Source: Candidatus Saganbacteria bacterium (GTDB lineage Bacteria > Margulisbacteria > WOR-1 > XYC2-FULL-46-14). From it: a stretch of DNA of 63,314 nucleotides. A program made the position numbers and the translations under genes. Every line of letters starts with the position of its first letter. Positions within the stretch are counted from its first letter, which is position 1. Below, piece after piece: positions 1-63,314 of the stretch. The stretch covers positions 1 to 63,314 of the forward strand of contig JABMQY010000014.1 of NCBI GenBank assembly GCA_013202975.1, read 5' to 3'. The notes beneath the pieces were generated by a model. It was not told the origin of the DNA. It was given only the letters and a program-made list of their open reading frames with translations, and searched no databases.

Positions 1-1
1 G

Positions 2-1624
2 TTTAAACGATTAGGTTTTAAGGACAGAAATAACAACGGTATTATTGAAGCAAAAGAGAATAACCCACTAAATAGACTGATCAAGGCAGATGAGGGATAT
101 GGATCAATTCTCACTCCCCACCCGGCCGATACAAATAAGGACCGCAAAATTGATGAAAAAGAGTCCTGGAACTATTATTATCTGCAACACAAAGCGATGA
201 CCTCTGATATTTTTCTTGCAAGTGAATTAAAAGAGATGAAACATAAAGACAAAGCGGTATTTTTAAACAAAATAGCAGGTTATCTTGAAAACTCAGCAGA
301 TTTATTATCAAGTTTTTTGTCTGCCATCCTTCAAATCGGTGTTAGGAGTAACGACAAAGAACTGTGCGCATACGCAATTCATTCCATAAGAACTAACAAA
401 GATTTCCCGATCACCCTTTCTCACTCTGTAGGGAAAAAGGCTAAAAACATTAATGGCAAAAGGGCCAATGAGATATTTTTAGGTATAATAGAAAAAGAAC
501 CCAAAAAAAACACAATGAGAGTTTTTGACGGACTTCTGGGCAAAAAGAATAACCGCAACCTATTATTTGCCTATATTAAAAAAACCACAATAATAAGGAC
601 AAAAAAACCGGCTGAATACTTATTGGAAACAAAAACATATAAAAATGATAGCGAAAAAAAGAAATTGACTGCTTTTACATTAATATCTGATATCAAAAAA
701 TATGAAAATACAAAAACGCTTCGATCACTTAACTCTGATGCAATTCCGGCATTAAGAAAAGTTTTTCTGCAGGGATCAAGCGAAGAAAAAGAGACCGCAT
801 TAGATATATTAATTGAGACCAAGGACCCGGCAATTATTCCGCTTTTAACCGAATCAATTAACAATGACTTTCCTGCTTCCTCTCAGGTAAATTCAGTACA
901 TGCGCTTGCTAAATTTAACGGTACCGCAGTTTTTACCTATCTTTCGAGAATCTCACTATCATCTACAAAGGCAAGGGTAAGACTTGCAGCACTGGAAGGA
1001 ATAGCCAAAACAAATACCCCAAAAAAGATCGGTCTTTTTTCGCGCGTTCTCTTAAATGATAAAGATCAAAAGATTAGAAAATACGCAGCCTGGATATTAG
1101 GCAATGCAAAAAACCCCAAAACCTTTCCTGTTTTATATCATGCTTATAGGTCTGACACTGATGAAAAAGTAAAAAATCATGCCCTAATAGCCATCGGGAA
1201 GAGTGCCCATCCGCTGGCGGCAAAATTCCTGTCCGATTTATTAATGAACAGCAAAAATGATTCGACCAGGAGCATTGCGGCCCTTGCACTGATAAAAACA
1301 AAGAGCCCCTCCGCTTTTGATGCGCTATACAAAGCCTATAAGAATGATCGGAGCCTATTTGTCAGAATGAACGCCCTCGAAGCAATCGGCGCAACCAAAC
1401 ATCCAAAAGCGGTAACGGTATTATTTAAAGCCCTAACCGATCATTTCTCTAATACCGAAATCAAAATGAGCGCTGCACGAGGCTTAAGCGAAATTAACAA
1501 CAGAAGTGCTCTGAGTGCATTATCAACAGCCCTTAGAAATGAAGAGGCGCCAAACATCAAACGCTATATTAGAAACATGCTTGCCATCATGAAAAAGGAA
1601 ATGGAAAAACAGGGAGGGAAATAA
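2..1624 (+). CDS. HEAT/PBS-lyase repeat protein, 5'-partial (paralog 1 of tandem array)
   Basis: The frame of track ORF 197..1624 is open back to position 2 (FKRLGFKDRNNNGIIEAKENNPLNRLIKADEGYG...DTNKDRKIDEKESW), matching the N-termini of the next two ORFs, so the true start is upstream of the window. C-terminal HEAT repeats (VRLAALEGIA, IRKYAAWILG, VRMNALEAIG). Confidence 0.85.
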   Translation, partial: FKRLGFKDRNNNGIIEAKENNPLNRLIKADEGYGSILTPHPADTNKDRKIDEKESWNYYYLQHKAMTSDIFLASELKEMKHKDKAVFLNKIAGYLENSADLLSSFLSAILQIGVRSNDKELCAYAIHSIRTNKDFPITLSHSVGKKAKNINGKRANEIFLGIIEKEPKKNTMRVFDGLLGKKNNRNLLFAYIKKTTIIRTKKPAEYLLETKTYKNDSEKKKLTAFTLISDIKKYENTKTLRSLNSDAIPALRKVFLQGSSEEKETALDILIETKDPAIIPLLTESINNDFPASSQVNSVHALAKFNGTAVFTYLSRISLSSTKARVRLAALEGIAKTNTPKKIGLFSRVLLNDKDQKIRKYAAWILGNAKNPKTFPVLYHAYRSDTDEKVKNHALIAIGKSAHPLAAKFLSDLLMNSKNDSTRSIAALALIKTKSPSAFDALYKAYKNDRSLFVRMNALEAIGATKHPKAVTVLFKALTDHFSNTEIKMSAARGLSEINNRSALSALSTALRNEEAPNIKRYIRNMLAIMKKEMEKQGGK

Positions 1625-1625
1625 A

Positions 1626-4181
1626 ATGGGACTATGGTGCAACGGCGTTGAAGATTCGACCAAAAAGCTGCAGCTTGATTTTTTTGGTTCGCGGCAAAGA
1701 CTTTTTAAACATCTGGGCCTCAATGACCGGAATAATAACGGGGTAATAGAAGCAAAAGAGAAGAATCCACTTAACAAACTAATAAAGGCTGAAGAGGGAT
1801 ATGGTTCCTTCCTAAAAATCCATCCGGCAGACCTAAACCAAGACCGGAAAATCGACGAAAAAGAGGCCTGGATATATTTTGCGCAAATAAAACTACCCCT
1901 TACATCAGATAGATTTTTATTTAATGAATTAAAAGGAAAAAGCTTTGGTGATCAAAGCAAATTACTAAATAAAATAGTCGGATATCTAAAAAAACACCCC
2001 ATACTTTTAGAGAAGTTTTTCGCAAAAGTAATACAGGCCGCTTTAGAGAACAAAAAGGACAGATTGGAATTAATCAGCTACGTATTAAATTTTATCAAAC
2101 GGCACAGCAAAGATAGCAGGGGCATTCCACCGCTATCATATAACATAGGAAAACATATTAAAGGTTTGGAGAAAAAAAGCGCTCAGGCAATCTTTAAACA
2201 TATTCTACACAACAAAGTATTTAAACCGCTCCTAAGGAATACCGACCACGTTACGCAACAGTATTCATTCCAACAAACAAGAATAATCGGCGGCATCTTT
2301 GGTAAAAAAATGGCAAAAAGTCTATTTGCCGATTTCCGCAAAAGTTCAAGTCCAATAATAAGATTTAACGTTATCATGACCTTAATCCTGCTAAAAAGCT
2401 GCGATAGCGAACACGAAATAAAGCAATTATTCCAGGAACTCAAAACCCTTCTTTTGGCCATTCCCAATAGCTCTCTTTTACCAACTTTCTGCAACTATAT
2501 AAGAGAACATGGCGCCAGTCACTCCTCTGCACTTTTCCGCTCACTACTCAAAAAAGGCCCGGGAAAAATCAGGCATGAAGCTGCAAAAGCCCTGCTAATA
2601 ATGAGAATTTTTGAAAATGCAGCCGAAGAAAACAAACTAAAAGCTTATGTTCTGATTTACGAGAAAAAATTTGATGAACTTGCAAAACTGGGTGAAGCGG
2701 CAATTGATGAATCCGCTTATTGTCTCTTTAACGAGAAAGACAGATTAATTAGAATAAAGGCCGCTAATGTACTGGCTTCAATTAAAACAAATCGCGCAAT
2801 TGCAGTGCTATCAAATGCATTATCAAAAGAACATGATTTATACGTAAAAAGTGAAATGGTTTCTGCCCTTTTTAAGATCAACACGGAACAAGCACTTAGG
2901 GTATTATCCAAATTTCTATCCGAAGAAAAAAACCAAGGGCTGCTTGACAAAGTTGCCGAAAAAATAGCGGGCATCATTGAAGTATCGAATGACCCAAGAC
3001 ACATCCCCATGCTAATGACAATAATCACAAACCCCAATCTGACAATTTCCCACTCAACAGCAGTAAATATACTGTCCAGCAAATTAGTTGTGGACAAAGG
3101 AAAACTACTTAAGAGATTCCCTGATTTAGAAAATAGACTGGATTTGTTTTTCACCGGCGGAGACAGGCTGATAATTAAGGAGGAATTAAAAACTGCCCGA
3201 ATTAAAAACCAAAAACTACGCTCATTTATAGAATCACAGGTTCAAACAAGACAAGTTGCTAGAAATCTGATAATAGATCTTCTGAAAAAACCAAAAACCG
3301 CAAAAATGCTCTTTCCCCATATTAACGTAAGTGATCCGGCAGTAATCAAAGTTCTTGAAAAAATAACCTTTAACAAATGGGACTGGGAAACAAAGCCCGA
3401 TCAAGAGGAACTTAAAGATATCCGGGCAAAAGCGGCAGGCTTGCTGCTAAAACTAATAAAAGAACCCAAAAAGAGGATAAGGCTTATCAAATATCCCATT
3501 GTAAAAGTGCGCATACGCGCCATACTGGACATAGGTAATTCTGCCACAGAGAGAGACTGCAAATATTTTGCCACCAGATTCAGGATCGAAAAAAATCCCG
3601 CAGTTAAAAGGGCTCTGCTCTTAACCCTGGCAAGGGCAAAAGCATCTAAAATCATAAAAAAACTAATCAAAACCAATCCAGAAACAGAACAAGAGCTGAG
3701 AAATTTAATATTTAAGAATCAGGATAATTTCTATCTAGACAAAGAGATCTTTCTCTATTTGATCAATAGTTTTTTAAACATCAATATTAAACACATTCAA
3801 CTTCCAAATGAAAGTTTTTCCGAAACAGCCTATGCAAAAGATGCAGGTGGGGACGGAGCTGCAAAAAACACCCCGGCCATCTTTGACATTATATTTCCAA
3901 AATCCCTGCCAGCAAAACGCAACATTAGTGGAATCCTAATAAAGTACAAACACAGATACTCGGCCAGAACACACAACTCATATGCACACGGTGAATTTTC
4001 CCTTTCAAATGGGCTAAGGGTAAGGATGAAGTTTAAATATAGCGGACAAAAGACCATCTTTCTGGCCTGTAAAAGACTTCCTCAAAAATTGAAGCTTGAG
4101 GTCCGGCAGGGTGATCATATCGCAACTATTTCGATTGATGATGTGAAAATCGTTTACTCACAAGGGCAGGGAGAAAAATAA
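1626..4181 (+). CDS. HEAT-repeat protein with EF-hand-like N-terminus and beta-rich C-terminal domain (paralog 2)
   Basis: 851-aa ORF with GGAG RBS. Loops DRNNNGVIEAKE and DLNQDRKIDEKE, HEAT units (IRIKAANVLA, VRIRAILDIG), and a last ~120 aa that is beta-strand-like. Confidence 0.85.
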   Translation: MGLWCNGVEDSTKKLQLDFFGSRQRLFKHLGLNDRNNNGVIEAKEKNPLNKLIKAEEGYGSFLKIHPADLNQDRKIDEKEAWIYFAQIKLPLTSDRFLFNELKGKSFGDQSKLLNKIVGYLKKHPILLEKFFAKVIQAALENKKDRLELISYVLNFIKRHSKDSRGIPPLSYNIGKHIKGLEKKSAQAIFKHILHNKVFKPLLRNTDHVTQQYSFQQTRIIGGIFGKKMAKSLFADFRKSSSPIIRFNVIMTLILLKSCDSEHEIKQLFQELKTLLLAIPNSSLLPTFCNYIREHGASHSSALFRSLLKKGPGKIRHEAAKALLIMRIFENAAEENKLKAYVLIYEKKFDELAKLGEAAIDESAYCLFNEKDRLIRIKAANVLASIKTNRAIAVLSNALSKEHDLYVKSEMVSALFKINTEQALRVLSKFLSEEKNQGLLDKVAEKIAGIIEVSNDPRHIPMLMTIITNPNLTISHSTAVNILSSKLVVDKGKLLKRFPDLENRLDLFFTGGDRLIIKEELKTARIKNQKLRSFIESQVQTRQVARNLIIDLLKKPKTAKMLFPHINVSDPAVIKVLEKITFNKWDWETKPDQEELKDIRAKAAGLLLKLIKEPKKRIRLIKYPIVKVRIRAILDIGNSATERDCKYFATRFRIEKNPAVKRALLLTLARAKASKIIKKLIKTNPETEQELRNLIFKNQDNFYLDKEIFLYLINSFLNINIKHIQLPNESFSETAYAKDAGGDGAAKNTPAIFDIIFPKSLPAKRNISGILIKYKHRYSARTHNSYAHGEFSLSNGLRVRMKFKYSGQKTIFLACKRLPQKLKLEVRQGDHIATISIDDVKIVYSQGQGEK

Positions 4182-4182
4182 A

Positions 4183-6996
4183 ATGGGCCTATGGTGCAAT
4201 GGGGTTGAGGACTCAACCAAAAAACTGCAGCTTGATTATTTTGGCAGCCGGCAGAGACTATTTAAACGACTAGGCTACAAGGATCGAAATAATAATGGGG
4301 TAATTGATTTTGTTAAAAAGAGCTCTCTAAATAAATTAATAAAGGCCGACGAAGGTTACCACAGCACCTCATGCGCATACCCAGTTGATGATAACTGTGA
4401 CCAGAAAATAGATGAAAATGAGGCCTGGAGGCATTATGCCCGTATTTCACTAAACTCAACCTCCCTGGATCCATTCTTTCTAAATGAACTAAAAGGCAAA
4501 GACTTTAATGAGCAAAAAAAGTTCTTAGACAAAGTTGCTGGACACCTAAAGGGTAAATTTGGGTCGATGATCAGACTTTTATCCACTACCCTTCAAATCG
4601 GAATTAACAATAAAAGCACCGAATTAATCCGTTACGTTATTCACTACCTGCAGGGAAATTCAAAAAACAAAAACGGAATAGATCGAATGGCTTCTGTAAT
4701 TGGACAAAAGGTAAAAGGCTTTCAAGACAAAGATGTCCGGGAAATAATTAAAAAAATCATCAAAGAGGAACCAAAAGAGGGATTCGTCCCCTTCATAAAA
4801 ACTTTGGGCGGTATACTGGGAAAAAACCATGCAAAAACCTTTTTAGATGAAAAATGGCAGAGCACAAGCCCTTCAGATTTCCAATCTTTCGCAAAAGCAA
4901 TAACTCTTCTTGCCGTTGGCGCTGCAGACAGCCAAACCCGCACATACATTAAAAAAGCGATGCTCTCTGATGTTAACTTTGACTATAGACAAAAAATCCT
5001 TCGAGAGATTGAGGCAAAGAAACCTGTGGCTACTATCTTAAAAGAGAGCCTTAATTCCAAATTCAATTTCCCGCTTTTAAGTGAAAGGAGAAAAATAGCA
5101 CAGGTACTATTAAAAATGGGGGCTTCTGCAAGTGAGTTTGAAAAGAAAAGCTGGCATGGCTATGTTATTTTTAATCCTCCCGCAAATTTTCATCAAACCC
5201 AAAAAATGAAAGCCTTGGGAGATGCAGCCCTGCCCTCACTAAAAGCAGGCTTGAGAGACAATCAGAGCAAAGTTAGGGCCCATGCGGTCCTAATGCTTCG
5301 AAACATAAAAAGAGGACTCAGCCTAATTGTTAAATCCCTAAGAGATAGAGATCTTACTGTTCGCGAGATGGCAATTACCTGTTTAAAAGAGTTAAAAGAA
5401 AAACTCAAATACCCATATGAGTTTGAAGCAATCAGAGCAATTCTTCAATGCGCCGCAAGTTTTGTTGAAAAAATGACAGCTATTGAAATTTTAGGAGATC
5501 TAAAATACAAACCAGCAATTCCAGAGTTAACAAACCTCCTGCTAACCGATAAATCGGACCGGATTAGAAGAGCAGCAGCAGAAGCATTGGTAAAGATGGA
5601 TAGCATAAAAAGTATCTTAGCCTTAAAGAGAGTGCTAAAAAAAGGTCCCTCTTTGGATGTTAGAAAAGTTGCGACTGCTGCCATAAAGGCTTTTGCCCTA
5701 AAAAAGGGACACCCCATTAAAATAAAGATAAAATTAATCGAAATCCTGGTTGAAATCGGGCAGGTCAGCATTATTGCTCGTTTTGCTGAATATGATAAAA
5801 ATAACTCTATTCGAATCAAAGCAATCCAGGGATTATCAAAGATTAAGCACCCGGCAGTAATCCCGGTTCTTTTGAGAATTATAGAAAAGGACAAATCCCC
5901 TCTAGCCCAAAAGGAAGCGATGAATACCCTGACTCAAACTGACAATCACACGATTCCTGGGGCAATGCGTAAGATAGCAATTAATCATAGATCCGGAGCA
6001 ATAAGATTGCTAGCCCTAAAATATACTATAAAAAAAGGCGGATATGATATCGCCCCTACCCTTTCAACTATTCTAAAAAAAGATAGCCATCCAAAACTTA
6101 GAAAGATTGCAGCCAAGGCTTTATCAAAATTTAGCGGACGGGAGATTATTGGAGCATTATCACAATCTGCAACATATGATAAGGCCGGGGAAGTGCGGTC
6201 AGCTGCAAATTATTCTTTGGGTAAAATCGCAACTAATGCCAGCTTTCCAGACAAGATTCAAATAATGGCATTTCAGGGATTGATTAAGATGAAAAATCCG
6301 GTAAATATCCCGGTTCTCTCAAAATTTTTATTCGGTCCACATTTAATAGCAATTCGAAGAGATGCAGCCTGGGGACTGGGTTTATTAAAAAGCCCCAAAG
6401 CCATTCCGGCACTGATAAAGGCGGTTCAAACTGATAAATCTTATGTTGTTCAGATCACTTCTATCCGGGCATTGGCAAAAATCGGAGGAGGACAAACATC
6501 ACAAATTCTACTCGGTTTCCTGGCAAAGGCACAAGATAATAATCTAAAAATAATGATAGTAAATACCCTGGGAAAAAGCCGAGAAAAGAGCGCTGTCCCT
6601 GCTATCAAAAAAATCCTAAACCAAACAGTGCCAATTACCCTTAAAATATCCTGCATAAAAGCCTTGGGTAAAATAAACACCATTGAGGCAAATGCCCTGC
6701 TTCGGTATATTGCATCAAAAACCAATGACCCCTATTTGGGCGGAGAGGCAAGAATAGCATTAGAAGAGAGCGGTCATCCGGACAATATCTCTTTCTTTTC
6801 AACTATTATTAAAACCCACGACTCCCTAGCAGTCCGCTGCTCTGCGGCAAGGGCGCTTGGAAGAACAAAAAGCGCAAAGGCATATCCGATCCTTTTCTGG
6901 ATTTCTAAAAACGCCGGTGCCACACAACTAAAAGAGGCAGCAGAAAGGGCTATCAATAAAATTCAGTCTGCTAGAAATATACCCCAAAATAAGTGA
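4183..6996 (+). CDS. HEAT-repeat protein (paralog 3)
   Basis: 937-aa ORF with N-terminus nearly identical to 1626..4181 and many HEAT units (IRRAAAEALV, IRRDAAWGLG, VRCSAARALG). Confidence 0.88.
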   Translation: MGLWCNGVEDSTKKLQLDYFGSRQRLFKRLGYKDRNNNGVIDFVKKSSLNKLIKADEGYHSTSCAYPVDDNCDQKIDENEAWRHYARISLNSTSLDPFFLNELKGKDFNEQKKFLDKVAGHLKGKFGSMIRLLSTTLQIGINNKSTELIRYVIHYLQGNSKNKNGIDRMASVIGQKVKGFQDKDVREIIKKIIKEEPKEGFVPFIKTLGGILGKNHAKTFLDEKWQSTSPSDFQSFAKAITLLAVGAADSQTRTYIKKAMLSDVNFDYRQKILREIEAKKPVATILKESLNSKFNFPLLSERRKIAQVLLKMGASASEFEKKSWHGYVIFNPPANFHQTQKMKALGDAALPSLKAGLRDNQSKVRAHAVLMLRNIKRGLSLIVKSLRDRDLTVREMAITCLKELKEKLKYPYEFEAIRAILQCAASFVEKMTAIEILGDLKYKPAIPELTNLLLTDKSDRIRRAAAEALVKMDSIKSILALKRVLKKGPSLDVRKVATAAIKAFALKKGHPIKIKIKLIEILVEIGQVSIIARFAEYDKNNSIRIKAIQGLSKIKHPAVIPVLLRIIEKDKSPLAQKEAMNTLTQTDNHTIPGAMRKIAINHRSGAIRLLALKYTIKKGGYDIAPTLSTILKKDSHPKLRKIAAKALSKFSGREIIGALSQSATYDKAGEVRSAANYSLGKIATNASFPDKIQIMAFQGLIKMKNPVNIPVLSKFLFGPHLIAIRRDAAWGLGLLKSPKAIPALIKAVQTDKSYVVQITSIRALAKIGGGQTSQILLGFLAKAQDNNLKIMIVNTLGKSREKSAVPAIKKILNQTVPITLKISCIKALGKINTIEANALLRYIASKTNDPYLGGEARIALEESGHPDNISFFSTIIKTHDSLAVRCSAARALGRTKSAKAYPILFWISKNAGATQLKEAAERAINKIQSARNIPQNK

Positions 6997-7030
6997 AATT
7001 TCCTCCTTGAATTGACGATATATATATAGA
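6994..7030 (+). promoter_or_regulatory. Conserved alternative-sigma-like promoter, copy 1 (TGAAATTT-N14-CGATA-TATATATAG)
   Basis: TGAAATTT 6994-7001, 14-nt spacer, CGATA 7016-7020. Same motif and spacing as four other copies. Confidence 0.7.
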
Positions 7031-7063
7031 TAGATCACGAAGGACTGATAGGAGGTCTAAAAA

Positions 7064-7900
7064 GTGGCAATTGGAGCAACAAGAGTTCGAGCAAGACTTG
7101 AAACAATATTAACACCCAAATTAAATGATTTTAAAAGACCCCTAATTTCTAACCCACACTACGAAATGCCAAGGGGAACCAATGGTCATTCCTACAGAAG
7201 TGAAATAGCCATTGAAATTAATCCGGAAACAGCCTTAGATAATAGTACTCGTCTATATCTTCAGGCCACCAACTTTTTTCAGCTTAATCTGTTAAGACGA
7301 CTGCCGGGAGTCAAAACAATTTTGGGCAGCAGAAGAGAGAGGGAGGGCTGGGAACCCAAAAGATTTCGGAGAACTATCGGTTCTATTGCATCATTATTTG
7401 GAGTAGCTGCCGGCGGACTCGCATCTGCTATTTTTGTTTCACTCGGCTGGCCGGCATTAGTCGTCGGCGGTGCGGTTGGAGGTGGAATAGCATATAAATC
7501 CGGAGAGGATCTGGGTCAGCTGGCAGATTGGCTCATACCATCAGAGAAAAGCCTTGATAACTATGCAAACATAGTAGAGTTGGAGCTTAGCAGCCTAGAA
7601 TCTTTCCTATTTGACCCGCAACATACATTACCGCTTACCCCGCTGGATTTTATTTTATGCGTTTTAAAATATGATCCGCAGGCGTTATGCAAGTTTACTG
7701 TTGAGAATGATGGATTGCCACAAACCCAACCCATAAAAGAGCTTATAAACAGAGCAACCTTAGAAATGGTAAGAAGCAAAACCAGGGGAAGAACCCCCAT
7801 TTACACGCAAGAGGCGGTTGATGCACTAGAAGAAATAATCGAAAGAAGAGAAGCCGAAACTGAAGCATCAAGGAGAAACCTAGAAAATGGGGGTCATTAA
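7064..7900 (+). CDS. Hypothetical membrane protein with glycine-zipper-like hydrophobic hairpin
   Basis: 278-aa ORF, GTG start with GGAGG RBS. Central segment IASLFGVAAGGLASAIFVSLGWPALVVGGAVGGGIAY. Confidence 0.75.
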   Translation: MAIGATRVRARLETILTPKLNDFKRPLISNPHYEMPRGTNGHSYRSEIAIEINPETALDNSTRLYLQATNFFQLNLLRRLPGVKTILGSRREREGWEPKRFRRTIGSIASLFGVAAGGLASAIFVSLGWPALVVGGAVGGGIAYKSGEDLGQLADWLIPSEKSLDNYANIVELELSSLESFLFDPQHTLPLTPLDFILCVLKYDPQALCKFTVENDGLPQTQPIKELINRATLEMVRSKTRGRTPIYTQEAVDALEEIIERREAETEASRRNLENGGH

Positions 7901-10900
7901 CAATTGTAATATTGACGCGACAAACCGCCTGTTCCCCTCTTTAAACAAGAACTATAAAGATAAGGATGAGAGCTGTTCAATTGATGCTATAACTGCAAAG
8001 AAAAAACAAAAAGACATTCGCTACAGAATACTCAGCAGGCTTGAACAGAACAAATATGTAAAAGAGGGACTAAAGAAGATTGGCAGGAACGGAATAACCG
8101 GAGAAGGCTACGGCAATCCACAAAAATGCCATCCCCTTGATATTAACTGTGATAGAAAAATCTGCGAAAAAGAGGGCTGGATTGCTTATTTGTCCAATAA
8201 TGACAGCTCAAAAAAGTTCCTCCTTTTAGAATTAAACAAAATCAAGAATTTTAACGATAAAAAAACCTTTCTTGATAAAATAGCAAATTTGGCAAGAGAA
8301 AACAAAAAGGCGCTAAGTAATCTCCTGGCGGCATCGCTACAGGAAGGAATAGATAAAAAAGACAAAGAGCTGATCCTATATGTCCTCAATTATTTATGGG
8401 GCTCGACAAAGAACCACAAAGGAATCCACCCTCTCTGCATTATGGTTGGCAAAAATGTTTCCGGCCTAACAAATGATAAAGTAAAACCTATATTAGAAAA
8501 AATACTGGATGACAAAACCCGCAACAAAGACAAAAGAAAAGAAAAAGAAAAAGATTTTCCATATGCCTTTGTAAAAGTTGTGGTTGCAGTGCTGGGAAGA
8601 ATTGATGCGGAGCAAATGTTTCCCGATGATAATTTCCATTCCAGCGCAAACATAAACCGCACAAACATCGCTGCTGCAATAGGATTTTTATTAATAAGAA
8701 ATAAAGAATTTGTTAACGAGACCGACATCCATCATTCTTACCTCAAAAACCAACTGGGGCGCTATAGTGGTTCTGATAAATTTAAAAATGAAATATGCCG
8801 GGGATTTTATGAAATAGGAGACAAAAAAAGCATCGGAGCTCTGCGCACCGTGCTTTCAAATTCAAATAGTTTTTCGGTCTGCCTGACTGCTGTTAATTAT
8901 TTACTTTCACTAAAAGCCTTCCGTGATGACAGAGAAAAAAAAGAATGGCAGGCATACCAGATGATATCTGCAAGGGATCAAAAAGGATTAATCAAACTTA
9001 GGGATTGGGCCATACCGGCGCTTAGAAATGCAATCTTTGAAGAAAATGATGAAGAAGTTATTAAGCTTGCCGCCGAAACCCTCGGAAAGATCGGATCTGA
9101 CCAGGCTGTTTACAATTTATCAGCTCCGCTCTATCGATTAAACAACTATAAACACGGCAAGTTATTAGTAGCTGCGTTAGGCGCAACAAAGAGCCCAAAG
9201 GCGATCCGTGCACTTGCGGAAGAGTTACGAACAAAGGATCTGATGATACCTTCACTTGAAGCTCTGTATATGCTAAATCTGCCGGAAAAAACAATCCCAA
9301 TCCTTAAAGAAACAAAAGACCAACACCCTTTTGTAAATGTAAGGGCTCAAGCCGCAGAAATACTAATAAGGTTAAAACAATATCGCAATAATGAAGAAAA
9401 AGAGGAATTGAACAGTTTTAACCTGATAGCCAAAAACAAATGGAAAGAAGTAAGAAAAAATAAAACCATTGCCATTCCGGCCTTAATCAGCGCCTGCTTA
9501 TATGACCAGGATACTAATGTTCGCAACCAGGCGGCCTATACCCTCAAACTAATCGATATCCAAAAAACCAACACCCTTTTGCTTTCAACAATAAAAAATA
9601 ACAAATATTCTTTTGAAATAATGATAAAGGCAACTAAAGCGCTTGCCGTTATTTCTGACAAAAAAAATATCCTGCCATTAATTAGAATATTCAATAAGAG
9701 CAAATCTGATTATTTTAAAGCAGAAATAGTGCGAACCCTGGGATTTACCGGAGGACCAATAGTTGAAAGATTCTTAAAAAAAGCCATAAGAAACAAACGC
9801 CTGATAATAAGACAGGCTGCTGTCTCAGCCTTTGTTCTAAAAATTACCCCTCAAAAAATACAAACCCTCAGAAACTTTCTAAATGACCCCAACGCACGAA
9901 TAAGGGGGACAGCGGCAAGAGCCCTTATGCGCCTCAAACTTTATAAAAAACCAGCTCTAATGGCGCATGTCATGATCGACTCAATCACTTTCCCCAATTC
10001 AAAGAAGGGGGATGACGACACAAAAATATGGGAAAAAATTGAAAAACTTGGAAATCCGGCCCTCCCGGCGCTAATTTTAACCGTAAAAGATGGACCGACC
10101 CATGTCCATGAAGAAAATGCGGCCAGGATACTTGGGTTAATTGGCAATCCAAAAGCCTGTCCGGCTTTAGGGTATGCGCTGCTTTCCAACCGTGAGGAGA
10201 AGGTAAGAAAAATGGCAGCCTGGGCATTGGGCAAGATTAGAAGTTCGTCTGCGGTCACTTCCCTACACAAAGCTTGGGATTTGGAGAAACACCATGCCAC
10301 AAAAAAAATGATCTTAGAAGCTTTGACAATAACCCTTCGGGGGGATAAAAAGATATTTTTCTTAACAAAAGTATTGCGCGAAGAACAAAATGCCCATCTT
10401 AGAGCAAAAGCAGCTCAACTTTTGCTCAGAATAAATCCGGCACTCGACAGCAAAACAAAACAGTTCCTTGAAGCATACAGTCTTATTGCCGGAAATAAAC
10501 ATTACAAATGGAAAAGATTAGAAAAGATTGGATCACAGGCTATTCCGGCCCTTTCGGCCTTCTTATTACAAAAGAATCCCTGTAATACTGATAACAATTA
10601 TTCATGTGGGGAAAAATTTAACGAAAACCGGCAACAGGCAATTGTCCTCCTAGGGAAAACAAAAGACCAAAAAGCACTAAAGGCACTATTTTTTGTTCTG
10701 AAAAATGATTTTCCCGTTGAACTAGAAATATCAGCGGTTGAATCAATTGGAAATTTAAACCAGCCTTATGCAGCACTCATTCTAATCAAACACTTAAATT
10801 CAGATTATTACAAGCTCACGATTAAAATACTTAAAATTCTTCGCTGCCTAGGAAACTCCGACCCCAAAACAATAAGGGCTCTCAACAATTTAATAAAAAG

Positions 10901-11537
10901 TAGCTCTTCAGAAATTCGAGCAGAGGCAGCCGAAACACTGTTAAAATTTAACGCCTATACCAGCACAACGCAAGCGCGAACCTTAAAACTGCATATACTG
11001 CTTGCAAACAAAAAACCGGACAAATGGATAGAAATATTTCGCTTTGCCGAAACAGCAGTACCGGTTCTTAATTTTGCATTATTAAATGATGATAATTACA
11101 CAATCCGCTCGGATTGTGCCCGGGCATTGGGATGGATAAAAGACAAGAGATCGCTGAAATATTTATTGCGGGCTTCAAGAACAGATAATACGAATGTCGT
11201 CAGAGTAGCGGCAGCAAAAGCGCTTGGTTATTTTGGGGACAAAAGAGCCATACCGGCCCTTAGAAGAAGCTTAAAGGGAAGATATGTACAAGTTCGATCA
11301 GCAGCCGCTTTTGGACTTTTAAAATTGAAAGATTACAAAAATATTGCCCAGAAAGAAGTTCTAAAGGCTCATTTATTAATCGGCAGCAAAAATAAAAAAA
11401 GATGGAAAAAACTTAAAAAACTGGGCAAAAACGCACTGCCAGTACTAAAAAGATTTCGAGATGAGCTTGGTCACTGGAATGACGATAGACCAATAGTTCA
11501 AAACCTAATTGAAACTATCGAAAAAGAGAAAAAATAG
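7887..11537 (+). CDS. Large HEAT-repeat protein (divergent paralog 4)
   Basis: 1216-aa ORF. Shares EGYG...HPLDINCDRKICEKEGW and the FLxxEL...FLDKIA helical block with paralogs 1-3, followed by many HEAT units. Confidence 0.88.
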   Translation: MGVINNCNIDATNRLFPSLNKNYKDKDESCSIDAITAKKKQKDIRYRILSRLEQNKYVKEGLKKIGRNGITGEGYGNPQKCHPLDINCDRKICEKEGWIAYLSNNDSSKKFLLLELNKIKNFNDKKTFLDKIANLARENKKALSNLLAASLQEGIDKKDKELILYVLNYLWGSTKNHKGIHPLCIMVGKNVSGLTNDKVKPILEKILDDKTRNKDKRKEKEKDFPYAFVKVVVAVLGRIDAEQMFPDDNFHSSANINRTNIAAAIGFLLIRNKEFVNETDIHHSYLKNQLGRYSGSDKFKNEICRGFYEIGDKKSIGALRTVLSNSNSFSVCLTAVNYLLSLKAFRDDREKKEWQAYQMISARDQKGLIKLRDWAIPALRNAIFEENDEEVIKLAAETLGKIGSDQAVYNLSAPLYRLNNYKHGKLLVAALGATKSPKAIRALAEELRTKDLMIPSLEALYMLNLPEKTIPILKETKDQHPFVNVRAQAAEILIRLKQYRNNEEKEELNSFNLIAKNKWKEVRKNKTIAIPALISACLYDQDTNVRNQAAYTLKLIDIQKTNTLLLSTIKNNKYSFEIMIKATKALAVISDKKNILPLIRIFNKSKSDYFKAEIVRTLGFTGGPIVERFLKKAIRNKRLIIRQAAVSAFVLKITPQKIQTLRNFLNDPNARIRGTAARALMRLKLYKKPALMAHVMIDSITFPNSKKGDDDTKIWEKIEKLGNPALPALILTVKDGPTHVHEENAARILGLIGNPKACPALGYALLSNREEKVRKMAAWALGKIRSSSAVTSLHKAWDLEKHHATKKMILEALTITLRGDKKIFFLTKVLREEQNAHLRAKAAQLLLRINPALDSKTKQFLEAYSLIAGNKHYKWKRLEKIGSQAIPALSAFLLQKNPCNTDNNYSCGEKFNENRQQAIVLLGKTKDQKALKALFFVLKNDFPVELEISAVESIGNLNQPYAALILIKHLNSDYYKLTIKILKILRCLGNSDPKTIRALNNLIKSSSSEIRAEAAETLLKFNAYTSTTQARTLKLHILLANKKPDKWIEIFRFAETAVPVLNFALLNDDNYTIRSDCARALGWIKDKRSLKYLLRASRTDNTNVVRVAAAKALGYFGDKRAIPALRRSLKGRYVQVRSAAAFGLLKLKDYKNIAQKEVLKAHLLIGSKNKKRWKKLKKLGKNALPVLKRFRDELGHWNDDRPIVQNLIETIEKEKK

Positions 11538-11550
11538 CTGCCTTTTAGCC

Positions 11551-11579
11551 TTGCTATCTCAAACAAACTATATTATACT
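11551..11579 (+). promoter_or_regulatory. sigma70-type promoter, probably leaderless transcript
   Basis: TTGCTA-17-TATACT, with the ATG of 11588 only 8 nt after the -10 box and no Shine-Dalgarno. Confidence 0.6.
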
Positions 11580-11587
11580 TTTCTCAA

Positions 11588-12631
11588 ATGGCAATGTTTT
11601 ATCCGTATTTTGAACTGGCGGCTTCGCTCTTTATTTTACTGCTTTGTTTTCAAATTTACACCCGGCATTATACTAACAAAGTAGCGCGTTTCTACTCTTA
11701 TTTTGCCCTGATCGCCTTTTTGGCAGCGATCTTAACCTTTTCACTAAGAATTGCCCTGACCCTGGAACTGGCCCGCAACATTAACCGTATAAGCGCAAGC
11801 GTCTGGTGCTTTGTCTTTGCCATGTACGCCCACTTTGCCTTAATCTTTGCCAGAAAATGGACCTTCTTAAAAAGCAAATTGAGTTCAGTAATACTATATT
11901 TACCCCCTGCGCTGCTCAGTTTGTTATTTCTTTTTACTAATCAGATGTATAGCCGCTACGAAATCACTCCGGTTGGGATCGTAAGCCAGCCGGCACCGCT
12001 CTATTCACTATTTATTCTGCTGACAGTCATTTATACTATCTGGGGAATAACCCTATTTATTATTGACACAAAAGGGGCCCCTCAGGAAACAGAGAGAAAA
12101 CAGGCATTAATAATTGCAGCCGGTTCCATCCTTGCAATAGTTATTGGAATAACCTCTGATCAAATAATTCCCCTGGTCATGCAGGTCCGCTACCTTCCTC
12201 CTACTGCAGTATTTAGCATCACCTTATTGAATCTATCCATTTTTCTCGCTATGAGAAAATATAGTCTCTTTGCCATCTCCCCTGCCTTTGCTGCTGATAT
12301 TATTATAAAAACAATGCCGGATGCAATGCTGGCAACAGACTTAGAGGGGAAGATATTATTTATTAACGAAGAATATAAAAAATTATTTTGTGATAAATCA
12401 GAAACATGTGTCGGAACAAATATTTCATCCCTCTTTAAAGATCCCCAAAAATACCAGCAGCTTTTTAATGAGGTGGTTTTTAAGAAAAAAGAGATCCTGC
12501 GTTTTGAAGCCGAACTGATTGACCCTCTGGGCGAACGAATCCCGGCTCTGATTAACGCTAACCTTTTGCGGGATAAACTGCTGGGAGACCTGCTAGGGAT
12601 TATTTTCATTATCAGGGATATTAGGGGCTGA
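11588..12631 (+). CDS. HisKA_7TM-like membrane sensor + PAS domain, no output domain
   Basis: About 7 hydrophobic helices, then a PAS-like segment (MPDAMLATDLEGKILFINEEY...IIFIIRDI) ending at the stop. Confidence 0.75.
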   Translation: MAMFYPYFELAASLFILLLCFQIYTRHYTNKVARFYSYFALIAFLAAILTFSLRIALTLELARNINRISASVWCFVFAMYAHFALIFARKWTFLKSKLSSVILYLPPALLSLLFLFTNQMYSRYEITPVGIVSQPAPLYSLFILLTVIYTIWGITLFIIDTKGAPQETERKQALIIAAGSILAIVIGITSDQIIPLVMQVRYLPPTAVFSITLLNLSIFLAMRKYSLFAISPAFAADIIIKTMPDAMLATDLEGKILFINEEYKKLFCDKSETCVGTNISSLFKDPQKYQQLFNEVVFKKKEILRFEAELIDPLGERIPALINANLLRDKLLGDLLGIIFIIRDIRG

Positions 12632-12632
12632 T

Positions 12633-13721
12633 CTACCTATAAATCCTCGTTACACGTTTACCAATACCACAAACCACTTCATAAGAGATAGTATCATCCA
12701 GTTTTGCAATCTCATCGGCAGAAATCACCTGCCCCAGCTGCTCTCCAATTAAAACCGCCTCATCCCCGACACTGACCTTATCTTGTCCGACATCAACCAA
12801 AACCATATCCATTGAAACACGGCCGGATATAAGGTAACGCCTGCCATTGATCAAAACATAGCCCTTGTTTGAAAGCCGGCGGGAATAACCATCAGCATAC
12901 CCGACCGGAAGGGTAACAATTTGGCTTTCCTGTCTTGTGACATATGCCCCGCCATAGGAAAGAGGAATACCCGAAGCGACTCTTTTTGAATAAACCACCC
13001 GGGTTTTAAAACTAAGTGCCGGTTTTAAATCAATCCTGTTACCCGAAAAACTTGGGTTAAGTCCGTACATCATAAGCCCGACCCTTACCATATCTAAATG
13101 GGTCGAGGGATGCAAAAGGGTGGCAGCAGAATTGGCAGCATGTTTTAGCTTAAGCGGCGGGATCCCGGATAAAATACCGGTAAATTTATCAAATTGGGTT
13201 TTTGTGAACGAGTCATCCGGTTCTTCCGCTTTGGCAAAATGGGTAAAAACTCCCTCGATTTCCAAATTTGGCAGCGAGGCTATTTTAGTATAAAGGGCAA
13301 CGGCCTCAGACAGCCCCACCCCAACCCTCCCCATTCCGGTATCTATTTTTAAATGCAGCTTCCCGATTTTTTTTCTTTGCAAAGCTTCGTCGGATAATGC
13401 TTTTGCCTCAGAATATGAATAAACTGTCTGTGTTAAATTATGCTGCAAAACCTCATCCATTACTGATGTGGGAGACTCGGTTAATATCAGAACCGGGGAT
13501 AAGATCCCCGCTTCACGCAGCTCCAATGCCTCTTTCAAATTTGCTACAGCCAAATAGTCTGCACCGGCGGAAATGGCGCAGCGGGACACCGGGACCGCCC
13601 CATGACCATAAGCATTAGCCTTTACCACAGCCATAAATTTTGTGGTATCCGGAATCAGATTTTTTACCTGAACAATATTATGCTTTATTGCTTCTAAATT
13701 AATTTCTGCGTAAGTATTCAT
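12633..13721 (-). CDS. alr: Alanine racemase
   Basis: PLP-lysine motif AVVKANAYGHG, plus KIDTGMGRVG, HAANSAA, PVGYADGY, GRVSMD. Confidence 0.97.
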   Translation of the reverse strand: MNTYAEINLEAIKHNIVQVKNLIPDTTKFMAVVKANAYGHGAVPVSRCAISAGADYLAVANLKEALELREAGILSPVLILTESPTSVMDEVLQHNLTQTVYSYSEAKALSDEALQRKKIGKLHLKIDTGMGRVGVGLSEAVALYTKIASLPNLEIEGVFTHFAKAEEPDDSFTKTQFDKFTGILSGIPPLKLKHAANSAATLLHPSTHLDMVRVGLMMYGLNPSFSGNRIDLKPALSFKTRVVYSKRVASGIPLSYGGAYVTRQESQIVTLPVGYADGYSRRLSNKGYVLINGRRYLISGRVSMDMVLVDVGQDKVSVGDEAVLIGEQLGQVISADEIAKLDDTISYEVVCGIGKRVTRIYR

Positions 13722-14523
13722 TTCTCATTTTCTCCACCAACGAATCATCAACTGAAAATTCTCCCAGCTTTATCTCACGTCCCGAATTAATCCCATGATA
13801 ATCGGAGCCGCCGGTTAACAGCAAACCAAATTTTTCGGCAAAGTCCAGATACTTCTGGGTTGTTTTCTCAGAATAAGAGGGGTAATAGGCTTCAATTCCT
13901 CTCAAACCTGCATCAACAAATTGCGGAATCAATTCATCAGAATTTGAAATATCGGGATGGGCAAAAACAGCAATTCCACCAATCTCTTTTATGAAACTTA
14001 TGCATTCTTTGGGCTCCAATTTATAATGCGCAACATAGGCCGGCCCGCGAGAGTCGATAAAACGATTAAAGGCCTCATTAAAAGTGGAAACAACACCCTG
14101 CTCAACCAAAACCCGTGCAACATGCGGCCTGCCGGGAGCATCGTTGCCGGCAGCCTTTAGTATTTTTTCCGGATCAACTATAACATCTAACTTCTTTAAT
14201 TTTTCGCATATTTTAAAAATGCGTTCCTTTCTTCCTTTTTGTATTTTTTTCAGAAGAGTTGCAAGATCGGAATTATTATAATCAACAAAATAACCCAGAA
14301 TATGAATTTCTGTTTTATTTATTTCGGTTGAAAATTCAACTCCGGGAATAACCTCAAGCGACATTTCTTTTCCGGCCAGAAGGGCCTCCGGAATCCCCTC
14401 AACCGTATCGTGGTCGGTAAGAGCAATAGTTTTTAACCCGGCATCCTTGGCATAAGTCACAACTATTTTTGGGGTTTCGATCCCATCAGAACAAGCGCTG
14501 TGTAAATGTAAATCTGCAGACAT
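13699..14523 (-). CDS. PHP-domain phosphoesterase (YciV/TrpH-like)
   Basis: DLHLHSACSDG, ALTDHDT, HILGY, GRPHVA, AHP, TGGSDYHG. Confidence 0.92.
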   Translation of the reverse strand: MSADLHLHSACSDGIETPKIVVTYAKDAGLKTIALTDHDTVEGIPEALLAGKEMSLEVIPGVEFSTEINKTEIHILGYFVDYNNSDLATLLKKIQKGRKERIFKICEKLKKLDVIVDPEKILKAAGNDAPGRPHVARVLVEQGVVSTFNEAFNRFIDSRGPAYVAHYKLEPKECISFIKEIGGIAVFAHPDISNSDELIPQFVDAGLRGIEAYYPSYSEKTTQKYLDFAEKFGLLLTGGSDYHGINSGREIKLGEFSVDDSLVEKMRNEYLRRN

Positions 14524-14551
14524 TATACTCTATTTTATCACAAAAGATGAT

Positions 14552-15304
14552 TCAATCGAAGATACGCACGGCCCTGGCAGAAACTTTATTTCCGTCAATA
14601 TCAAAACGCATATAATGATAAAAGCCCCCAAGCTGTGAAGGAAGATAAAGAGGAGCGCCCGCCCCCCCGGTAATAAAATAATCTATTTTGTCACGTCTGG
14701 CATGGCCATAACCATGTATATGGCCGCAGATTACATAGCCAACCTTATACCTTTTAAATATCAAAATCATGCGTTCTGCCATCCTGCGGCTGTCCATAAT
14801 ATGATCATTATAAAATCCGCTGGGGTCAAAAACAGGTTTATGAAAGAAAACAAATTTCAAGGGTTTTTTAGTGGCTGCCAAATCCCTCTTTAACCAGCTT
14901 ATTTGTTTTTCGGTAAAACTCTCGCGAAAAGCATTGTTTAAAATAACAAAATGGGCATTTTTATAATCAAAAGAATAATAATGCGATCCAAAATACTTAT
15001 TAAATCGACGCCATCCACCGGCTACCATATCATGATTGCCGGGAACATGGTAAATGTTCAAACTTGGATATTTCCCGATTATTTTAGTATATTTTTTATA
15101 TTCAGATTCTGATCCGCGAGAAACAAAATCGCCGGTATTAAACGCAAAAGCAATATTTTTTTCTTTGCTGGCCTTATTCAATAAAAGTTTAAAGGTCTCG
15201 TCACCATCCCGATTGTCGCCAAAGGCCAGGAAGGAGAAAGAGTCAGCGTGGGCAGAAGTTAAAGTTAAAAATGAAAAAACCAAAACTAAAAATAAAACCC
15301 TCAC
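14552..15304 (-). CDS. Exported calcineurin-like metallophosphoesterase
   Basis: Motifs GDNR, TGDFV, PGNHD, FHKP, GHIH. Start reassigned to the in-frame GTG at 15304 (GGAGG 6 nt upstream), giving a signal peptide MRVLFLVLVFSFLTLTSAHA. The track start is 15379. Confidence 0.85.
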   Translation of the reverse strand: MRVLFLVLVFSFLTLTSAHADSFSFLAFGDNRDGDETFKLLLNKASKEKNIAFAFNTGDFVSRGSESEYKKYTKIIGKYPSLNIYHVPGNHDMVAGGWRRFNKYFGSHYYSFDYKNAHFVILNNAFRESFTEKQISWLKRDLAATKKPLKFVFFHKPVFDPSGFYNDHIMDSRRMAERMILIFKRYKVGYVICGHIHGYGHARRDKIDYFITGGAGAPLYLPSQLGGFYHYMRFDIDGNKVSARAVRIFD

Positions 15305-15358
15305 CCTGTCCCTCCGGGACATCCCTCTCCCATTGGGAGAGGGAATAAAAGGGTGAGG
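15298..15358. repeat. REP-like branched palindrome
   Basis: Outer stem CCTCACCCT/AGGGTGAGG enclosing hairpins GTCCC-TCC-GGGAC and TCCCTCTCCC-ATT-GGGAGAGGGA. Resembles the widespread CCCTCACCC...CCCTCTCCC..GGGAGAGGG repeat. Confidence 0.75.
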
Positions 15359-15362
15359 ACTA

Positions 15363-15980
15363 TTAGTTTCCAAGATCATCTACCGCAATTCTAAACTCTC
15401 GGATGGTTTTTTCAAAAGAGCGGGCGGTATTTCCCAACACTGTCTTGGTCAAGATTATCCCTTTTGCTCCGGCATCCCAAATAATTGCAACCTCGGATGG
15501 TTTAATTGACCGCTGTGTCGGAATTAAGACCGGCAGGTCAGCAGATATGATTATTGAAATATAATTCTGCAGATCCCCAACCACTAAATCTTTAACCCCC
15601 TGAGTAAGCGGAACGATTGCCGCATCAATTGCTTCGGCTTTATCGCTTAAATTAAGCAGACTGTCGATAGAGAATTTTTCATCCAGCATTAGAATACGAG
15701 TATGGGGGACATTTTTAAATTGAGGAGAATGCTCCATTTCAAAATTTATAAAATCAAGGCCTTGCAGCGCTCTTTTATTTATCCGTCTTGCATCCCGCAA
15801 AACTATTCCGGTAGGGATTTTGACAGATTTGCAAATCTGCTCGGCATTATCCAGGTCATTTATCATCAGGGCATCGGCTCCGGCATTTTCTGCCAGTTTT
15901 GCCGACTCCGGATTATTCTCCCACAAGTTCACAATCAAACTAATTGGATTATTATGCAGCAATCGCCGAAGCTTTGACAT
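15363..15980 (-). CDS. Hypothetical TIM-barrel (ribulose-phosphate-binding-barrel-like) protein
   Basis: 205-aa ORF in the operon after queH. beta/alpha pattern (LIVNL...AENAGADAL, GAKGIIL). Confidence 0.65.
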   Translation of the reverse strand: MSKLRRLLHNNPISLIVNLWENNPESAKLAENAGADALMINDLDNAEQICKSVKIPTGIVLRDARRINKRALQGLDFINFEMEHSPQFKNVPHTRILMLDEKFSIDSLLNLSDKAEAIDAAIVPLTQGVKDLVVGDLQNYISIIISADLPVLIPTQRSIKPSEVAIIWDAGAKGIILTKTVLGNTARSFEKTIREFRIAVDDLGN

Positions 15981-16461
15981 TTATACTCTCCTTACATCCA
16001 CAATATTTCTGCCTGTACAAATTCAATTCTCTAGAGATTATTCTACTCTCGTTAAATCCTTCTCGAAAATCATGATACAAAAACTGAACACCAACTTCAT
16101 CCCCAATTCTCTCGCCAATTTCTCTAATCAAGTCATGCTTTTGATAAGGGCTAATCAATAAGGTTGTCGAATAAAAACCAAACCCATTACTTTTAGCATA
16201 TTCTGCTGTTTTTAGCAATCGGGTTTTATAACAATTTTCACAATCTCCCGGAGGAGTTCTCTTTTTGTCAAAACCAAAAACCAGGGGGATGTTTTTTCCC
16301 TCCGCATAACTTTTTAAAACAAAATAGCGTTTAACAAATTCGGCTTCGGGATAAATGTTTGGATTATAATAATGCGCTGTAGGATCGAAGTTGTTTTCTC
16401 TGAGCCATTTTCCTGTATAGGTCAAACAGGGAGCACAGCAGCTATGAACCAAGATCTTCAT
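15952..16461 (-). CDS. queH: Epoxyqueuosine reductase QueH
   Basis: HSCCAPC, YNPNIYP, CENCY, STTLLISPYQ, YRQKYCGC. Confidence 0.92.
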   Translation of the reverse strand: MKILVHSCCAPCLTYTGKWLRENNFDPTAHYYNPNIYPEAEFVKRYFVLKSYAEGKNIPLVFGFDKKRTPPGDCENCYKTRLLKTAEYAKSNGFGFYSTTLLISPYQKHDLIREIGERIGDEVGVQFLYHDFREGFNESRIISRELNLYRQKYCGCKESINVKASAIAA

Positions 16462-17336
16462 TTTATAAGACCCAGTTTCTCCATGGCAGCTTTTAGCTTA
16501 GCCTTCTCCGTATCGTTTGCTCCAATAAGCGGTAATCGCGGTATTCCAACCGGCCAGCCAATCATCTCAAGAGCGGCTTTAACCGGGGTTGGGTTTGCTG
16601 TAATAAATATTACTTTGAATATTTCTTGAAGCTGTTGGTTAATTTCTTCTGCCTTCTTAATATCACCGGAATCAAATGCATCGATCATTTGATGGATTTG
16701 AGGACCGACTAAATGAGAGGCAACAGAAATAACTCCCACAGCTCCCTCTTTCATGAATTTAATTGTCATCCCATCATCCCCACTCCAAATTGTAAAATCA
16801 GCAGGGACCAAGGCCTTGGTCTTTTTAGTTTGTTCTGGATTTCCAGCAGCATCTTTCAATCCAACAATATTCTTGATTTTAGACAAACGGGCAACAGTCT
16901 CTGGTTCCATATTTACGACAGAGCGGCCAGGGATATTATATATAATGACAGGTAACTTAGTGCATTCGGCAACCGCTTTAAAATGTTGATACATCCCTTC
17001 TTGCGATGGCTTATTATAATAAGGAACAACAATCATAATTCCATCGACACCAATCTCTTCGGCCTTTTTGGTGGCACTTATGGAAATCGCGGTAGAGTTT
17101 GATCCTGTTCCGGCAACAATTTTGGCTTTGCCGGCAACTGCTTTCTTTACTACTCGATAAAGCTCAAATTCTTCCTCATGAGTTAAAGTCGGTGATTCAC
17201 CGGTTGTTCCGTGGATAACCAGGCTGTCAGATCCATTTTCTGTTAAATGAATAGCCAATTTTGCGGCTAAATCATAATTTACAGATAGATCCGGATTAAA
17301 CGGCGTCACCATTGCGGTCAGTAGTTTTCCAAACAT
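16458..17336 (-). CDS. dapA: 4-hydroxy-tetrahydrodipicolinate synthase
   Basis: GTTGESPTL, PYYNKPSQEG, IYNIPGRS, GLKDA, SGDD. Confidence 0.97.
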   Translation of the reverse strand: MFGKLLTAMVTPFNPDLSVNYDLAAKLAIHLTENGSDSLVIHGTTGESPTLTHEEEFELYRVVKKAVAGKAKIVAGTGSNSTAISISATKKAEEIGVDGIMIVVPYYNKPSQEGMYQHFKAVAECTKLPVIIYNIPGRSVVNMEPETVARLSKIKNIVGLKDAAGNPEQTKKTKALVPADFTIWSGDDGMTIKFMKEGAVGVISVASHLVGPQIHQMIDAFDSGDIKKAEEINQQLQEIFKVIFITANPTPVKAALEMIGWPVGIPRLPLIGANDTEKAKLKAAMEKLGLIK

Positions 17337-17342
17337 GTTACA

Positions 17343-17371
17343 ATTGTATCATTTTAAGTGAAATTTTTCAA
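17343..17371 (-). promoter_or_regulatory. sigma70-type promoter of dapA (leaderless)
   Basis: Minus strand TTGAAA-17-TACAAT with extended TG. ATG 6 nt downstream. Overlaps the divergent motif copy 2. Confidence 0.6.
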
Positions 17372-17388
17372 AAAAGGTGACGAAATAA
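17359..17388 (+). promoter_or_regulatory. Conserved alternative-sigma-like promoter, copy 2
   Basis: TGAAATTTTTCAAAAAAGGTGACGAAATAA, 28/30 identical to the copy at 36167. Confidence 0.72.
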
Positions 17389-17406
17389 GTAGGGAGAAAA
17401 ATATAA

Positions 17407-18078
17407 ATGAGTTTACCAATTCAAAAAGTACCGCCAAACAAGCCGAGAAGCTATATCAAAGAAGATACTAACGACGAGATTCCTCTTGAGTGCCAGGTCA
17501 AATATTGTTCAATAGAAAAAATGAGAAAACTACAGGAAGAAGAAAGATTAACCAGGGAACAACAAAGGGCTGCAAAAAGAGAATTTCACGTTATTAATCC
17601 ACCATTAGTTGACGGATCGTTAACCATTCAGGGTGGATATGAGTATTCAAAAAGCAAAGAGGGAAAGGCAATTCCCGCGGTTGGTGCAACCATACATCTT
17701 CGGCCTTCCTTTAATCTGGGTCTACAATATAGTTTTCAAATAGAGGGAGGGGTCAATGAAAAAAAAGGATCACTTGCCCTAAAACATAATGTTGGGGCTA
17801 CTTTTTACAAAATCTTATCCAAAAAGCACAAAGAAAACTTGGGAATCAAATTTGCCTTTACTTATGGCAATGAACTCTATAACAGCATAGATCAGAAAAA
17901 CACTCATTTGGTCGGTTTCACAACTGGCCTGGAGTATGGAAACTATTCTCCAAGATTTTTCTTAAACTATTCTTATCTTAGCAATCTTAATGAAGAAACG
18001 TCACACCAGTTTACATTAGGGGTAAAATGGTTTTTCAGAACTCCGCAACTGCAAGGACCGGCGGAGTCTAGTCAATAA
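17407..18078 (+). CDS. Hypothetical protein with beta-barrel-like C-terminal region and no signal peptide
   Basis: 223 aa with GGGAG RBS. Alternating amphipathic strands (LTIQGGYEY, LGLQYSFQI, FTLGVKWFF) and a charged N-terminus. Confidence 0.7.
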   Translation: MSLPIQKVPPNKPRSYIKEDTNDEIPLECQVKYCSIEKMRKLQEEERLTREQQRAAKREFHVINPPLVDGSLTIQGGYEYSKSKEGKAIPAVGATIHLRPSFNLGLQYSFQIEGGVNEKKGSLALKHNVGATFYKILSKKHKENLGIKFAFTYGNELYNSIDQKNTHLVGFTTGLEYGNYSPRFFLNYSYLSNLNEETSHQFTLGVKWFFRTPQLQGPAESSQ

Positions 18079-18274
18079 AAAACAAAGTCGCAACAGCATC
18101 CGCTAAGGAATGCGGCGGGCCGGTGTAAACCGAATACCCTTCGTATTTCATCCCTTTTTTGACTGCTATCTCCTGACCTATTTTATCCAGTTTCGACCTG
18201 CCTTCGGGATTTGAGACATCAACCGGAAACGAAAGCTCCTTCTTTCTTGTACACATTGTATCTAAATGGTCCAT
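18068..18274 (-). CDS. Small hypothetical protein (68 aa)
   Basis: ATG at 18274 with GGAGG RBS directly downstream of the EF-G gene. The track ORF begins earlier, overlapping fusA. Confidence 0.55.
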   Translation of the reverse strand: MDHLDTMCTRKKELSFPVDVSNPEGRSKLDKIGQEIAVKKGMKYEGYSVYTGPPHSLADAVATLFFID

Positions 18275-18291
18275 TGGTAATCCCTCCCTTA

Positions 18292-20259
18292 TTATCGGGC
18301 TGAAGATGAGCCCATTTCTCTCTCTTTTTGATACTTCAAACAAAGCTTTTCCTGAGTCTGTGGAAGCACCTCCTCATAATGAGAATATTTAGCAGCAAAC
18401 ATCCCCGCCCCATGAGTAAATGAGCGAAGATCGGTAGCATATCTGGCAATCTCTGCCTGCGGAACCTGGGCAATTACTTTCTCCTCTTCAATACTGACTA
18501 TTCTCCCCCGCCGCTTATTCAAATCAGAAACAACATTGCCGACAAATTCTGACGGTATATGAACTTCAATATCTACAATTGGTTCAATTAAGACCGGCTT
18601 AGCATCTACAAAAGCCTTTTTAAATCCCATTGAGGCCGCGATCTTAAATGCCAAATCAGAGGAATCAACATCATGATAGGAACCATCATAAAGAATAACC
18701 TTAAGATCAACCACCGGATAGCCGGAAACAACTCCGCCCAACATTGCTTCTTTTACCCCTTTTTCAACCGACGGAATGTAATTTTTTGGAATTGCTCCTC
18801 CTGAAATGTTATTTACAAACTCAAAACCCTTGCCTCTCTCCAGGGGCTCAATTTTAATCATGGTATCGCCATACTGTCCGTGGCCGCCGGTCTGTTTTTT
18901 ATATTTCCCCTGGGCCTTGGCCTTTCCACGAATAGTCTCTTTGTAGGGGACTTGAGGAGAAGAGGTCTCAATCTCCAAATTATGCCTTTTGCGCAGTTTC
19001 CCCAAAATTATCTCAAGCTGAACATCCCCCATTCCAGAAATGACCACCTCTTTTGTCTCTTTGTCATAACGCATCTTAAAAGTCGGGTCTTCCTTCATAA
19101 AGGTAGAAAATCCAAGTCCCATCTTTTCCTGATCGGCCTTTGACTTTGGCCGAACAGCCAGATGCACATTGGCTTCCGGAAATTCGACATGCGGCAAAAC
19201 AGTGTTTGATTTTTCATGGCAAAGAGTATCACCCGTTCTGGTGTTTTTTAATTTTGGGAGAGTCGCAATATCTCCAGCCTGAACTCTTTGAACCTCGGCT
19301 TTATGTTTTCCTCTGCTTATTACGACCTGACCAACTCTCTCAGAGTGTCCCTTTGAAGCATTTTTTACTGTAGACGAATGCTCCAGTGACCCGGAATAAA
19401 CACGGACATAGCTTAATTCTCCAACATGCGGTTCGGCCACCGACTTAAAAACATAAGCAGAAAGAGGCTCAGCAACCTGCCCTTCCGGCCTCGGCAGCCA
19501 TTTTACTATTGCGGAAAAGAGTTCAGGAATCCCTACCCCGGTAACAGCAGAGCCTATCATAATCGGAATGATTTTCCCTTGACTTATCCCCTTCTTAACC
19601 GCAGCGGAAATCTCCTGTTCAGGGATCTCCTTCCCTTCCATAAATTCTTCAAGTATTTTTTCGTCCTGATCCGCCGCCGCTTCAATTAACATCTCATTGT
19701 ATTTAGGATCAGCTGCTTTTTCTTTTAATAAATGAATGATCCCTCGAAAATCTTTTCCCTGCCCGTCCGGAGCATGGACTGGAACCAGATTTTTACCAAA
19801 CTTTGCCCGTATTTTTTCAACCACCTCATCAAAATTAGCCCGCTCCTTATCCATTTTATTTATAAAAACAATTTTGGGAAGGTTATTTTTATCGGCCTCT
19901 TTCCACAATCTTTCTGAGCCGACTCCATAACCATCAATCGCATCAAAAACAATTAGGGCCGAATCAACTACCCGCAAGGTCGAAATTGCTTCTCCAATAA
20001 AATCAGCATATCCCGGAACATCGATCATATTTAGTTTATGATCGCTCCACTCGATAGGAATGATGGTAGAGTGGATCGAGATCTGGCGCCTAATCTCTTC
20101 GGGGTCATGGTCAGAGGTCGTGTTTCCTTGTGTCGTTGATCCTTGTCTGGTGATGATTTCAGCTTTGAAGAGGAGAGATTCTAGAAGCGAAGTTTTTCCG
20201 ACATGCCCGTGTCCTACCACCGCGACATTCCGAATCAGGTCACAGTTATATTCTCTCAA
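18292..20259 (-). CDS. fusA: Elongation factor G-like protein (EF-G2 type)
   Basis: GHGHVGKT P-loop, DVPGYADF, NKMD, KKQTGGHGQYG, GSYHDVDSSDLAF. Non-canonical P-loop/switch I and isolation from rpsL-rpsG-tuf indicate the secondary EF-G. Confidence 0.92.
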   Translation of the reverse strand: MREYNCDLIRNVAVVGHGHVGKTSLLESLLFKAEIITRQGSTTQGNTTSDHDPEEIRRQISIHSTIIPIEWSDHKLNMIDVPGYADFIGEAISTLRVVDSALIVFDAIDGYGVGSERLWKEADKNNLPKIVFINKMDKERANFDEVVEKIRAKFGKNLVPVHAPDGQGKDFRGIIHLLKEKAADPKYNEMLIEAAADQDEKILEEFMEGKEIPEQEISAAVKKGISQGKIIPIMIGSAVTGVGIPELFSAIVKWLPRPEGQVAEPLSAYVFKSVAEPHVGELSYVRVYSGSLEHSSTVKNASKGHSERVGQVVISRGKHKAEVQRVQAGDIATLPKLKNTRTGDTLCHEKSNTVLPHVEFPEANVHLAVRPKSKADQEKMGLGFSTFMKEDPTFKMRYDKETKEVVISGMGDVQLEIILGKLRKRHNLEIETSSPQVPYKETIRGKAKAQGKYKKQTGGHGQYGDTMIKIEPLERGKGFEFVNNISGGAIPKNYIPSVEKGVKEAMLGGVVSGYPVVDLKVILYDGSYHDVDSSDLAFKIAASMGFKKAFVDAKPVLIEPIVDIEVHIPSEFVGNVVSDLNKRRGRIVSIEEEKVIAQVPQAEIARYATDLRSFTHGAGMFAAKYSHYEEVLPQTQEKLCLKYQKEREMGSSSAR

Positions 20260-20335
20260 ATAAACCGCCTCCTTATGGATTCAGTCTTTCCTCGAGAGGG
20301 AAGTGATAACACTTTAGCAAAACAAAATTAATTCG

Positions 20336-22309
20336 TCAAGTGATTTTAAAAGCTTTCTTTATCTCGGAAATCCTGTCACGCAGCTCACCCGCTTTTTCAA
20401 ATTCCAACTCGGTCGCAGCAACCCGCATCTCCTTTTCTATTTCACGAATCAACTGCGAAACTTCAGCCTTTGGAACAAATTCCTTAATTCGTCTAACCTC
20501 TTCAAGATTCATCTCACTGATCTGTTCAGAAATATCTTTTATCTCTTTCACAATCGTTTTAGGCTTAATCTTATATTTTTTATTGTGGGCTATTTGGATT
20601 TTACGGCGGCGGTTGGTCTCGTCCAGCGCCCTTTTCATTGATCCGGTCTTTTTATCAGCGTACAAAATAACTTTTCCGTTGATATTTCTGGCAGCGCGTC
20701 CGATAGTTTGAACAAGCGCTGTCTCTGCGCGAAGAAAACCTTCTTTATCTGCATCCAAAATTGCAACCAGAGAAACTTCGGGCAAATCCAATCCTTCCCG
20801 CAAAAGATTGATTCCGACTAACACATCAAACTCACCCAAACGTAGTCCGCGCAAAATCTCAACCCGATCAAAGGTCTTAATATCCGAATGCAAATAACGG
20901 ACTCTTATACCCTGCTCATCTAAAAACTCGGCTAGATCCTCGGCCAAACGCTTGGTCAAAGTCGTAACTAAGACCCGCTCTTTCTTAACTACCCGCTTCC
21001 TGATCTCTTCTAATAGATCGTTAATCTGGTTCTTGGTCGGTTTTACAACAACCTCCGGATCAATCAATCCGGTCGGCCGGATAATTTGTTCAACCGTTTG
21101 TTTTGAATGTTTTGCTTCATACTTTGACGGAGTGGCTGAGACAAAAATCACCTGATTTAGACGATTCTCAAACTCATTAAACTTTAGGGGCCGGTTGTCG
21201 CGCGCTGATGGCAGTCGAAAACCAAATTTAATCAAATTATCTTTGCGGGCTTTATCGCCAAAGTACATTCCGCCGACCTGAGGAACAGTCACGTGAGACT
21301 CATCGATAAACATTAAAAAATCTTTTCCAAAATAATCAACCAAAGTTCCCGGCGGCGTGCCGGCGACCCGCCCCTCCATGTGCCTGGAATAATTTTCTAT
21401 TCCGCTGCAATAACCGATCTCCTGAATCATTTCCAGATCATATTTAGTCCGCTGCTCCAGACGCTGCATTTCAAGAAGCTTCTTTTTCTTTTTTAATTCG
21501 CCAAGCCAAAAGTTCAGTTCCTGCTTAATTGAAAAAATGGCAGCCTGGAGACGGTCGCGGAATGTTACAAAATGGGTAGCCGGAGAAATAGAGACAAAAT
21601 CATGTTTATTTAAGATATTTTGAGTAGTCGGCTCGATCTCCGTAATCTTTTTCAGCTTATCGCCGTCCAGCTCTATCCTTAAAATATTCCTTTCATAAGC
21701 GGGCTGCACTTCGATAATATCTCCGCGGACGCGAAACCGGCCGCGGGCTAACTCATAATCATTGCGGGTATATTTTATTGCTACCAGTTTTTCTAAAATT
21801 TGATCGCGATCATACTTTTCTCCAACCCTTAAAACAACCATGGCATCCAGATAGTCTTGCGGGGCTCCTAAACCATAGATACAAGAAACTGAAGCAACCA
21901 CAATCACATCCTTACGGGTCAAAAGAGACATTGTCGCTGAATGCCGCAGGCGATCAATTTCCTGGTTAATTGATGAATCCTTTTCAATATAAGTATCGGT
22001 GTGGGGGAGATAAGCCTCCGGCTGATAATAGTCATAATAGGAGACAAAATATTCTACTGCATTGTTAGGAAAGAAATCGCGGAATTCCTGGCAGAGCTGG
22101 GCAGCTAGGGTTTTGTTATGAGAAATGATTAAGGTCGGCTTTTGGATCTTTTCTATCACATTGGCCATGGTAAAGGTTTTGCCGGAGCCGGTTACTCCAA
22201 GTAAGGTTTGAAAATCAAGTCCGGCAGATAAACCCTTAAGCAAACCCTTAATGGCTTGGGGTTGGTCACCGGCTGGTTTGAATTTTGATTCAAGTTTGAA
22301 TTTTGGCAT
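20336..22309 (-). CDS. uvrB: Excinuclease ABC subunit B
   Basis: [46 protein letters not shown]-terminal UVR domain. Confidence 0.98.
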
Positions 22310-22415
22310 TTGAAATAATTATAGCATGTGAATTATCGATAAACCTGTGACTTACGACCAGCAGTATTTTTACTTCTTCTCCCCGAAACACTTATAAAGC
22401 ATGCTTTTCCCTTAT

Positions 22416-22979
22416 TTAATTAGAACGCCGAATGATTTTCAAAGAACCAAAAAGCGCATTGTTAGACTGAGATAATTCCTTTTTATAAATTCCGGGATAG
22501 TTTATTGTTATATTTATAGAGCGATCATCAAGAATCACCTTTACCGATTCGGCAAACCATTCTATGCCTTCCAAAGAATATTTTATTTTATATTTCAGGG
22601 TATCTTTGCCTTTGAACCTGATTTTTTTAGAAAAAACGAGCTTCCCTTTTTTAAATCTGCCTCTGTTATATATCTCGACTTCCTTTTTAAGCAATGATTT
22701 ATAATAAGAATCTATTTTGTTTTTCTGAGATTGCTTACCTCTGATAACCACAACATTATATCTGGCTTTTGAAGTCCCTGCCATGAAGACAATTGCCTCC
22801 ATTCCTGATTTCTCATATTTTTCAAGGATCGGCTTTTTGGGAAAATTTACCCTGAACCCATAGCGTGATGAGATCAGCTTTTTATTCTTATAAACAAAAT
22901 CTCCATCATTCTCCACTTCACGAGCAAAAGAAAATAATATTAAAGCAATAAAAAATATAATAAAATAAAGGGATCCCAA
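22416..22979 (-). CDS. Hypothetical exported protein (PsbP/DcrB-like fold possible)
   Basis: N-terminal hydrophobic stretch, then YGFRVNFP and beta-rich pattern. Start uncertain. Confidence 0.6.
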   Translation of the reverse strand: MGSLYFIIFFIALILFSFAREVENDGDFVYKNKKLISSRYGFRVNFPKKPILEKYEKSGMEAIVFMAGTSKARYNVVVIRGKQSQKNKIDSYYKSLLKKEVEIYNRGRFKKGKLVFSKKIRFKGKDTLKYKIKYSLEGIEWFAESVKVILDDRSINITINYPGIYKKELSQSNNALFGSLKIIRRSN

Positions 22980-23019
22980 TTTAACTATAAGTTTCGTAAT
23001 AAGTCCTCCCTAATAAAGG

Positions 23020-25909
<2,890 letters not shown>

Positions 25910-25913
<4 letters not shown>

Positions 25914-26284
25914 TTTAAATACTTCTCCTCTAAATTACGCATTAAGCTTCTCTCTTTTTTATTTTTATGCCCGTATCCTAAAAGATGCAATACTCCATGA
26001 ATCACCAATCGTCTATACTCCTCTTTTAACAGAACCCTATATCTTTTTGCCTGAACTTTTGCCAAAGAATCAGAAATAACAATTTCTCCCAAAAGCTCAT
26101 TGTCATTATCAGGAAAAGCCAAAACATCGGTCGTTCGGTCAATCCCCCTGAATTCTTTGTTCAATTTTCTCATAAATCGGTCATTAATGAAATAGACTTC
26201 TATTTTCCCTGCCTGATTCAACTTCCCCTTGGCTTTTAAAATTTTATTAATAGTCCCAACAAACTTTTTAGTTATATTTTTCAT
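25910..26284 (-). CDS. ybeY: rRNA maturation endonuclease YbeY
   Basis: LNKEFRGIDRTTDVLAF, LGEIVI, HGVLHLLGYGH (the usual Asp before the third His is Gly). Confidence 0.9.
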
Positions 26285-26292
26285 TCCCTCTA

Positions 26293-27558
26293 CTATTTTT
26301 GTCCTCCGGCCAGACTAATATGAGCCCCCAAGCCTTCCAGTTTACTAATTATATTTTCATAACCTCTCTCAATCTGGCTTTCCCGGTCATCGATCATGGT
26401 CTCCCCTTTTGCAGCCAAAGCGGCAATAATAAGCCCGGCACCAGCACGCAAATCGGTGACAACGACCGGAGCAGACGAAAGATGCTTAACTCCTTTAATA
26501 ATCGCTGTGCGCCCTTCTAATTTCACATCCGCCCCCATGCGCTTTAATTCATTAAGATGTATAAATCTGTTTTCAAAAATAGTTTCGCGAATTACAGAAG
26601 TCCCCGAAGCCAAAGCCAGCAGGGCGCTAAATTGCGGCTGCATGTCAGTTGGAAAACCAGGATGGGGCTGAGTTTGAATATCTATTGCCTTAATATTTCC
26701 ATTTTTTATAATCCTGGCTTCATTTCCCGATATCTCAATCTTTACTCCGCATTCTTTAAGCTTAAGTAAAATAGATTCCATATGCTCTGGCACAATATTC
26801 TTTATCAACACTTCGCCTCCAACCGCAGCAGTGGCAGCCATATATGTGCCGGCTTCAATCCGGTCGGGAATTATGGCATGGTCAACCCCCTTTAGTTTCT
26901 TTACACCCTCAATACTAATCTTTTCTGTCCCGGCACCAGAAATCTTTGCTCCTGCTTTAATTAAAAAGTCGGCTAAGTCAACGATTTCCGGTTCGCAGGC
27001 GACATTTGTAATAGACGTTTTGCCCTCTGCCAGAGTCGCAGCCATCATAATAGTTTCGGTAGCACCAACTGAAGGAAAATCCAGATGAACAAGATTACCT
27101 CTTAGCCGTGGGGCTTCAACAATAACAAATCCGTGTTCCATCCTGACCCGGGCTCCCAATTTCTCTAGCCCCTTAAGGTGAATATCAACCGGCCGGGAAC
27201 CAATTGCACAGCCGCCAGGAAGAGGAACTTTGGCAAACCCCGCTCGGGCTAAAATAGGACCAATCACAAAAAAAGAAGCCCGCATTTGGGTTACCAGCTG
27301 ATAAGGAGCAACATGCCGGACCTTTCCATTAACCCAGATTTTTACTCTATTTGGGTGACAATACTCCGACCGAATCCCCAAACTCCGAAGCACTTTTAAC
27401 ATGGTGATCACATCTGTTAAGTTTGGAACGCAAGTAAGGGTATTTTCTCCTTCTGTTAAAATTGTGGCCGCCAAAATAGGCAAGGCAGAATTCTTTGAGC
27501 CAGAAATAGTTACTTCACCCTTAAGCGGACTTCCCCCTTCAATTACAATCTTTCTCAC
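26293..27558 (-). CDS. murA: UDP-N-acetylglucosamine 1-carboxyvinyltransferase
   Basis: GSKNS, MRASF, LPGGCAIGSRPVD (catalytic Cys present), PGFPTDMQ, DLRAG. Confidence 0.98.
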   Translation of the reverse strand: MRKIVIEGGSPLKGEVTISGSKNSALPILAATILTEGENTLTCVPNLTDVITMLKVLRSLGIRSEYCHPNRVKIWVNGKVRHVAPYQLVTQMRASFFVIGPILARAGFAKVPLPGGCAIGSRPVDIHLKGLEKLGARVRMEHGFVIVEAPRLRGNLVHLDFPSVGATETIMMAATLAEGKTSITNVACEPEIVDLADFLIKAGAKISGAGTEKISIEGVKKLKGVDHAIIPDRIEAGTYMAATAAVGGEVLIKNIVPEHMESILLKLKECGVKIEISGNEARIIKNGNIKAIDIQTQPHPGFPTDMQPQFSALLALASGTSVIRETIFENRFIHLNELKRMGADVKLEGRTAIIKGVKHLSSAPVVVTDLRAGAGLIIAALAAKGETMIDDRESQIERGYENIISKLEGLGAHISLAGGQK

Positions 27559-28718
27559 TTCGTCTCGCCTCCAAATTCAACCGGTTTTTTATCCCTTAAC
27601 CCAAAATAATAAAGCAACGCCCGAACAATTCTTTCTGCAGCCCGTCCGTCGCCATAGGGATTGACGGCTTTTGCCATTTTATCATATGCTTTTTTATCTT
27701 CTAAAAGAATTTCTGCTTCTTCAATAATTCTTGCAGTATTTGTTCCGATTAACCGAACCGTACCTGCCGTTATTGCTTCCGGCCTCTCGGTTGTTTCCCT
27801 CAATACCAGGACCGGTTTTCCAAAACTGGGGGCTTCTTCCTGAATCCCGCCGGAATCAGTTAAAATAAAATTCGACTTTTTCATCATATGCGCAAAAGGA
27901 TGATAATCAAGCGGATCAGTCAGAACAATATTCTCAATCCCTCCCAGATTTTTATCAACAATCCTTCTTACCACTGGGTTGCGATGGACCGGAAAAACAA
28001 AATAAATTTCTTTGTTGTACTTCTTTGCTAAGGTAGAAACAGCCAGACAGGTATCTTCCATCGGTTTTCCAAATGACTCTCTCCTATGGGTTGTTAAAAG
28101 GATCATTTTTTTATCCGGCTGCTCAAGATTAATTTCTGAAAGATCAAAGGGCTTATTAATAGTTAGATTCAATGCGTCAATTACAGTATTTCCGGTTAAA
28201 AAGACAGAATCCGGCTTAATTCCTTCAGCCAATAAATTATTTTTTGAAATAGCAGTCGGGGCAAAATGCAGGTCGGAGACAGAAGACAACAGCCTTCGAT
28301 TCATCTCTTCCGGAAATGGATTGTTTTTATTGCCGGTTCTAAGTCCTGCCTCAACATGCCCGACTAAAACCTTATGTTGAAAGGCCGCCAAGCCAGCAGA
28401 AAAAGCAGTAGAGGTGTCACCCTGAACCAATAATACATCCGGTTTTTCACGCAAAATTATCGGATCAATTCCTTTAATGGAATTTACCACAATGTCCGAG
28501 AGTGATTGCTCTTTTTTCATTATATTTAAATCGTAATTAGGTTTTATATTAAAAAGACTTAAAATTTGATCGAGCATCTGTCTATGCTGGCCGGTTGAGA
28601 CCAGAACAGTCTGAAATTCATCTTGAAACTTTTGCAGCTCAAGAATAACCGGAACCATTTTAATGGCTTCCGGCCTGGTCCCAAAAACAATCATAATTTT
28701 AAATTTTTTATTTTTCAT
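27555..28718 (-). CDS. wecB: UDP-N-acetylglucosamine 2-epimerase (non-hydrolysing)
   Basis: FGTRPEAIKM, TGQHRQM, VQGDT, HVEAGLR, TDSGGIQEEA, NPYGDG. Confidence 0.97.
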   Translation of the reverse strand: MKNKKFKIMIVFGTRPEAIKMVPVILELQKFQDEFQTVLVSTGQHRQMLDQILSLFNIKPNYDLNIMKKEQSLSDIVVNSIKGIDPIILREKPDVLLVQGDTSTAFSAGLAAFQHKVLVGHVEAGLRTGNKNNPFPEEMNRRLLSSVSDLHFAPTAISKNNLLAEGIKPDSVFLTGNTVIDALNLTINKPFDLSEINLEQPDKKMILLTTHRRESFGKPMEDTCLAVSTLAKKYNKEIYFVFPVHRNPVVRRIVDKNLGGIENIVLTDPLDYHPFAHMMKKSNFILTDSGGIQEEAPSFGKPVLVLRETTERPEAITAGTVRLIGTNTARIIEEAEILLEDKKAYDKMAKAVNPYGDGRAAERIVRALLYYFGLRDKKPVEFGGETK

Positions 28719-28724
28719 TTTTTA

Positions 28725-28753
28725 TACGGGCAGGTTTCAAACCTGCCCCCTAC
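28725..28753 (-). repeat. GTAG-type REP palindrome
   Basis: Minus strand GTAG-GG-GGGCAGGTTT-G-AAACCTGCCC-GTA: a perfect 10-bp stem preceded by GTAG, intergenic between wecA and wecB. Confidence 0.75.
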
Positions 28754-28756
28754 ACC

Positions 28757-29713
28757 TTACCTATATAATGCCATCATCAGGGCCGTAAAACTCAAAATAA
28801 AACAGACAATATATATTGACAAAACCGCTTCACGCTGCGAAAATCCTGCCCGCATCAACATATGGTGAATATGTTTCTTGTCGGCCCGAAAAACCGGATT
28901 CCCCTCTTTCATTCTTCTACCGATAGCAAAAAGAGTATCAAAAATAGGAACCCCCAAAATTAGCAGCGGAATAATCAGGGCTACTACTAAAGTGGTTTTG
29001 AATACTCCTGTAATGGAGGCGGTAGCCAGTATGAATCCCAACAAGAGGCTTCCCGAATCGCCCAAGAATATTTTTGCCGGAAAGAAATTATATTTCAAAA
29101 AACCGAGCGCTGCGGCAGCCAATACTAACATAATTAGCGCTGCGCCGTAGCTGTAGGTAGTAAGCGCCACAAAGAAAAATGTTCCGGCAGAAATCGCAGT
29201 AACTCCGGCAGCTAATCCATCCAAACCATCGATTAAGTTTATTGCATTTGTAATCCCGACAATCCAAAAAATCGTTAATGGCACACTTACATAGGCCGGC
29301 ATTGCAACCAATCCATTGAAAGGATTGGTTAAAAAGGATATTTCTACCCCAAAGGAGTAGACAATCAGTGCTGCTATGATCTGCCAGAAAAACTTGGTGC
29401 TTGCTTTGAGTGAATGGATATCGTCAAGTATTCCAACAACCAGTATAAGAGACGCCCCCAGCACAATCCCAATGATTGAGTTTATTTGAAAATCCATTCC
29501 AATATAATAGGCGATCAACAAGCCAACAAGCAGGGCAGTAAGAAAACCACTAAATATTGCGATCCCTCCGAAGCGGGGAATGATCTGACTATGAATTTTT
29601 CTTTCGTTGGGGGTATCTACAGCCCCTATTTTGAAGGCCAGCTTTTCTGCTAATGGGGTCACCAAAATAGTTATTAAAAGAGCCACTGCAAATGAAATCG
29701 GGAATAAGTACAT
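28757..29713 (-). CDS. wecA: Undecaprenyl-phosphate GlcNAc-1-phosphate transferase (WecA/TagO, MraY family)
   Basis: RKIH, PRFGG, GILDD, NAINLIDGLDGLA, IFLGDSG, ADKKHIHH. Confidence 0.93.
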   Translation of the reverse strand: MYLFPISFAVALLITILVTPLAEKLAFKIGAVDTPNERKIHSQIIPRFGGIAIFSGFLTALLVGLLIAYYIGMDFQINSIIGIVLGASLILVVGILDDIHSLKASTKFFWQIIAALIVYSFGVEISFLTNPFNGLVAMPAYVSVPLTIFWIVGITNAINLIDGLDGLAAGVTAISAGTFFFVALTTYSYGAALIMLVLAAAALGFLKYNFFPAKIFLGDSGSLLLGFILATASITGVFKTTLVVALIIPLLILGVPIFDTLFAIGRRMKEGNPVFRADKKHIHHMLMRAGFSQREAVLSIYIVCFILSFTALMMALYR

Positions 29714-29750
29714 TACGGGTATATATTATAACATTTTTAAGGGTAAAACG

Positions 29751-32700
29751 TCAAGATTTTTTAGATAAAACTGCACTAAGAGTTGAAGGGAGAATATCTT
29801 CCAATGGAATGCCTGTCCGTACAGACAAGACCGTAAGAGAAGGCATTAAGGCTCTTGGTTGCAGCTTAAGGGCTGCCTGAAACGCAGCATCAATATCATC
29901 TAAAATCCTCTGATTTGCATCAGTAAAAGGACTCTTAAAAGCCTCCTCATCATGGATAAAACTATCGTGATTAACCCTAAAACCACCATTTAAAAGATCT
30001 ACCTCATAGCAGACTCCACCTTTTGAGACAATTTTAAGATAGCTAGGGAAATTATTCTCCATTTCAAGCTCTATTCGAGCAGCTCGATAGGGCTGGATTA
30101 TAGCCCCTAATTTTCTCAAGGCAAAATAGAAGACTCTTGCAACATCATTCTTTACCACCCCATTAACCGCCCCTGCCCGGTAGAGCACTCCGGGATCAAA
30201 AGGCTCAAGCCTTTTTGCAAGTTTACTATTTTCTAATGCCTGCATGTTTTCTGCATAATAAAGGGTAAACCATCTTAAAATTAAACGACGGGCCCGATCC
30301 AATAGTTTTCCTGGCACCCCCTGACAATCTATCTCCCTTATTCTTTGCGCAGCAAAAACAGGATAAGGAGAGGTAACATCCATACCTTCTAAAAGAGAAA
30401 TATAAGACAACAATAAAAATTTCCTAACAGACGGAAAAAGCCTGGAGAGCCTTTCCATCTTCTTGTTTTCTGAAAAATCAATCCCAAATACTTCCCCAAC
30501 ACGGGCAATATCATTGTCTATTAAATAAGCAGCCAGCTCGCCGGCCTGTTTATCATCTAAAAGCTCAACCATTTCTCGGTCAGAAAAACCAAAAATAAAG
30601 CTAGCTAAAACCTCGCCACTAAATCCTCCTAAGCCCTTTTTACCATCTATAGAAAGGATCCCATGGGTACGGAGAACTTCTGCTCTAACACAGCGATCAA
30701 AATCTTTACTATACCTCTCAATAAACCAGGAAAATCCATTTTCTTTAATAACATGCTTTCGTACAGCCGCTAATTTAGTAGACTCATTATTTTTTTCAAT
30801 CCTAAGCGGATTACCTGGATTATAAAATAAAAGACTAAAACAAAGATCTTCTTCCATCAAAAGCACTGCCTTTGAAATTACATTGGAACTAATATCTGAA
30901 TCAAGCAGAGCATTCAAAAAACCAGAGAGAATCCTTGGCTCCCAATTTAAAGCCAGAAAACTCTCGATCTGATCACTTGATAAGTTGGCTGTCACTGTTA
31001 TCGCAGGGCGACTTGGAATATTTGGATTAAACAGATCTCTAATTATATGAAGCTGAGTTTGCTGGTCCTGTTGGCTCAAAAGGGCCATTGCCTGATCTAA
31101 TCCATCTTCTTCTCTTTTATTTACCAATCTAACAATCAAAGAAGAAAGCTCCTGGACCTCTGCATAGTTAGCTGTATACAAATAAGTATGTCTCTCCCGT
31201 AAATAATTAGATGCATCAAGCGCACTTGAATAGGATATTCCGGCCAAGTCAGAAAGAACTTTTCTGGCCCTCTTTCTCCATTTCACAAATGCCTCAGGCC
31301 CCTGATAGTGCATTATTGCAGCTGCCATTTTCTTTATCAGCTTAGACTCCCCTCTTCCAGCAAAGACCCCCCCTTCAAATAAAAAGAGAAGCTCAAGTTG
31401 CTCCACAGAAGCTAAGGTTGCCCACTTTGCCAAAAATTCCTTGGGAAAATTATTTACAATTGTTCGAATACAATCCTGTCTTCTTTGTTCCCCATTATTA
31501 AGTGCAAGAATTGTATTGAAGACAGAAACAGCAGCATTATTACTATTTATTTGAAGTAATCCATTATAAATTCTTAAAAGTTTTGAAAAGGCAAATTGCT
31601 TTAATAATTGGGACATATCTGTTTTATATAAATAATTTGTCTGCATACTTGCAATCAAATCAATCCAGACCGAAAGAGGAAGCACTTCTGTAAGCTCAGA
31701 CATACTTAGCTGATCATCAATGTCCCAGCCACCTACCATTCTGTCTTTTGAAAGCAAAAGATAAATTTGTGAGAGTAAATAATCTTTTTGAATTGTATTC
31801 AGCAAGGATTTATAGGAAGAGAAAGGATCTTGAGGAGGACTTTTCGCTACCAGGTACAATACCCTAGAAATTAATTCTTTTCTCTTAGAGGAATCCATCA
31901 GTTTTTGATCTACCCCATACAAGAACCTATCAAAAAACTGGATCGCTTTTTGGGCTGCAGCTATTCTTGTTTCTCCTAAGGCTAGGGAAATCTCGTAAAA
32001 TTTTTGGTATATTTTAAAAAGATTGTTTCTCGTAATCGAACCATCCAATTGCCCCACAGCGGCTCCATGAACATAAATATCAAACACCTTCCCCTTTCCA
32101 CCAGCCCGAGGCAAATCTGGTAATGTTTTTGCAGCAGCAAAAACATTACCCCGAAGAGAACCGGGACGAAAGAGTGATGCTCCTTCTACAAACATATAAA
32201 ACAAATCAATACTATCCTTTTCAAAAACCTCAGCAAATCTATCAAGCTCGTCAGTATATTTTGAAACAGAAACCCCATGCAGGGCTTCACGCTCAGCCAA
32301 AAGCAACCTGGCCCATCTTTCATTTATATATAACAAACACTCATCCCAAAATGGCGAAGGAGATTCTCTTATTGATCTCTTATTAGACTTAATCTCTTTC
32401 ACCAGATCAACATCAAGCTTACCTCGCTGAATTATTTTTTGAGCTAGCGTTATGCCTGCTTTCCTTTCGCTCAATAAAACATTGCGCAAAGATTGAGACA
32501 ATGAGGCCTCAATTTCTTCCTCAGAAAATTGAATCCCAGATGCCGAAAGAGAAATATCAAAAACCCCATTAAAAATATTTGCTGATCCGGACAAAAAACC
32601 TCCTAATGAACTACGCCTAAAACGCAACGAGCAAGCCTGCAGATCAGAAAACCCTTCTAAAAAGGATAAAAGATCGGAATTATTATTGAGGGAAGCAAGG

Positions 32701-32936
32701 AGTGCTTTTTCTATCACCGGTTTTTCGAGCGGGCACTCTTCTCCCAACTCAAGTTTTATTGAGCTGGACTCAAAAAGTCTTTCTGATCCAAAAAAGGTTG
32801 GACTAAAAGGAACCATCTCTGGGACAGTAAAATCCGCTAACCCTGGAGCTGCCTTTGCCACAGACGGCACCTTAGGAGAAGCAGGTTTTGAATAATTGGG
32901 ACCGGACATTTTATTGTTTGTAAATATTGTTGTCAT
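29751..32936 (-). CDS. Large hypothetical alpha-helical protein (1061 aa)
   Basis: Long uninterrupted ORF with S/P/T-rich N-terminus, no signal peptide and no recognised domain. Preceded by motif copy 3. Confidence 0.8.
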   Translation of the reverse strand: MTTIFTNNKMSGPNYSKPASPKVPSVAKAAPGLADFTVPEMVPFSPTFFGSERLFESSSIKLELGEECPLEKPVIEKALLASLNNNSDLLSFLEGFSDLQACSLRFRRSSLGGFLSGSANIFNGVFDISLSASGIQFSEEEIEASLSQSLRNVLLSERKAGITLAQKIIQRGKLDVDLVKEIKSNKRSIRESPSPFWDECLLYINERWARLLLAEREALHGVSVSKYTDELDRFAEVFEKDSIDLFYMFVEGASLFRPGSLRGNVFAAAKTLPDLPRAGGKGKVFDIYVHGAAVGQLDGSITRNNLFKIYQKFYEISLALGETRIAAAQKAIQFFDRFLYGVDQKLMDSSKRKELISRVLYLVAKSPPQDPFSSYKSLLNTIQKDYLLSQIYLLLSKDRMVGGWDIDDQLSMSELTEVLPLSVWIDLIASMQTNYLYKTDMSQLLKQFAFSKLLRIYNGLLQINSNNAAVSVFNTILALNNGEQRRQDCIRTIVNNFPKEFLAKWATLASVEQLELLFLFEGGVFAGRGESKLIKKMAAAIMHYQGPEAFVKWRKRARKVLSDLAGISYSSALDASNYLRERHTYLYTANYAEVQELSSLIVRLVNKREEDGLDQAMALLSQQDQQTQLHIIRDLFNPNIPSRPAITVTANLSSDQIESFLALNWEPRILSGFLNALLDSDISSNVISKAVLLMEEDLCFSLLFYNPGNPLRIEKNNESTKLAAVRKHVIKENGFSWFIERYSKDFDRCVRAEVLRTHGILSIDGKKGLGGFSGEVLASFIFGFSDREMVELLDDKQAGELAAYLIDNDIARVGEVFGIDFSENKKMERLSRLFPSVRKFLLLSYISLLEGMDVTSPYPVFAAQRIREIDCQGVPGKLLDRARRLILRWFTLYYAENMQALENSKLAKRLEPFDPGVLYRAGAVNGVVKNDVARVFYFALRKLGAIIQPYRAARIELEMENNFPSYLKIVSKGGVCYEVDLLNGGFRVNHDSFIHDEEAFKSPFTDANQRILDDIDAAFQAALKLQPRALMPSLTVLSVRTGIPLEDILPSTLSAVLSKKS

Positions 32937-32940
32937 AATC

Positions 32941-32978
32941 CTATATATATTTATCGCACATATTTGGCAAAAATTTCA
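32941..32978 (-). promoter_or_regulatory. Conserved alternative-sigma-like promoter, copy 3
   Basis: Minus strand TGAAATTT-TTGCCAAATATGTG-CGATA-AATATATATAG. Confidence 0.72.
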
Positions 32979-33012
32979 CCCCAATTTCACAAAGCTATGG
33001 TAAAATAAATTA

Positions 33013-33302
33013 ATGGGAACTGTCTATAAAAAGATTCAGTTTATCGAAGAAAAAGCAGAACAGGTAATAAAAGAGGCCAAATTGTCCGCCCGGCATACAA
33101 TTTCTGAGGCAAAGAGCAATGGAGAGAAATTGATACAAAACAAAATTACCCGGGCTAATGCCGAGTCAGATAAAATCCTCAAAAAAGCAGAACAAGAGGC
33201 CCAATCAGAGGCACAACAAATCAAAGAAAAAAACCAGCAGCAAATAAATGATTTAAAAACCAAAGTTTCGGGAAAAATCAGCGAGGCAAAAAAACTTATT
33301 AA

Positions 33303-33306
<4 letters not shown>
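33013..33306 (+). CDS. V/A-type ATPase peripheral-stalk subunit G/H
   Basis: 97-aa coiled coil (EEKAEQVIKEAK...AEQEAQSEAQQIKE) immediately before subunit I. Confidence 0.8.
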
Positions 33307-35767
<2,461 letters not shown>

Positions 35768-36091
35768 ATGGGGATTCAGGATATTGAAAATAAAATCCTT
35801 GAAGATGCACAAGCTGAAGCATTAAAGATTAAAAAGAGCGCAGAGGAGCAAGCTTCTCTAATTAGCCAAGAATTTGTCAATAAAGCTGAAGAAGAATACC
35901 AAAATATTTTAAAAAAGGCCAAGCTTAAAGCCGGAGCCCTTCAAAAAAGCATTATCGTCCCCGCTCGCCTTGAGGCAAAAAACTCAATCCTGGCAGAAAA
36001 ACACAAGCTGGTAGACGAAGTTTTCAAAGGAAAAAATCCGAAAAAAAGAGAAGAATCCCTTGAGAAAGTTGCAAACTGTCTGTTTAATTGA
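35768..36091 (+). CDS. atpE: V/A-type ATPase subunit E, unusually short (107 aa)
   Basis: MGIQDIENKILEDA...ARLEAKNSILAEKHKLVDEVF N-terminal helix plus a terminal REESLEKVANCLF motif. Follows subunit K. Confidence 0.8.
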   Translation: MGIQDIENKILEDAQAEALKIKKSAEEQASLISQEFVNKAEEEYQNILKKAKLKAGALQKSIIVPARLEAKNSILAEKHKLVDEVFKGKNPKKREESLEKVANCLFN

Positions 36092-36105
36092 TTTTGGTCT
36101 CTCTC

Positions 36106-36148
36106 CTAACCCCAATACCCTAAACCCTATTCCCTATGCCCAATTGCC
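36106..36148 (+). repeat. Degenerate heptamer tandem repeat C(T/A)ANNCC x6
   Basis: CTAACCC CAATACC CTAAACC CTATTCC CTATGCC CAATTGC(C). Confidence 0.6.
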
Positions 36149-36166
36149 AGTATTTTTAAAATAACC

Positions 36167-36196
36167 TGAAATTTTTCAGAAAAGGTGTCGAAATAA
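36167..36196 (+). promoter_or_regulatory. Conserved alternative-sigma-like promoter, copy 4
   Basis: TGAAATTTTTCAGAAAAGGTGTCGAAATAA, ending 7 nt before the ATG at 36204. Confidence 0.72.
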
Positions 36197-36203
36197 AAAA
36201 GAG

Positions 36204-36920
36204 ATGACAGTAATCAAAGAACAGATATTAACCTGTATTAATAAAAGCTGCACATCAATAAGCTGGACCGGAGCTGTGGATAAACTCTTTCAACAAAAGT
36301 GCAAAAGACCCCCCACAGTTAAAGAAAATGCAGCTTATAAAAAACGGCTTCTATCCGTTCCGCAAAACAGCGGCAAAGCAACACCGGCCGAAGCTGACGT
36401 TAGATGGTGGCCTTATGCTCGACAAAAATTAACCAAACACATAAAATTATTAGGACCAGATCCAGAATGCAAGGTATCAAAAAAGACCCCAACTCCCCCT
36501 CCTCCAAAACCGGTCAAGAAAACTGATTCTAGACCCCCTGATGCAGGAGTAGGCTCCGCACCAGATAGTACTGTAGCAAGATTAAAACCAGATTTATCTA
36601 AACCCAATTTAAAACGTCCTGATTTACAAACTCCTGACTCAAAAACAGCCCCAAAAGTAAACCAAAAAGCACTCTCTAACACCCTAAGCCGCCTGATTAC
36701 TAAAAGGAGCAAAGAACTGACTAAATGGAAAGGCAAACTGCATGAATTTAATGTAAAAAGCCAGGATAACAAAATCAATACTGTTATTGAAACCTCAAAA
36801 AAAGCTGTAACCATTAAGGGAAAAAGGATTGCCCTACGAAACCTGAAAGTAGTATTGAAACATGCAAAAACCGCTTATGAGGTAGCCTATCAAAAAGAGA
36901 TGGGGGGAATAAAAAAATGA
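36204..36920 (+). CDS. Hypothetical Lys/Pro-rich protein
   Basis: 238 aa with a Cys-containing N-terminus and a central low-complexity linker (TPTPPPPKP, PDAG, PDLSKP, PDLQTPD). ATGA overlap with the next gene. Confidence 0.75.
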   Translation: MTVIKEQILTCINKSCTSISWTGAVDKLFQQKCKRPPTVKENAAYKKRLLSVPQNSGKATPAEADVRWWPYARQKLTKHIKLLGPDPECKVSKKTPTPPPPKPVKKTDSRPPDAGVGSAPDSTVARLKPDLSKPNLKRPDLQTPDSKTAPKVNQKALSNTLSRLITKRSKELTKWKGKLHEFNVKSQDNKINTVIETSKKAVTIKGKRIALRNLKVVLKHAKTAYEVAYQKEMGGIKK

Positions 36921-38422
36921 GCGGAGGAATAACAAAAATCTGCTCTGACTTTGGGAAACAAAAAGTTTACCAGCCCGAAGCTATAAAAGAAAAAGAGGAA
37001 ATCCTATCATTAAATACAATTATTGAAGCAATTAAAATACAGAATGAATTTAGTTCTCTTGATTTTTCAAAATTGCCCAAACCGGCAATAATTTCCTTAA
37101 TTAAAATGAAATATCAGTGCCCTGCCCCATGCAACAAAGCCATAATCCCATTAATAATAGAAGCACTAAAAAGTAACACCTTTAATGGTGCAGAAAAAGA
37201 ACAAGTTAATTCCTATATCCAAAAACTAGAGGAAATTCACAAGAAATTACAAACCCTACCTATCTATAAAGAATACAAAAAATATTTGGCAAAGCAAAAT
37301 GGACATTTAAATAAACGTGTAGAAAAGACACTCGAAAAATTGACCGAAAAGGCTACACGGCCAGATATAGTTCTGCAAATCAAAAAGAAATGCGCAGCAG
37401 GTTATGTTAAAAAAATAGTAAAACCTAAAAATGGCAAAAAGAATGGAGAAAAAAAACCGGTCAGACCATTCTTTGAATGGAGCCTGCGCGGAGCAATTGG
37501 CTACGGGGCAAGAGCCTCTGGATCCGATAATCCAGCGGTCTTCGCAACAGAAGAGAGAGGATTACTTTTACGTGGCGCGGCAAGCTTGCGCCTTAACATT
37601 AAAAAAGTCCCGCTTCAGCTTGATTACAATGGTTCTATCCCCTATTACATCGATAAGGGTGAGTTTTTTGCTGAAGGCCACAGGGTAAAACTTTCGACTA
37701 ACCCTAAAATTTCTAAAAAACTAGATCTGGTCGCATCTGCCGGGGGACAATTCTTTCATCAATATTATCCCAGTGATGAAAACAAAGATATTAATGCCTT
37801 CACTCAATTCTTAAGAATTAATTACAGACCAAGCAAAAATCTATCAATTAATCTGGATGAAAATCTGATTGCCGGATCAACCAACACAAAATCCTCCCCA
37901 AAACCAGATGTTGCAGCAGAGTTTACTGATCCGTCTTTAATAAAACTAGAATTCAACCCAGGGGCATCTTATAAAATAGGGCCGGTTTCTCTTTTTGCTG
38001 GTGCAAATATCGGTTATGGCGAAAGCGAGTTTTTATACGGTGGACATGCCGGTGCAGTTTTAAAAACAGAAGATCACCATGAAGCTAATTTAAGATTCGA
38101 TTGCACTAATGTTTTTGGTCCTTCTCTAATTGGAAGATACTATTATAATTTTAAGAAAGACAAAAAACAGGGAGTCGGAGCATTGATTTCATATGCACAC
38201 CAAAACAACACTTATCATAACGTTTCTGGAAAAGCTTTTGCAAGAATAAAGCTGGGCCCGATTGAGATACAACCCTTTGTCGGTCTTGGCTCTGCAACAA
38301 ACAGCTCAAGCGTTGTCGATATTAACGGCGGAATATCAATATCAATCGGAGACACAATAAGAGGTTTGAACCCAAGTGTTCTGCGGCCTCATTCTCCGGA
38401 GCCTCTGCCGGAGGAATTTTAA
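36917..38422 (+). CDS. Hypothetical protein: helical N-terminus + outer-membrane-beta-barrel-like C-terminus, no signal peptide
   Basis: 501 aa. From FFEWSLRGAIGYG onward, many alternating strands with Gly/aromatic girdles (LFAGANIGYG, QPFVGLG, INGGISISIG). Confidence 0.75.
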   Translation: MSGGITKICSDFGKQKVYQPEAIKEKEEILSLNTIIEAIKIQNEFSSLDFSKLPKPAIISLIKMKYQCPAPCNKAIIPLIIEALKSNTFNGAEKEQVNSYIQKLEEIHKKLQTLPIYKEYKKYLAKQNGHLNKRVEKTLEKLTEKATRPDIVLQIKKKCAAGYVKKIVKPKNGKKNGEKKPVRPFFEWSLRGAIGYGARASGSDNPAVFATEERGLLLRGAASLRLNIKKVPLQLDYNGSIPYYIDKGEFFAEGHRVKLSTNPKISKKLDLVASAGGQFFHQYYPSDENKDINAFTQFLRINYRPSKNLSINLDENLIAGSTNTKSSPKPDVAAEFTDPSLIKLEFNPGASYKIGPVSLFAGANIGYGESEFLYGGHAGAVLKTEDHHEANLRFDCTNVFGPSLIGRYYYNFKKDKKQGVGALISYAHQNNTYHNVSGKAFARIKLGPIEIQPFVGLGSATNSSSVVDINGGISISIGDTIRGLNPSVLRPHSPEPLPEEF

Positions 38423-38423
38423 T

Positions 38424-39947
38424 ATGGTTGTAAAAATAGAAAAAACTCCTTTACTAAAAAGGATCTATCAATCACCTATCAGAAAAATTGCTCCGCTGAT
38501 TGGCGCAGCCGCCGGACTTATTACAGATTTAGGAATCAGCTTTTGGCAATTCAGACTCTCTTTGGTTGTTGCGATCCCTGCCTGCGCGGTTTTAGCCTGG
38601 GCACTAGGACGATTTAATGGTCTTTTGGTTGAAAGAACAGATGCATTGGCTGAATCAAAACAGCAAAGAAGCGATAATGAAAAACTGAGAAAAAAAACAG
38701 TCCAATTAAATGGAAGATTAAAAGCCAGTAAAGAAAAACTAAGAGATTTGGATGACCTGGTTCGGGCAGAATCAGGAAAACACACATCTTCTTCGGATTT
38801 GGGCAGGTTTTTCAGCGGAGTCCGCCAAATCTTGCCGGAGCCAACACTTGAAAGCGAATTGAGGAGATTGAAAACAGTCAACCTAAACCGTTTTGTATTT
38901 AAGAAAAAACTCGGCGAGGGCGCAGCGGGAAAAGTTTTTCTGGTATATGACACCGAAATGAGAAGAACAATAGTAATAAAAGTATTAAAGCAGTTTGAAT
39001 CAAATCCCCAGTTTCTGCGCAGGTCAATTGATGAGATCTACAGCCTTTCGTCGCTTGGACAAAACCAGAATATCTCCCCAAACATTGCAATTGTATATGA
39101 AGCAAAAAGAGCAGACCAGGATAACACTATTTCGTACCAAGAAGCAGGAGACGAAAAACTTGACGTTATCCACAAGAACAGCATAATAATAATGATGGAG
39201 CATGTTGACGGCAAATCACTTGAAAACTATTTAACCAGGATTTCTCAAATCGAGGCTCTTGACATTGTAATAAAACTAATGAATGTCCTAAAACATGTAC
39301 ACATGGACGGTATTGTCCATCGCGATCTTAAACCGGAAAACATTATTATTCCCGAAAAAGCTGACAAAAGCCTTTTCATTGAAAGATTAAAGCTGCTCGA
39401 TTTTGGGCTGGCCAAAAACACCGAAGACCAGGACAGAAAAATAACCCAAGCCTTTGATATTGCCGGCACCCCGGAATTCATGTCCCCCGACCAATGGGGC
39501 GCGTTTAGGGATGTAACTCCGGCTTCAGACATTTTTTCGGTTGGAATGCTGCTCTATACCATGCTAACAAAAAAGTTTCTTTTTGGAGAATATTCCGGTG
39601 ATGCCCACCTTGAATTCCTGGAGAGAGTCAATAAAACTGATATTGGACAGGTAATAATGGACAACAATGTTCCTTTTGAACTAAAAGGCCTGTTAATTGC
39701 CATGCTAGAGAGAAAACCAGAAGACAGAACAACCAACCATGACCTTATTATTCAAGATCTGGAAGAGGCAAAAAAAATCATGTTGGGAGCAAACCCGGCA
39801 ACAATCCACACAAGCAGAGAAACCCTTCTTTGGAGAGAGGAAGAACAAGATGCACAAAAGGCAATTAAACTTGAAGATGAGGAAGACATTAGCACAGCAG
39901 ACACAAGACACGTTAATCTTGATGAGATCGAGGAACAACTAAAATGA
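38424..39947 (+). CDS. Membrane-anchored Hanks-type Ser/Thr protein kinase
   Basis: GEGAAGKV, VIK, HRDLKPEN, DFG, GTPEFMSP, DIFSVG. N-terminal hydrophobic pair and coiled coil. Start reassigned to ATG 38424 (GGAGG RBS). Confidence 0.93.
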   Translation: MVVKIEKTPLLKRIYQSPIRKIAPLIGAAAGLITDLGISFWQFRLSLVVAIPACAVLAWALGRFNGLLVERTDALAESKQQRSDNEKLRKKTVQLNGRLKASKEKLRDLDDLVRAESGKHTSSSDLGRFFSGVRQILPEPTLESELRRLKTVNLNRFVFKKKLGEGAAGKVFLVYDTEMRRTIVIKVLKQFESNPQFLRRSIDEIYSLSSLGQNQNISPNIAIVYEAKRADQDNTISYQEAGDEKLDVIHKNSIIIMMEHVDGKSLENYLTRISQIEALDIVIKLMNVLKHVHMDGIVHRDLKPENIIIPEKADKSLFIERLKLLDFGLAKNTEDQDRKITQAFDIAGTPEFMSPDQWGAFRDVTPASDIFSVGMLLYTMLTKKFLFGEYSGDAHLEFLERVNKTDIGQVIMDNNVPFELKGLLIAMLERKPEDRTTNHDLIIQDLEEAKKIMLGANPATIHTSRETLLWREEEQDAQKAIKLEDEEDISTADTRHVNLDEIEEQLK

Positions 39948-41470
39948 CAGAATATATTTGTCTAAATAATAACGGGAGACCAAAATGCTATCCAAAGACA
40001 AAGACCTATCCTATAAAATTTACACGTGCCCGAACAAATGCAAAAGTAAAAGCAACCTCCAGGTCCAAAAGAGGAGGCAGCTTCACCTTTGGCTGCATTC
40101 CAATCAATAACTATGAGGCTGATGGAGCTGTTGCTCCATCTGACACAAATAAAGATACAATCCCACCTGACAAGAAAATTCCGGATCAAGGACCAGATCA
40201 AAAGCCTGATCAGAGAGTTGATCAAACAGTTGTTGACCAGAAAACCGATAAAACAGACATTTATCCTTGGCCAGATAAGGGTCCGGATAAATCTCCCGAC
40301 ATTACAATTCCGGATAAAGGTCCTGATATTCTACAACCCGACAAGGGCCCTGACAAAGAACCAGATATTACTGTGCCGGATGTTGGTCCAGACAAGGGGC
40401 CTGATTTTGCTGTCCCTGATAAAGGGCCGGATAAGGGGCCGGACGTTGCTGTTCCTGATGTTGGACCAGACCAGACAGTTTACAAAGATATAACTCCACC
40501 GGATGTAGGGAAGCCAGACAAGGGATTTGTATGCACTACTGCGTATAATAGTAAAAACTTCTCAACCGGGACTTCGAAGAATATAGATAATTGGGCGTTG
40601 CCAGGATCCCTATTATCAAAAAGATCATGGTACTATTGCTGGCACGCGTCTTCAGGAACACTACCAGGAACCCCTTTTGCTCTGGAAAATCCGGCAGGGG
40701 GGACAGTAAAAATGACAACCGATCCGCAAACAAAAGAGCCGGCATTGCTTCTGGACGGACAAACAAAGAATATAAACACAGTATTAAAATACAAATGGGT
40801 AAACCCAGGAATAAAAAATGTTAATGGCTCTGCTCTCTTAATGAGAGGAAGACAACATAGCAGCGATCGCGTCCCGCCGCATGGATCAGAATCCAGTATT
40901 GAAATTTTTGATGATTCAATGGTTTTTGGTTTTGGGTTGGCAGGAAAACAGGCACTGGATGGATCAAACAATACTTATGTTACATTTGACACAACAACAA
41001 AAAGTAATACGTACACAGGAGAAGTGAAAAATAATGCATATAAAGTTTATGTTAATGAAGGATCGTCTCCTCTTTTAAGTGGAGTAAAAAAATATATTCC
41101 AACAGAATATAGGGTTGGCATTGGAGATACTGGGGGCACTCCAGACGGAGTTTTTTATATTAATGATTTTTGTATTCATCCGACTACTTCAACTGTCCCA
41201 ATTGCATCCGGCGGAAGCCACGAAATAATATACAACCTGGGTAATTTTGTTAAATCGGCCAAAATCAGCTCAACCGGATCAACAAAAGATGTGACAGTTG
41301 AGGCATACGTTAGCTCAAATGGTTCAAGTTGGACTAAGGCAACTGTAAGTACAAGTGGCGAGATAAGCTCAACCCAAAGCTACAAGCACATCAAAATCAA
41401 ATTTCTTTTCAGCTCCGCAAAGATTTCAAGGCTGGACGGATACAAACTGGAATACTGCACCTATAAATAG
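39944..41470 (+). CDS. Hypothetical protein with PDxG tandem repeats and beta-sandwich C-terminal region
   Basis: 508 aa. Repeats PDKGPD/PDVGPD over about 120 aa, then a S/T/G-rich beta region. No N-terminal signal peptide. Confidence 0.8.
   Translation: MTEYICLNNNGRPKCYPKTKTYPIKFTRARTNAKVKATSRSKRGGSFTFGCIPINNYEADGAVAPSDTNKDTIPPDKKIPDQGPDQKPDQRVDQTVVDQKTDKTDIYPWPDKGPDKSPDITIPDKGPDILQPDKGPDKEPDITVPDVGPDKGPDFAVPDKGPDKGPDVAVPDVGPDQTVYKDITPPDVGKPDKGFVCTTAYNSKNFSTGTSKNIDNWALPGSLLSKRSWYYCWHASSGTLPGTPFALENPAGGTVKMTTDPQTKEPALLLDGQTKNINTVLKYKWVNPGIKNVNGSALLMRGRQHSSDRVPPHGSESSIEIFDDSMVFGFGLAGKQALDGSNNTYVTFDTTTKSNTYTGEVKNNAYKVYVNEGSSPLLSGVKKYIPTEYRVGIGDTGGTPDGVFYINDFCIHPTTSTVPIASGGSHEIIYNLGNFVKSAKISSTGSTKDVTVEAYVSSNGSSWTKATVSTSGEISSTQSYKHIKIKFLFSSAKISRLDGYKLEYCTYK
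40162..40525 (+). repeat. Coding tandem repeat (PD[K/Q/V]GPD)
   Basis: PPDKKIPDQGPDQKPDQ...PDKGPDKSPDITIPDKGPDILQPDKGPDKEPDITVPDVGPDKGPDFAVPDKGPDKGPDVAVPDVGPDQ...KPDKG. Confidence 0.85.
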
Positions 41471-41471
41471 C

Positions 41472-41500
41472 TTGTATATCAAATTGACTTGATATATAAT
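41472..41500 (+). promoter_or_regulatory. sigma70-type promoter
   Basis: TTGTAT-17-TATAAT upstream of the GGAGG RBS and ATG 41531. Confidence 0.6.
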
Positions 41501-41530
41501 TCCTCTAAACAACTCATCAGGAGGAAGGCT

Positions 41531-42316
41531 ATGTTTAAAAAAGCATTATTTATAATCCTCTCCCTTATTTTTCTATCAAGTATCAGTTTTTCTGTTCCAC
41601 AGTATATTGATTATCAGGGGATGCTGCGCGACATGCTTGGAAATACCCAGACCGGGACATTTAGCATGAGATTTAAAATCTATGACGCAGTAACCTCGGG
41701 TACTGAGGTCTTTGACAGCGGAGCAGTAAGTGTATCGGCCAGCAACGGACTCTATAATGTCCGGCTCGGTCCGGTCGATTCTTCAACTATTTTTGAAGGG
41801 AGCGACCGCTGGCTAGAAGTTTCGGTAGGATCCGACACCCTTTCCCCTCGCCTGCGAATTAATTCAGTTGCTTATGCAATTAGAGCAGATGTTGCAACAA
41901 ATGCCGATTTTGCAACACTCTCAGCAACCGCAACTAATGCTGGTACTGTTGATAACTTTAGTGCCAGCAGCACTGCAACTGCTAGCACTCTCTATCCATT
42001 AGACGCCAACGCAAAATTATCCGGAGTACCGGTCTCGGCCGAAGCGGCCACCGGATTTGCAATGTATGTTGATGGAAAATTGGGGGCATCCAGTTCGGTT
42101 ATTGGAACAGACACAATCACTAATGGAAACCAGGAAGTAACAATTTTGGATTCAAATGTAACTGCAACAAGTGCAATATTTGTAACAGCTGGACCGGCTG
42201 ACCATGACCACGGGGGGATTTGGGTCAGCGCAAGATCGGCAGGTACTATTACGGTTAAAATTGCAAATGCTGCTCCATTCAGCGGCCTACCATTTTGGTA
42301 TTTGATAGTTAATTAA
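41531..42316 (+). CDS. Exported surface protein with 'PQxIxYQG' (tail-fibre/adhesin-associated) N-terminal domain
   Basis: Signal peptide MFKKALFIILSLIFLSSISFS, then VPQYIDYQGML...FKIYDA...NGLYNVRLG...WLEVSVG..TLSPRLRINSVAYA. Start reassigned from 41489. Confidence 0.7.
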   Translation: MFKKALFIILSLIFLSSISFSVPQYIDYQGMLRDMLGNTQTGTFSMRFKIYDAVTSGTEVFDSGAVSVSASNGLYNVRLGPVDSSTIFEGSDRWLEVSVGSDTLSPRLRINSVAYAIRADVATNADFATLSATATNAGTVDNFSASSTATASTLYPLDANAKLSGVPVSAEAATGFAMYVDGKLGASSSVIGTDTITNGNQEVTILDSNVTATSAIFVTAGPADHDHGGIWVSARSAGTITVKIANAAPFSGLPFWYLIVN

Positions 42317-42319
42317 GAG

Positions 42320-43828
42320 TTAAAAAAAGCGCCAGAGCGGCATCTCTTGTTTGTCTTGCTCCTTAATTTGCTGGTTACCTACCTCATAAAAATACTGTTG
42401 TTTTCCACAATTCGGATTTAGGCTCTTTTTGCAGGTTGGAGCTTTCTGAACATATTTTAAGTAATCTTTAAATCCGGAAACTAGTCCCTGCAGAGGATTT
42501 TCACTTTTGGAAAAACTCTTATTTACTTTTGTTTTGGATCCCAATTCTTTTTCTAAAGCTTTAATTCTATCTTGCAATGTACTAAGAAGCAATTCGAGTC
42601 CGGATTCTCCTAGTTTTTTCGCTTTTTTGATTAACACTAGCGCCTTTTGGTTCACTTTAAGCGCCTTTACTTTGTTGCCTGCTTTTTCTAATATTAAAGC
42701 AATCGCTGCGTAGGTTTTACCTAATTGATAAAATGCCTTTGCATAATTAGGATTAATCTTAATTACTCGCAGAAATGCTGGATATGCCAAGTCCAATCTA
42801 CCTTTATTTACATAGTATATACCCAAATCATAATACACCGCGGCAAAATTAGGATAAATATTAATTCCCCGCTTAAATGCTGCAATAGCCAAGTCTAGTT
42901 CGCCTTTCTTGGAGTATTCGACCGCCAGACTAAGATAATACATTGCTAAGAATTCTCTATTTGACACTTGAAACCACAAATCAAAAACCCCTTTATAAAT
43001 TGTTTCTAATTTATATTTTGAAGCATCATATTCAATTGTAGACTCAAAGTAGCGTATTTTTTTATTTATAAATAATTTAATGGATAGATGCATTCCAGCC
43101 TGCGGTTCGGGGTTCATCTTTTTTCTTCCAGCTTGGCTGAATACCCCATATAAAAAACCAACTCTAAGCTTAGCCCTTTTAAAGGCAGCATAAACAATAC
43201 TACTTGTTTCTGAACACAATCCGCAACGCTTTTTCAAGGCTTCTAGCGCAGTTGCTTCCAATTCACAATCATTTTTAATACCCTTCCTTCCTAATCCACC
43301 AAACCTCATGAGATACCAAACAATTGCTTCTAGTCCGGCCCCTCTTAATTCGTTTTTTATATGATTTGGAATAGCAATATTCTGAAGCAAAGAATGTTTC
43401 TTAGAAACCATAACATAAGCAAAGAGCGAAACAGCTAGCAGCTCCTTATATTTATCAGTCCCGTCCTTATAGCCAGCCTTTTTTATCTCAACTTTAAAGA
43501 TTGCAATAGTCTTGTCAACTTTTGCTCTAATCCGACTATCAAATGTAGTCTTCGGATCCAGATCATCCAAACTCCAGGGTACTACATAACCAGTAGTCTC
43601 TTTTATCGCCCTTTGATATTTTTCATGGTTCTCAAGGGCATAATTTAGGACCTCCTGTTTCTGAATCTTACGGTCGCCTCTCTTAATAATATACCTTTTC
43701 TTTTTTACATAATCGGTCCGGGGATATCCCCTATCCAGATCGTGATCCTTAACACCGCTCTTTTTTAGCTTTTGATAAAGCTTCCAGATATTGCTTTGGG
43801 GCTTGAAAGTAACAGTATAGTCTGACAT
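42320..43828 (-). CDS. Transglutaminase-like (Cys-His-acid) domain + TPR protein
   Basis: GLCSETSSIVYAAFKRAKL...MHLSIKL...YFES, then TPRs (AIAAFKRGINIYPNFAAVYYDLG, KINPNYAKAFYQLG). ATG 43828 with GGAGG RBS. Confidence 0.75.
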   Translation of the reverse strand: MSDYTVTFKPQSNIWKLYQKLKKSGVKDHDLDRGYPRTDYVKKKRYIIKRGDRKIQKQEVLNYALENHEKYQRAIKETTGYVVPWSLDDLDPKTTFDSRIRAKVDKTIAIFKVEIKKAGYKDGTDKYKELLAVSLFAYVMVSKKHSLLQNIAIPNHIKNELRGAGLEAIVWYLMRFGGLGRKGIKNDCELEATALEALKKRCGLCSETSSIVYAAFKRAKLRVGFLYGVFSQAGRKKMNPEPQAGMHLSIKLFINKKIRYFESTIEYDASKYKLETIYKGVFDLWFQVSNREFLAMYYLSLAVEYSKKGELDLAIAAFKRGINIYPNFAAVYYDLGIYYVNKGRLDLAYPAFLRVIKINPNYAKAFYQLGKTYAAIALILEKAGNKVKALKVNQKALVLIKKAKKLGESGLELLLSTLQDRIKALEKELGSKTKVNKSFSKSENPLQGLVSGFKDYLKYVQKAPTCKKSLNPNCGKQQYFYEVGNQQIKEQDKQEMPLWRFF

Positions 43829-43863
43829 GTTAATTCCTCCTTTCAAGTTTTATTGTTGGCAGT

Positions 43864-43891
43864 ATTATGGCACTGTGGATTATAAAGTCAA
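43864..43891 (-). promoter_or_regulatory. sigma70-type promoter of the transglutaminase-TPR gene
   Basis: TTGACT-16-CATAAT with extended TG. Confidence 0.5.
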
Positions 43892-43904
43892 GAGCTTAAA
43901 GTCC

Positions 43905-43933
43905 TTGCACATCCTATTGTGCGAGTATATAAT
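43905..43933 (+). promoter_or_regulatory. sigma70-type promoter
   Basis: TTGCAC-17-TATAAT, about 135 nt upstream of ATG 44070. Confidence 0.65.
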
Positions 43934-44011
43934 ATTAACGAGAAACGCGCTCCCGAAAGCGGCTCTAAAGGAAGTGCCCATTTGGAATAAGTTTCAAAAG
44001 AATAATCCAGA

Positions 44012-44049
44012 AGGACACAATGATATCAGTTTTTTGTGTCTTTTTTTTT
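44012..44049 (+). terminator. Intrinsic terminator within a 5' leader (attenuator-like)
   Basis: GACACAA/TTGTGTC stem followed by 9 T, between the promoter and the RBS of 44070. Confidence 0.65.
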
Positions 44050-44069
44050 GCTTTAGGGAGAGAAAAAAG

Positions 44070-45899
44070 ATGGTTAAAAAATCGCTTTCGGTAATTGTTT
44101 TGATTTGCTTTTTTGTGGTTGTTATCTTGTTTCCGGTTTATGCTGAAAATAATAAGAAATTAAGGACTATATATAAGGCTCCGAATCAAAAAGTAGATTT
44201 TAAAATAATAGAAAAAACTTTTTTAAAAAATGAGAAAAAAGGAAAGAAAAAGACAAAAATGTCTGACAAAAACGAACTCCCAAATCAACTCACAGAAAAA
44301 CAAACGAAATTAACAACAAAAGAAGGATATAATATTTGTATTCCTGATAGTTTTGAAAGTGAAAAGAATTTTGGACGCAATCCCTCTCAAGATGCAGAAT
44401 TATTTCTAAATTCGATAAAATTCCATAGGGTATTTAAAAAGGTTACAAAATACGGAACAATCTATCCCAATCAAGAAGTTATTGCATTGGTTACCCTGTT
44501 AGATGATAATAATAAATCATTAATTAATCAAAGTTTAAAAATTAGATTTTCCTCCGTGGGCAAACAAACTAAATTGATTGGACCAAACGAAAAAGGTGAA
44601 TATAATATTAGCTTTAATTCAATCTCTGATGTACCGTTCCTGGCAACAGCAAAAAATCAAAATCTTAGATACAAAATATATTTTAACAATAATAAGATTA
44701 CAGAAATAAAAGATAAAATAGAAGTTTTCCCCAAACCGCTTCTAACCCCACTGCTTGGTGAGAGCATACCAAGGATAGTATTTTTTCTAAAAACCCACAA
44801 TGAAGAGCCATTTAAAAAGAATGTTTTTGTTCCTTCCGACGTCTTAATACCAGTTAATTTCGCAGAAACAGAAGATACAAAACACAACAAATATTCTGCT
44901 AGGATCGAATACCTAAAAAATCAATATGATTCAAGGATTTTCGAGGGAGACACTATACTATTAAAAATTACCCCTCAAATTAACAAGCTGGACATAAAAC
45001 ATAGCAGATGTAAAATTATTATACTAAGTCAAGAAAACAAGTACCATTTATTAGAAGAAAAACACCTTCCCAATGGAACATTCGTCTATAAAATTTGGGT
45101 GGCATCAGATGATAATTTTCTATTCTCTTTTAAGGTAATTTATCCGGATGGCACCCAGAAACATATTGCCACCAAGCTAAATATATTATCGTCTCCCGAT
45201 CGATTGACTATTCCACTGGCTGATTCTGGAATCGCCCTAATAAACCTAGGAGGAGCGCTTTCTTCTATCGCCTTCATAAGCGGAGCACATCTAACAGTTA
45301 ATGATTTACCCATGTATCTTTCGTCCTTATATTCTTTAGGGATTGGCATTTTTGCCTTATCTACACCATCAAACCTAATAAATCGAGCATTGAATTCTAA
45401 AATTGATCACTCAATGATAAGCGAAGACGGTTGTGATTTAATTGCAATTGGTGGAGTGGTTCAAAATAATAGCTATTTTGATATTGCGCTAAACGGATAT
45501 AATGGACCTATTCAATTAGGTATTGGCCGCAAATTAGGAATAGGCTCGTTATCAAGTCTGGTTTTATCTGCAGATTATATCCCTTTAAGAATGGATCCGT
45601 CATCAAATCTGGTTGCACTATCAATAGGAACAGAAATGAAATATCCAATAAACATAAATAATCTTGATAAATTGTATCCCGTCAGCTTGGATTTTACGGT
45701 AAAAACTGGATATATTCGATATTCCAGCTTAACAAACAATCAAAACACTCTGGGGATATCTTTTAACATGAAAACAACTATCGGTTTTAATGATCTAGAT
45801 ATTTGGTACGGACTTAGCTATATTTCTTGTAATGATGAGGAGATTAATAAATCAATCAATCGACTTAACCTTTTATTAGGAGCTGGCTTCTTTTTTTAA
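44070..45899 (+). CDS. Hypothetical exported/outer-membrane protein
   Basis: Signal peptide MVKKSLSVIVLICFFVVVILFPVYA with GGGAG RBS. beta-rich body and barrel-like C-terminus ending LLLGAGFFF. Start reassigned from 43827. Confidence 0.7.
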   Translation: MVKKSLSVIVLICFFVVVILFPVYAENNKKLRTIYKAPNQKVDFKIIEKTFLKNEKKGKKKTKMSDKNELPNQLTEKQTKLTTKEGYNICIPDSFESEKNFGRNPSQDAELFLNSIKFHRVFKKVTKYGTIYPNQEVIALVTLLDDNNKSLINQSLKIRFSSVGKQTKLIGPNEKGEYNISFNSISDVPFLATAKNQNLRYKIYFNNNKITEIKDKIEVFPKPLLTPLLGESIPRIVFFLKTHNEEPFKKNVFVPSDVLIPVNFAETEDTKHNKYSARIEYLKNQYDSRIFEGDTILLKITPQINKLDIKHSRCKIIILSQENKYHLLEEKHLPNGTFVYKIWVASDDNFLFSFKVIYPDGTQKHIATKLNILSSPDRLTIPLADSGIALINLGGALSSIAFISGAHLTVNDLPMYLSSLYSLGIGIFALSTPSNLINRALNSKIDHSMISEDGCDLIAIGGVVQNNSYFDIALNGYNGPIQLGIGRKLGIGSLSSLVLSADYIPLRMDPSSNLVALSIGTEMKYPININNLDKLYPVSLDFTVKTGYIRYSSLTNNQNTLGISFNMKTTIGFNDLDIWYGLSYISCNDEEINKSINRLNLLLGAGFFF

Positions 45900-46031
45900 A
45901 CTTAGTGGTCGTGTCACGCGGAAAATCACATAATTATATGAGAATTTGAATTATAAAATAAGTGGCTGTGCTGTGGATTTAAGAAAAGATTATGCGCCAG
46001 AAGATAAGCGTTCCGTGTAACTCCGTGTATC

Positions 46032-47372
46032 CTATCTCAACCCCAACTGCTCCATCTTCGCAATTAAGGTGGTTCGGTGTATTTCTAGAATTTTTGCAGC
46101 TTTTGACTGATTGCCATCGGTCAGTTTCAAAATATCCAGGATATGATTTCTTTCAAAGACTGCCCTGGAGTCCCTTAAACTCTTTGAGATAAAACAGCCG
46201 TCAAGAGCAAAGCGTAAAGGGATTTTAGAAATTACGTCTGATTCCGCCAAGACCACCGCCCGCTCGATTACATTTTTCAATTCACGCACATTGCCCGGCC
46301 AGACGTATTTCTTGAGTGCTTCTAAAACCTTGGGATCAAATCCTTTTATATCTTTCTTGAGTTCAAGGTTAAACTTATTTAAAAAGTAGCCGGCTAAATA
46401 CGGGATGTCTTCGCTTCTCTCTTTTAGCGCAGGAAGCCTGATAGGAATGACATTTATCCGGTAATATAAATCGCTTCGAAAATCCCCCTCTTTAATTGCT
46501 TTTTCTAAATCTAAATTTGTTGCAGCCAGAATCCGGACATCTGTTTCAATCGGCTTTTCTCCCCCTATTCTCTCAATCTTTCCGCTCTCAAGCACTCGCA
46601 AAAGCTTGGCCTGCATGGAAGGACTCATGCAGCCGATTTCATCCAAAAACAAGGTCCCCCGATCTGCTATTTCGAATTTTCCGATCTTGCGCTCAATAGC
46701 TCCGGTAAAGGCGCCGCGTTCATGCCCAAAAAGCTCAGATTCTAATAAATTCTCAGGTATAGCAGCACAATTTATGATTACAAAAGGCCTCTTTCTGCGA
46801 AGGCTTTTATTATGAATTGCATGCGCTACCAGCTCTTTCCCGGTGCCCGATTCTCCCGTTATTAATACCGTAGAATTAGTCGGCCCAATGTTTTCTATTG
46901 CAGAAAATATATTCTGCATTACCGGGGTTGTGCCAATTAAATCTTCATATGAATGCTGCTCATCCAGGGTTGTACGCAGATAGATATTCTCTCTGACTAA
47001 TGAATTTTTCTGCATGACTCTCTCAAGTGTCAGCAGCAATTCATCCGCATCAAAAGGCTTGGTGATATATTCAAAAGCACCCGCTTTTACCGCCTGGACC
47101 GCGTCCCTGGTATCGTCACTGGCAGTAGCAATTATGACCTCAACTGTCGGCTCGATCGATTTAATTTTTTCCAGTACCTTTAATCCATGCATGTCAGGAA
47201 GTTTTAGGTCAAGAACTACTGCAGAATAAGTTGATTCTTTATACTTTGCCAGTCCATCTTTTGCTGAGGAGGCCAAAACAACCCGATAGCTATCTTCCAG
47301 CAATGCCTTATAAGCATAAAGCATACACTGCTCGTCTTCTATTACTAAAATCGCCGGTTTTTCTGTATTCAT
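46032..47372 (-). CDS. sigma54-dependent response regulator (NtrC/AtoC/ZraR family)
   Basis: Receiver (VIEDE, VLDLKLPD, KPF), GESGTGKE, GAFTGA, LFLDEIG, WPGNVRELKN, HTH GNQSKAAKILEIHRTTL. Start reassigned to ATG 47372 (GGAGG RBS). Confidence 0.95.
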   Translation of the reverse strand: MNTEKPAILVIEDEQCMLYAYKALLEDSYRVVLASSAKDGLAKYKESTYSAVVLDLKLPDMHGLKVLEKIKSIEPTVEVIIATASDDTRDAVQAVKAGAFEYITKPFDADELLLTLERVMQKNSLVRENIYLRTTLDEQHSYEDLIGTTPVMQNIFSAIENIGPTNSTVLITGESGTGKELVAHAIHNKSLRRKRPFVIINCAAIPENLLESELFGHERGAFTGAIERKIGKFEIADRGTLFLDEIGCMSPSMQAKLLRVLESGKIERIGGEKPIETDVRILAATNLDLEKAIKEGDFRSDLYYRINVIPIRLPALKERSEDIPYLAGYFLNKFNLELKKDIKGFDPKVLEALKKYVWPGNVRELKNVIERAVVLAESDVISKIPLRFALDGCFISKSLRDSRAVFERNHILDILKLTDGNQSKAAKILEIHRTTLIAKMEQLGLR

Positions 47373-47459
47373 AAATTCCTCCATTTTTTTTAGGTTACGA
47401 AAGGTAACCCTTCCTTCTATATGTATATCGTCAAAAACCGACAATAATTTCACTCAATT

Positions 47460-47498
47460 TGTAGTTTATATTGACAGCACTGTAGAAAAAACACTACA
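47460..47498. promoter_or_regulatory. Putative enhancer (bEBP) binding sites
   Basis: TGTAG-TTTATAT-TGACA and TGTAG-N8-CTACA dyads in tandem upstream of the sigma54 promoter. Confidence 0.45.
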
Positions 47499-47525
47499 AA
47501 CCTCACAGCAGCAAGCACAAAGTTA

Positions 47526-47542
47526 TCGGCGCGGAAATTGCT
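47526..47542 (+). promoter_or_regulatory. sigma54 (-24/-12) promoter
   Basis: TCGGCGCGGAAATTGCT: GG-N10-GC with TTGC at -12, close to the consensus TGGCACG-N4-TTGC. Confidence 0.65.
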
Positions 47543-47566
47543 GTATAAGGGGTAGGAAAACAAACA

Positions 47567-47980
47567 ATGATAAATATAAACATTAACATTTCTGAAAGCA
47601 CAAATTTATGGACACTAACCTCTTTTATCAGAAATCTGGAAAAGGAAAAGGGAACTGATCAAAACCTTAATAAGGCTTTTGATTTTGGGAGGGCTGCAAT
47701 CAGGGTTTCTAATCAATTTAGGGAAAGACGCAACACAATAGAAATCATTGATTCTTTAGTTGATTCAGCGCTTCTTGTATCCAGCAATATGTACAGAATC
47801 TATCTATTGCAGGCTAAAAAGAGTGTTGATTCAGATGGTCAGAAAAAAATTCAAGCAGAAGCAAAAAAAGAACTTAGCTTCTGCCAAAAATTACTGGAAC
47901 ACCTGGATTCAATGGTTTTAGGTTTTTCTTTGGTTAAAGAGATGAAGGAGCAGGCCGCTTCTCTACAAAACATTCTTTAA
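47567..47980 (+). CDS. Hypothetical helical protein, divergent four-helix-bundle (IVS-protein-like)
   Basis: KAFDFGRAAIRV...IIDSLVDSALLVSSNM...AKKELSF...LLEHL loosely follows the four-helix-bundle family pattern. Confidence 0.55.
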   Translation: MINININISESTNLWTLTSFIRNLEKEKGTDQNLNKAFDFGRAAIRVSNQFRERRNTIEIIDSLVDSALLVSSNMYRIYLLQAKKSVDSDGQKKIQAEAKKELSFCQKLLEHLDSMVLGFSLVKEMKEQAASLQNIL

Positions 47981-47989
47981 ATTAATATT

Positions 47990-48027
47990 GGGGGGATCAA
48001 CGGGAGCTGGTCCCTCCTTTATTTATT
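47990..48027 (+). terminator. Intrinsic terminator
   Basis: GGGGGGATCA/TGGTCCCTCC stem (with G-U pairs) followed by TTTATTTATT. Confidence 0.55.
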
Positions 48028-48049
48028 AATACACGGAGGGTATGAAGAT

Positions 48050-50494
48050 TTGAGTTATATAATAAGGGGCTGTGCAATAGAAATAAGATCAGTATCATTT
48101 TCTTGCCTGTTTCTGATTTTTCTGCTGCTAATTTGCACCTCGGGAAACGCAGCCCCTATTATGAAGTCATCTCCCAATTACTTAGTGCTCCTGGTTCACG
48201 GCATAGGATCTCGTGGAGAAGCCTTTGGCTATGGAGAAAGAGATATCCGAAACAGCCCGCCTAAGGGATTAAAGCATTTTCTCGAAAAGAATCTGGGTCT
48301 AAATGGCTATGTATACTCGTACAGTTTCTCAAATCCTCTGCAATCAAGTATCACTAGCGCCAGAGAGCTGGGAGACAGAAATTATTATTTAAAGAATCCT
48401 GCCGGCCAGAGATACCAGGACCTTTTTCGCCATAATAAAATCAATACCAACCTCTGTATGCTGGACAAAGCAAAAGAAGATTTTAAGAAATATTTTAATT
48501 CAAAATACAAAAGAAACCCTCAAAAAGCAGAAATCCCGGATAAGTTCATAATCATCTGCCACAGCATGGGGGGGCTGGCCGCCAGATATTATTTAACTTC
48601 TGGTTTCTATAAAAACGATATAAATAAAATCATATTTCTAGATACCCCTCATCTGGGCTCTGACGGGATGGTTTGGTATGAAAGGTTTAAGATGGATTTT
48701 GGAATTATTAGAGCCTTTCAGGGACAATATCTTGATTATGGAATGAAAATAATAATGGATTCAGTATTAAAAACTTTCGGCAGTCCTCAAATTGAATCAG
48801 TTTATGTTGCTGCAGCCAATATGACATTAAGTATGGGATCAAATTATTTAGATGACATTCTTATTAATTCTGTTAAGGAATTTGGAAAGGAAAAAGAGGG
48901 CTGGAAACTTGGGGGTGCAGTACCGACAAGTAAAATAATAAAAAACATATTTTCCGTGCACGGCCAGAGTTTGTTGGCAGATTATTTTAAGCAAATTGAA
49001 GGAAGCTGGGCATTTTGGATCCTTTTATTTGCTAACCTTGAAGGAGATGGATTAAACGAAATGCACCCTGACAGCAGTTTTTTAAGCGAATTAAGAACTG
49101 CAACTGCATAAACTCGTTCAAACTCAAACTCCAATCCCGTAGAATACCGCCTGGTTTCTGCCCTGGGATTTCCAACCCCGCATAAAGGATTAATCGAACG
49201 CTACTATGGAATAAACCCTTATGCCGTCGGCACACTCCTTCCTCTTTTACCCGAATACAATTCCCTTCCTTCCGAAGGAGCAAAACTCGCCTCAGCACTT
49301 TTAAGCATTGCCGGACCCGGCAGTTTTTTTGTAAAAAATGGAAGCTTATTGGTTGCAAGGGACAGTTCCAGAGCAGAAAACGTTGAGATTTTTAAATCTA
49401 ACACAAAAAGGTATGAGTGGGTAAACAGATCTATGATTCTCGATGAAATGGCAGGCACGATAAAAAACAGTACCGATGCGATCCTGGCCATTTACTGGGG
49501 ATTAAAGCTTGTCCCCGGCTTTCAGTTCGATCCATCCCTGCTCAGTATAATGTTAACTGTCCCAACCTTTGCCCTTTCCCGATTAGAAACCACTGTTTTG
49601 GCGCTTGATAGAGAGACCCAGGAATATTGTTTTACCCACCCAATGGTAGTCGAAGGAGTCTATGATAATAGTTATTCTAGTCCAACTATAATCGAACAAG
49701 CTCTTGACGATACTCCAATTGTCGGCGGAAAATTATTAAATAAATATAAAGACTACGACCAAGCCTTCGTCCTTCTTTCTAATCTAAACAAAGACGGAAC
49801 GTTTACAAAAGATTATCGAACAATCAGCATTGAAGCCTATATCAACGGCCCAACGGTAACCGCGGTTACGGTCAAAGACCCCCCCACTGCAATTAAGGGT
49901 GTCATCAATACTTATCTCCCTCTCAAAATAAAAGAATTCAAATACTCCACAAATTTTGCAGCATGGAAAAATGTTCCAAAAGCTGACAGATGGGGAAATT
50001 TCACAATTAAAGATTTAAAACTGGCTGAAGGTCAAAATATCATTGCATTCAAAGCTACCTCATTTGCAAACAACAGGATGAACCAGCATCTTAAAATTAT
50101 TGTAAACACCATCCCTATGCTCATCTCAAAAATGACTCCCAAACCAAACACTTACACAAACAACCCCAAACCAACCATAAGTGGTGAATTTAATAAGAGT
50201 GTTTACTCAACCGGCAGGGATATTGCCGGAGCAATACCTACTTTAATTTCATCAGAATTATACAAAAACAAACAACTACTTAAAAACCTGCTGAATGATC
50301 CCAACTTCAAACAAGAACAGATCAAAGTAAATGATTACCATACTAAAGTAAAATTTTCATACACTCCAACTACCCCGCTTCCGGACGGGGAATATGAAAT
50401 TAGTGTGAAAGCAAAAAGCAGCGTTGGAATATCTCAGGGCATCTGGTCCTTTTGGATTGACACAAAACCGCCGGAGATTGAAATTTCTTTTTAA
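48050..50494 (+). pseudogene. Exported alpha/beta-hydrolase (PGAP1/lipase-like) with C-terminal Ig-like domains, interrupted by one in-frame TAA
   Basis: Track ORFs 48050..49111 and 49349..50494 are in the same frame, and the only stop between them is TAA 49109-49111 (...LRTATA*TRSNSNSNPVEYRLVSALGFPTP...). Motifs LLVHG, CHSMGG, DTPHLGS. C-terminus WSFWIDTKPP. Confidence 0.75.
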
Positions 50495-50500
50495 ACCTGT

Positions 50501-51022
50501 CTACTTAGAAGGGTTGTCTTTTTTATCTTCTTTTTCTTTACCAAGATGAAAATCTTCCCGCAATTGAGCGGCAAATTTTTTCGCATGGGTTTCTAAATTG
50601 GTCACATCAATCATCCGATCCAGATGCCCTTTGAAAAACTCGTCAACTTTACCCAAAAGAACATCTTCTCTAAACGGCTTTAGAATATAGCCGGCTGCAG
50701 CCCCCTGCCGGGCTTTTTCCCATTTATCTTCGTCCTCAAAGGCAGTTAAAATAATTACCCCAATCCTTTCATGGTATTCCTCCCGCACCACCCTCAAAAA
50801 CTCCAGGCCATCCATTCCGGGCATTTTTATGTCAAGAATAATACACTCAATCCGGTTTTTAAGCAGTCCCATTGCCTGCACATTCTTTTTAAGCTCCACC
50901 AAACCATCTTTAGCACAATAAGCAGTGATAACCTCATAATTATCATTGCCCCGGAGCATCTCCGCTATCGAATCGGCATAATCCTTTTCATCCTCAACTA
51001 CTAATATCACATGTTTTGACAT
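50501..51022 (-). CDS. Single-domain response regulator with short C-terminal tail
   Basis: VVEDE, ILDIKMPGMDG, LTAF, KPF. Confidence 0.9.
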   Translation of the reverse strand: MSKHVILVVEDEKDYADSIAEMLRGNDNYEVITAYCAKDGLVELKKNVQAMGLLKNRIECIILDIKMPGMDGLEFLRVVREEYHERIGVIILTAFEDEDKWEKARQGAAAGYILKPFREDVLLGKVDEFFKGHLDRMIDVTNLETHAKKFAAQLREDFHLGKEKEDKKDNPSK

Positions 51023-51077
51023 AATTTTTATTTTAGCACTAATTAATTACTGCCACAACGAGATCTTTAATAACCCC

Positions 51078-51106
51078 TTGCACCAAAACAAACATAGTGG
51101 CATAAT
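51078..51106 (+). promoter_or_regulatory. sigma70-type promoter
   Basis: TTGCAC-17-CATAAT with extended TG, 13 nt before ATG 51120. Confidence 0.6.
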
Positions 51107-51119
51107 ACTCACAATATAT

Positions 51120-52010
51120 ATGAAGAGGCTATTGCTAATATTAATTTTATTTAGTCTCTCTGGACCTGCTTTTGCTGCTTCAGGCACAATGTATCTGTCC
51201 AGTCCAGAACAACTCTTTGGCGGCGGCGGAAAAACAGAAGGATCAAGCTATACCTCTACAACATCAATCGGAAATACTTCTATCGGCACAGCTGAGGGGA
51301 CCAGCTATTCTATATCTCTCGGTTTTTTGGCTGCAAGTATCAGCTATGCAACTTCTGAAAGCAGCGCTTCTGTCACAATAGACTCCCCGGGTATTTCAAG
51401 CCTAAAATTTGACGGACGCACTATTGCCGACAATGAATACGTTAGCAGCGACGTAACCATTACAGCAACAGTTAGTGATTTAGCAAGTAGTATTAATACT
51501 GCCATAAGCTCGGTTGAAATAGATTCGACAGTCACATCCCTTGCTAATTTATCCGGGGATTCAAGCTATAATGCCACAACCTCTCTGCTGACATATAAGT
51601 CTGCCACCGCCCTGACAACCGGAACCCACACTTTTACAATTTATGCCAGAAACAATGCCGGGGAATTAACCTCACAAACAACAACATTTAAAGTTGAAAG
51701 CGGAAATTTGCTGGCAAATACGGTGCTGGCTTTCCCAAACCCTTACAATCCCAATAACGGAAATCTGGAAATAACCTATAACCTAAGCAAAGACTCCACT
51801 GTTTCTGTTTATATATTTAACACTTTAGGACAATTGATCTGGAAACAAGACTACCTATCTGGAGCAGCTGGCGGGTATGCCGGATATAACAGCGTAAATT
51901 GGGACGGTGTTAACGGCTTTGGACAGGCGATAAGTAATGATGTTTACCTCTGCCGTATTGTTTCTGAAGGCAATGCAATAGGAAAATGCAAAATAGCGGT
52001 GCTTAGATGA
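51120..52010 (+). CDS. Exported Ser/Thr-rich protein with Ig-like domain and C-terminal FlgD-Ig/T9SS type-A-sorting-like domain
   Basis: Signal peptide MKRLLLILILFSLSGPAFA. C-terminus AFPNPYNP...ITYNL...IFNTLGQLI...WDG...NDVYLCRI...KIAVLR. Start reassigned from 51078. Confidence 0.8.
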   Translation: MKRLLLILILFSLSGPAFAASGTMYLSSPEQLFGGGGKTEGSSYTSTTSIGNTSIGTAEGTSYSISLGFLAASISYATSESSASVTIDSPGISSLKFDGRTIADNEYVSSDVTITATVSDLASSINTAISSVEIDSTVTSLANLSGDSSYNATTSLLTYKSATALTTGTHTFTIYARNNAGELTSQTTTFKVESGNLLANTVLAFPNPYNPNNGNLEITYNLSKDSTVSVYIFNTLGQLIWKQDYLSGAAGGYAGYNSVNWDGVNGFGQAISNDVYLCRIVSEGNAIGKCKIAVLR

Positions 52011-53587
52011 CAAGATTTGGAATTTGGATTTTATTTGGATTTTGGATTTTGATTTTTGGATTTCCAGCGGCAGCTGGCGTTATTGACCCTCTCAGAATCG
52101 GCGGCGGCGCCAGACCAATTGCAATGGGTAGAACCTCGACCGCCGCCCCGGGAAGATTAGATGCAATATACGGTAACCCGGCAAACAGCGCAGATTTAAT
52201 CGGCTTTGGATTAAACTCTATGCAGGTAAAAGTAGCAGAAGATGTTAACTACACCCTGGTTGGCATGGGAGTGCCGACAAAACTTGGGATAGTATCAATC
52301 GGATATCTTGGATCAATTGTCAGCGGCATAAACCAAACCGCCAAAACAAATAACCGGGTTGTCTCTACCGGGACTTTTGATTACAGCAGTTCGGTCATCT
52401 CACTTGGCTTGGCACGTCCCCTATCATCAAAACTTTCTTTTGGCAGCACCTTAAAAATGTATAGCCGCTCTTTTGGCGGCATTGCCGGCGGATCTGCCAG
52501 CGGACTGGGATTTGATATTGGAACATTAATGAAACTTAGAAAAAATCTGTCTCTTGGACTAAGTCTGCAGAATCTTCTCCCCTCCACTCTTTCTCAACTT
52601 ACCTGGACAAACGGGACAAAAGAAGAGCTGCCCGCCACATTTCGGGCGGGAATTGCTTTTTCTCCAAAATCAAACCTCCTGGTCGCCCTTGATCTTTCCA
52701 CCTTTACAGACAGCCCTTCTGAATTGCGCAGCGGGATTGAATGGCAGGTTAATCATTTCCTTGCATTGCGGGGAGGAATTGAATATCTTCCGAGCGGTGG
52801 GCTGGGCTATCGCACCAATCCTACCCTGGGAATCGGTCTGATCAAAAGAAATATAGGATTTGATTATGCCTACTATTCCGACGGCACCCTTGCTGCAAAC
52901 TCAACCCATTATTTTTCGCTTTCGTTTAAGTTTGCCCAAAAAGCATCATATTCGCCCCAAAAAGCCAAAACAAAAACAGTTAAAGCAGTTAAAACAGAAC
53001 AAATCGGACTTCTAGAAAAAGAACAAGAATTAATTAGACAGATTGAATCATACATTACATTGCTGCGGGAAAAAGTTAAAGCAGCAAAAGTCAGCGCACA
53101 AAAAGATAAAATCAGAGAGTTAATCGAGTTTGAACGGGTAAAAATGATTGCTGCCTATAAAAACATCTTACTGAAAAGAAAAATTATTCCCCCCAAAGAT
53201 GACCAGGCAGAAATAGAGCAGATCGAAAAATATATTGAACTGCTGCAGCAAAAAGTTGGGACAGCTCAGTCTTACAATAAAAAACAACAGGTAAGACAAC
53301 TAATTGGGTATGAACGGGCAAAGCTTATTAAAACATTTAGAAATATTTTTAATATTGAAAAGACCACCCCCGAAGGATGGGAAGAACTAACTTCTGGCGA
53401 GCAAAAAAGCATAAAACGCATCAAAAAATACATCTACCTTCTCCAGACGAAACTTTCAAAAACAAAATCCCCGCACAAACAGACAAAAATAAAAAAACTT
53501 ATCAGTTTTGAAAAAGTAAAGCTGGGCCTTATCTACAAGGGCAGAGAAGCTTTACAAACAACCTCTAATCCTGATAAGATTAAATAA
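52007..53587 (+). CDS. PorV/PorQ-family outer-membrane beta-barrel with C-terminal helical repeat extension
   Basis: Signal peptide, GARPIAMG...YGNPA plug motif, barrel strands (GFDIG, LRSGIEW, LALRGG, FDYAY, HYFSLSFKF), then three ~45-aa helical repeats. Confidence 0.8.
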   Translation: MTRFGIWILFGFWILIFGFPAAAGVIDPLRIGGGARPIAMGRTSTAAPGRLDAIYGNPANSADLIGFGLNSMQVKVAEDVNYTLVGMGVPTKLGIVSIGYLGSIVSGINQTAKTNNRVVSTGTFDYSSSVISLGLARPLSSKLSFGSTLKMYSRSFGGIAGGSASGLGFDIGTLMKLRKNLSLGLSLQNLLPSTLSQLTWTNGTKEELPATFRAGIAFSPKSNLLVALDLSTFTDSPSELRSGIEWQVNHFLALRGGIEYLPSGGLGYRTNPTLGIGLIKRNIGFDYAYYSDGTLAANSTHYFSLSFKFAQKASYSPQKAKTKTVKAVKTEQIGLLEKEQELIRQIESYITLLREKVKAAKVSAQKDKIRELIEFERVKMIAAYKNILLKRKIIPPKDDQAEIEQIEKYIELLQQKVGTAQSYNKKQQVRQLIGYERAKLIKTFRNIFNIEKTTPEGWEELTSGEQKSIKRIKKYIYLLQTKLSKTKSPHKQTKIKKLISFEKVKLGLIYKGREALQTTSNPDKIK

Positions 53588-53597
53588 CAGATAAGAT

Positions 53598-54485
53598 ATG
53601 CCAGCAATTAAATACGCTATTGGAAGAATACGTGCTCTGGAAGCCCGCATACTGGATGAAAACAAACTAATCCGAATGTGTAATGCGCAGGATTTCCAGC
53701 AGGCCTTTCACATCTTAAACGAAACTGACTATGCAGAATTATTCAACAAAACCTTATCACCCTTTGATTTTGACACCATGTTGGATCTGGCCCGCCTTGA
53801 AATAAAAAAATTCTGCGAAACAGTGCTGCCTAAAAACCCGATTATTTCCGCTTTTTGGGCAAAATATGATTATGAAAATATAAAAATATTAATCGTGGCT
53901 AAACTTAATAAAAAAGAGCCTCCCCGCCTGTTTCAATGCGGCAATATTAATACGAAAAATCTTGAGGGTTATATTTTCAAAGATCTCAATCTGGTTGGCA
54001 GATACACAAAAGAACTGATTTCTAAAGCCACAAAAACACATGCTGAATCAAACGACATTTTGGCGGTTTTTGATCAGATCGACCTAGCCTACCTAAAACT
54101 ACTCGGAAAAACAACCAAGAAATCCGGTTCCGCTCTATTTATAAAATGGGCAGAATATTATGCTGACCTCTACCAGCTCAAAAGAATGCTCCGGGAAAAG
54201 AAAGAAACAGGAAAAATAGAGTCAGCCTTTTCTGCAAAGGACTTTTATCCCTGCATCCAGCCAGAGCTTACAAACACCCAAATGTACAAAATTGAAAAAG
54301 AAATTGACCGGTTTTTAATTGACCACATAAAAAGGGCTAAATACTTATGTTCCGGAATAGAGCCGATCCTGGTATTTCTTTTTGCCAAAGAAATAGAAAT
54401 TTTAAACATAAGCCTGATCCTTGAATGCAAAAAGAACCATGTCCCGCCGGAAAAAATCAAAGAAAGGATCCGTTATAATGTCTAA
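53598..54485 (+). CDS. atpC: V/A-type ATPase subunit C
   Basis: YAIGRIRALE, YDYENIKIL, EPILVFLFAKEIEILNISLI...IKERIR. Confidence 0.9.
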   Translation: MPAIKYAIGRIRALEARILDENKLIRMCNAQDFQQAFHILNETDYAELFNKTLSPFDFDTMLDLARLEIKKFCETVLPKNPIISAFWAKYDYENIKILIVAKLNKKEPPRLFQCGNINTKNLEGYIFKDLNLVGRYTKELISKATKTHAESNDILAVFDQIDLAYLKLLGKTTKKSGSALFIKWAEYYADLYQLKRMLREKKETGKIESAFSAKDFYPCIQPELTNTQMYKIEKEIDRFLIDHIKRAKYLCSGIEPILVFLFAKEIEILNISLILECKKNHVPPEKIKERIRYNV

Positions 54486-54798
54486 AATTGCTTTTATCGG
54501 TCCGGCCACGTTAGCTAAACTGCTCAAACTGCAGGGAATTGACACCTTTGCCTGTGAACACGAACCGGAAACAAGAAAAACACTCAACAATATTATGAAC
54601 CAAAAAAAACACCGGCTGGTTTTTCTAACCGAAGCACTGGCAACTCAGCTAAGCGACTTAGATAAAATCTTAACTAAAGAAGAAATTAATGTTATGATTA
54701 TTCCAGATAACCGCGGAGGCGGAGAACTAAGTCAGGAAAAGATTGATCGTCTGGTAAAATTTGCATTAGGGGGAGAGGTTACAATAGAAAATGGGTAA
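54478..54798 (+). CDS. atpF: V/A-type ATPase subunit F
   Basis: MSKIAFIG...LQGID...LVFLTE...IIPD...KFALG. Start reassigned from 54421. Confidence 0.9.
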   Translation: MSKIAFIGPATLAKLLKLQGIDTFACEHEPETRKTLNNIMNQKKHRLVFLTEALATQLSDLDKILTKEEINVMIIPDNRGGGELSQEKIDRLVKFALGGEVTIENG

Positions 54799-56542
54799 AA
54801 TCATAAAAGTTGCAGGTCCATTAGTAGTAGCAGAATTGCCGGGCGGTAAAAACGGGGATATGGTCGAGGTGGGAGAGCTAAAACTGATTGGAGAAATAAT
54901 TGAGCTTAAAGGCAATCAGGCCTCAATCCAGGTTTATGAAGAGACCTCCGGCCTAAAAGTCGGAGACGAAATTACCAGCACCAACACCCCCCTGTCTGTA
55001 GAATTGGGCCCGGGACTTCTTTCTGCAATTTATGACGGGATCCAGCGCCCGCTTGATCTGATAATGAAAGAAAGCGGAAACTTCATCAAAAGGGGCGTGA
55101 AGGTATCCAAGCTTGACCGAAAGAAGAAATGGCATTTTGTCCCTGTTGCAAAAGCAGGTGAAAATGTTATCCAGGGAGATATATTAGGAACGGTACAAGA
55201 AACCTCACTGGTCAGCCATAAAATCATGGCCCCCAAAGGAATACAAGGAACTGTTGATAAAATTGAAGAAGGCGATTTTACAATCGATCACCCTATCGCA
55301 ATTGTTTCCGGCAATAAGGTTACTATGGTCCAAAAAAGACCGATCCGCCAGAGAAATCTATTAGATAAAAAAGAAGCGGTCACTTCTCAGTTGATAACAG
55401 GCCAGAGGATAATTGACACGCTATTTCCGATTGCTCGAGGAGGGACTGCAGCGGTCCCCGGACCTTTTGGCGCGGGAAAAACAGTGATTCAACACCAACT
55501 GGCAAAATGGTCTAATGCCGATATTATTATTTTTGTCGGCTGCGGGGAACGCGGCAACGAAATGACCGACGTTCTGCTTGAATTCCCCAAGTTAAAAGAT
55601 CCAAAAACCGGCAAACCCTTAATGGAAAGAACGGTTCTAATCGCCAACACTTCTAATATGCCTATTGCTGCCCGCGAAGCATCAGTTAATACCGGCGCAA
55701 CTATTGCGGAATATTTTAGAGACATGGGATATCATGTTGCCCTGATGGCTGATTCAACTTCACGCTGGGCTGAGGCTCTTCGTGAGATGTCGGGAAGATT
55801 AGAAGAAATGCCAGGGGAAGAGGGATATCCGGCCTATCTGGCTTCGCGTTTAGCCGCTTTTTATGAAAGAGCCGGCTATGGAGAATGCCACGGCAAAGAC
55901 CAAAGAAAGGGATCCCTAACAATCATAGGGTCTGTTTCTCCTCCAGGAGGAGATTTATCCGAACCGGTAGTGCAAAACACCCTGCGGGTTGTAAAAGTAT
56001 TCTGGGGACTAGACTACAAACTTGCCCACGCCCGCCATTTTCCTGCCATCAACTGGATAATGTCCTATTCACTTTATGTAGAGAACTTATCACCATTTTT
56101 AATAAATGAAGTTGCAGATGACTTTGTAAAATTACGGGAAGAGACCCTGGCCCTTCTAAGTAAAGAAGATGCCCTGGACGAAATTGTGCGCCTGGTCGGA
56201 CTGGAAGCCTTATCAGAACAGGAACAATTAGTTCTCCTGGTTTCAAAGTCAGTCCGTGAGGATTTTCTTTATCAAAGCGCCTTCGACCCGATCGACCAGT
56301 ATTCTACCCTAAAAAAGCAGTATTATATCCTAAAATTAATCATTTCAATTTTTCATAACGGCAAAAAGATACTGGCTCAGGGTTTGCCTCTTGAAGAAAT
56401 AAAAAAAATTACTTTTTATGAGGAGCTTGGCAAGGTCCGTTTTGTGCCCGAAAACGAAATGGAAGAGTACTATAAAACAGCAAAAAGCAAGATAGATGAA
56501 GAAGTAAAAAGCTTACTGGGAGCGGTCAGCCAAAATGTATGA
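54791..56542 (+). CDS. atpA: V/A-type ATPase catalytic subunit A
   Basis: [38 protein letters not shown]. Confidence 0.98.
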
Positions 56543-57896
56543 AATAAAAGAAATATCAGGCCCATTAGTATTAGTAGGCGGATGCAGCGGAGTCGGATTT
56601 GATGAACTGGTTTTGATTGAACTTAAAAACCAGGAAAAACGCAACGGACGGGTGCTTGAAGTCCATAATGACCTGGCACTGGTCCAGGTTTTTGAGGGTA
56701 CTCAGGGATTAGACACCAAATCTCTTAAAATAACTTTTAGGGGAAAAGGGCTGGAGCTTGGGGTCTCGCCGGATCTTTTGGGTAGAATATTCTCTGGCCT
56801 GGGAAAACCAATTGATAATGCCCCGGAAATAATTCCGGAAAAAAAAGCAGATATAAACGGAGCCACAATCAATCCCTATGCCAGAAATTATCCCAATGAT
56901 TTCATTCAGACCGGAATCTCAACTATTGATGGTCTAATTACCCTGACCCGCGGACAAAAGCTTCCTATTTTTTCTGCCTCCGGTCTGCCCCACTCCCGCA
57001 TCGCCGCCCAAATTGCCCGCCAGGCACATGTAAAGAATAAATCGGATAGTTTTGCGGTTGTCTTTGGTGCGATGGGAATTACATTTGAAGAAGCAGATTT
57101 CTTTATAACCAATTTCAAAAAGACCGGTGCAATAGAAAACACCACTATGTTTATCAACCTGGCCTCTGACCCCGCAATTGAGCGAATCGCCACACCACGG
57201 GTTGCATTAACCTGCGCAGAATATCTGGCTTTTGACCTGAATATGCACGTATTAGTAATTCTAACCGATATGACTAATTACTGCGAAAGTTTACGGGAGG
57301 TATCGGCCGCCCGGTTTGAAGTTCCCGGACGGAGAGGCTATCCCGGATATCTCTATACTGACCTTGCCACTATATATGAAAGAGCAGGAAGGTTAAAAGA
57401 CAAAGAGGGTTCAATTACCCTGATTCCGGTTTTGACTATGCCAGGAGACGATAAAACCCACCCCATCCCTGATCTGACCGGATACATTACAGAAGGACAG
57501 ATTATTTTAGACAGAAGTTTAGAGCGCAAAGGGATTTATCCTCCGATCGATCCCCTCCCCTCATTATCCAGGCTAAGGGATAAGGCAATAGGAATAGGAA
57601 AAACCCGGGAAGACCACCCCTCTGTTGCAAACCAGCTTTTTGCCGCATATGCAAAGGGACGGGAAGTAAGAGAGCTGGTTGTTGTAATCGGTGAGGGCGC
57701 CCTTTCCGAGACTGACAAAAAATACATGGAGTTTGCCGAACAATTTGAAATGCGTTTTATAGAGCAGGGAGAAGAAGAAAACCGCTCTATTGTAGATACT
57801 TTAAATCTGGGCTGGGAACTTTTGAGTATTCTGCCCCGCACTGAATTAAAAAGAATCAAAGACGAAATCTTTCAGAAGTATGCGAAAAAATCCTAA
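56535..57896 (+). CDS. atpB: V/A-type ATPase subunit B
   Basis: [34 protein letters not shown]. Confidence 0.98.
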
Positions 57897-58494
57897 TCCT
57901 ACCAGAATGGAGCTGCTGCGGCTTAGCCGGCGCCGGGTTATGGCGGAGCGCGGGCACAAACTGCTAAAAGACAAGCTGGACGGACTGACCCATCGCTTTA
58001 TGGATATTTTAAAGGTTTACCGCAAGAGCTCGGCCAATACCTACCAGCAGTTAAGCAAAATTTTTACCAAAATGATTCTTGCCTCTGCCCAGGTTGATGA
58101 AACCACTCTTGATATGCTTACTTTTTCTCCAAAGCGTGAATCGACATTAGATGTCACCATAAAAAACATTATGGGGGTAAAGATTCACTCCTATAACTTA
58201 AAAACTGAGGGGGAGTTAAGAAACTACGGATATTTACACGTGCCGGCCGAGGTTGATGAATCATCAAAGGAATTTGCCGACCTCTTCCCTACCCTGATTA
58301 AACTGGCAGAATCAAAAAAGGCTATTGAACTAATTGCAAAAGAAATATATGATATTAAGCGAAGGGTAAATGCGCTTGAGTTCATCTTAATCCCCGAATT
58401 AAGCTCAATGATTACTTATATTAAGATGAAATTAGCCGAGATGGAGAGGGCCAATCGAGTTGCTCTAATAAAAATTAAGGGGGCTGTTAAATAA
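57880..58494 (+). CDS. atpD: V/A-type ATPase subunit D
   Basis: [25 protein letters not shown]. Confidence 0.97.
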
Positions 58495-58495
58495 T

Positions 58496-58831
58496 ATGAG
58501 ATTTGAAATTGACGAAACCCATTTTACGGTTGCTAATTTGTTGTTACTTCTTTTGGCCTGGGCTAATACCTGCTATATTTTGGTAATATTCTTAAGAAAT
58601 ATCCTCCCCCTTTTGGTAACCACAATTTTGGTGATAACTGGCACAGTTCTTACCCTGGCCATGGTTATTATAACCATAATTGTGACCATCCGCTGGATCC
58701 AGCATCATAATATGGGCTGGATATTTTTGATCGGCCTAATAATCCTTTTCGTCCTCTCCTTTAGCCTTGAATCGACTGTCCGCGGTATCTTTATGCGTGA
58801 ACAGACCTATAGAAATCAAGAAATGTACTAG
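58496..58831 (+). CDS. Small hypothetical membrane protein (3 TM)
   Basis: 111 aa, three hydrophobic segments, starting 1 nt after the atpD stop. Confidence 0.65.
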   Translation: MRFEIDETHFTVANLLLLLLAWANTCYILVIFLRNILPLLVTTILVITGTVLTLAMVIITIIVTIRWIQHHNMGWIFLIGLIILFVLSFSLESTVRGIFMREQTYRNQEMY

Positions 58832-59071
58832 AATTCTTTAATCCCTCAACCCTAATCTTATCCCTGGATAGTGATCTTCTCGGATATCCCTGATAGGAAA
58901 AGCCCAAATCGTTACCCAGATAGTCCCAGATTTCCCTGATATCATATATTTTTTTGTCATTTTTATCTGGGAGATCAGAGAGATCCGGGAAAAATCTGAG
59001 GGCCTTAATATCCGGGAGATCCGGGACTATCAAAATCAGGGATAAAATCCGGGATCTGGGTTTAAAGAATT
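58832..59071. repeat. 240-bp imperfect palindromic element built of 9-nt units
   Basis: Terminal IR AATTCTTTAATCCC / GGGTTTAAAGAATT. Left arm has ATCCCTGAT-type units and right arm has ATC(C/T/A)GGGAG-type units. Confidence 0.65.
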
Positions 59072-59085
59072 AATACAAAATTACC

Positions 59086-59120
59086 TGAAATTTCTTGTTA
59101 AACCAACAGATAATATATAG
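59086..59120 (+). promoter_or_regulatory. Conserved alternative-sigma-like promoter, copy 5
   Basis: TGAAATTT-CTTGTTAAACCAAC-AGATA-ATATATAG (C->A in the -10 box), followed by GGGG and ATG 59130. Confidence 0.65.
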
Positions 59121-59129
59121 GGGAAAAGT

Positions 59130-62100
59130 ATGCCCAAAATTACAGGTTCATATCTATTTAATAATTGGAAATCATGGGTCGGCCTGCGTAGTGCTGGTCC
59201 CATAAAGCTAACCAATATCCAAAGCATTCCTAATTGGAAGAAAGAATGGGGAGCAGAAAAGCCAGGGTCAGATGAAATCACAGCAGCTAATAAAGCAACC
59301 GAAACAGTATTAAGACTTTATGGCAGTATTGAATCCTCACGTGCAGCTGCTTATATTCTTGTTGAAACCAATATCAAAGCGCTTTATCTGGCAAACAGAG
59401 ATGCAGCAATCACTACTCTGGCTTATTATAGAGGTAATCATGAAGGTTTAGCAGTTTATTTAAGAAAAAATACAACCCCTGCTTTTTGGGCAGAATTGAT
59501 CGGGCCTCTTCTTAATGAGGATGCCAAATACGCTTCTGGCGCTATATCACTTCTAGATATGTTATTTTATTCTATCCCACAAAAAGAGGAAATAGGACCA
59601 TTCTTTGTAGATCACGGTCTTGCCAAAAGCCTGCTTGAATGGGTCAGCACTTCAGAACCCCATAAACTAACATCTGACTTTGGATCCCTTCTTCCAAAAC
59701 TCTTACTAATGGCAAATAAGGTTTTGAAAACTTGTATTGAACAAGAAGATAATAAAATCTGGAAAAGTCTAAGTGAAGAAACAAGAGAAAAGCTATTAAC
59801 CTACAACGAAACTGTCTCCAATGCAAATTTATTAAAAAAGCGTGTAGACAAGGCTCATACGACTTGGAAAAAAGAATGGGGAGAGGGTCCTGATGATCGA
59901 GCTATTGTAAAAGCAAAGAAAGAATTAAAAATAATTAGAGAGACTTTTGGAGGTACAAAAAGCTCTCTTTCCGCCAACTCACTGGCAGACGGAGTTGATC
60001 TGGTTGATATCAGGGCCCTCTATCTTGTAGATAAAGAAGCAGCAATTGATACTCTTGCATATATGTCTGGATGCCACACGACAATAGCTGGTCTTTTAAG
60101 ACTGGACACAACGCCGGCTTTTTGGGCAGAATTGATCGGGCCACTTCTTAAAAAAGATGCCAAACATGCCTCTGGCGCTCTAGCACTTCTTAATATGTTA
60201 TTTAATTCTAATCAACAAAAAGACAAATTCGGACCATTTTTTGTAGATCACGGTCTGGCTAAGCCATTACTTGAATGGATTGGCAGGGCAAAACCCGGAG
60301 AGCTTGGTACTCATCACGAAACACTTATATTAATGGCAAGTAAAATTCTAAAAACCTGTCTTGAACGAAAAGACATAAAGATTTGGGAGAGCCTTAGTGA
60401 CGAGACTAGAGAAAAGTTGTTCACTCATAATGAAACTGTCGTCAATGCAGATCTACTAAACATTGAAGCAATGCGAAACCGCGCAGACGAGGCTCATTCA
60501 GCTTGGAATGAAGAAGCATGGGGATATGCACCATTAGATGAAGAAATTGAAAGAGCCCGAGACTGGATAGAAAACACCGTAAAACAGGATGGATTTAACA
60601 TACACTCACCAGAACTTGCCCATAGCTCATTCAGAAATGGAATCGACTTTGTAGCACTATTTTTGATAGACAAAGAATTATATAAACTTCTTATTGGAAA
60701 TAGTTTTGGAAGGCATAATGATATCTCTGGCCGCCTCAAAGGCCAAACCTTAAGCTTTTGGGCAGAGACGTTAAAGCTCATTTTAGAAGATGATATCGCT
60801 CCTGCAAAAGATTATGACACTGCTATCTGTTATTTAACTAACGCAATGCTTGTTCATCAAAGAGTTATACTAGGAAAACTTACAGAGCTGCTACCAATTA
60901 TTGCAGAGCATAATTTGGAAGAGCCTATTTTAAGACAGGCCAAATTCTTGCGTTATATAACAAACATGACCGCCCGTGGTGGTTTTGTCAATCTACTCAA
61001 AATAATATTTAAATTTGGAGTTTCAGAAACAGATAAATTAGTAAAGATCTGGCAAAAACTACCAGAAGAGAGCAGACAAGCGCTCTTAAAAATAAAAGGG
61101 ATAGAAAAAGAAGCACAAGAGATTCATGATGCATGGGAAGGATCCTCAACAGAAACAGAAACAAAAATTAAATGGAAAGAAGAATGGGGAGCAGCGCCAA
61201 CGGAAAAACAGATTGCAGCCGCAAAAGAATGGGCAGATAAAATAAGAGCCAGCAACATGGAGCTGCGTTCCCGAAACCTGGCAAGTAGAGCACTAACAGA
61301 TAAAGTAAATCTCAAAGCACTTTGGCTGATCGATCCTGGACTGTTAAGAATTCTTATGGTCTTCTGTGCCGGAAGTCATCAAAAAATTGGAGATCAGCTT
61401 GGATACAATGATTCTCTCTGGGCAGAGCTCACCCGATTTTTATTGGAGAGCAAACACGAACCACCCGCAAATGATCATGAAGCAGGACAAGAATATCTAT
61501 CCGGAACTATAAAATACTTATCAAAAATGATTTCAAGTAATTATAACGAATTTATGGCTTTTATTAAGAAAAACAACTTATATGAACCATTTTTAAGACA
61601 AGCCCCATATTTAAAACATATAACCCGTTTTGCAACCGCATTTTTTGGACCTATTTGTGAAGCTGGATTAGAACATTTGATCGAAAATGACCAAGCAGAA
61701 GAGGTTTGGAAAAGCTTATCAGAAAAAGCGAGACAGGGATTATTAGAGGATGAACATACAGAAAGGTTAGCAATTCAGATCCAAAAAGCGTGTCAACAAA
61801 GAGAAGAATATTCCTCGAATGAATTTGAAGCCTTTCAAAAAGCAATTATTGAAATCGAACCTAAGCTATTGCATGAAAAGAGCAAGGTTAACTATTCCAA
61901 AGAGATCGCGCAAAAGTTTTATGAGTTAATCCCAAAAGAAGAGAGGGGAAGAGCACTCGCAGCAATGGATCAGGAGACCGCAGGACTAATTGTAAGATCA
62001 GCCAAAGGGATCCATGGTCCGATCGGAAGAGCCGTTAATGATATGCCAACACAAGCTGCTGTCGAATTACTCGAAAGAGAATTAAAACTGGTTCCCAACG

Positions 62101-63314
62101 ATTTGATAAAAAACAGGGAAATGGCCCATACATTTAGAGATACTGACAACTTTGGCGCTTTCAAATGCTTCTTGGTAAGAAAGGAACTTGGAGAAGGGGT
62201 TAGTTATCAGGATCTCTCTCTCCTCTGGACTGAGTTATCATTAGATGGCAAGGCAGACTTCTTCCGAGTTCTACATATCTATTCTATCCTGGTTGATGAA
62301 GTAAGCACCAATGAAACATTAATTCCAAACCTTGCTTCAAAAATAAAAAGATCCTCTATTAATGAGCAGAGAGAAATTTATAATGCTTGCTCAAAAGAGG
62401 TTCAGACCTTCTTAAAAGAGAGAAAGATTGTTAATCTTGAAGAACCTAAGAAAACAGATGAACCTGCCCCCTCCGAAAAGTACCTTCCTGCCCTTCAACA
62501 AGAATTTGACACTACTAATAATACAAAAGCAGAACGGGCAAATGCTTTTAGCTTCTTATGGCATGAAGATCGTGAAACTGCAGCCCGCTTAATTAGAACC
62601 GTAAAATTCCATGAAATAGCAAGAGATATGCTCTCAGATTTAGACGATACTGAACTTGCCCAGGTTTTAGACACAAGCTTGGTAGATGCACCCAAATTTA
62701 GCGATCAAACCGCAGTAAAGCGCTTTGACCAGCTCGATAGCAGTGTAGTAGTTCGAGGATTATGCCTGCTTCCACAAGAAAAAGCAGAAGGGGCTCTAAA
62801 TCTAGTTAAAGATGAAACACTAGCTCGAGTCTTTGATCGGGCCTTTGTTGTTTGCGGCGGAGTCCTTACCCCGGCCCGCTCAAGAAGCTATGTTCACAAT
62901 CTATTGAGCCAGGCTCTTCGCAGTGGTCAGGTTGATCAGGAAAAGGTTGCCAAAGCACTTCAATCCTGCCAAAGAAGGACGATTGCCTGGGTTAGAGGAA
63001 TTTATAGAGGAAAACTAGATATATCGGTCGCCAGAGCAAAAGCAGAAAGATTGATAGAAAAAGATCCTATGGCGCAAAGGATAATAAAGGCAAAAATTAA
63101 AACCCATCGTATGGCAAGACAAATTTTGGAGATAGCTGGGGCAGCAGTAAGTAAACAAGAACCTCATTTTACTCAGTTAATGCTCCCCTCTTTACAAGAT
63201 GCAGAGGGGGATGCTGTATTTGCCCTAAAAAATGAGCTTAGTAAAGATGCGGTAAGAAAAATAGGAATTCTATACGATGCCGTGCGAGAAAACGAAAAGC
63301 TGGCTGCCCAACAA
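59130..63314 (+). CDS. Giant hypothetical protein (>=1395 aa, 3'-partial) with four ~210-223-aa tandem repeats
   Basis: Manual translation from ATG 59130 (MPKITGSYLFNNWKSW...) found no stop to the window end, which is why the track omits it. Repeat anchors WKKEWG/WKKEWG/WNEEAWG/WKEEWG at 59235, 59865, 60504, 61173. Confidence 0.88.
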   Translation, partial: MPKITGSYLFNNWKSWVGLRSAGPIKLTNIQSIPNWKKEWGAEKPGSDEITAANKATETVLRLYGSIESSRAAAYILVETNIKALYLANRDAAITTLAYYRGNHEGLAVYLRKNTTPAFWAELIGPLLNEDAKYASGAISLLDMLFYSIPQKEEIGPFFVDHGLAKSLLEWVSTSEPHKLTSDFGSLLPKLLLMANKVLKTCIEQEDNKIWKSLSEETREKLLTYNETVSNANLLKKRVDKAHTTWKKEWGEGPDDRAIVKAKKELKIIRETFGGTKSSLSANSLADGVDLVDIRALYLVDKEAAIDTLAYMSGCHTTIAGLLRLDTTPAFWAELIGPLLKKDAKHASGALALLNMLFNSNQQKDKFGPFFVDHGLAKPLLEWIGRAKPGELGTHHETLILMASKILKTCLERKDIKIWESLSDETREKLFTHNETVVNADLLNIEAMRNRADEAHSAWNEEAWGYAPLDEEIERARDWIENTVKQDGFNIHSPELAHSSFRNGIDFVALFLIDKELYKLLIGNSFGRHNDISGRLKGQTLSFWAETLKLILEDDIAPAKDYDTAICYLTNAMLVHQRVILGKLTELLPIIAEHNLEEPILRQAKFLRYITNMTARGGFVNLLKIIFKFGVSETDKLVKIWQKLPEESRQALLKIKGIEKEAQEIHDAWEGSSTETETKIKWKEEWGAAPTEKQIAAAKEWADKIRASNMELRSRNLASRALTDKVNLKALWLIDPGLLRILMVFCAGSHQKIGDQLGYNDSLWAELTRFLLESKHEPPANDHEAGQEYLSGTIKYLSKMISSNYNEFMAFIKKNNLYEPFLRQAPYLKHITRFATAFFGPICEAGLEHLIENDQAEEVWKSLSEKARQGLLEDEHTERLAIQIQKACQQREEYSSNEFEAFQKAIIEIEPKLLHEKSKVNYSKEIAQKFYELIPKEERGRALAAMDQETAGLIVRSAKGIHGPIGRAVNDMPTQAAVELLERELKLVPNDLIKNREMAHTFRDTDNFGAFKCFLVRKELGEGVSYQDLSLLWTELSLDGKADFFRVLHIYSILVDEVSTNETLIPNLASKIKRSSINEQREIYNACSKEVQTFLKERKIVNLEEPKKTDEPAPSEKYLPALQQEFDTTNNTKAERANAFSFLWHEDRETAARLIRTVKFHEIARDMLSDLDDTELAQVLDTSLVDAPKFSDQTAVKRFDQLDSSVVVRGLCLLPQEKAEGALNLVKDETLARVFDRAFVVCGGVLTPARSRSYVHNLLSQALRSGQVDQEKVAKALQSCQRRTIAWVRGIYRGKLDISVARAKAERLIEKDPMAQRIIKAKIKTHRMARQILEIAGAAVSKQEPHFTQLMLPSLQDAEGDAVFALKNELSKDAVRKIGILYDAVRENEKLAAQQ

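What the first reader, a model, noticed from the sequence alone, without database searches (positions are those of the whole stretch)
1626..4266. N-terminal 28 residues under strong purifying selection: candidate export/targeting signal
Seen: paralogs 2 and 3 begin MGLWCNGVEDSTKKLQLD[F/Y]FGSRQRLFK. In these 28 codons I count 11 synonymous codon differences but only 1 amino-acid change, while the rest of the proteins diverge heavily. This is not a recent copy; the peptide itself is conserved. It has no hydrophobic h-region, so it is not a Sec, Tat or lipoprotein signal. Inference: a recognition sequence for a chaperone, a secretion machine or a modifying enzyme (Cys5).
Basis: partly seen in the sequence, partly recalled or inferred. 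Interest (0 to 1): 0.62.

Follow-up and report, generated by a model that had tools for sequence, protein, structure and literature searches.

The report
Conserved cysteine tag on EF-hand/HEAT paralogs
Five sister genes in an uncultured Saganbacteria genome begin with the same peptide, MGL[W/Y]CNG..., which selection has kept although it is no known export signal; its cysteine sits where related proteins carry their lipid-anchor cysteine, so it is probably a membrane-anchoring or export tag of an undescribed kind, which is unproven.

Summary
Paralogs 2 and 3 differ at 11 synonymous codons and one residue (F19Y) in codons 1-28. Three more copies in the genome start MGL[W/Y]CNG. Synonymous sites are saturated everywhere, and residues 1-10 are the most conserved block of the N-terminal 235 alignment columns.

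The 28 residues are a composite:
- Residues about 21-28 are the entering helix of EF-hand 1. They are structural and shared with remote homologs.
- Residues 13-22 (KKLQLDFF) are shared with one further paralog.
- Residues 1-12 are a clade-specific extension that modelled with low confidence. The most divergent paralog keeps it even though about 29 extra residues separate it from the EF domain.

It is not a Sec, Tat or lipoprotein signal. The new point is that relatives carry one of two things at the same place. Some have a true lipoprotein leader plus Cys. Others have an ultra-short leaderless Met, 2-5 mostly hydrophobic residues, Gly, Cys start. Cys-to-EF-hand spacing is fixed in both.

My best reading is a Sec-independent anchoring or targeting module built round Cys5. 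It also fits the eukaryotic Gly2/Cys5 dual-acylation pattern. The family lies behind sigma-28-type promoters, and the class has FlhA but no detectable flagellin, so export through a flagellar-type apparatus is a live rival. Nothing is proven. Interest is moderate.

The parts
1626..1685 (+). par2 residues 1-20, MGLWCNGVEDSTKKLQLDFF: the N-terminal module, with invariant G2, L3, C5, N6, G7 and KKLQ[LI]D[FY]
   Evidence: pLDDT below 50 for residues 1-19
1686..1709 (+). par2 residues 21-28, GSRQRLFK: start of the entering helix of EF-hand 1 (structural part of the 28-residue block)
   Evidence: helix 22-29, with residues 21-30 at mean pLDDT 84; conserved as xQxLFKxLGF in remote homologs
1725..1760 (+). 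par2 EF-hand loop 1, DRNNNGVIEAKE (residues 34-45)
   Evidence: fits the canonical 12-residue EF loop on inspection; weak Pfam EF-hand_1 match at 34-45; the family profile hits EF-hand proteins in the PDB, best E=1e-7
1830..1865 (+). par2 EF-hand loop 2, DLNQDRKIDEKE (residues 69-80)
   Evidence: D69, N71, D73, K75, I76, E78 and E80 are invariant in seven paralogs
4183..4242 (+). par3 residues 1-20, MGLWCNGVEDSTKKLQLDYF: the N-terminal module
4243..4266 (+). par3 residues 21-28: start of the EF-hand 1 entering helix
2..1624 (+). par1, cut at its 5' end by the contig end; its start MGLYCNGADDSAKKLQLDFASPRQRLFK lies on contig C95:187-5
1626..4181 (+). par2, 851 aa: N-terminal module, EF-hand pair, helical region with HEAT repeats, C-terminal beta domain
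4183..6996 (+). par3, 937 aa: N-terminal module, EF-hand pair, long HEAT solenoid
7887..7934 (+). par4 residues 1-16, MGVINNCNIDATNRLF: a diverged copy of the module (M1, G2, N6, D10, T12 and L15 shared; Cys at position 7). The Cys unit is repeated at residues 30-44 (CSIDAITAKKKQKDI)
   Evidence: alignment by eye and by MAFFT
1605..1628 (+). par1/par2 junction: GGGAGG Shine-Dalgarno inside the end of par1, then TAA, one base, ATG
4162..4185 (+). par2/par3 junction: GGGAG Shine-Dalgarno, then TAA, one base, ATG
6994..7021 (+). sigma-28-type promoter-like motif TGAAAT-N16-CGATAT before the 278-aa ORF and par4; the same motif precedes the first gene of the array on contig C95

Best explanation
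The 28-residue block is two things joined.

Residues about 21-28 are the entering helix of the first EF-hand. They are conserved for structural reasons.

Residues 1-20 are a separate, probably flexible N-terminal module built round the invariant Cys5 (MGL[W/Y]CNG, then an acidic/Ser-Thr stretch, then KKLQLDFF). This Cys corresponds in position to the lipid-attachment Cys (+1) of lipoprotein relatives of the same EF-hand family.

I read the module as a Sec-independent membrane-anchoring or targeting tag. Cys5, and possibly Gly2 once the initiator Met is removed, would be acylated or otherwise captured. The EF-hand/HEAT body would then hang from a membrane on a tether of about 25 residues, as it does in the Sec/Lgt-processed relatives.

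Shown: purifying selection on the peptide; absence of any classical signal; positional correspondence and enrichment of the N-terminal Cys; low-confidence, undocked modelling; retention of the module in the most divergent paralog.

Inferred: that the Cys is modified, which enzyme does it, and in which compartment it happens (the bacterial envelope after non-Sec export, or a eukaryotic partner cell).

My odds:
- Some targeting or modification motif: about 0.55-0.6.
- Specifically a Cys5-based lipid or covalent anchor: about 0.3.
- Specifically a flagellar-type export signal: about 0.2-0.25.
The last two readings can both be true.
For: 1. Selection on the peptide. There are 11 synonymous changes against 1 replacement. 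Mean pN is 0.11-0.13 in codons 1-28 against 0.44 beyond codon 90, with pS saturated. Residues 1-10 are the best conserved window.

2. Not part of a confident fold. Residues 1-19 have pLDDT below 50 in the 1-199 model and residues 1-13 in the full-length model, and neither model docks them.

3. Independence from the EF domain. par4 keeps M1, G2, N6, D10, T12, L15 and a Cys, although about 29 extra residues lie before its degenerate EF domain, and it repeats the Cys unit. C101 lacks MGLWC but keeps ...GC followed by KLxLDFF.

4. Family context.
- Remote homologs carry true lipoprotein leaders: P0009, P0010, L002, L004.
- Others have Met, 1-5 residues, Gly, Cys with stop codons 2-6 codons upstream and good Shine-Dalgarno sequences: MIITGC, MIYGC, MNGC, MYIGC, MFIGC, MVKMVVGC, MFFLSGC.
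- My residue count on those sequences gives a Cys-to-EF-loop spacing of 21-23 residues in most of both kinds. It is 17 in MFIGC, 26 in C101 and 30 in the MGLWC clade.
- About 10 of 23 leaderless lineages have Cys within the first 8 residues, against a genome background of 7.5% (binomial p=2.5e-6).

5. MGLWCNG and par4's MGVINNC fit the PROSITE N-myristoylation pattern with a nearby Cys (inspection). Host lipidation of Gly2 and Cys in bacterial effectors is documented (PMC4951486).

6. The start codons are secure. Each has a Shine-Dalgarno sequence 7-10 nt upstream, and no in-frame start lies upstream.
Against: - No bacterial enzyme is known that lipidates a leaderless N-terminal Cys. From established knowledge, Lgt, which this genome has, acts on translocated signal peptides.
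- Nothing shows a eukaryotic partner. No VirB4-type secretion system was found, and the TLC transporter search was uninformative.
- The residue before Cys5 is W or Y, not the small residue of a lipobox.
- N at position 6 and the acidic residues at 9-10 are not the best NMT context (from memory).
- N-terminal Cys and MG..C starts are not enriched genome-wide or among genes behind the sigma-28-type motif. No general pathway is therefore visible.
- The structure models rest on 6-7 sequences, so low pLDDT is weak evidence of disorder.
- No close homologs exist outside this genome, so the analysis rests on paralogs only.
Confidence: 0.4

Rival explanations
1. Export signal for a flagellin-less flagellar-type III export apparatus. 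The unstructured first 20 or so residues would be recognised by the FlhA/FlhB gate or by a chaperone. The EF-hand/HEAT proteins would then leave the cell without Sec, under sigma-28-type transcriptional control. This can coexist with the anchor reading.
For: - FlhA is present in this genome (810 bits) and in 11 of 12 relatives.
- Flagellin_N is absent from all 13 genomes, including a single-contig genome.
- The GTGAAAT-N15-CGATAT motif lies upstream of the first gene of the array, the ORF278/par4 unit, C101, C101b and C111. About 0.014 hits are expected per 200 nt.
- Relatives with Sec or lipoprotein leaders imply that the domain works outside the cytoplasm.
- The signal is N-terminal and modelled with low confidence.
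- Non-flagellar cargo with N-terminal signals, and flagellum-less FT3SS use, have precedents (PMC2764114, PMC5223770, PMC7688988).
Against: - Type III signals are normally not conserved in sequence. Here single residues (G2, C5, N6, G7) are invariant.
- The roughly 140 other genes behind the same promoter motif do not share the peptide.
- This reading does not explain why Cys is kept at a fixed distance in relatives.
- All relatives, with or without leaders, have FlhA, so there is no co-variation.
- The earlier follow-up e1-5215683 found nothing to show that the regulon's products are secreted.
Confidence: 0.22
2. Purely intramolecular element. Residues 1-20 would form a cap or latch that packs on the EF-hand pair or the first helical repeats, for example as a Ca2+-dependent autoinhibitory peptide. 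Cys5 would be a structural or redox residue.
For: - Conservation is continuous from residue 1 through both EF loops.
- Residues 21-28 are demonstrably part of the EF-hand.
- The full-length model draws one long helix over residues 10-29, at low confidence.
- The hydrophobic residues L3, W4, L15, L17, F19 and F20 could dock into an EF-hand cleft.
Against: - Neither model predicts docking.
- par4 keeps the module about 29 residues further from a degenerate EF domain.
- No conserved partner Cys exists in the N-terminal domain (alignment).
- Relatives replace the segment by a cleavable lipoprotein leader while keeping the Cys.
- The hydrophobic moment is low, so it is not an amphipathic helix.
Confidence: 0.25
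3. Constraint at the nucleic-acid level: translational coupling, a start-region mRNA structure, a recombination or gene-conversion tract, or a hidden overlapping gene.
For: - The junctions are tight (TAA, one base, ATG), and the Shine-Dalgarno sequence plus AAAATGGG context is conserved.
- pS in codons 1-28 of par2 versus par3 (0.59) is somewhat lower than in the following regions (0.77-0.78).
Against: - Third positions vary freely, while amino acids do not.
- Ser22 uses TCG in one copy and AGC in the other.
- The two copies that are not preceded by a paralog (C50, C95a) keep the same peptide.
- The minus-strand frame over 1523-1777 is only an 84-aa ORF with no support.
Confidence: 0.03

Closest known systems
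Dual-acylated N-termini of type III effectors (AvrRpm1, AvrB, AvrPto, HopF2, XopE1/2, XopJ) and the S-palmitoylated N-terminal Cys of Salmonella SspH2/SseI (review PMC4951486; PMC2708883)
   Same: Met-Gly start with a Cys within a few residues at the extreme N-terminus of a signal-peptide-less bacterial protein. In SspH2/SseI the Cys lies in an N-terminal domain conserved between the two effectors. The function there is membrane anchoring after delivery.
   Different: No host, injectisome or delivery is known for Saganbacteria. The relatives' motif (Met, hydrophobic residues, Gly, Cys) lacks Gly2. The module here is longer (about 20 residues), and residues that have no role in NMT recognition are also conserved.
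Bacterial lipoproteins (Sec or Tat export, Lgt, LspA; lipobox [LVI][ASTVI][GAS]C)
   Same: The Cys occupies the same position relative to the EF-hand pair as the +1 Cys of true lipoprotein homologs. Many leaderless relatives still have a lipobox-like xxGC. The genome has Lgt.
   Different: There is no n-region or h-region, only four residues precede the Cys, and the -1 residue is W or Y. Lgt/LspA processing as currently understood cannot apply.
N-myristoylated EF-hand sensors of eukaryotes (recoverin/NCS family, calcineurin B, plant CBLs); from my own knowledge
   Same: The architecture: an acylatable MG(..C) N-terminus, a short linker, then EF-hands.
   Different: No sequence relationship beyond the EF-hand loops. 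Here the EF pair caps a long HEAT solenoid, and the organism is a bacterium without NMT.
Non-flagellar cargo of flagellar type III export (Campylobacter jejuni Cia/Fed proteins, PMC2764114, PMC5223770; FT3SS of non-flagellated Lysobacter enzymogenes, PMC7688988)
   Same: An N-terminal signal without Sec features, co-regulation with a flagellar-type sigma factor, and an export apparatus present without a filament protein.
   Different: Export is untested here. Known signals are not conserved in sequence.
   Same: Paralogous or mosaic proteins with divergent bodies keep a common N-terminal region that directs secretion.
   Different: That domain is about 140 residues long and is tied to an injectisome.

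Membership tests
Sec (type I) signal peptide | Positively charged n-region, a hydrophobic h-region of at least about 7-15 residues, and a small-x-small cleavage site | tested here: not met
   In MGLWCNGVEDSTKKLQLDFF the longest hydrophobic run is 3 residues. No in-frame start lies upstream.
Tat signal peptide | Twin-arginine motif (S/T-R-R-x-F-L-K) before an h-region | tested here: not met
   No RR and no h-region in residues 1-28.
Bacterial lipoprotein (type II signal) | Lipobox [LVI][ASTVI][GAS]C with the Cys at about position 15-35, after an h-region | tested here: not met
   The Cys is at position 5, and the -1 residue is W or Y. Remote homologs P0009, P0010, L002 and L004 do meet the feature.
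Bacterial lipoprotein (type II signal) | Lgt present in the genome | tested here: met
   PF01790 match, 215 bits, at C3:10162-10854.
Eukaryote-type N-myristoylation substrate | N-terminal M-G-{EDRKHPFYW}-x(2)-[STAGCN]-{P} (PROSITE PS00008, pattern recalled from memory) | tested here: met
   G2-L3-W4-C5-N6-G7 fits, and par4 G2-V3-I4-N5-N6-C7 fits (inspection). The pattern carries little information.
Eukaryote-type N-myristoylation substrate | Access to an N-myristoyltransferase, that is, delivery into a eukaryotic cytosol | not testable with these tools
   No VirB4 was found, and the TLC search was uninformative.
   Cys5 lies next to L3 and W4, and relatives have hydrophobic residues followed by G-C. 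The modification itself cannot be tested here.
Type III (flagellar) export substrate | Export apparatus present | tested here: met
   FlhA in the own genome and in 11 of 12 relatives. Flagellin_N is absent from all 13 genomes.
Type III (flagellar) export substrate | A disordered N-terminal 20-30 residues sufficient for export | tested here: inconclusive
   pLDDT is below 50 for residues 1-19 and 1-13, but the alignment is shallow. Export cannot be tested here.
EF-hand pair | Two 12-residue loops of the D-x-[DNS]-x-[DNS]-G-x-I-x-x-x-E type about 35 residues apart, with flanking helices | tested here: met
   The loops are at residues 34-45 and 69-80. The family profile hits EF-hand proteins in the PDB (1jfj at E=1e-7, SCaMC-1, CDPK, calmodulin). 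Pfam matches are below the cut-offs. In par3 the last residue of loop 1 is K rather than E.
HEAT-repeat solenoid | Pfam HEAT_2, HEAT and HEAT_PBS matches above the gathering scores | tested here: met
   HEAT_2 E-values are 2e-12 for par2, 2e-62 for par3, 9e-62 for par4 and 5e-37 for par1.

The most novel reading that the evidence does not exclude
Saganbacteria would have a route to anchored or exported proteins that bypasses Sec and LspA. A very short N-terminal tag ending in Cys (Met, 2-5 residues, (Gly), Cys; here elaborated to MGLWCNG...) would replace the lipoprotein signal peptide. The tagged proteins would be handled by the class-wide flagellin-less flagellar export apparatus under sigma-28-type control, and/or by an unknown acyltransferase. 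That would be a 'leaderless lipoprotein' pathway. Alternatively, the tag is acylated by a eukaryotic partner, which would mark these groundwater bacteria as effector-injecting symbionts.
Probability: 0.12. Interest if true: 0.85.

Novelty: new variant of a known kind. Interest (0 to 1): 0.5.

Why it matters
If the tag is a real anchoring or export signal, three things would follow:
- It would define how a signal-peptide-less family of Ca2+-binding solenoid proteins reaches its place of work in a phylum with no cultured member.
- It would suggest what a flagellar export apparatus without flagellin is for.
- It might reveal a lipidation route outside the Sec/Lgt/LspA paradigm, or an unsuspected association with eukaryotic cells.

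If it is only a structural cap, the finding is an ordinary lineage-specific N-terminal extension. Either way, the series running from a full lipoprotein leader down to Met-x-x-Gly-Cys within one domain family is a concrete, testable observation.

Tried and rejected
- **Orthologs for proper dN/dS.** None exist. The word-indexed search of 5.8 billion proteins, the HMM search of 1.84 billion representatives and the six-frame search of 146 phylum genomes found the MGLWC family only in this genome. Only the EF pair has remote matches.
- **Fold comparison.** Foldseek of the 1-199 model against the PDB gave nothing significant (best E=0.55).
- **Full-length structure model.** It was low in confidence over residues 1-120 and uninformative about docking.
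- **Genome-wide enrichment of N-terminal Cys.** None: 89 of 1191 SD-supported ORFs (7.5%), matching the expectation from Cys frequency.
- **Enrichment among genes behind the sigma-28-type motif.** None: 13 of 140, p=0.41.
- **MG..C starts.** About as many as chance predicts once the paralogs are counted once.
- **Consensus sigma-70 promoter and terminator scan of 1-12000.** Not above the shuffled background.
- **Other contigs spanning the C95/C128 break.** Not found.
- **Homologs of the MFIGC protein.** Only one ortholog was found.
- **ATP/ADP translocase as a marker of intracellular life.** No hit, but the control did not ring, so the result is uninformative.
- **VirB4.** Absent.
- **Readings rejected.** A recombination or gene-conversion tract and an mRNA-level constraint are rejected because of the synonymous variation. 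An Ntn-hydrolase-type propeptide is rejected because the fold is wrong. An amphipathic membrane helix is rejected because the hydrophobic moment is low.
Full report
**What is there**

The window begins inside a tandem array of paralogous genes on the + strand:
- par1 (2-1624, cut at its 5' end by the contig end)
- par2 (1626-4181)
- par3 (4183-6996)
- a 278-aa ORF (7064-7900)
- par4 (7887-11537)

All four paralogs are HEAT-repeat proteins by Pfam. Their first 200 or so residues form a shared module with two EF-hand loops. In par2 these are DRNNNGVIEAKE at residues 34-45 and DLNQDRKIDEKE at 69-80. A profile of this region hits EF-hand proteins of known structure. The best hit is the Entamoeba calcium-binding protein 1jfj at E=1e-7, followed by SCaMC-1, CDPKs and calmodulin. 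Pfam's own EF-hand models match only below their cut-offs.

The genes abut as TAA, one base, ATG. A GGGAG(G) Shine-Dalgarno sequence sits inside the end of the upstream gene.

**Check of the observation**

The first 28 codons of par2 and par3 differ at 11 codons synonymously, including TCG versus AGC for Ser22. They differ at one codon by a replacement, F19Y. Nei-Gojobori counts give pS=0.59 and pN=0.053 for these codons. Changed versus unchanged synonymous and non-synonymous sites give Fisher p=1e-5.

A tblastn search of the whole 2.2-Mb assembly with the 28-mer finds five such starts:
- par2 and par3
- C50:1967(-): MGLWCNGVDDTSKKLQLDFVSSRQRLFK
- C95:1991(-): MGLWCNGVDDSAKKLQIDFFSTRQKIFK
- C95:187(-): MGLYCNGADDSAKKLQLDFASPRQRLFK

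The last of these is almost certainly the missing head of par1. The end of contig C95 overlaps the start of the window by about 108 nt with two mismatches. The array is therefore probably C95a-par1-par2-par3.

Over all ten pairs, synonymous sites are saturated everywhere (pS 0.6-0.9). Mean pN is 0.11 for codons 1-12, 0.13 for 13-28, 0.23 for 29-90 and 0.44 beyond codon 90. The first ten residues are the single best conserved 10-residue window of the N-terminal 235 alignment columns (pairwise identity 0.86). G2, L3, C5, N6 and G7 are each spelled with different codons in different copies (start regions printed).

Two points need correcting. Conservation does not end at residue 28 but continues through both EF loops. 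And because pS is saturated, a numerical dN/dS is not meaningful.

**The block is a composite**

Remote homologs of the EF pair conserve the stretch xQxLFKxLGF that runs straight into EF loop 1 (alignment). AlphaFold models residues 22-29 of par2 as a helix, and residues 21-30 have a mean pLDDT of 84. Residues about 21-28 are therefore the entering helix of EF-hand 1.

Residues 13-22 (KKLQLDFFxS) are shared with one further paralog, C101:23050(-). That gene starts MSTLTELLFGGSSGAKGCSKREKLGLDFFSSKQRLYK.

Residues 1-12 are confined to the five copies. They have pLDDT below 50 in both models and are docked nowhere. The alignments hold only 6-7 sequences, so this is weak evidence.

The most divergent paralog, par4, still begins MGVINNCNIDATNRLF. 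Position by position this shares M1, G2, N6, D10, T12 and L15 with MGLWCNGVEDSTKKLQ, and its Cys is moved to position 7. It then repeats the Cys unit (CSIDAITAKKKQKDI, residues 30-44) before a degenerate EF domain. The module is thus kept even when it is displaced from the EF domain. That argues against a simple structural cap.

**What it is not**

- The longest hydrophobic run is three residues.
- There is no twin arginine.
- The Cys is at position 5 and is preceded by W or Y, not by a lipobox.
- In-frame stops lie 1-12 codons upstream with no start codon between them and the ATG. Every ATG has a Shine-Dalgarno sequence 7-10 nt upstream.

The peptide is therefore the true N-terminus and is not a Sec, Tat or lipoprotein signal. 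Nucleotide-level explanations (coupling, mRNA structure, recombination site) are excluded by the free variation of third positions.

**The family context, which is the main new result**

The MGLWC family has no close relative anywhere:
- The word-indexed search of 5.8 billion proteins found none.
- The HMM search of 1.84 billion representatives found none.
- The six-frame search of 146 genomes of the phylum found none.

Earlier notes identify the phylum as Margulisiibacteriota and the class as Saganbacteria. I did not check the taxonomy myself.

Remote homologs of the EF pair do exist, and their N-termini are informative.

Some have real lipoprotein leaders followed by Cys:
- P0009: ...LALIVVPLCGC
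- P0010: ...LGIAALTGC
- L002: MIAPIILLGGAALGFSAC
- L004: MLLIAALAFLPLSC

Others begin with only Met, one to six mostly hydrophobic residues, Gly and Cys:
- MIITGC and MIYGC, two neighbouring genes in a single-contig genome
- MNGC
- MYIGC and its ortholog MFIGC in this genome (C101:40488(-))
- MVKMVVGC
- MFFLSGC
- MGGC in this genome (C111:2306(+), an EF-hand-like plus HEAT protein)

For the three short starts whose upstream DNA I examined in detail (MIITGC, MIYGC, MNGC), stop codons lie two to six codons upstream and the Shine-Dalgarno sequences are good.

By my count on these sequences, the distance from the Cys to the first Asp of EF loop 1 is 21-23 residues in most members of both groups. 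It is 17 in MFIGC, 26 in C101 and 30 in the MGLWC clade.

About 10 of 23 leaderless lineages have a Cys within the first eight residues. The measured genome background is 7.5% (89 of 1191 ORFs), which gives a binomial p of 2.5e-6. The lineage count is mine and approximate.

Cys5 of MGLWC therefore corresponds in position to the lipid-attachment Cys of lipoprotein relatives. The family shows a series from a full leader to almost none, with the Cys always retained.

**Wider setting**

The promoter-like motif GTGAAAT-N15-CGATAT was described as sigma-28-like by earlier follow-ups on this genome. It stands before these units:
- C95a, the first gene of the array
- the ORF278/par4 unit (window 6994-21)
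- C101
- C101b
- C111

About 0.014 hits are expected by chance per 200 nt.

The genome encodes FlhA (810 bits) and Lgt, but no Flagellin_N domain. The same holds for relatives. FlhA is present in 11 of 12 genomes, and Flagellin_N is absent from all 12, including a single-contig genome. VirB4 is absent. The ATP/ADP translocase search was uninformative.

There is no genome-wide or regulon-wide excess of N-terminal Cys or MG..C starts. If a pathway exists, this protein family is its main visible client.

**How it most likely works**

I commit to this reading. Residues 1-20 are a Sec-independent anchoring or targeting module centred on Cys5, which descends from or replaces the lipoprotein anchor of relatives. 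The Cys, and perhaps Gly2 after Met removal, is acylated or otherwise captured. The EF-hand/HEAT body then hangs from a membrane by a short tether.

The sequence also fits the eukaryotic dual-acylation pattern (Gly2, a permitted residue at position 6, a nearby Cys). Many type III effectors use this pattern to reach host membranes (PMC4951486, PMC2708883). Nothing here shows a host, however.

Precedents are Campylobacter non-flagellar cargo (PMC2764114, PMC5223770) and the FT3SS of a non-flagellated Lysobacter (PMC7688988). Against it, type III signals are normally not conserved residue by residue, and it leaves the Cys unexplained.

A purely intramolecular latch remains possible, at about 0.25.

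Shown:
- selection on the peptide
- absence of classical signals
- positional correspondence and enrichment of the Cys
- the promoter context
- FlhA present without detectable flagellin

Inferred:
- any modification
- any export
- the compartment in which the module acts

**Novelty and verdict**

The leaderless Met-xx-Gly-Cys series in an EF-hand family is, to my knowledge, undescribed. It is testable with simple fusions and mass spectrometry.

Interest is moderate (0.5). It would be high only if a new anchoring or export route were demonstrated.

Noticed in passing
own genome C126:657-2621(-); relatives G143, G145, G086, G128, G102, G122, G112, G083, G088, G091, G028: FlhA (PF00771, about 810-830 bits) is present in the own genome and in 11 of 12 relatives checked. 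Flagellin_N (PF00669) is absent from all 13 genomes, including a single-contig genome. The class seems to keep a flagellar-type export gate without a recognisable filament protein.
   Followed up: partly
window 6994-7021; C95 46 nt upstream of 1991(-); C101 upstream of 23050(-) and 40488(-); C111 upstream of 2306(+): The GTGAAAT-N15-CGATAT promoter-like motif (about 120-300 copies genome-wide, depending on strictness) precedes most transcription units of the EF-hand/HEAT family.
   Followed up: partly
own genome C101:40488(-) and locus L028 (G143:C24): The orthologous 446/447-aa proteins start MFIGC and MYIGC. The promoter's -10-like box ends only about 14 nt before the ATG and there is no Shine-Dalgarno sequence, so the mRNA may be leaderless or nearly so.
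   Followed up: no
window 3800-4181 (par2 C-terminus); C101 paralog C-terminus; P0010, P0016: A beta-rich C-terminal domain of about 110 residues is shared by par2, the C101 paralog and two remote lipoprotein-type homologs (...SGQKT[IV]FL.C...[LV]P..L..EV.QGDH... in par2 and C101, weaker in the two remote homologs). It has no Pfam match in par2 or in the other window paralogs.
   Followed up: no
own genome C111:2306(+), 853 aa: A protein starting MGGC has EF-hand-like loops (DTKNRNGKWDEE, DQDGDRAISPSE), HEAT-like repeats and a C-terminal region that looks like an SAM-dependent methyltransferase (judged by eye only).
   Followed up: no
window 7064-7900: A 278-aa ORF lies between par3 and par4. 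It has a GTG start and a Gly/Ala-rich hydrophobic segment (IASLFGVAAGGLASAIFVSLGWPALVVGGAVGGGIAY), has no Pfam match, and overlaps the par4 start by 14 nt.
   Followed up: no
window 1-108 and contig C95:1-110: The contig ends overlap by about 108 nt with two mismatches, so the array probably continues upstream as C95a-par1. The same break occurs in the JGI records found (L047, L048).
   Followed up: partly
window 4282-4317: In par3 the last residue of EF loop 1 is Lys instead of Glu/Asp (DRNNNGVIDFVK), so this loop may not bind Ca2+. The first EF loop of par4 is degenerate.
   Followed up: no

Follow-up and report, generated by a model that had tools for sequence, protein, structure and literature searches.

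Putative sigma-28-family promoters ahead of regulators and poorly conserved proteins in an uncultured member of Candidatus Margulisbacteria

The contig analysed here (63.3 kb in full length, hereafter the window) stems from an uncultured freshwater bacterium, assigned to Candidatus Margulisbacteria by its CTP synthase (73-77% identity to the best named matches), and carries several copies of a two-block motif in front of genes. Which protein reads this motif, and what kind of genes does it switch on? Judged by sequence, we consider it probable that the six sites described below are promoters for RNA polymerase with a group-3 sigma factor of the FliA/WhiG (sigma-28) family.

Occurrence and placement of the motif

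The pattern TGAAATTT-N14-MGAWA has five exact matches in the window, while 0.04 are expected from shuffles, and none of 100 shuffled windows contained five or more. All five are intergenic, point towards a start codon and lie where the first-pass annotation had placed them (Table 1). Its further details were confirmed as well: the -10 box is found 15-48 nt ahead of the start codon, the continuation ATATATAG is present at three sites, and the match of sites 2 and 4 (28 of 30 positions) extends through the spacer. The octamer TGAAATTT alone is not enriched in the whole window (10 found, 13.6 expected), and its intergenic copies are the same five that carry MGAWA after N14; intergenic DNA amounts to about 2.4 kb in total. 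Allowing one or two mismatches gives background level across the whole window (22 found, 25.8 expected), thus degenerate copies are not in excess in coding DNA. One further site, the sixth, deviates at a single position: TGAAATTA-N14-CGATA followed by TACATATAG (47452..47426, reverse strand) precedes the gene of a sigma-54 activator, whose true start is at about 47372.

Scored with a position weight matrix (PWM) derived from all six, the sites reach 19-30 bits, while the next best position of the window stays at 14.9. If trained on metagenome sequences only, the matrix recovers sites 1, 6, 2, 3 and 4 at 46-22 bits, with P1 on top (46 bits) and P6 at 38.7 bits, and gives nothing else of at least 12 bits in the rest of the window. 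Site 5 (AGATA) falls below 12 bits too, scores 19 bits with the window matrix and is the weakest member of the six. AGATA variants precede genes in one relative (L011).

Beyond the window, a metagenome scan yielded 84 further CGATA-type copies. Outside any open reading frame of at least 100 codons lie 51% of them (17% of random positions), and 29% are noncoding with a gene start 8-100 nt downstream (3% of random positions). At positions left free by the search pattern, 52% of the copies have G at -15 and 73% have A or C at -14; in addition, -19 to -17 are T-rich, the -35 box is preceded by a stretch rich in A, and past the discriminator comes a purine-rich tract that resembles a Shine-Dalgarno sequence. 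The first genes downstream, 65 in number, fall into 62 unrelated clusters, mostly without Pfam domains, which argues for a generic promoter and not for the leader of a gene family. In 162 kb of DNA from relatives, fetched by protein and not by motif, nine of ten loose matches are located directly upstream of genes, and the site density there is, as in the window, about one per 10-18 kb.

Table 1. Promoters, transcription units and associated elements in the window; transcription starts (+1) are predictions.
Feature	Position	Strand	Description
Promoter P1	6994..7029	+	-35 TGAAATTT 6994-7001; -10 GACGATAT 7014-7021; AT-rich discriminator; predicted +1 G 7029
Unit 1	7064..11537	+	278-aa protein (7064-7900), overlapping 1216-aa HEAT-repeat protein (7887-11537)
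Promoter P2	17359..17394	+	-10 GACGAAAT 17379-17386; predicted +1 ~17391-17394
Unit 2	17407..18078	+	223-aa beta-rich protein without signal peptide
Promoter P3	32943..32978	-	-35 32978-32971; -10 TGCGATAA; predicted +1 ~32941-32943
Unit 3	29751..32936	-	1061-aa protein
Promoter P4	36167..36202	+	28/30 identical to P2; predicted +1 ~36202
Unit 4	36204..41470	+	tightly coupled four-gene operon
Promoter P5 (weakest)	59086..59121	+	perfect -35; -10 ACAGATAA, A not C at -13; predicted +1 ~59120-59121
Unit 5	59130..63314	+	protein of at least 1395 aa without signal peptide; runs off the window
Promoter P6 (new, one mismatch)	47417..47452	-	TGAAATTA-N12-GACGATAT-ACATATA-G; predicted +1 G 47417
Unit 6	46032..47372	-	NtrC-family sigma-54 enhancer-binding response regulator: receiver, AAA+ and HTH_8
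Linked module	47481..47542	+	palindrome TGTAG-N8-CTACA 47481-47498; sigma-54 promoter GGCGCGGAAATTGCT 47528-47542
GT4 operon promoter			TGTTATAAT; conserved in L007
V-ATPase operon promoter			TGGTAAAAT
Promoter at 51098			TGGCATAAT

Register of the motif and competing readings

The sites share the exact register (T)GAAATTT-N11-G(A/C)CGATA(T/A), with a -35 box at -34 to -27, an 11-nt spacer, an extended -10 box at -15 to -8 and then a 7-nt AT-rich discriminator followed by a purine; the latter two explain the recurring ATATATAG. We borrowed the numbering from the open-complex structure of sigma-28 on the P. aeruginosa fliC promoter (-36 TCTAAAG -30, -15 GCCGATAA -8). Against this promoter and the E. 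coli FliA consensus (TAAAGTTT-n11-GCCGATAA) the motif aligns without any shift at AAA (-33 to -31), TTT (-29 to -27) and CGATA (-13 to -9). Thus the sigma-28 geometry proposed at first pass matches structurally defined promoters exactly. The motif differs from TAAAGTTT-N11-GCCGATAA by two changes in the -35 box, namely G at -34 (E. coli FliA needs T there) and T instead of G at -30. A T-to-C change at the -34 position cut the activity of E. coli FliA tenfold. Consequently, the cognate sigma factor must have an altered region-4 specificity. Also counted against the sigma-28 reading were the AGATA of site 5 and the partly conserved spacer (AAA..TTT), which exceeds what sigma contacts alone usually explain. 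Transcription is predicted to start about 8 nt past the -10 box, and the leaders of sites 1 to 6 would be very short or absent (about 35, 13, 6, 2, 9 and 40 nt).

Housekeeping operons look different, both in the window and in its relatives: they carry extended -10 boxes of the type TGnTAnAAT (Table 1), or TTGAAC-N17-TATAAT in the relative L007, and no housekeeping unit of the window has the motif. Along with the placement, register and conservation of the motif, this contrast makes a sigma-28-like class of alternative promoters well supported. It also renders it highly improbable that the motif is a variant of the promoter used by the primary sigma factor of this lineage. TGAAAT does loosely resemble TTGACA, the AT-rich run past CGA could contain a TATA-like hexamer, and the sites are frequent. 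However, the motif offers no hexamer at a spacing of 16-18 nt with both A at position 2 and T at position 6, and its invariant CGA plays no part in sigma-70 recognition. An operator bound by a DNA-binding regulator, instead of a promoter, deserves equally little credence. A conserved two-block element in intergenic DNA might suggest one, and other operator-like repeats occur nearby (TGTAG-N8-CTACA) and in the relatives L011 and L012 (TGTCGA repeats). Yet the element lacks symmetry, always points at a gene, keeps a fixed short distance to the Shine-Dalgarno sequence or start codon and matches the contacts of a known sigma factor base for base in both blocks, while the gaps that hold it (67-112 nt) contain no other promoter candidate.

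A group-4 (ECF) sigma factor of the sigmaW type, already named as an alternative at first pass, is unlikely. The sigmaW consensus is TGAAAC-N16-CGTA, and ECF regulons often include envelope and unknown proteins; the spacing of TGAAAT-N16-CGAWA equals that of sigmaW sites. However, every copy has AAAT in the -35 box and lacks the AAC core, and the -10 box G(A/C)CGATA(T/A)AT has CGA where ECF sites have CGT. In addition, the extended GC or GA at -15/-14 and ATA at -11 to -9 are a sigma-28 signature, no pair of sigma and anti-sigma genes adjoins any site of the window, and motif-bearing contigs yielded just two sigma genes, both FliA/WhiG-like and located in flagellar loci. Quite unlikely, too, is that the sites resemble each other by descent from a spreading, promoter-bearing cassette or repeat that travels with inserted genes, and not by selection for sigma binding. 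In its favour, sites 2 and 4 are near-identical including the spacer, as are two sites in L011, and motif-driven genes are inserted into conserved operons: the 1061-aa gene, a pair of genes that separate fliI from fliJ in the relative L043, and a 17.4-kb island inside the V-ATPase operon with sites 4 and 6. However, only the -35 box, the -10 box and the discriminator are conserved across sites, while most spacers and all flanks differ. Neither flanking terminal repeats nor target duplications nor recombinase genes were found, and in L043 the insert is too tight to contain any of them. The motif is furthermore kept upstream of related genes with 40-57% protein identity, which indicates purifying selection on function. 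Such an element would moreover be compatible with promoter function, as it concerns only the origin of the sites.

Genes behind the putative sigma-28-like promoters

The motif class seems to mark a large regulon, most members of which are poorly conserved proteins that lack Pfam domains and Sec signals. Of the 10 motif-driven genes in the window, 7 encode proteins with neither of these, compared to about 10 of 37 other genes (Fisher p ~0.02), and the first protein behind each site lacks a hydrophobic N-terminus, as the first-pass annotation had said. This trait mainly holds in metagenomes, too, but about 10% of the first downstream proteins there have signal peptides.

Behind P1, an AGGAGG Shine-Dalgarno sequence lies 8 nt ahead of the GTG at 7064, and the 278-aa protein has two glycine-rich hydrophobic segments and no Pfam match. 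The 223-aa protein of Unit 2 had been called an orphan; it belongs to a small family with four homologues (36-40% identity, one of them syntenic), none of which has a signal peptide. Its structure model is of low confidence (pLDDT 35). Two of the four homologues were looked up for the motif and both are preceded by it, as TGAAATTC-N14-CGAAA (L138, 4969), in the same gene neighbourhood as in the window, and as TGAAATTT-N14-CGATA (L140, 175). At a protein identity of 40%, the motif is retained ahead of this gene in L138/L139 (next to dapA, as in the window) as well as in L140/L141. For the 1061-aa protein no homologue was found among 5.8 billion proteins. The divergent V-ATPase and GT4 operons, 52 nt apart in relatives, have the gene of this protein inserted between them, and its predicted leader would measure merely 5-7 nt. 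Unit 4 would be near-leaderless, with the predicted +1 2 nt ahead of the ATG. It encodes a 238-aa basic, proline-rich protein, a 501-aa protein (N-terminal half helical, C-terminal half beta-rich), a membrane-anchored Ser/Thr kinase and a 508-aa protein with PDKGPD repeats, and may continue into 41489-42316. In the protein of Unit 5, WK(K/E)EWG recurs by eye about every 230-460 residues. Several of these units are lineage-specific insertions into conserved operons, each with its own compact copy of the promoter.

Regulators seem to belong to the regulon as well: a sigma-54 activator, Ser/Thr kinases, response regulators and a GGDEF protein. The claim that every unit is an orphan fails at P6, where the driven gene encodes a sigma-54 response regulator. 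Orthologous activator genes in two relatives, L013 (9967) and L135 (9955), have a P6-type promoter as well (57-58% protein identity). The sigma-54 promoter of the linked module serves the divergent gene 47567-47980, and the palindrome next to it is a probable binding site of the activator. This layout is kept in L135 and in L013, where the divergent gene is orthologous (48% identity). In the window this would amount to a cascade: a sigma-28-like promoter drives an NtrC-type activator, and the probable target of the latter is the neighbouring sigma-54 promoter ahead of the 47567 operon. Outside the window, GGDEF, response-regulator, SLH, subtilase and transglutaminase-core domains are found in proteins behind the motif, and Ser/Thr kinases recur downstream of it in metagenome loci. 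With regulators and some Sec-signal proteins included, the signal-less, effector-like arsenal envisaged at first pass, with type-III-like N-termini and export by a non-Sec route, is unsupported. Compared to controls, motif-driven proteins have N-termini richer in basic residues and proline, and no secretion machine is encoded within the window. Together with the flagellar export genes of relatives, such N-termini are compatible with export, yet not diagnostic of it.

Candidate sigma factors and comparison with known systems

Within the window, there is neither a sigma gene nor a flagellar gene. On the motif-bearing contigs two sigma genes occur, both FliA/WhiG-like and both in flagellar clusters of motif-rich contigs from Margulisbacteria/Saganbacteria (L043 and L073). 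L043, whose FliI clusters with a Saganbacteria protein at no less than 90% identity, has the order fliA-like-flgB-flgC-fliE-fliF-fliG-fliH-fliI ... fliJ, and this cluster contains motif-driven genes. In L073, whose proteins are named Margulisbacteria by NCBI, flhA is followed by the motif, a 125-aa gene, a short open reading frame and the sigma gene, a layout that suggests autoregulation. The two FliA-like proteins score 133.6 and 72 bits, below the curated NCBIfam cut-off of 189.6, and the one from L073 is short (203 aa).

Against a classical late-flagellar link, none of the 65 first genes downstream of the metagenome copies encodes flagellin, chemotaxis or motor proteins. By analogy to FliA of Bdellovibrio, the sigma factor may have been co-opted from a late-flagellar role to act as a global switch to a cell state of the motile or dispersal type. 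To speak of a candidate novel system, as at first pass, was an overstatement: in Bdellovibrio, a global FliA regulon that extends to many uncharacterised non-flagellar genes has already been documented, and it is the closest precedent for the regulon proposed here.

Promoter element and its register

All five copies of the motif TGAAATTT-N14-MGAWA that the first-pass annotation had claimed proved to be exact (P1 to P5 in the table). They also exceed background frequency, the mean in dinucleotide-preserving shuffles being 0.04 copies, while no shuffle attained five. The octamer of the -35 block alone is not enriched in the window (10 found, 13.6 expected), and a relaxation to two mismatches delivered 22 matches against 25.8 expected, nearly all of them intragenic; a diffuse compositional effect is thus excluded. 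Only about 2.4 kb of the 63.3 kb are intergenic, and the five intergenic octamers are precisely those with MGAWA at the fixed distance. Ahead of each exact site, a start codon lies 10-43 nt past CGAWA. A sixth copy with one mismatch, P6, reads TGAAATTA-N14-CGATA followed by TACATATAG and precedes a gene for a sigma-54-dependent response regulator, whose true start is at about 47372 and whose ORF is over-extended as listed. A weight matrix built from the six sites scores these at 19-30 bits and the runner-up window position at 14.9. If built from metagenome hits only, the matrix regained sites 1, 6, 2, 3 and 4 at 46-22 bits, with no further window position above 12. The least certain member, site 5 with its AGATA, falls short under this matrix. 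The 27-nt pattern common to sites 2 and 4 had 0 matches in a metagenome collection from which the source sample is evidently absent, and neither Rfam families nor tRNAs were detected in the window. One motif-like element with the wrong spacing, TGAAATAA-N18-CGATAA, is flanked by two minus-strand genes and runs antisense to the gene 22416-22979; this resemblance probably arose by chance.

Coordinates of the features discussed in the text (transcription starts are predicted)
Feature	Locus	Position (strand)	Start	Content
P1	window	6994 (+)	7029	278-aa protein; 1216-aa HEAT protein (7887-11537)
P2	window	17359 (+)	~17392	223-aa protein
P3	window	32978 (-)	~32942	1061-aa protein (29751-32936)
P4	window	36167 (+)	~36202	kinase operon: 238-aa, 501-aa, kinase, 508-aa (39944-41470)
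P5	window	59086 (+)	~59120	giant protein, at least 1395 aa
P6	window	47452..47426 (-)	47417	sigma-54 activator
Motif-like element	window	22311-22343 (+)
HEAT-repeat genes	window	1-6996		three tandem paralogues
Palindrome	window	47481-47498		TGTAG-N8-CTACA
Sigma-54 promoter	window	47528-47542 (opposite activator gene)		GGCGCGGAAATTGCT
Three-element module	window	47481-47542
Three-element module	L013	9869-9961
Three-element module	L135	just upstream of 9955
V-ATPase operon, part one	window	33013-36091		small subunit-I-K-E
V-ATPase operon, part two	window	53598-58831		C-F-A-B-D
Island	window	36204-53587		17.4 kb, with sites 4 and 6
Signal-peptide gene pair	window	51078-53587
C-rich, G-poor tracts	window	36092-36150; 58832-58866		CCCTA/CCCTAA-like
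Imperfect palindrome	window	58832-59075		~240 nt, units of 8-9 nt
Flagellar cluster	L043			FliA/WhiG-like sigma, flgB-flgC-fliE-fliF-fliG-fliH-fliI, two opposite-strand Pfam-less genes, fliJ
Wedged genes	L043	636-2473		own sigma-28-like promoters (659, 1817)
Sigma gene region	L073	5776-9172		flhA, motif promoter (7067, minus), 125-aa gene, short ORF, 203-aa FliA/WhiG-like sigma

To place the motif in register, two sigma-28 references are available: the open complex at P. aeruginosa fliC (-36 TCTAAAG -30, -15 GCCGATAA -8) and the E. coli FliA consensus TAAAGTTT-n11-GCCGATAA. The window motif aligns to both with zero shift and then reads G-34 AAA T-30 TTY, 11 nt, G(A/C)CGATA(T/A) at -15 to -8. 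The -10 boxes of the six window sites are GACGATAT, GACGAAAT, TGCGATAA, GTCGAAAT, GACGATAT and ACAGATAA, that is, extended boxes similar to GCCGATAA with a near-invariant CGA and A at -11. The -35 element corresponding to TAAA(GTTT) is found at the expected distance, 11 nt from 8-mer to 8-mer or 15 nt from TAAA to GCCGATAA. Six of its eight bases match the consensus, the departures being G for T at -34 and T for G at -30, and the spacing is invariant and the same as in the consensus. Past the -10 box follow seven AT-rich bases and then a purine; the continuation ATATATAG remarked upon in the first-pass annotation is thus explained as discriminator and start site. We consider the reading of the motif as a promoter and its predicted assignment to sigma-28 to be well supported.

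The predicted start positions imply very short leaders; a search for RNA-seq runs containing the window sequence turned up none. At several sites the predicted starts fall 0-7 nt from the start codon (36202-36204, 32941-32936, 33001-33013, and 4969-5003 in the relative's locus L138), and the same is true for the TGGTAAAAT promoter of the V-ATPase operon. Leaderless or near-leaderless mRNAs may be common in this lineage.

Other sigma factors have to be considered as well. An ECF promoter of the sigmaW type (consensus TGAAAC-N16-CGTA) has a similar spacing, and its -35 box likewise begins with TGAAA. However, the AAC core is missing from the motif, whose -35 box is GAAAT, and in all copies the -10 box is CGA(T/A)A, not CGT, and has an extended G(A/C). 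Because the -35 box lacks AAC and CGA stands where ECF promoters have CGT, the ECF reading fits worse, and the motif falls outside the sigmaW-like class. ECF sigmas usually autoregulate an adjoining sigma/anti-sigma operon, whereas no sigma or anti-sigma gene adjoins any window site. The primary sigma factor in turn recognizes TTGACA-N17-TATAAT or an extended -10 box TGnTATAAT. The motif does not belong to this class: housekeeping units possess TGnTAnAAT boxes and are devoid of the motif. Such boxes are TGTTATAATATATACCCGTAATG at the GT4 operon, near-identical to that of L007 (a relative's locus), TGGTAAAAT at the V-ATPase operon and TGGCATAAT at the 51120 gene. Thus the housekeeping promoters are of the ordinary extended -10 type and the motif, which we take as sigma-28-like, represents a separate class.

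Within the motif, no hexamer at a permitted sigma-70 spacing combines A as its second base with T as its sixth, and TTGAC in the spacer was ruled out as a -35 box, again on spacing. A generic sigma-70 and terminator scan of the window was uninformative (50 promoter-like sites, 45 expected). An integron-like or cassette origin was rejected as well; flanking repeats are absent, and so is the room for them.

Relatives, metagenomes and sigma factor genes

The window stems from a freshwater metagenome. Its CTP synthase shares 73-77% identity with proteins labelled Candidatus Margulisbacteria, WOR-1 or Saganbacteria by NCBI and up to 87% with other metagenomic ones. Against GTDB genomes, V-ATPase subunit I found only matches of 24-31% identity, with no close relative among the representatives, and a scan with the 223-aa protein came back empty. 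The loose motif occurs 10 times in 162 kb of DNA from relatives that was fetched via protein and not via the motif, nine of these directly upstream of genes. The density across the window and these relatives is about one site per 10-18 kb.

Individual promoters are conserved together with their genes. The sigma-54 activator has orthologues of 57-58% identity in L013, from a WOR-1 genome, and in L135, both with TGAAATTT-N14-CGATA at the same place. In three further loci (L011, L012, L136) the orthologues possess TGnTATAAT promoters instead, and thus the link between motif and activator is lineage-dependent. In L011 (9800-10000) and L012 (720-920), this promoter is located behind repeated TGTCGA(C) half-sites and no sigma-28-like promoter is present, which suggests that the activator gene may there be under a different upstream regulator. 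A search of 1.8 billion representative proteins delivered four homologues of the 223-aa "orphan" (36-40% identity). The one of L138/L139 occupies the same place beside dapA, with TGAAATTC-N14-CGAAA upstream, and that of L140/L141 is preceded by an exact motif copy. L138 contains three motif promoters in succession, which front three successive genes. For the 1061-aa protein, a search of 5.8 billion proteins delivered no homologue.

Scanning metagenomes with the pattern TGAAATTT-N14-MGATAWATAT yielded at least 120 stretches, and 84 CGATA-type sites among the matches listed. Outside the fixed pattern, those 84 are conserved in having G at -15 in 52% and A or C at -14 in 73%, which gives GACGATA or GCCGATA. 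Positions -19 to -17 are rich in T, the -35 box is preceded by an A-rich tract, and the discriminator is followed by a purine-rich, Shine-Dalgarno-like one. The 84 sites fall outside long ORFs three times as often as random positions of the same loci, and ten times as often in noncoding DNA with a gene start 8-100 nt downstream. The loci that bear them often contain several further sites off the exact pattern.

No FliA/WhiG-family sigma gene was found in the 63-kb window. Searching all fetched DNA with E. coli FliA revealed two sigma genes, both on motif-bearing contigs (L043 and L073); the top match of either is the FliA/WhiG model, at scores under the NCBIfam curated cut-off. FliI of L043 clusters with a Saganbacteria protein, the proteins of L073 are named Margulisbacteria by NCBI, and protein-cluster names confirm the Margulisbacteria/Saganbacteria assignment of L043, L073 and L138. 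In the 203-aa sigma of L073, region 3 seems to be missing. The 125-aa protein encoded next to the motif promoter there has no Pfam match and might interact with the sigma as a partner, e.g., as an anti-sigma factor; the arrangement suggests that the sigma may be autoregulated.

Downstream genes and operon insertions

The 65 first genes downstream of the listed metagenome sites fall into 62 unrelated clusters, and thus the motif is a generic promoter, not a leader tied to one gene family. Their Pfam matches comprise only 30 families, nearly every one represented once; among them are two Ser/Thr kinases and one each of GGDEF, response-regulator, STAS, SLH, subtilase and TrbL-like proteins. Flagellin, chemotaxis or motor genes were not found among these 65, a small sample biased by the search pattern, and a search with B. 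subtilis Hag found no flagellin in all fetched loci. The motif was hence not seen to drive late flagellar genes; motif sites do occur inside or beside flagellar clusters.

In the first-pass annotation, the motif marked a regulon of orphans devoid of Sec signals and exported as an effector arsenal. The association with unannotated non-Sec proteins is real: 7 of the 10 genes of the window's motif-driven units have no Pfam match above threshold, compared to about 10 of 37 others (p ~0.02). It is not exclusive, since regulators and, elsewhere, Sec-dependent surface proteins are included; about 6-9 of the 65 metagenome first genes have signal-peptide-like N-termini. Export of an arsenal by a type-III-like route is not supported for the predicted regulon. 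The window contains no export machine, while flagellar export genes are present in relatives. Among the regulon members are a cytoplasmic transcription activator, a membrane kinase and HEAT-repeat proteins, and that secretion is their general fate is made less likely by both their number and their size (up to at least 1395 aa). Over their first 30 residues, motif-driven proteins from the motif-scan loci (L015-L134) and the window have a net charge of +2.9, compared to +1.2 for other long ORFs of the same loci (p = 7e-7 for charge), with proline up and leucine down, the control set being imperfect. Such basic, proline-rich N-termini are only a hint and non-diagnostic for export. Recurring starts are MPKITGS, MSGGITK, MTVNGITGSK and MPGPTE.

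AlphaFold2 without alignment reached a pLDDT of 35 for the 223-aa and 33 for the 501-aa protein, too poor for a fold search, and NCBIfam and PADLOC searches of the motif-driven proteins gave generic kinase and HEAT matches only, with no recognisable defence system. In the 508-aa protein that ends the kinase operon, the N-terminus is basic and the C-terminal domain beta-rich, and PDKGPD/PDVGPD repeats fill a long stretch between them (about residues 85-190). The P1 unit contributes, as its second gene, a fourth paralogue of the three tandem HEAT-repeat genes, the first of which is cut at the window edge (bases 2-196 extend the frame of 197-1624 upstream). The N-terminal domain common to the three tandem genes, MGLWCNGVEDSTKKLQLD..., comprises two EF-hand-like loops (DRNNNGVIE, DxNxDRKIDEKE). 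The gene pair at 51078-53587, encoding a signal-peptide protein with a FlgD_ig/T9SS-tail-like C-terminus and a signal-peptide protein of about 526 aa, recurs at 26-37% identity on six motif-bearing loci (L056, L089, L092, L098, L121, L129); in L056 the homologue of the latter is itself motif-driven.

Upstream of the activator gene, P6 forms part of a module in which a sigma-54 promoter, TGTAG-N7/8-CTACA and the sigma-28-like promoter follow in the same order in the window, L013 and L135. The sigma-54 promoter is the sole match in the window, faces gene 47567 and takes the form GGCGCG(G/A)AAATTGCT across the three genomes; the divergent 137-aa gene of the module is orthologous in L013 (48% identity). 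The palindrome is a probable binding site of the activator. The activator would likely be expressed from the sigma-28-like promoter and would then act on the neighbouring operon through its sigma-54 promoter.

The V-type ATPase operon is contiguous in the relatives L007 and L008, and in L007-L009 a gap of 52 nt separates it from the divergent GT4-epimerase-MurA-YbeY-CorC-PyrG operon. In the window this backbone carries two inserts: the 1061-aa gene with site 3 between both operons, and the island that splits the V-ATPase operon. The second half of the latter begins 10 nt after gene 52007-53587, with which it may now be co-transcribed. The wedge between fliI and fliJ in L043 follows the same insertion pattern, and polymerases on the wedged genes would run into those on the flagellar operon. 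The "orphan" genes that interrupt V-ATPase and flagellar operons would be expressed from dedicated, predicted promoters of their own. C-rich tracts, which may be Rho-loading sites insulating P4 and P5, follow each V-ATPase half and precede these promoters. Between the operon's end and P5, the imperfect palindrome (TCCC(T/A)GAT units in the first half, ATC(C/T/A)GGGA in the second) folds as RNA at -90 kcal/mol (z = -5.4). A hairpin serving as terminator or insulator is one possible reading, a series of protein-binding sites another.

Significance and comparison with known sigma-28 systems

Margulisbacteria are an uncultured sister lineage of the Cyanobacteria, and some members are symbionts of protists and animals. 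To our knowledge, nothing is known about their gene regulation, and we know of no predatory or biphasic life cycle of this organism. The promoter class is recognisable from sequence alone and picks out a co-regulated set of perhaps at least 100 genes per genome, mostly "hypothetical". The testable idea of a co-option of FliA as global regulator, as in Bdellovibrio, gains support and hints at a two-state life style. One might speculate, although we consider it improbable, that the flagellar sigma of Margulisbacteria would have become the master switch by which cells enter a separate state, e.g., for motility, dispersal, attachment or attack, with a large, fast-evolving, lineage-specific regulon, a substantial part of which would be exported via the flagellar type III apparatus by basic, proline-rich, non-hydrophobic N-termini, and that new genes would be recruited by landing with a copy of the 36-bp promoter, even inside essential operons. 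The compact promoter and the putative sigma-28 to sigma-54 cascade with its conserved candidate binding site are ready parts for reporters in surrogate hosts.

The class-3 promoters of FliA in E. coli, Salmonella and P. aeruginosa, TAAAGTTT-N11-GCCGATAA, have the same architecture and register (AAA at -33 to -31, TTT at -29 to -27, 11-nt spacer) and the extended -10 box G(C/A)CGATA(A/T) at -15 to -8 in common with the motif, and a FliA-like sigma gene resides in flagellar clusters of motif-rich relatives. In contrast, the window motif has G-34 and T-30, and its regulon consists mostly of unannotated non-flagellar genes. SigmaD promoters of B. subtilis read TAAA-N15-GCCGATAT and control motility, chemotaxis and autolysin genes. 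With (T)GAAA-N15-G(A/C)CGATAT, the motif shares the spacing, a near-identical -10 box and, in most copies, the terminal T, whereas its -35 tetramer starts with another base.

Factors of the FliA/WhiG family can also run developmental programmes unrelated to flagella, such as the late genes of Chlamydia sigma-28 or the regulon of Streptomyces WhiG, from GCCGATAA-like -10 boxes. However, those regulons are small and characterised, while at least 100 sites per genome are estimated here from density. In Campylobacter jejuni, the analogy drawn in the first-pass annotation, the sigma-28-dependent, non-flagellar Fed and Cia proteins are exported by the flagellar type III apparatus. The same type of promoter before non-flagellar, non-Sec proteins is found here, and flagellar export genes exist in relatives; export was demonstrated there, whereas here it would be hypothetical.

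In Bdellovibrio bacteriovorus, FliA is the global regulator of the attack phase: TTAAG-N16-CCGATA was found in 92 of 140 mapped attack-phase promoters, and its targets comprise many non-flagellar genes, cell-surface proteins, proteases, uncharacterised proteins and transcription regulators (Karunker et al. 2013, PMC3627812). Transcription starts and phase-specific expression were measured in that organism, of a different phylum, whereas the starts given here are predicted; both regulons are expanded, rich in unknowns and inclusive of regulators. Since Bdellovibrio is the nearest precedent, we file the motif as a promoter class of the FliA type whose regulon is expanded, in a phylum so far unstudied.
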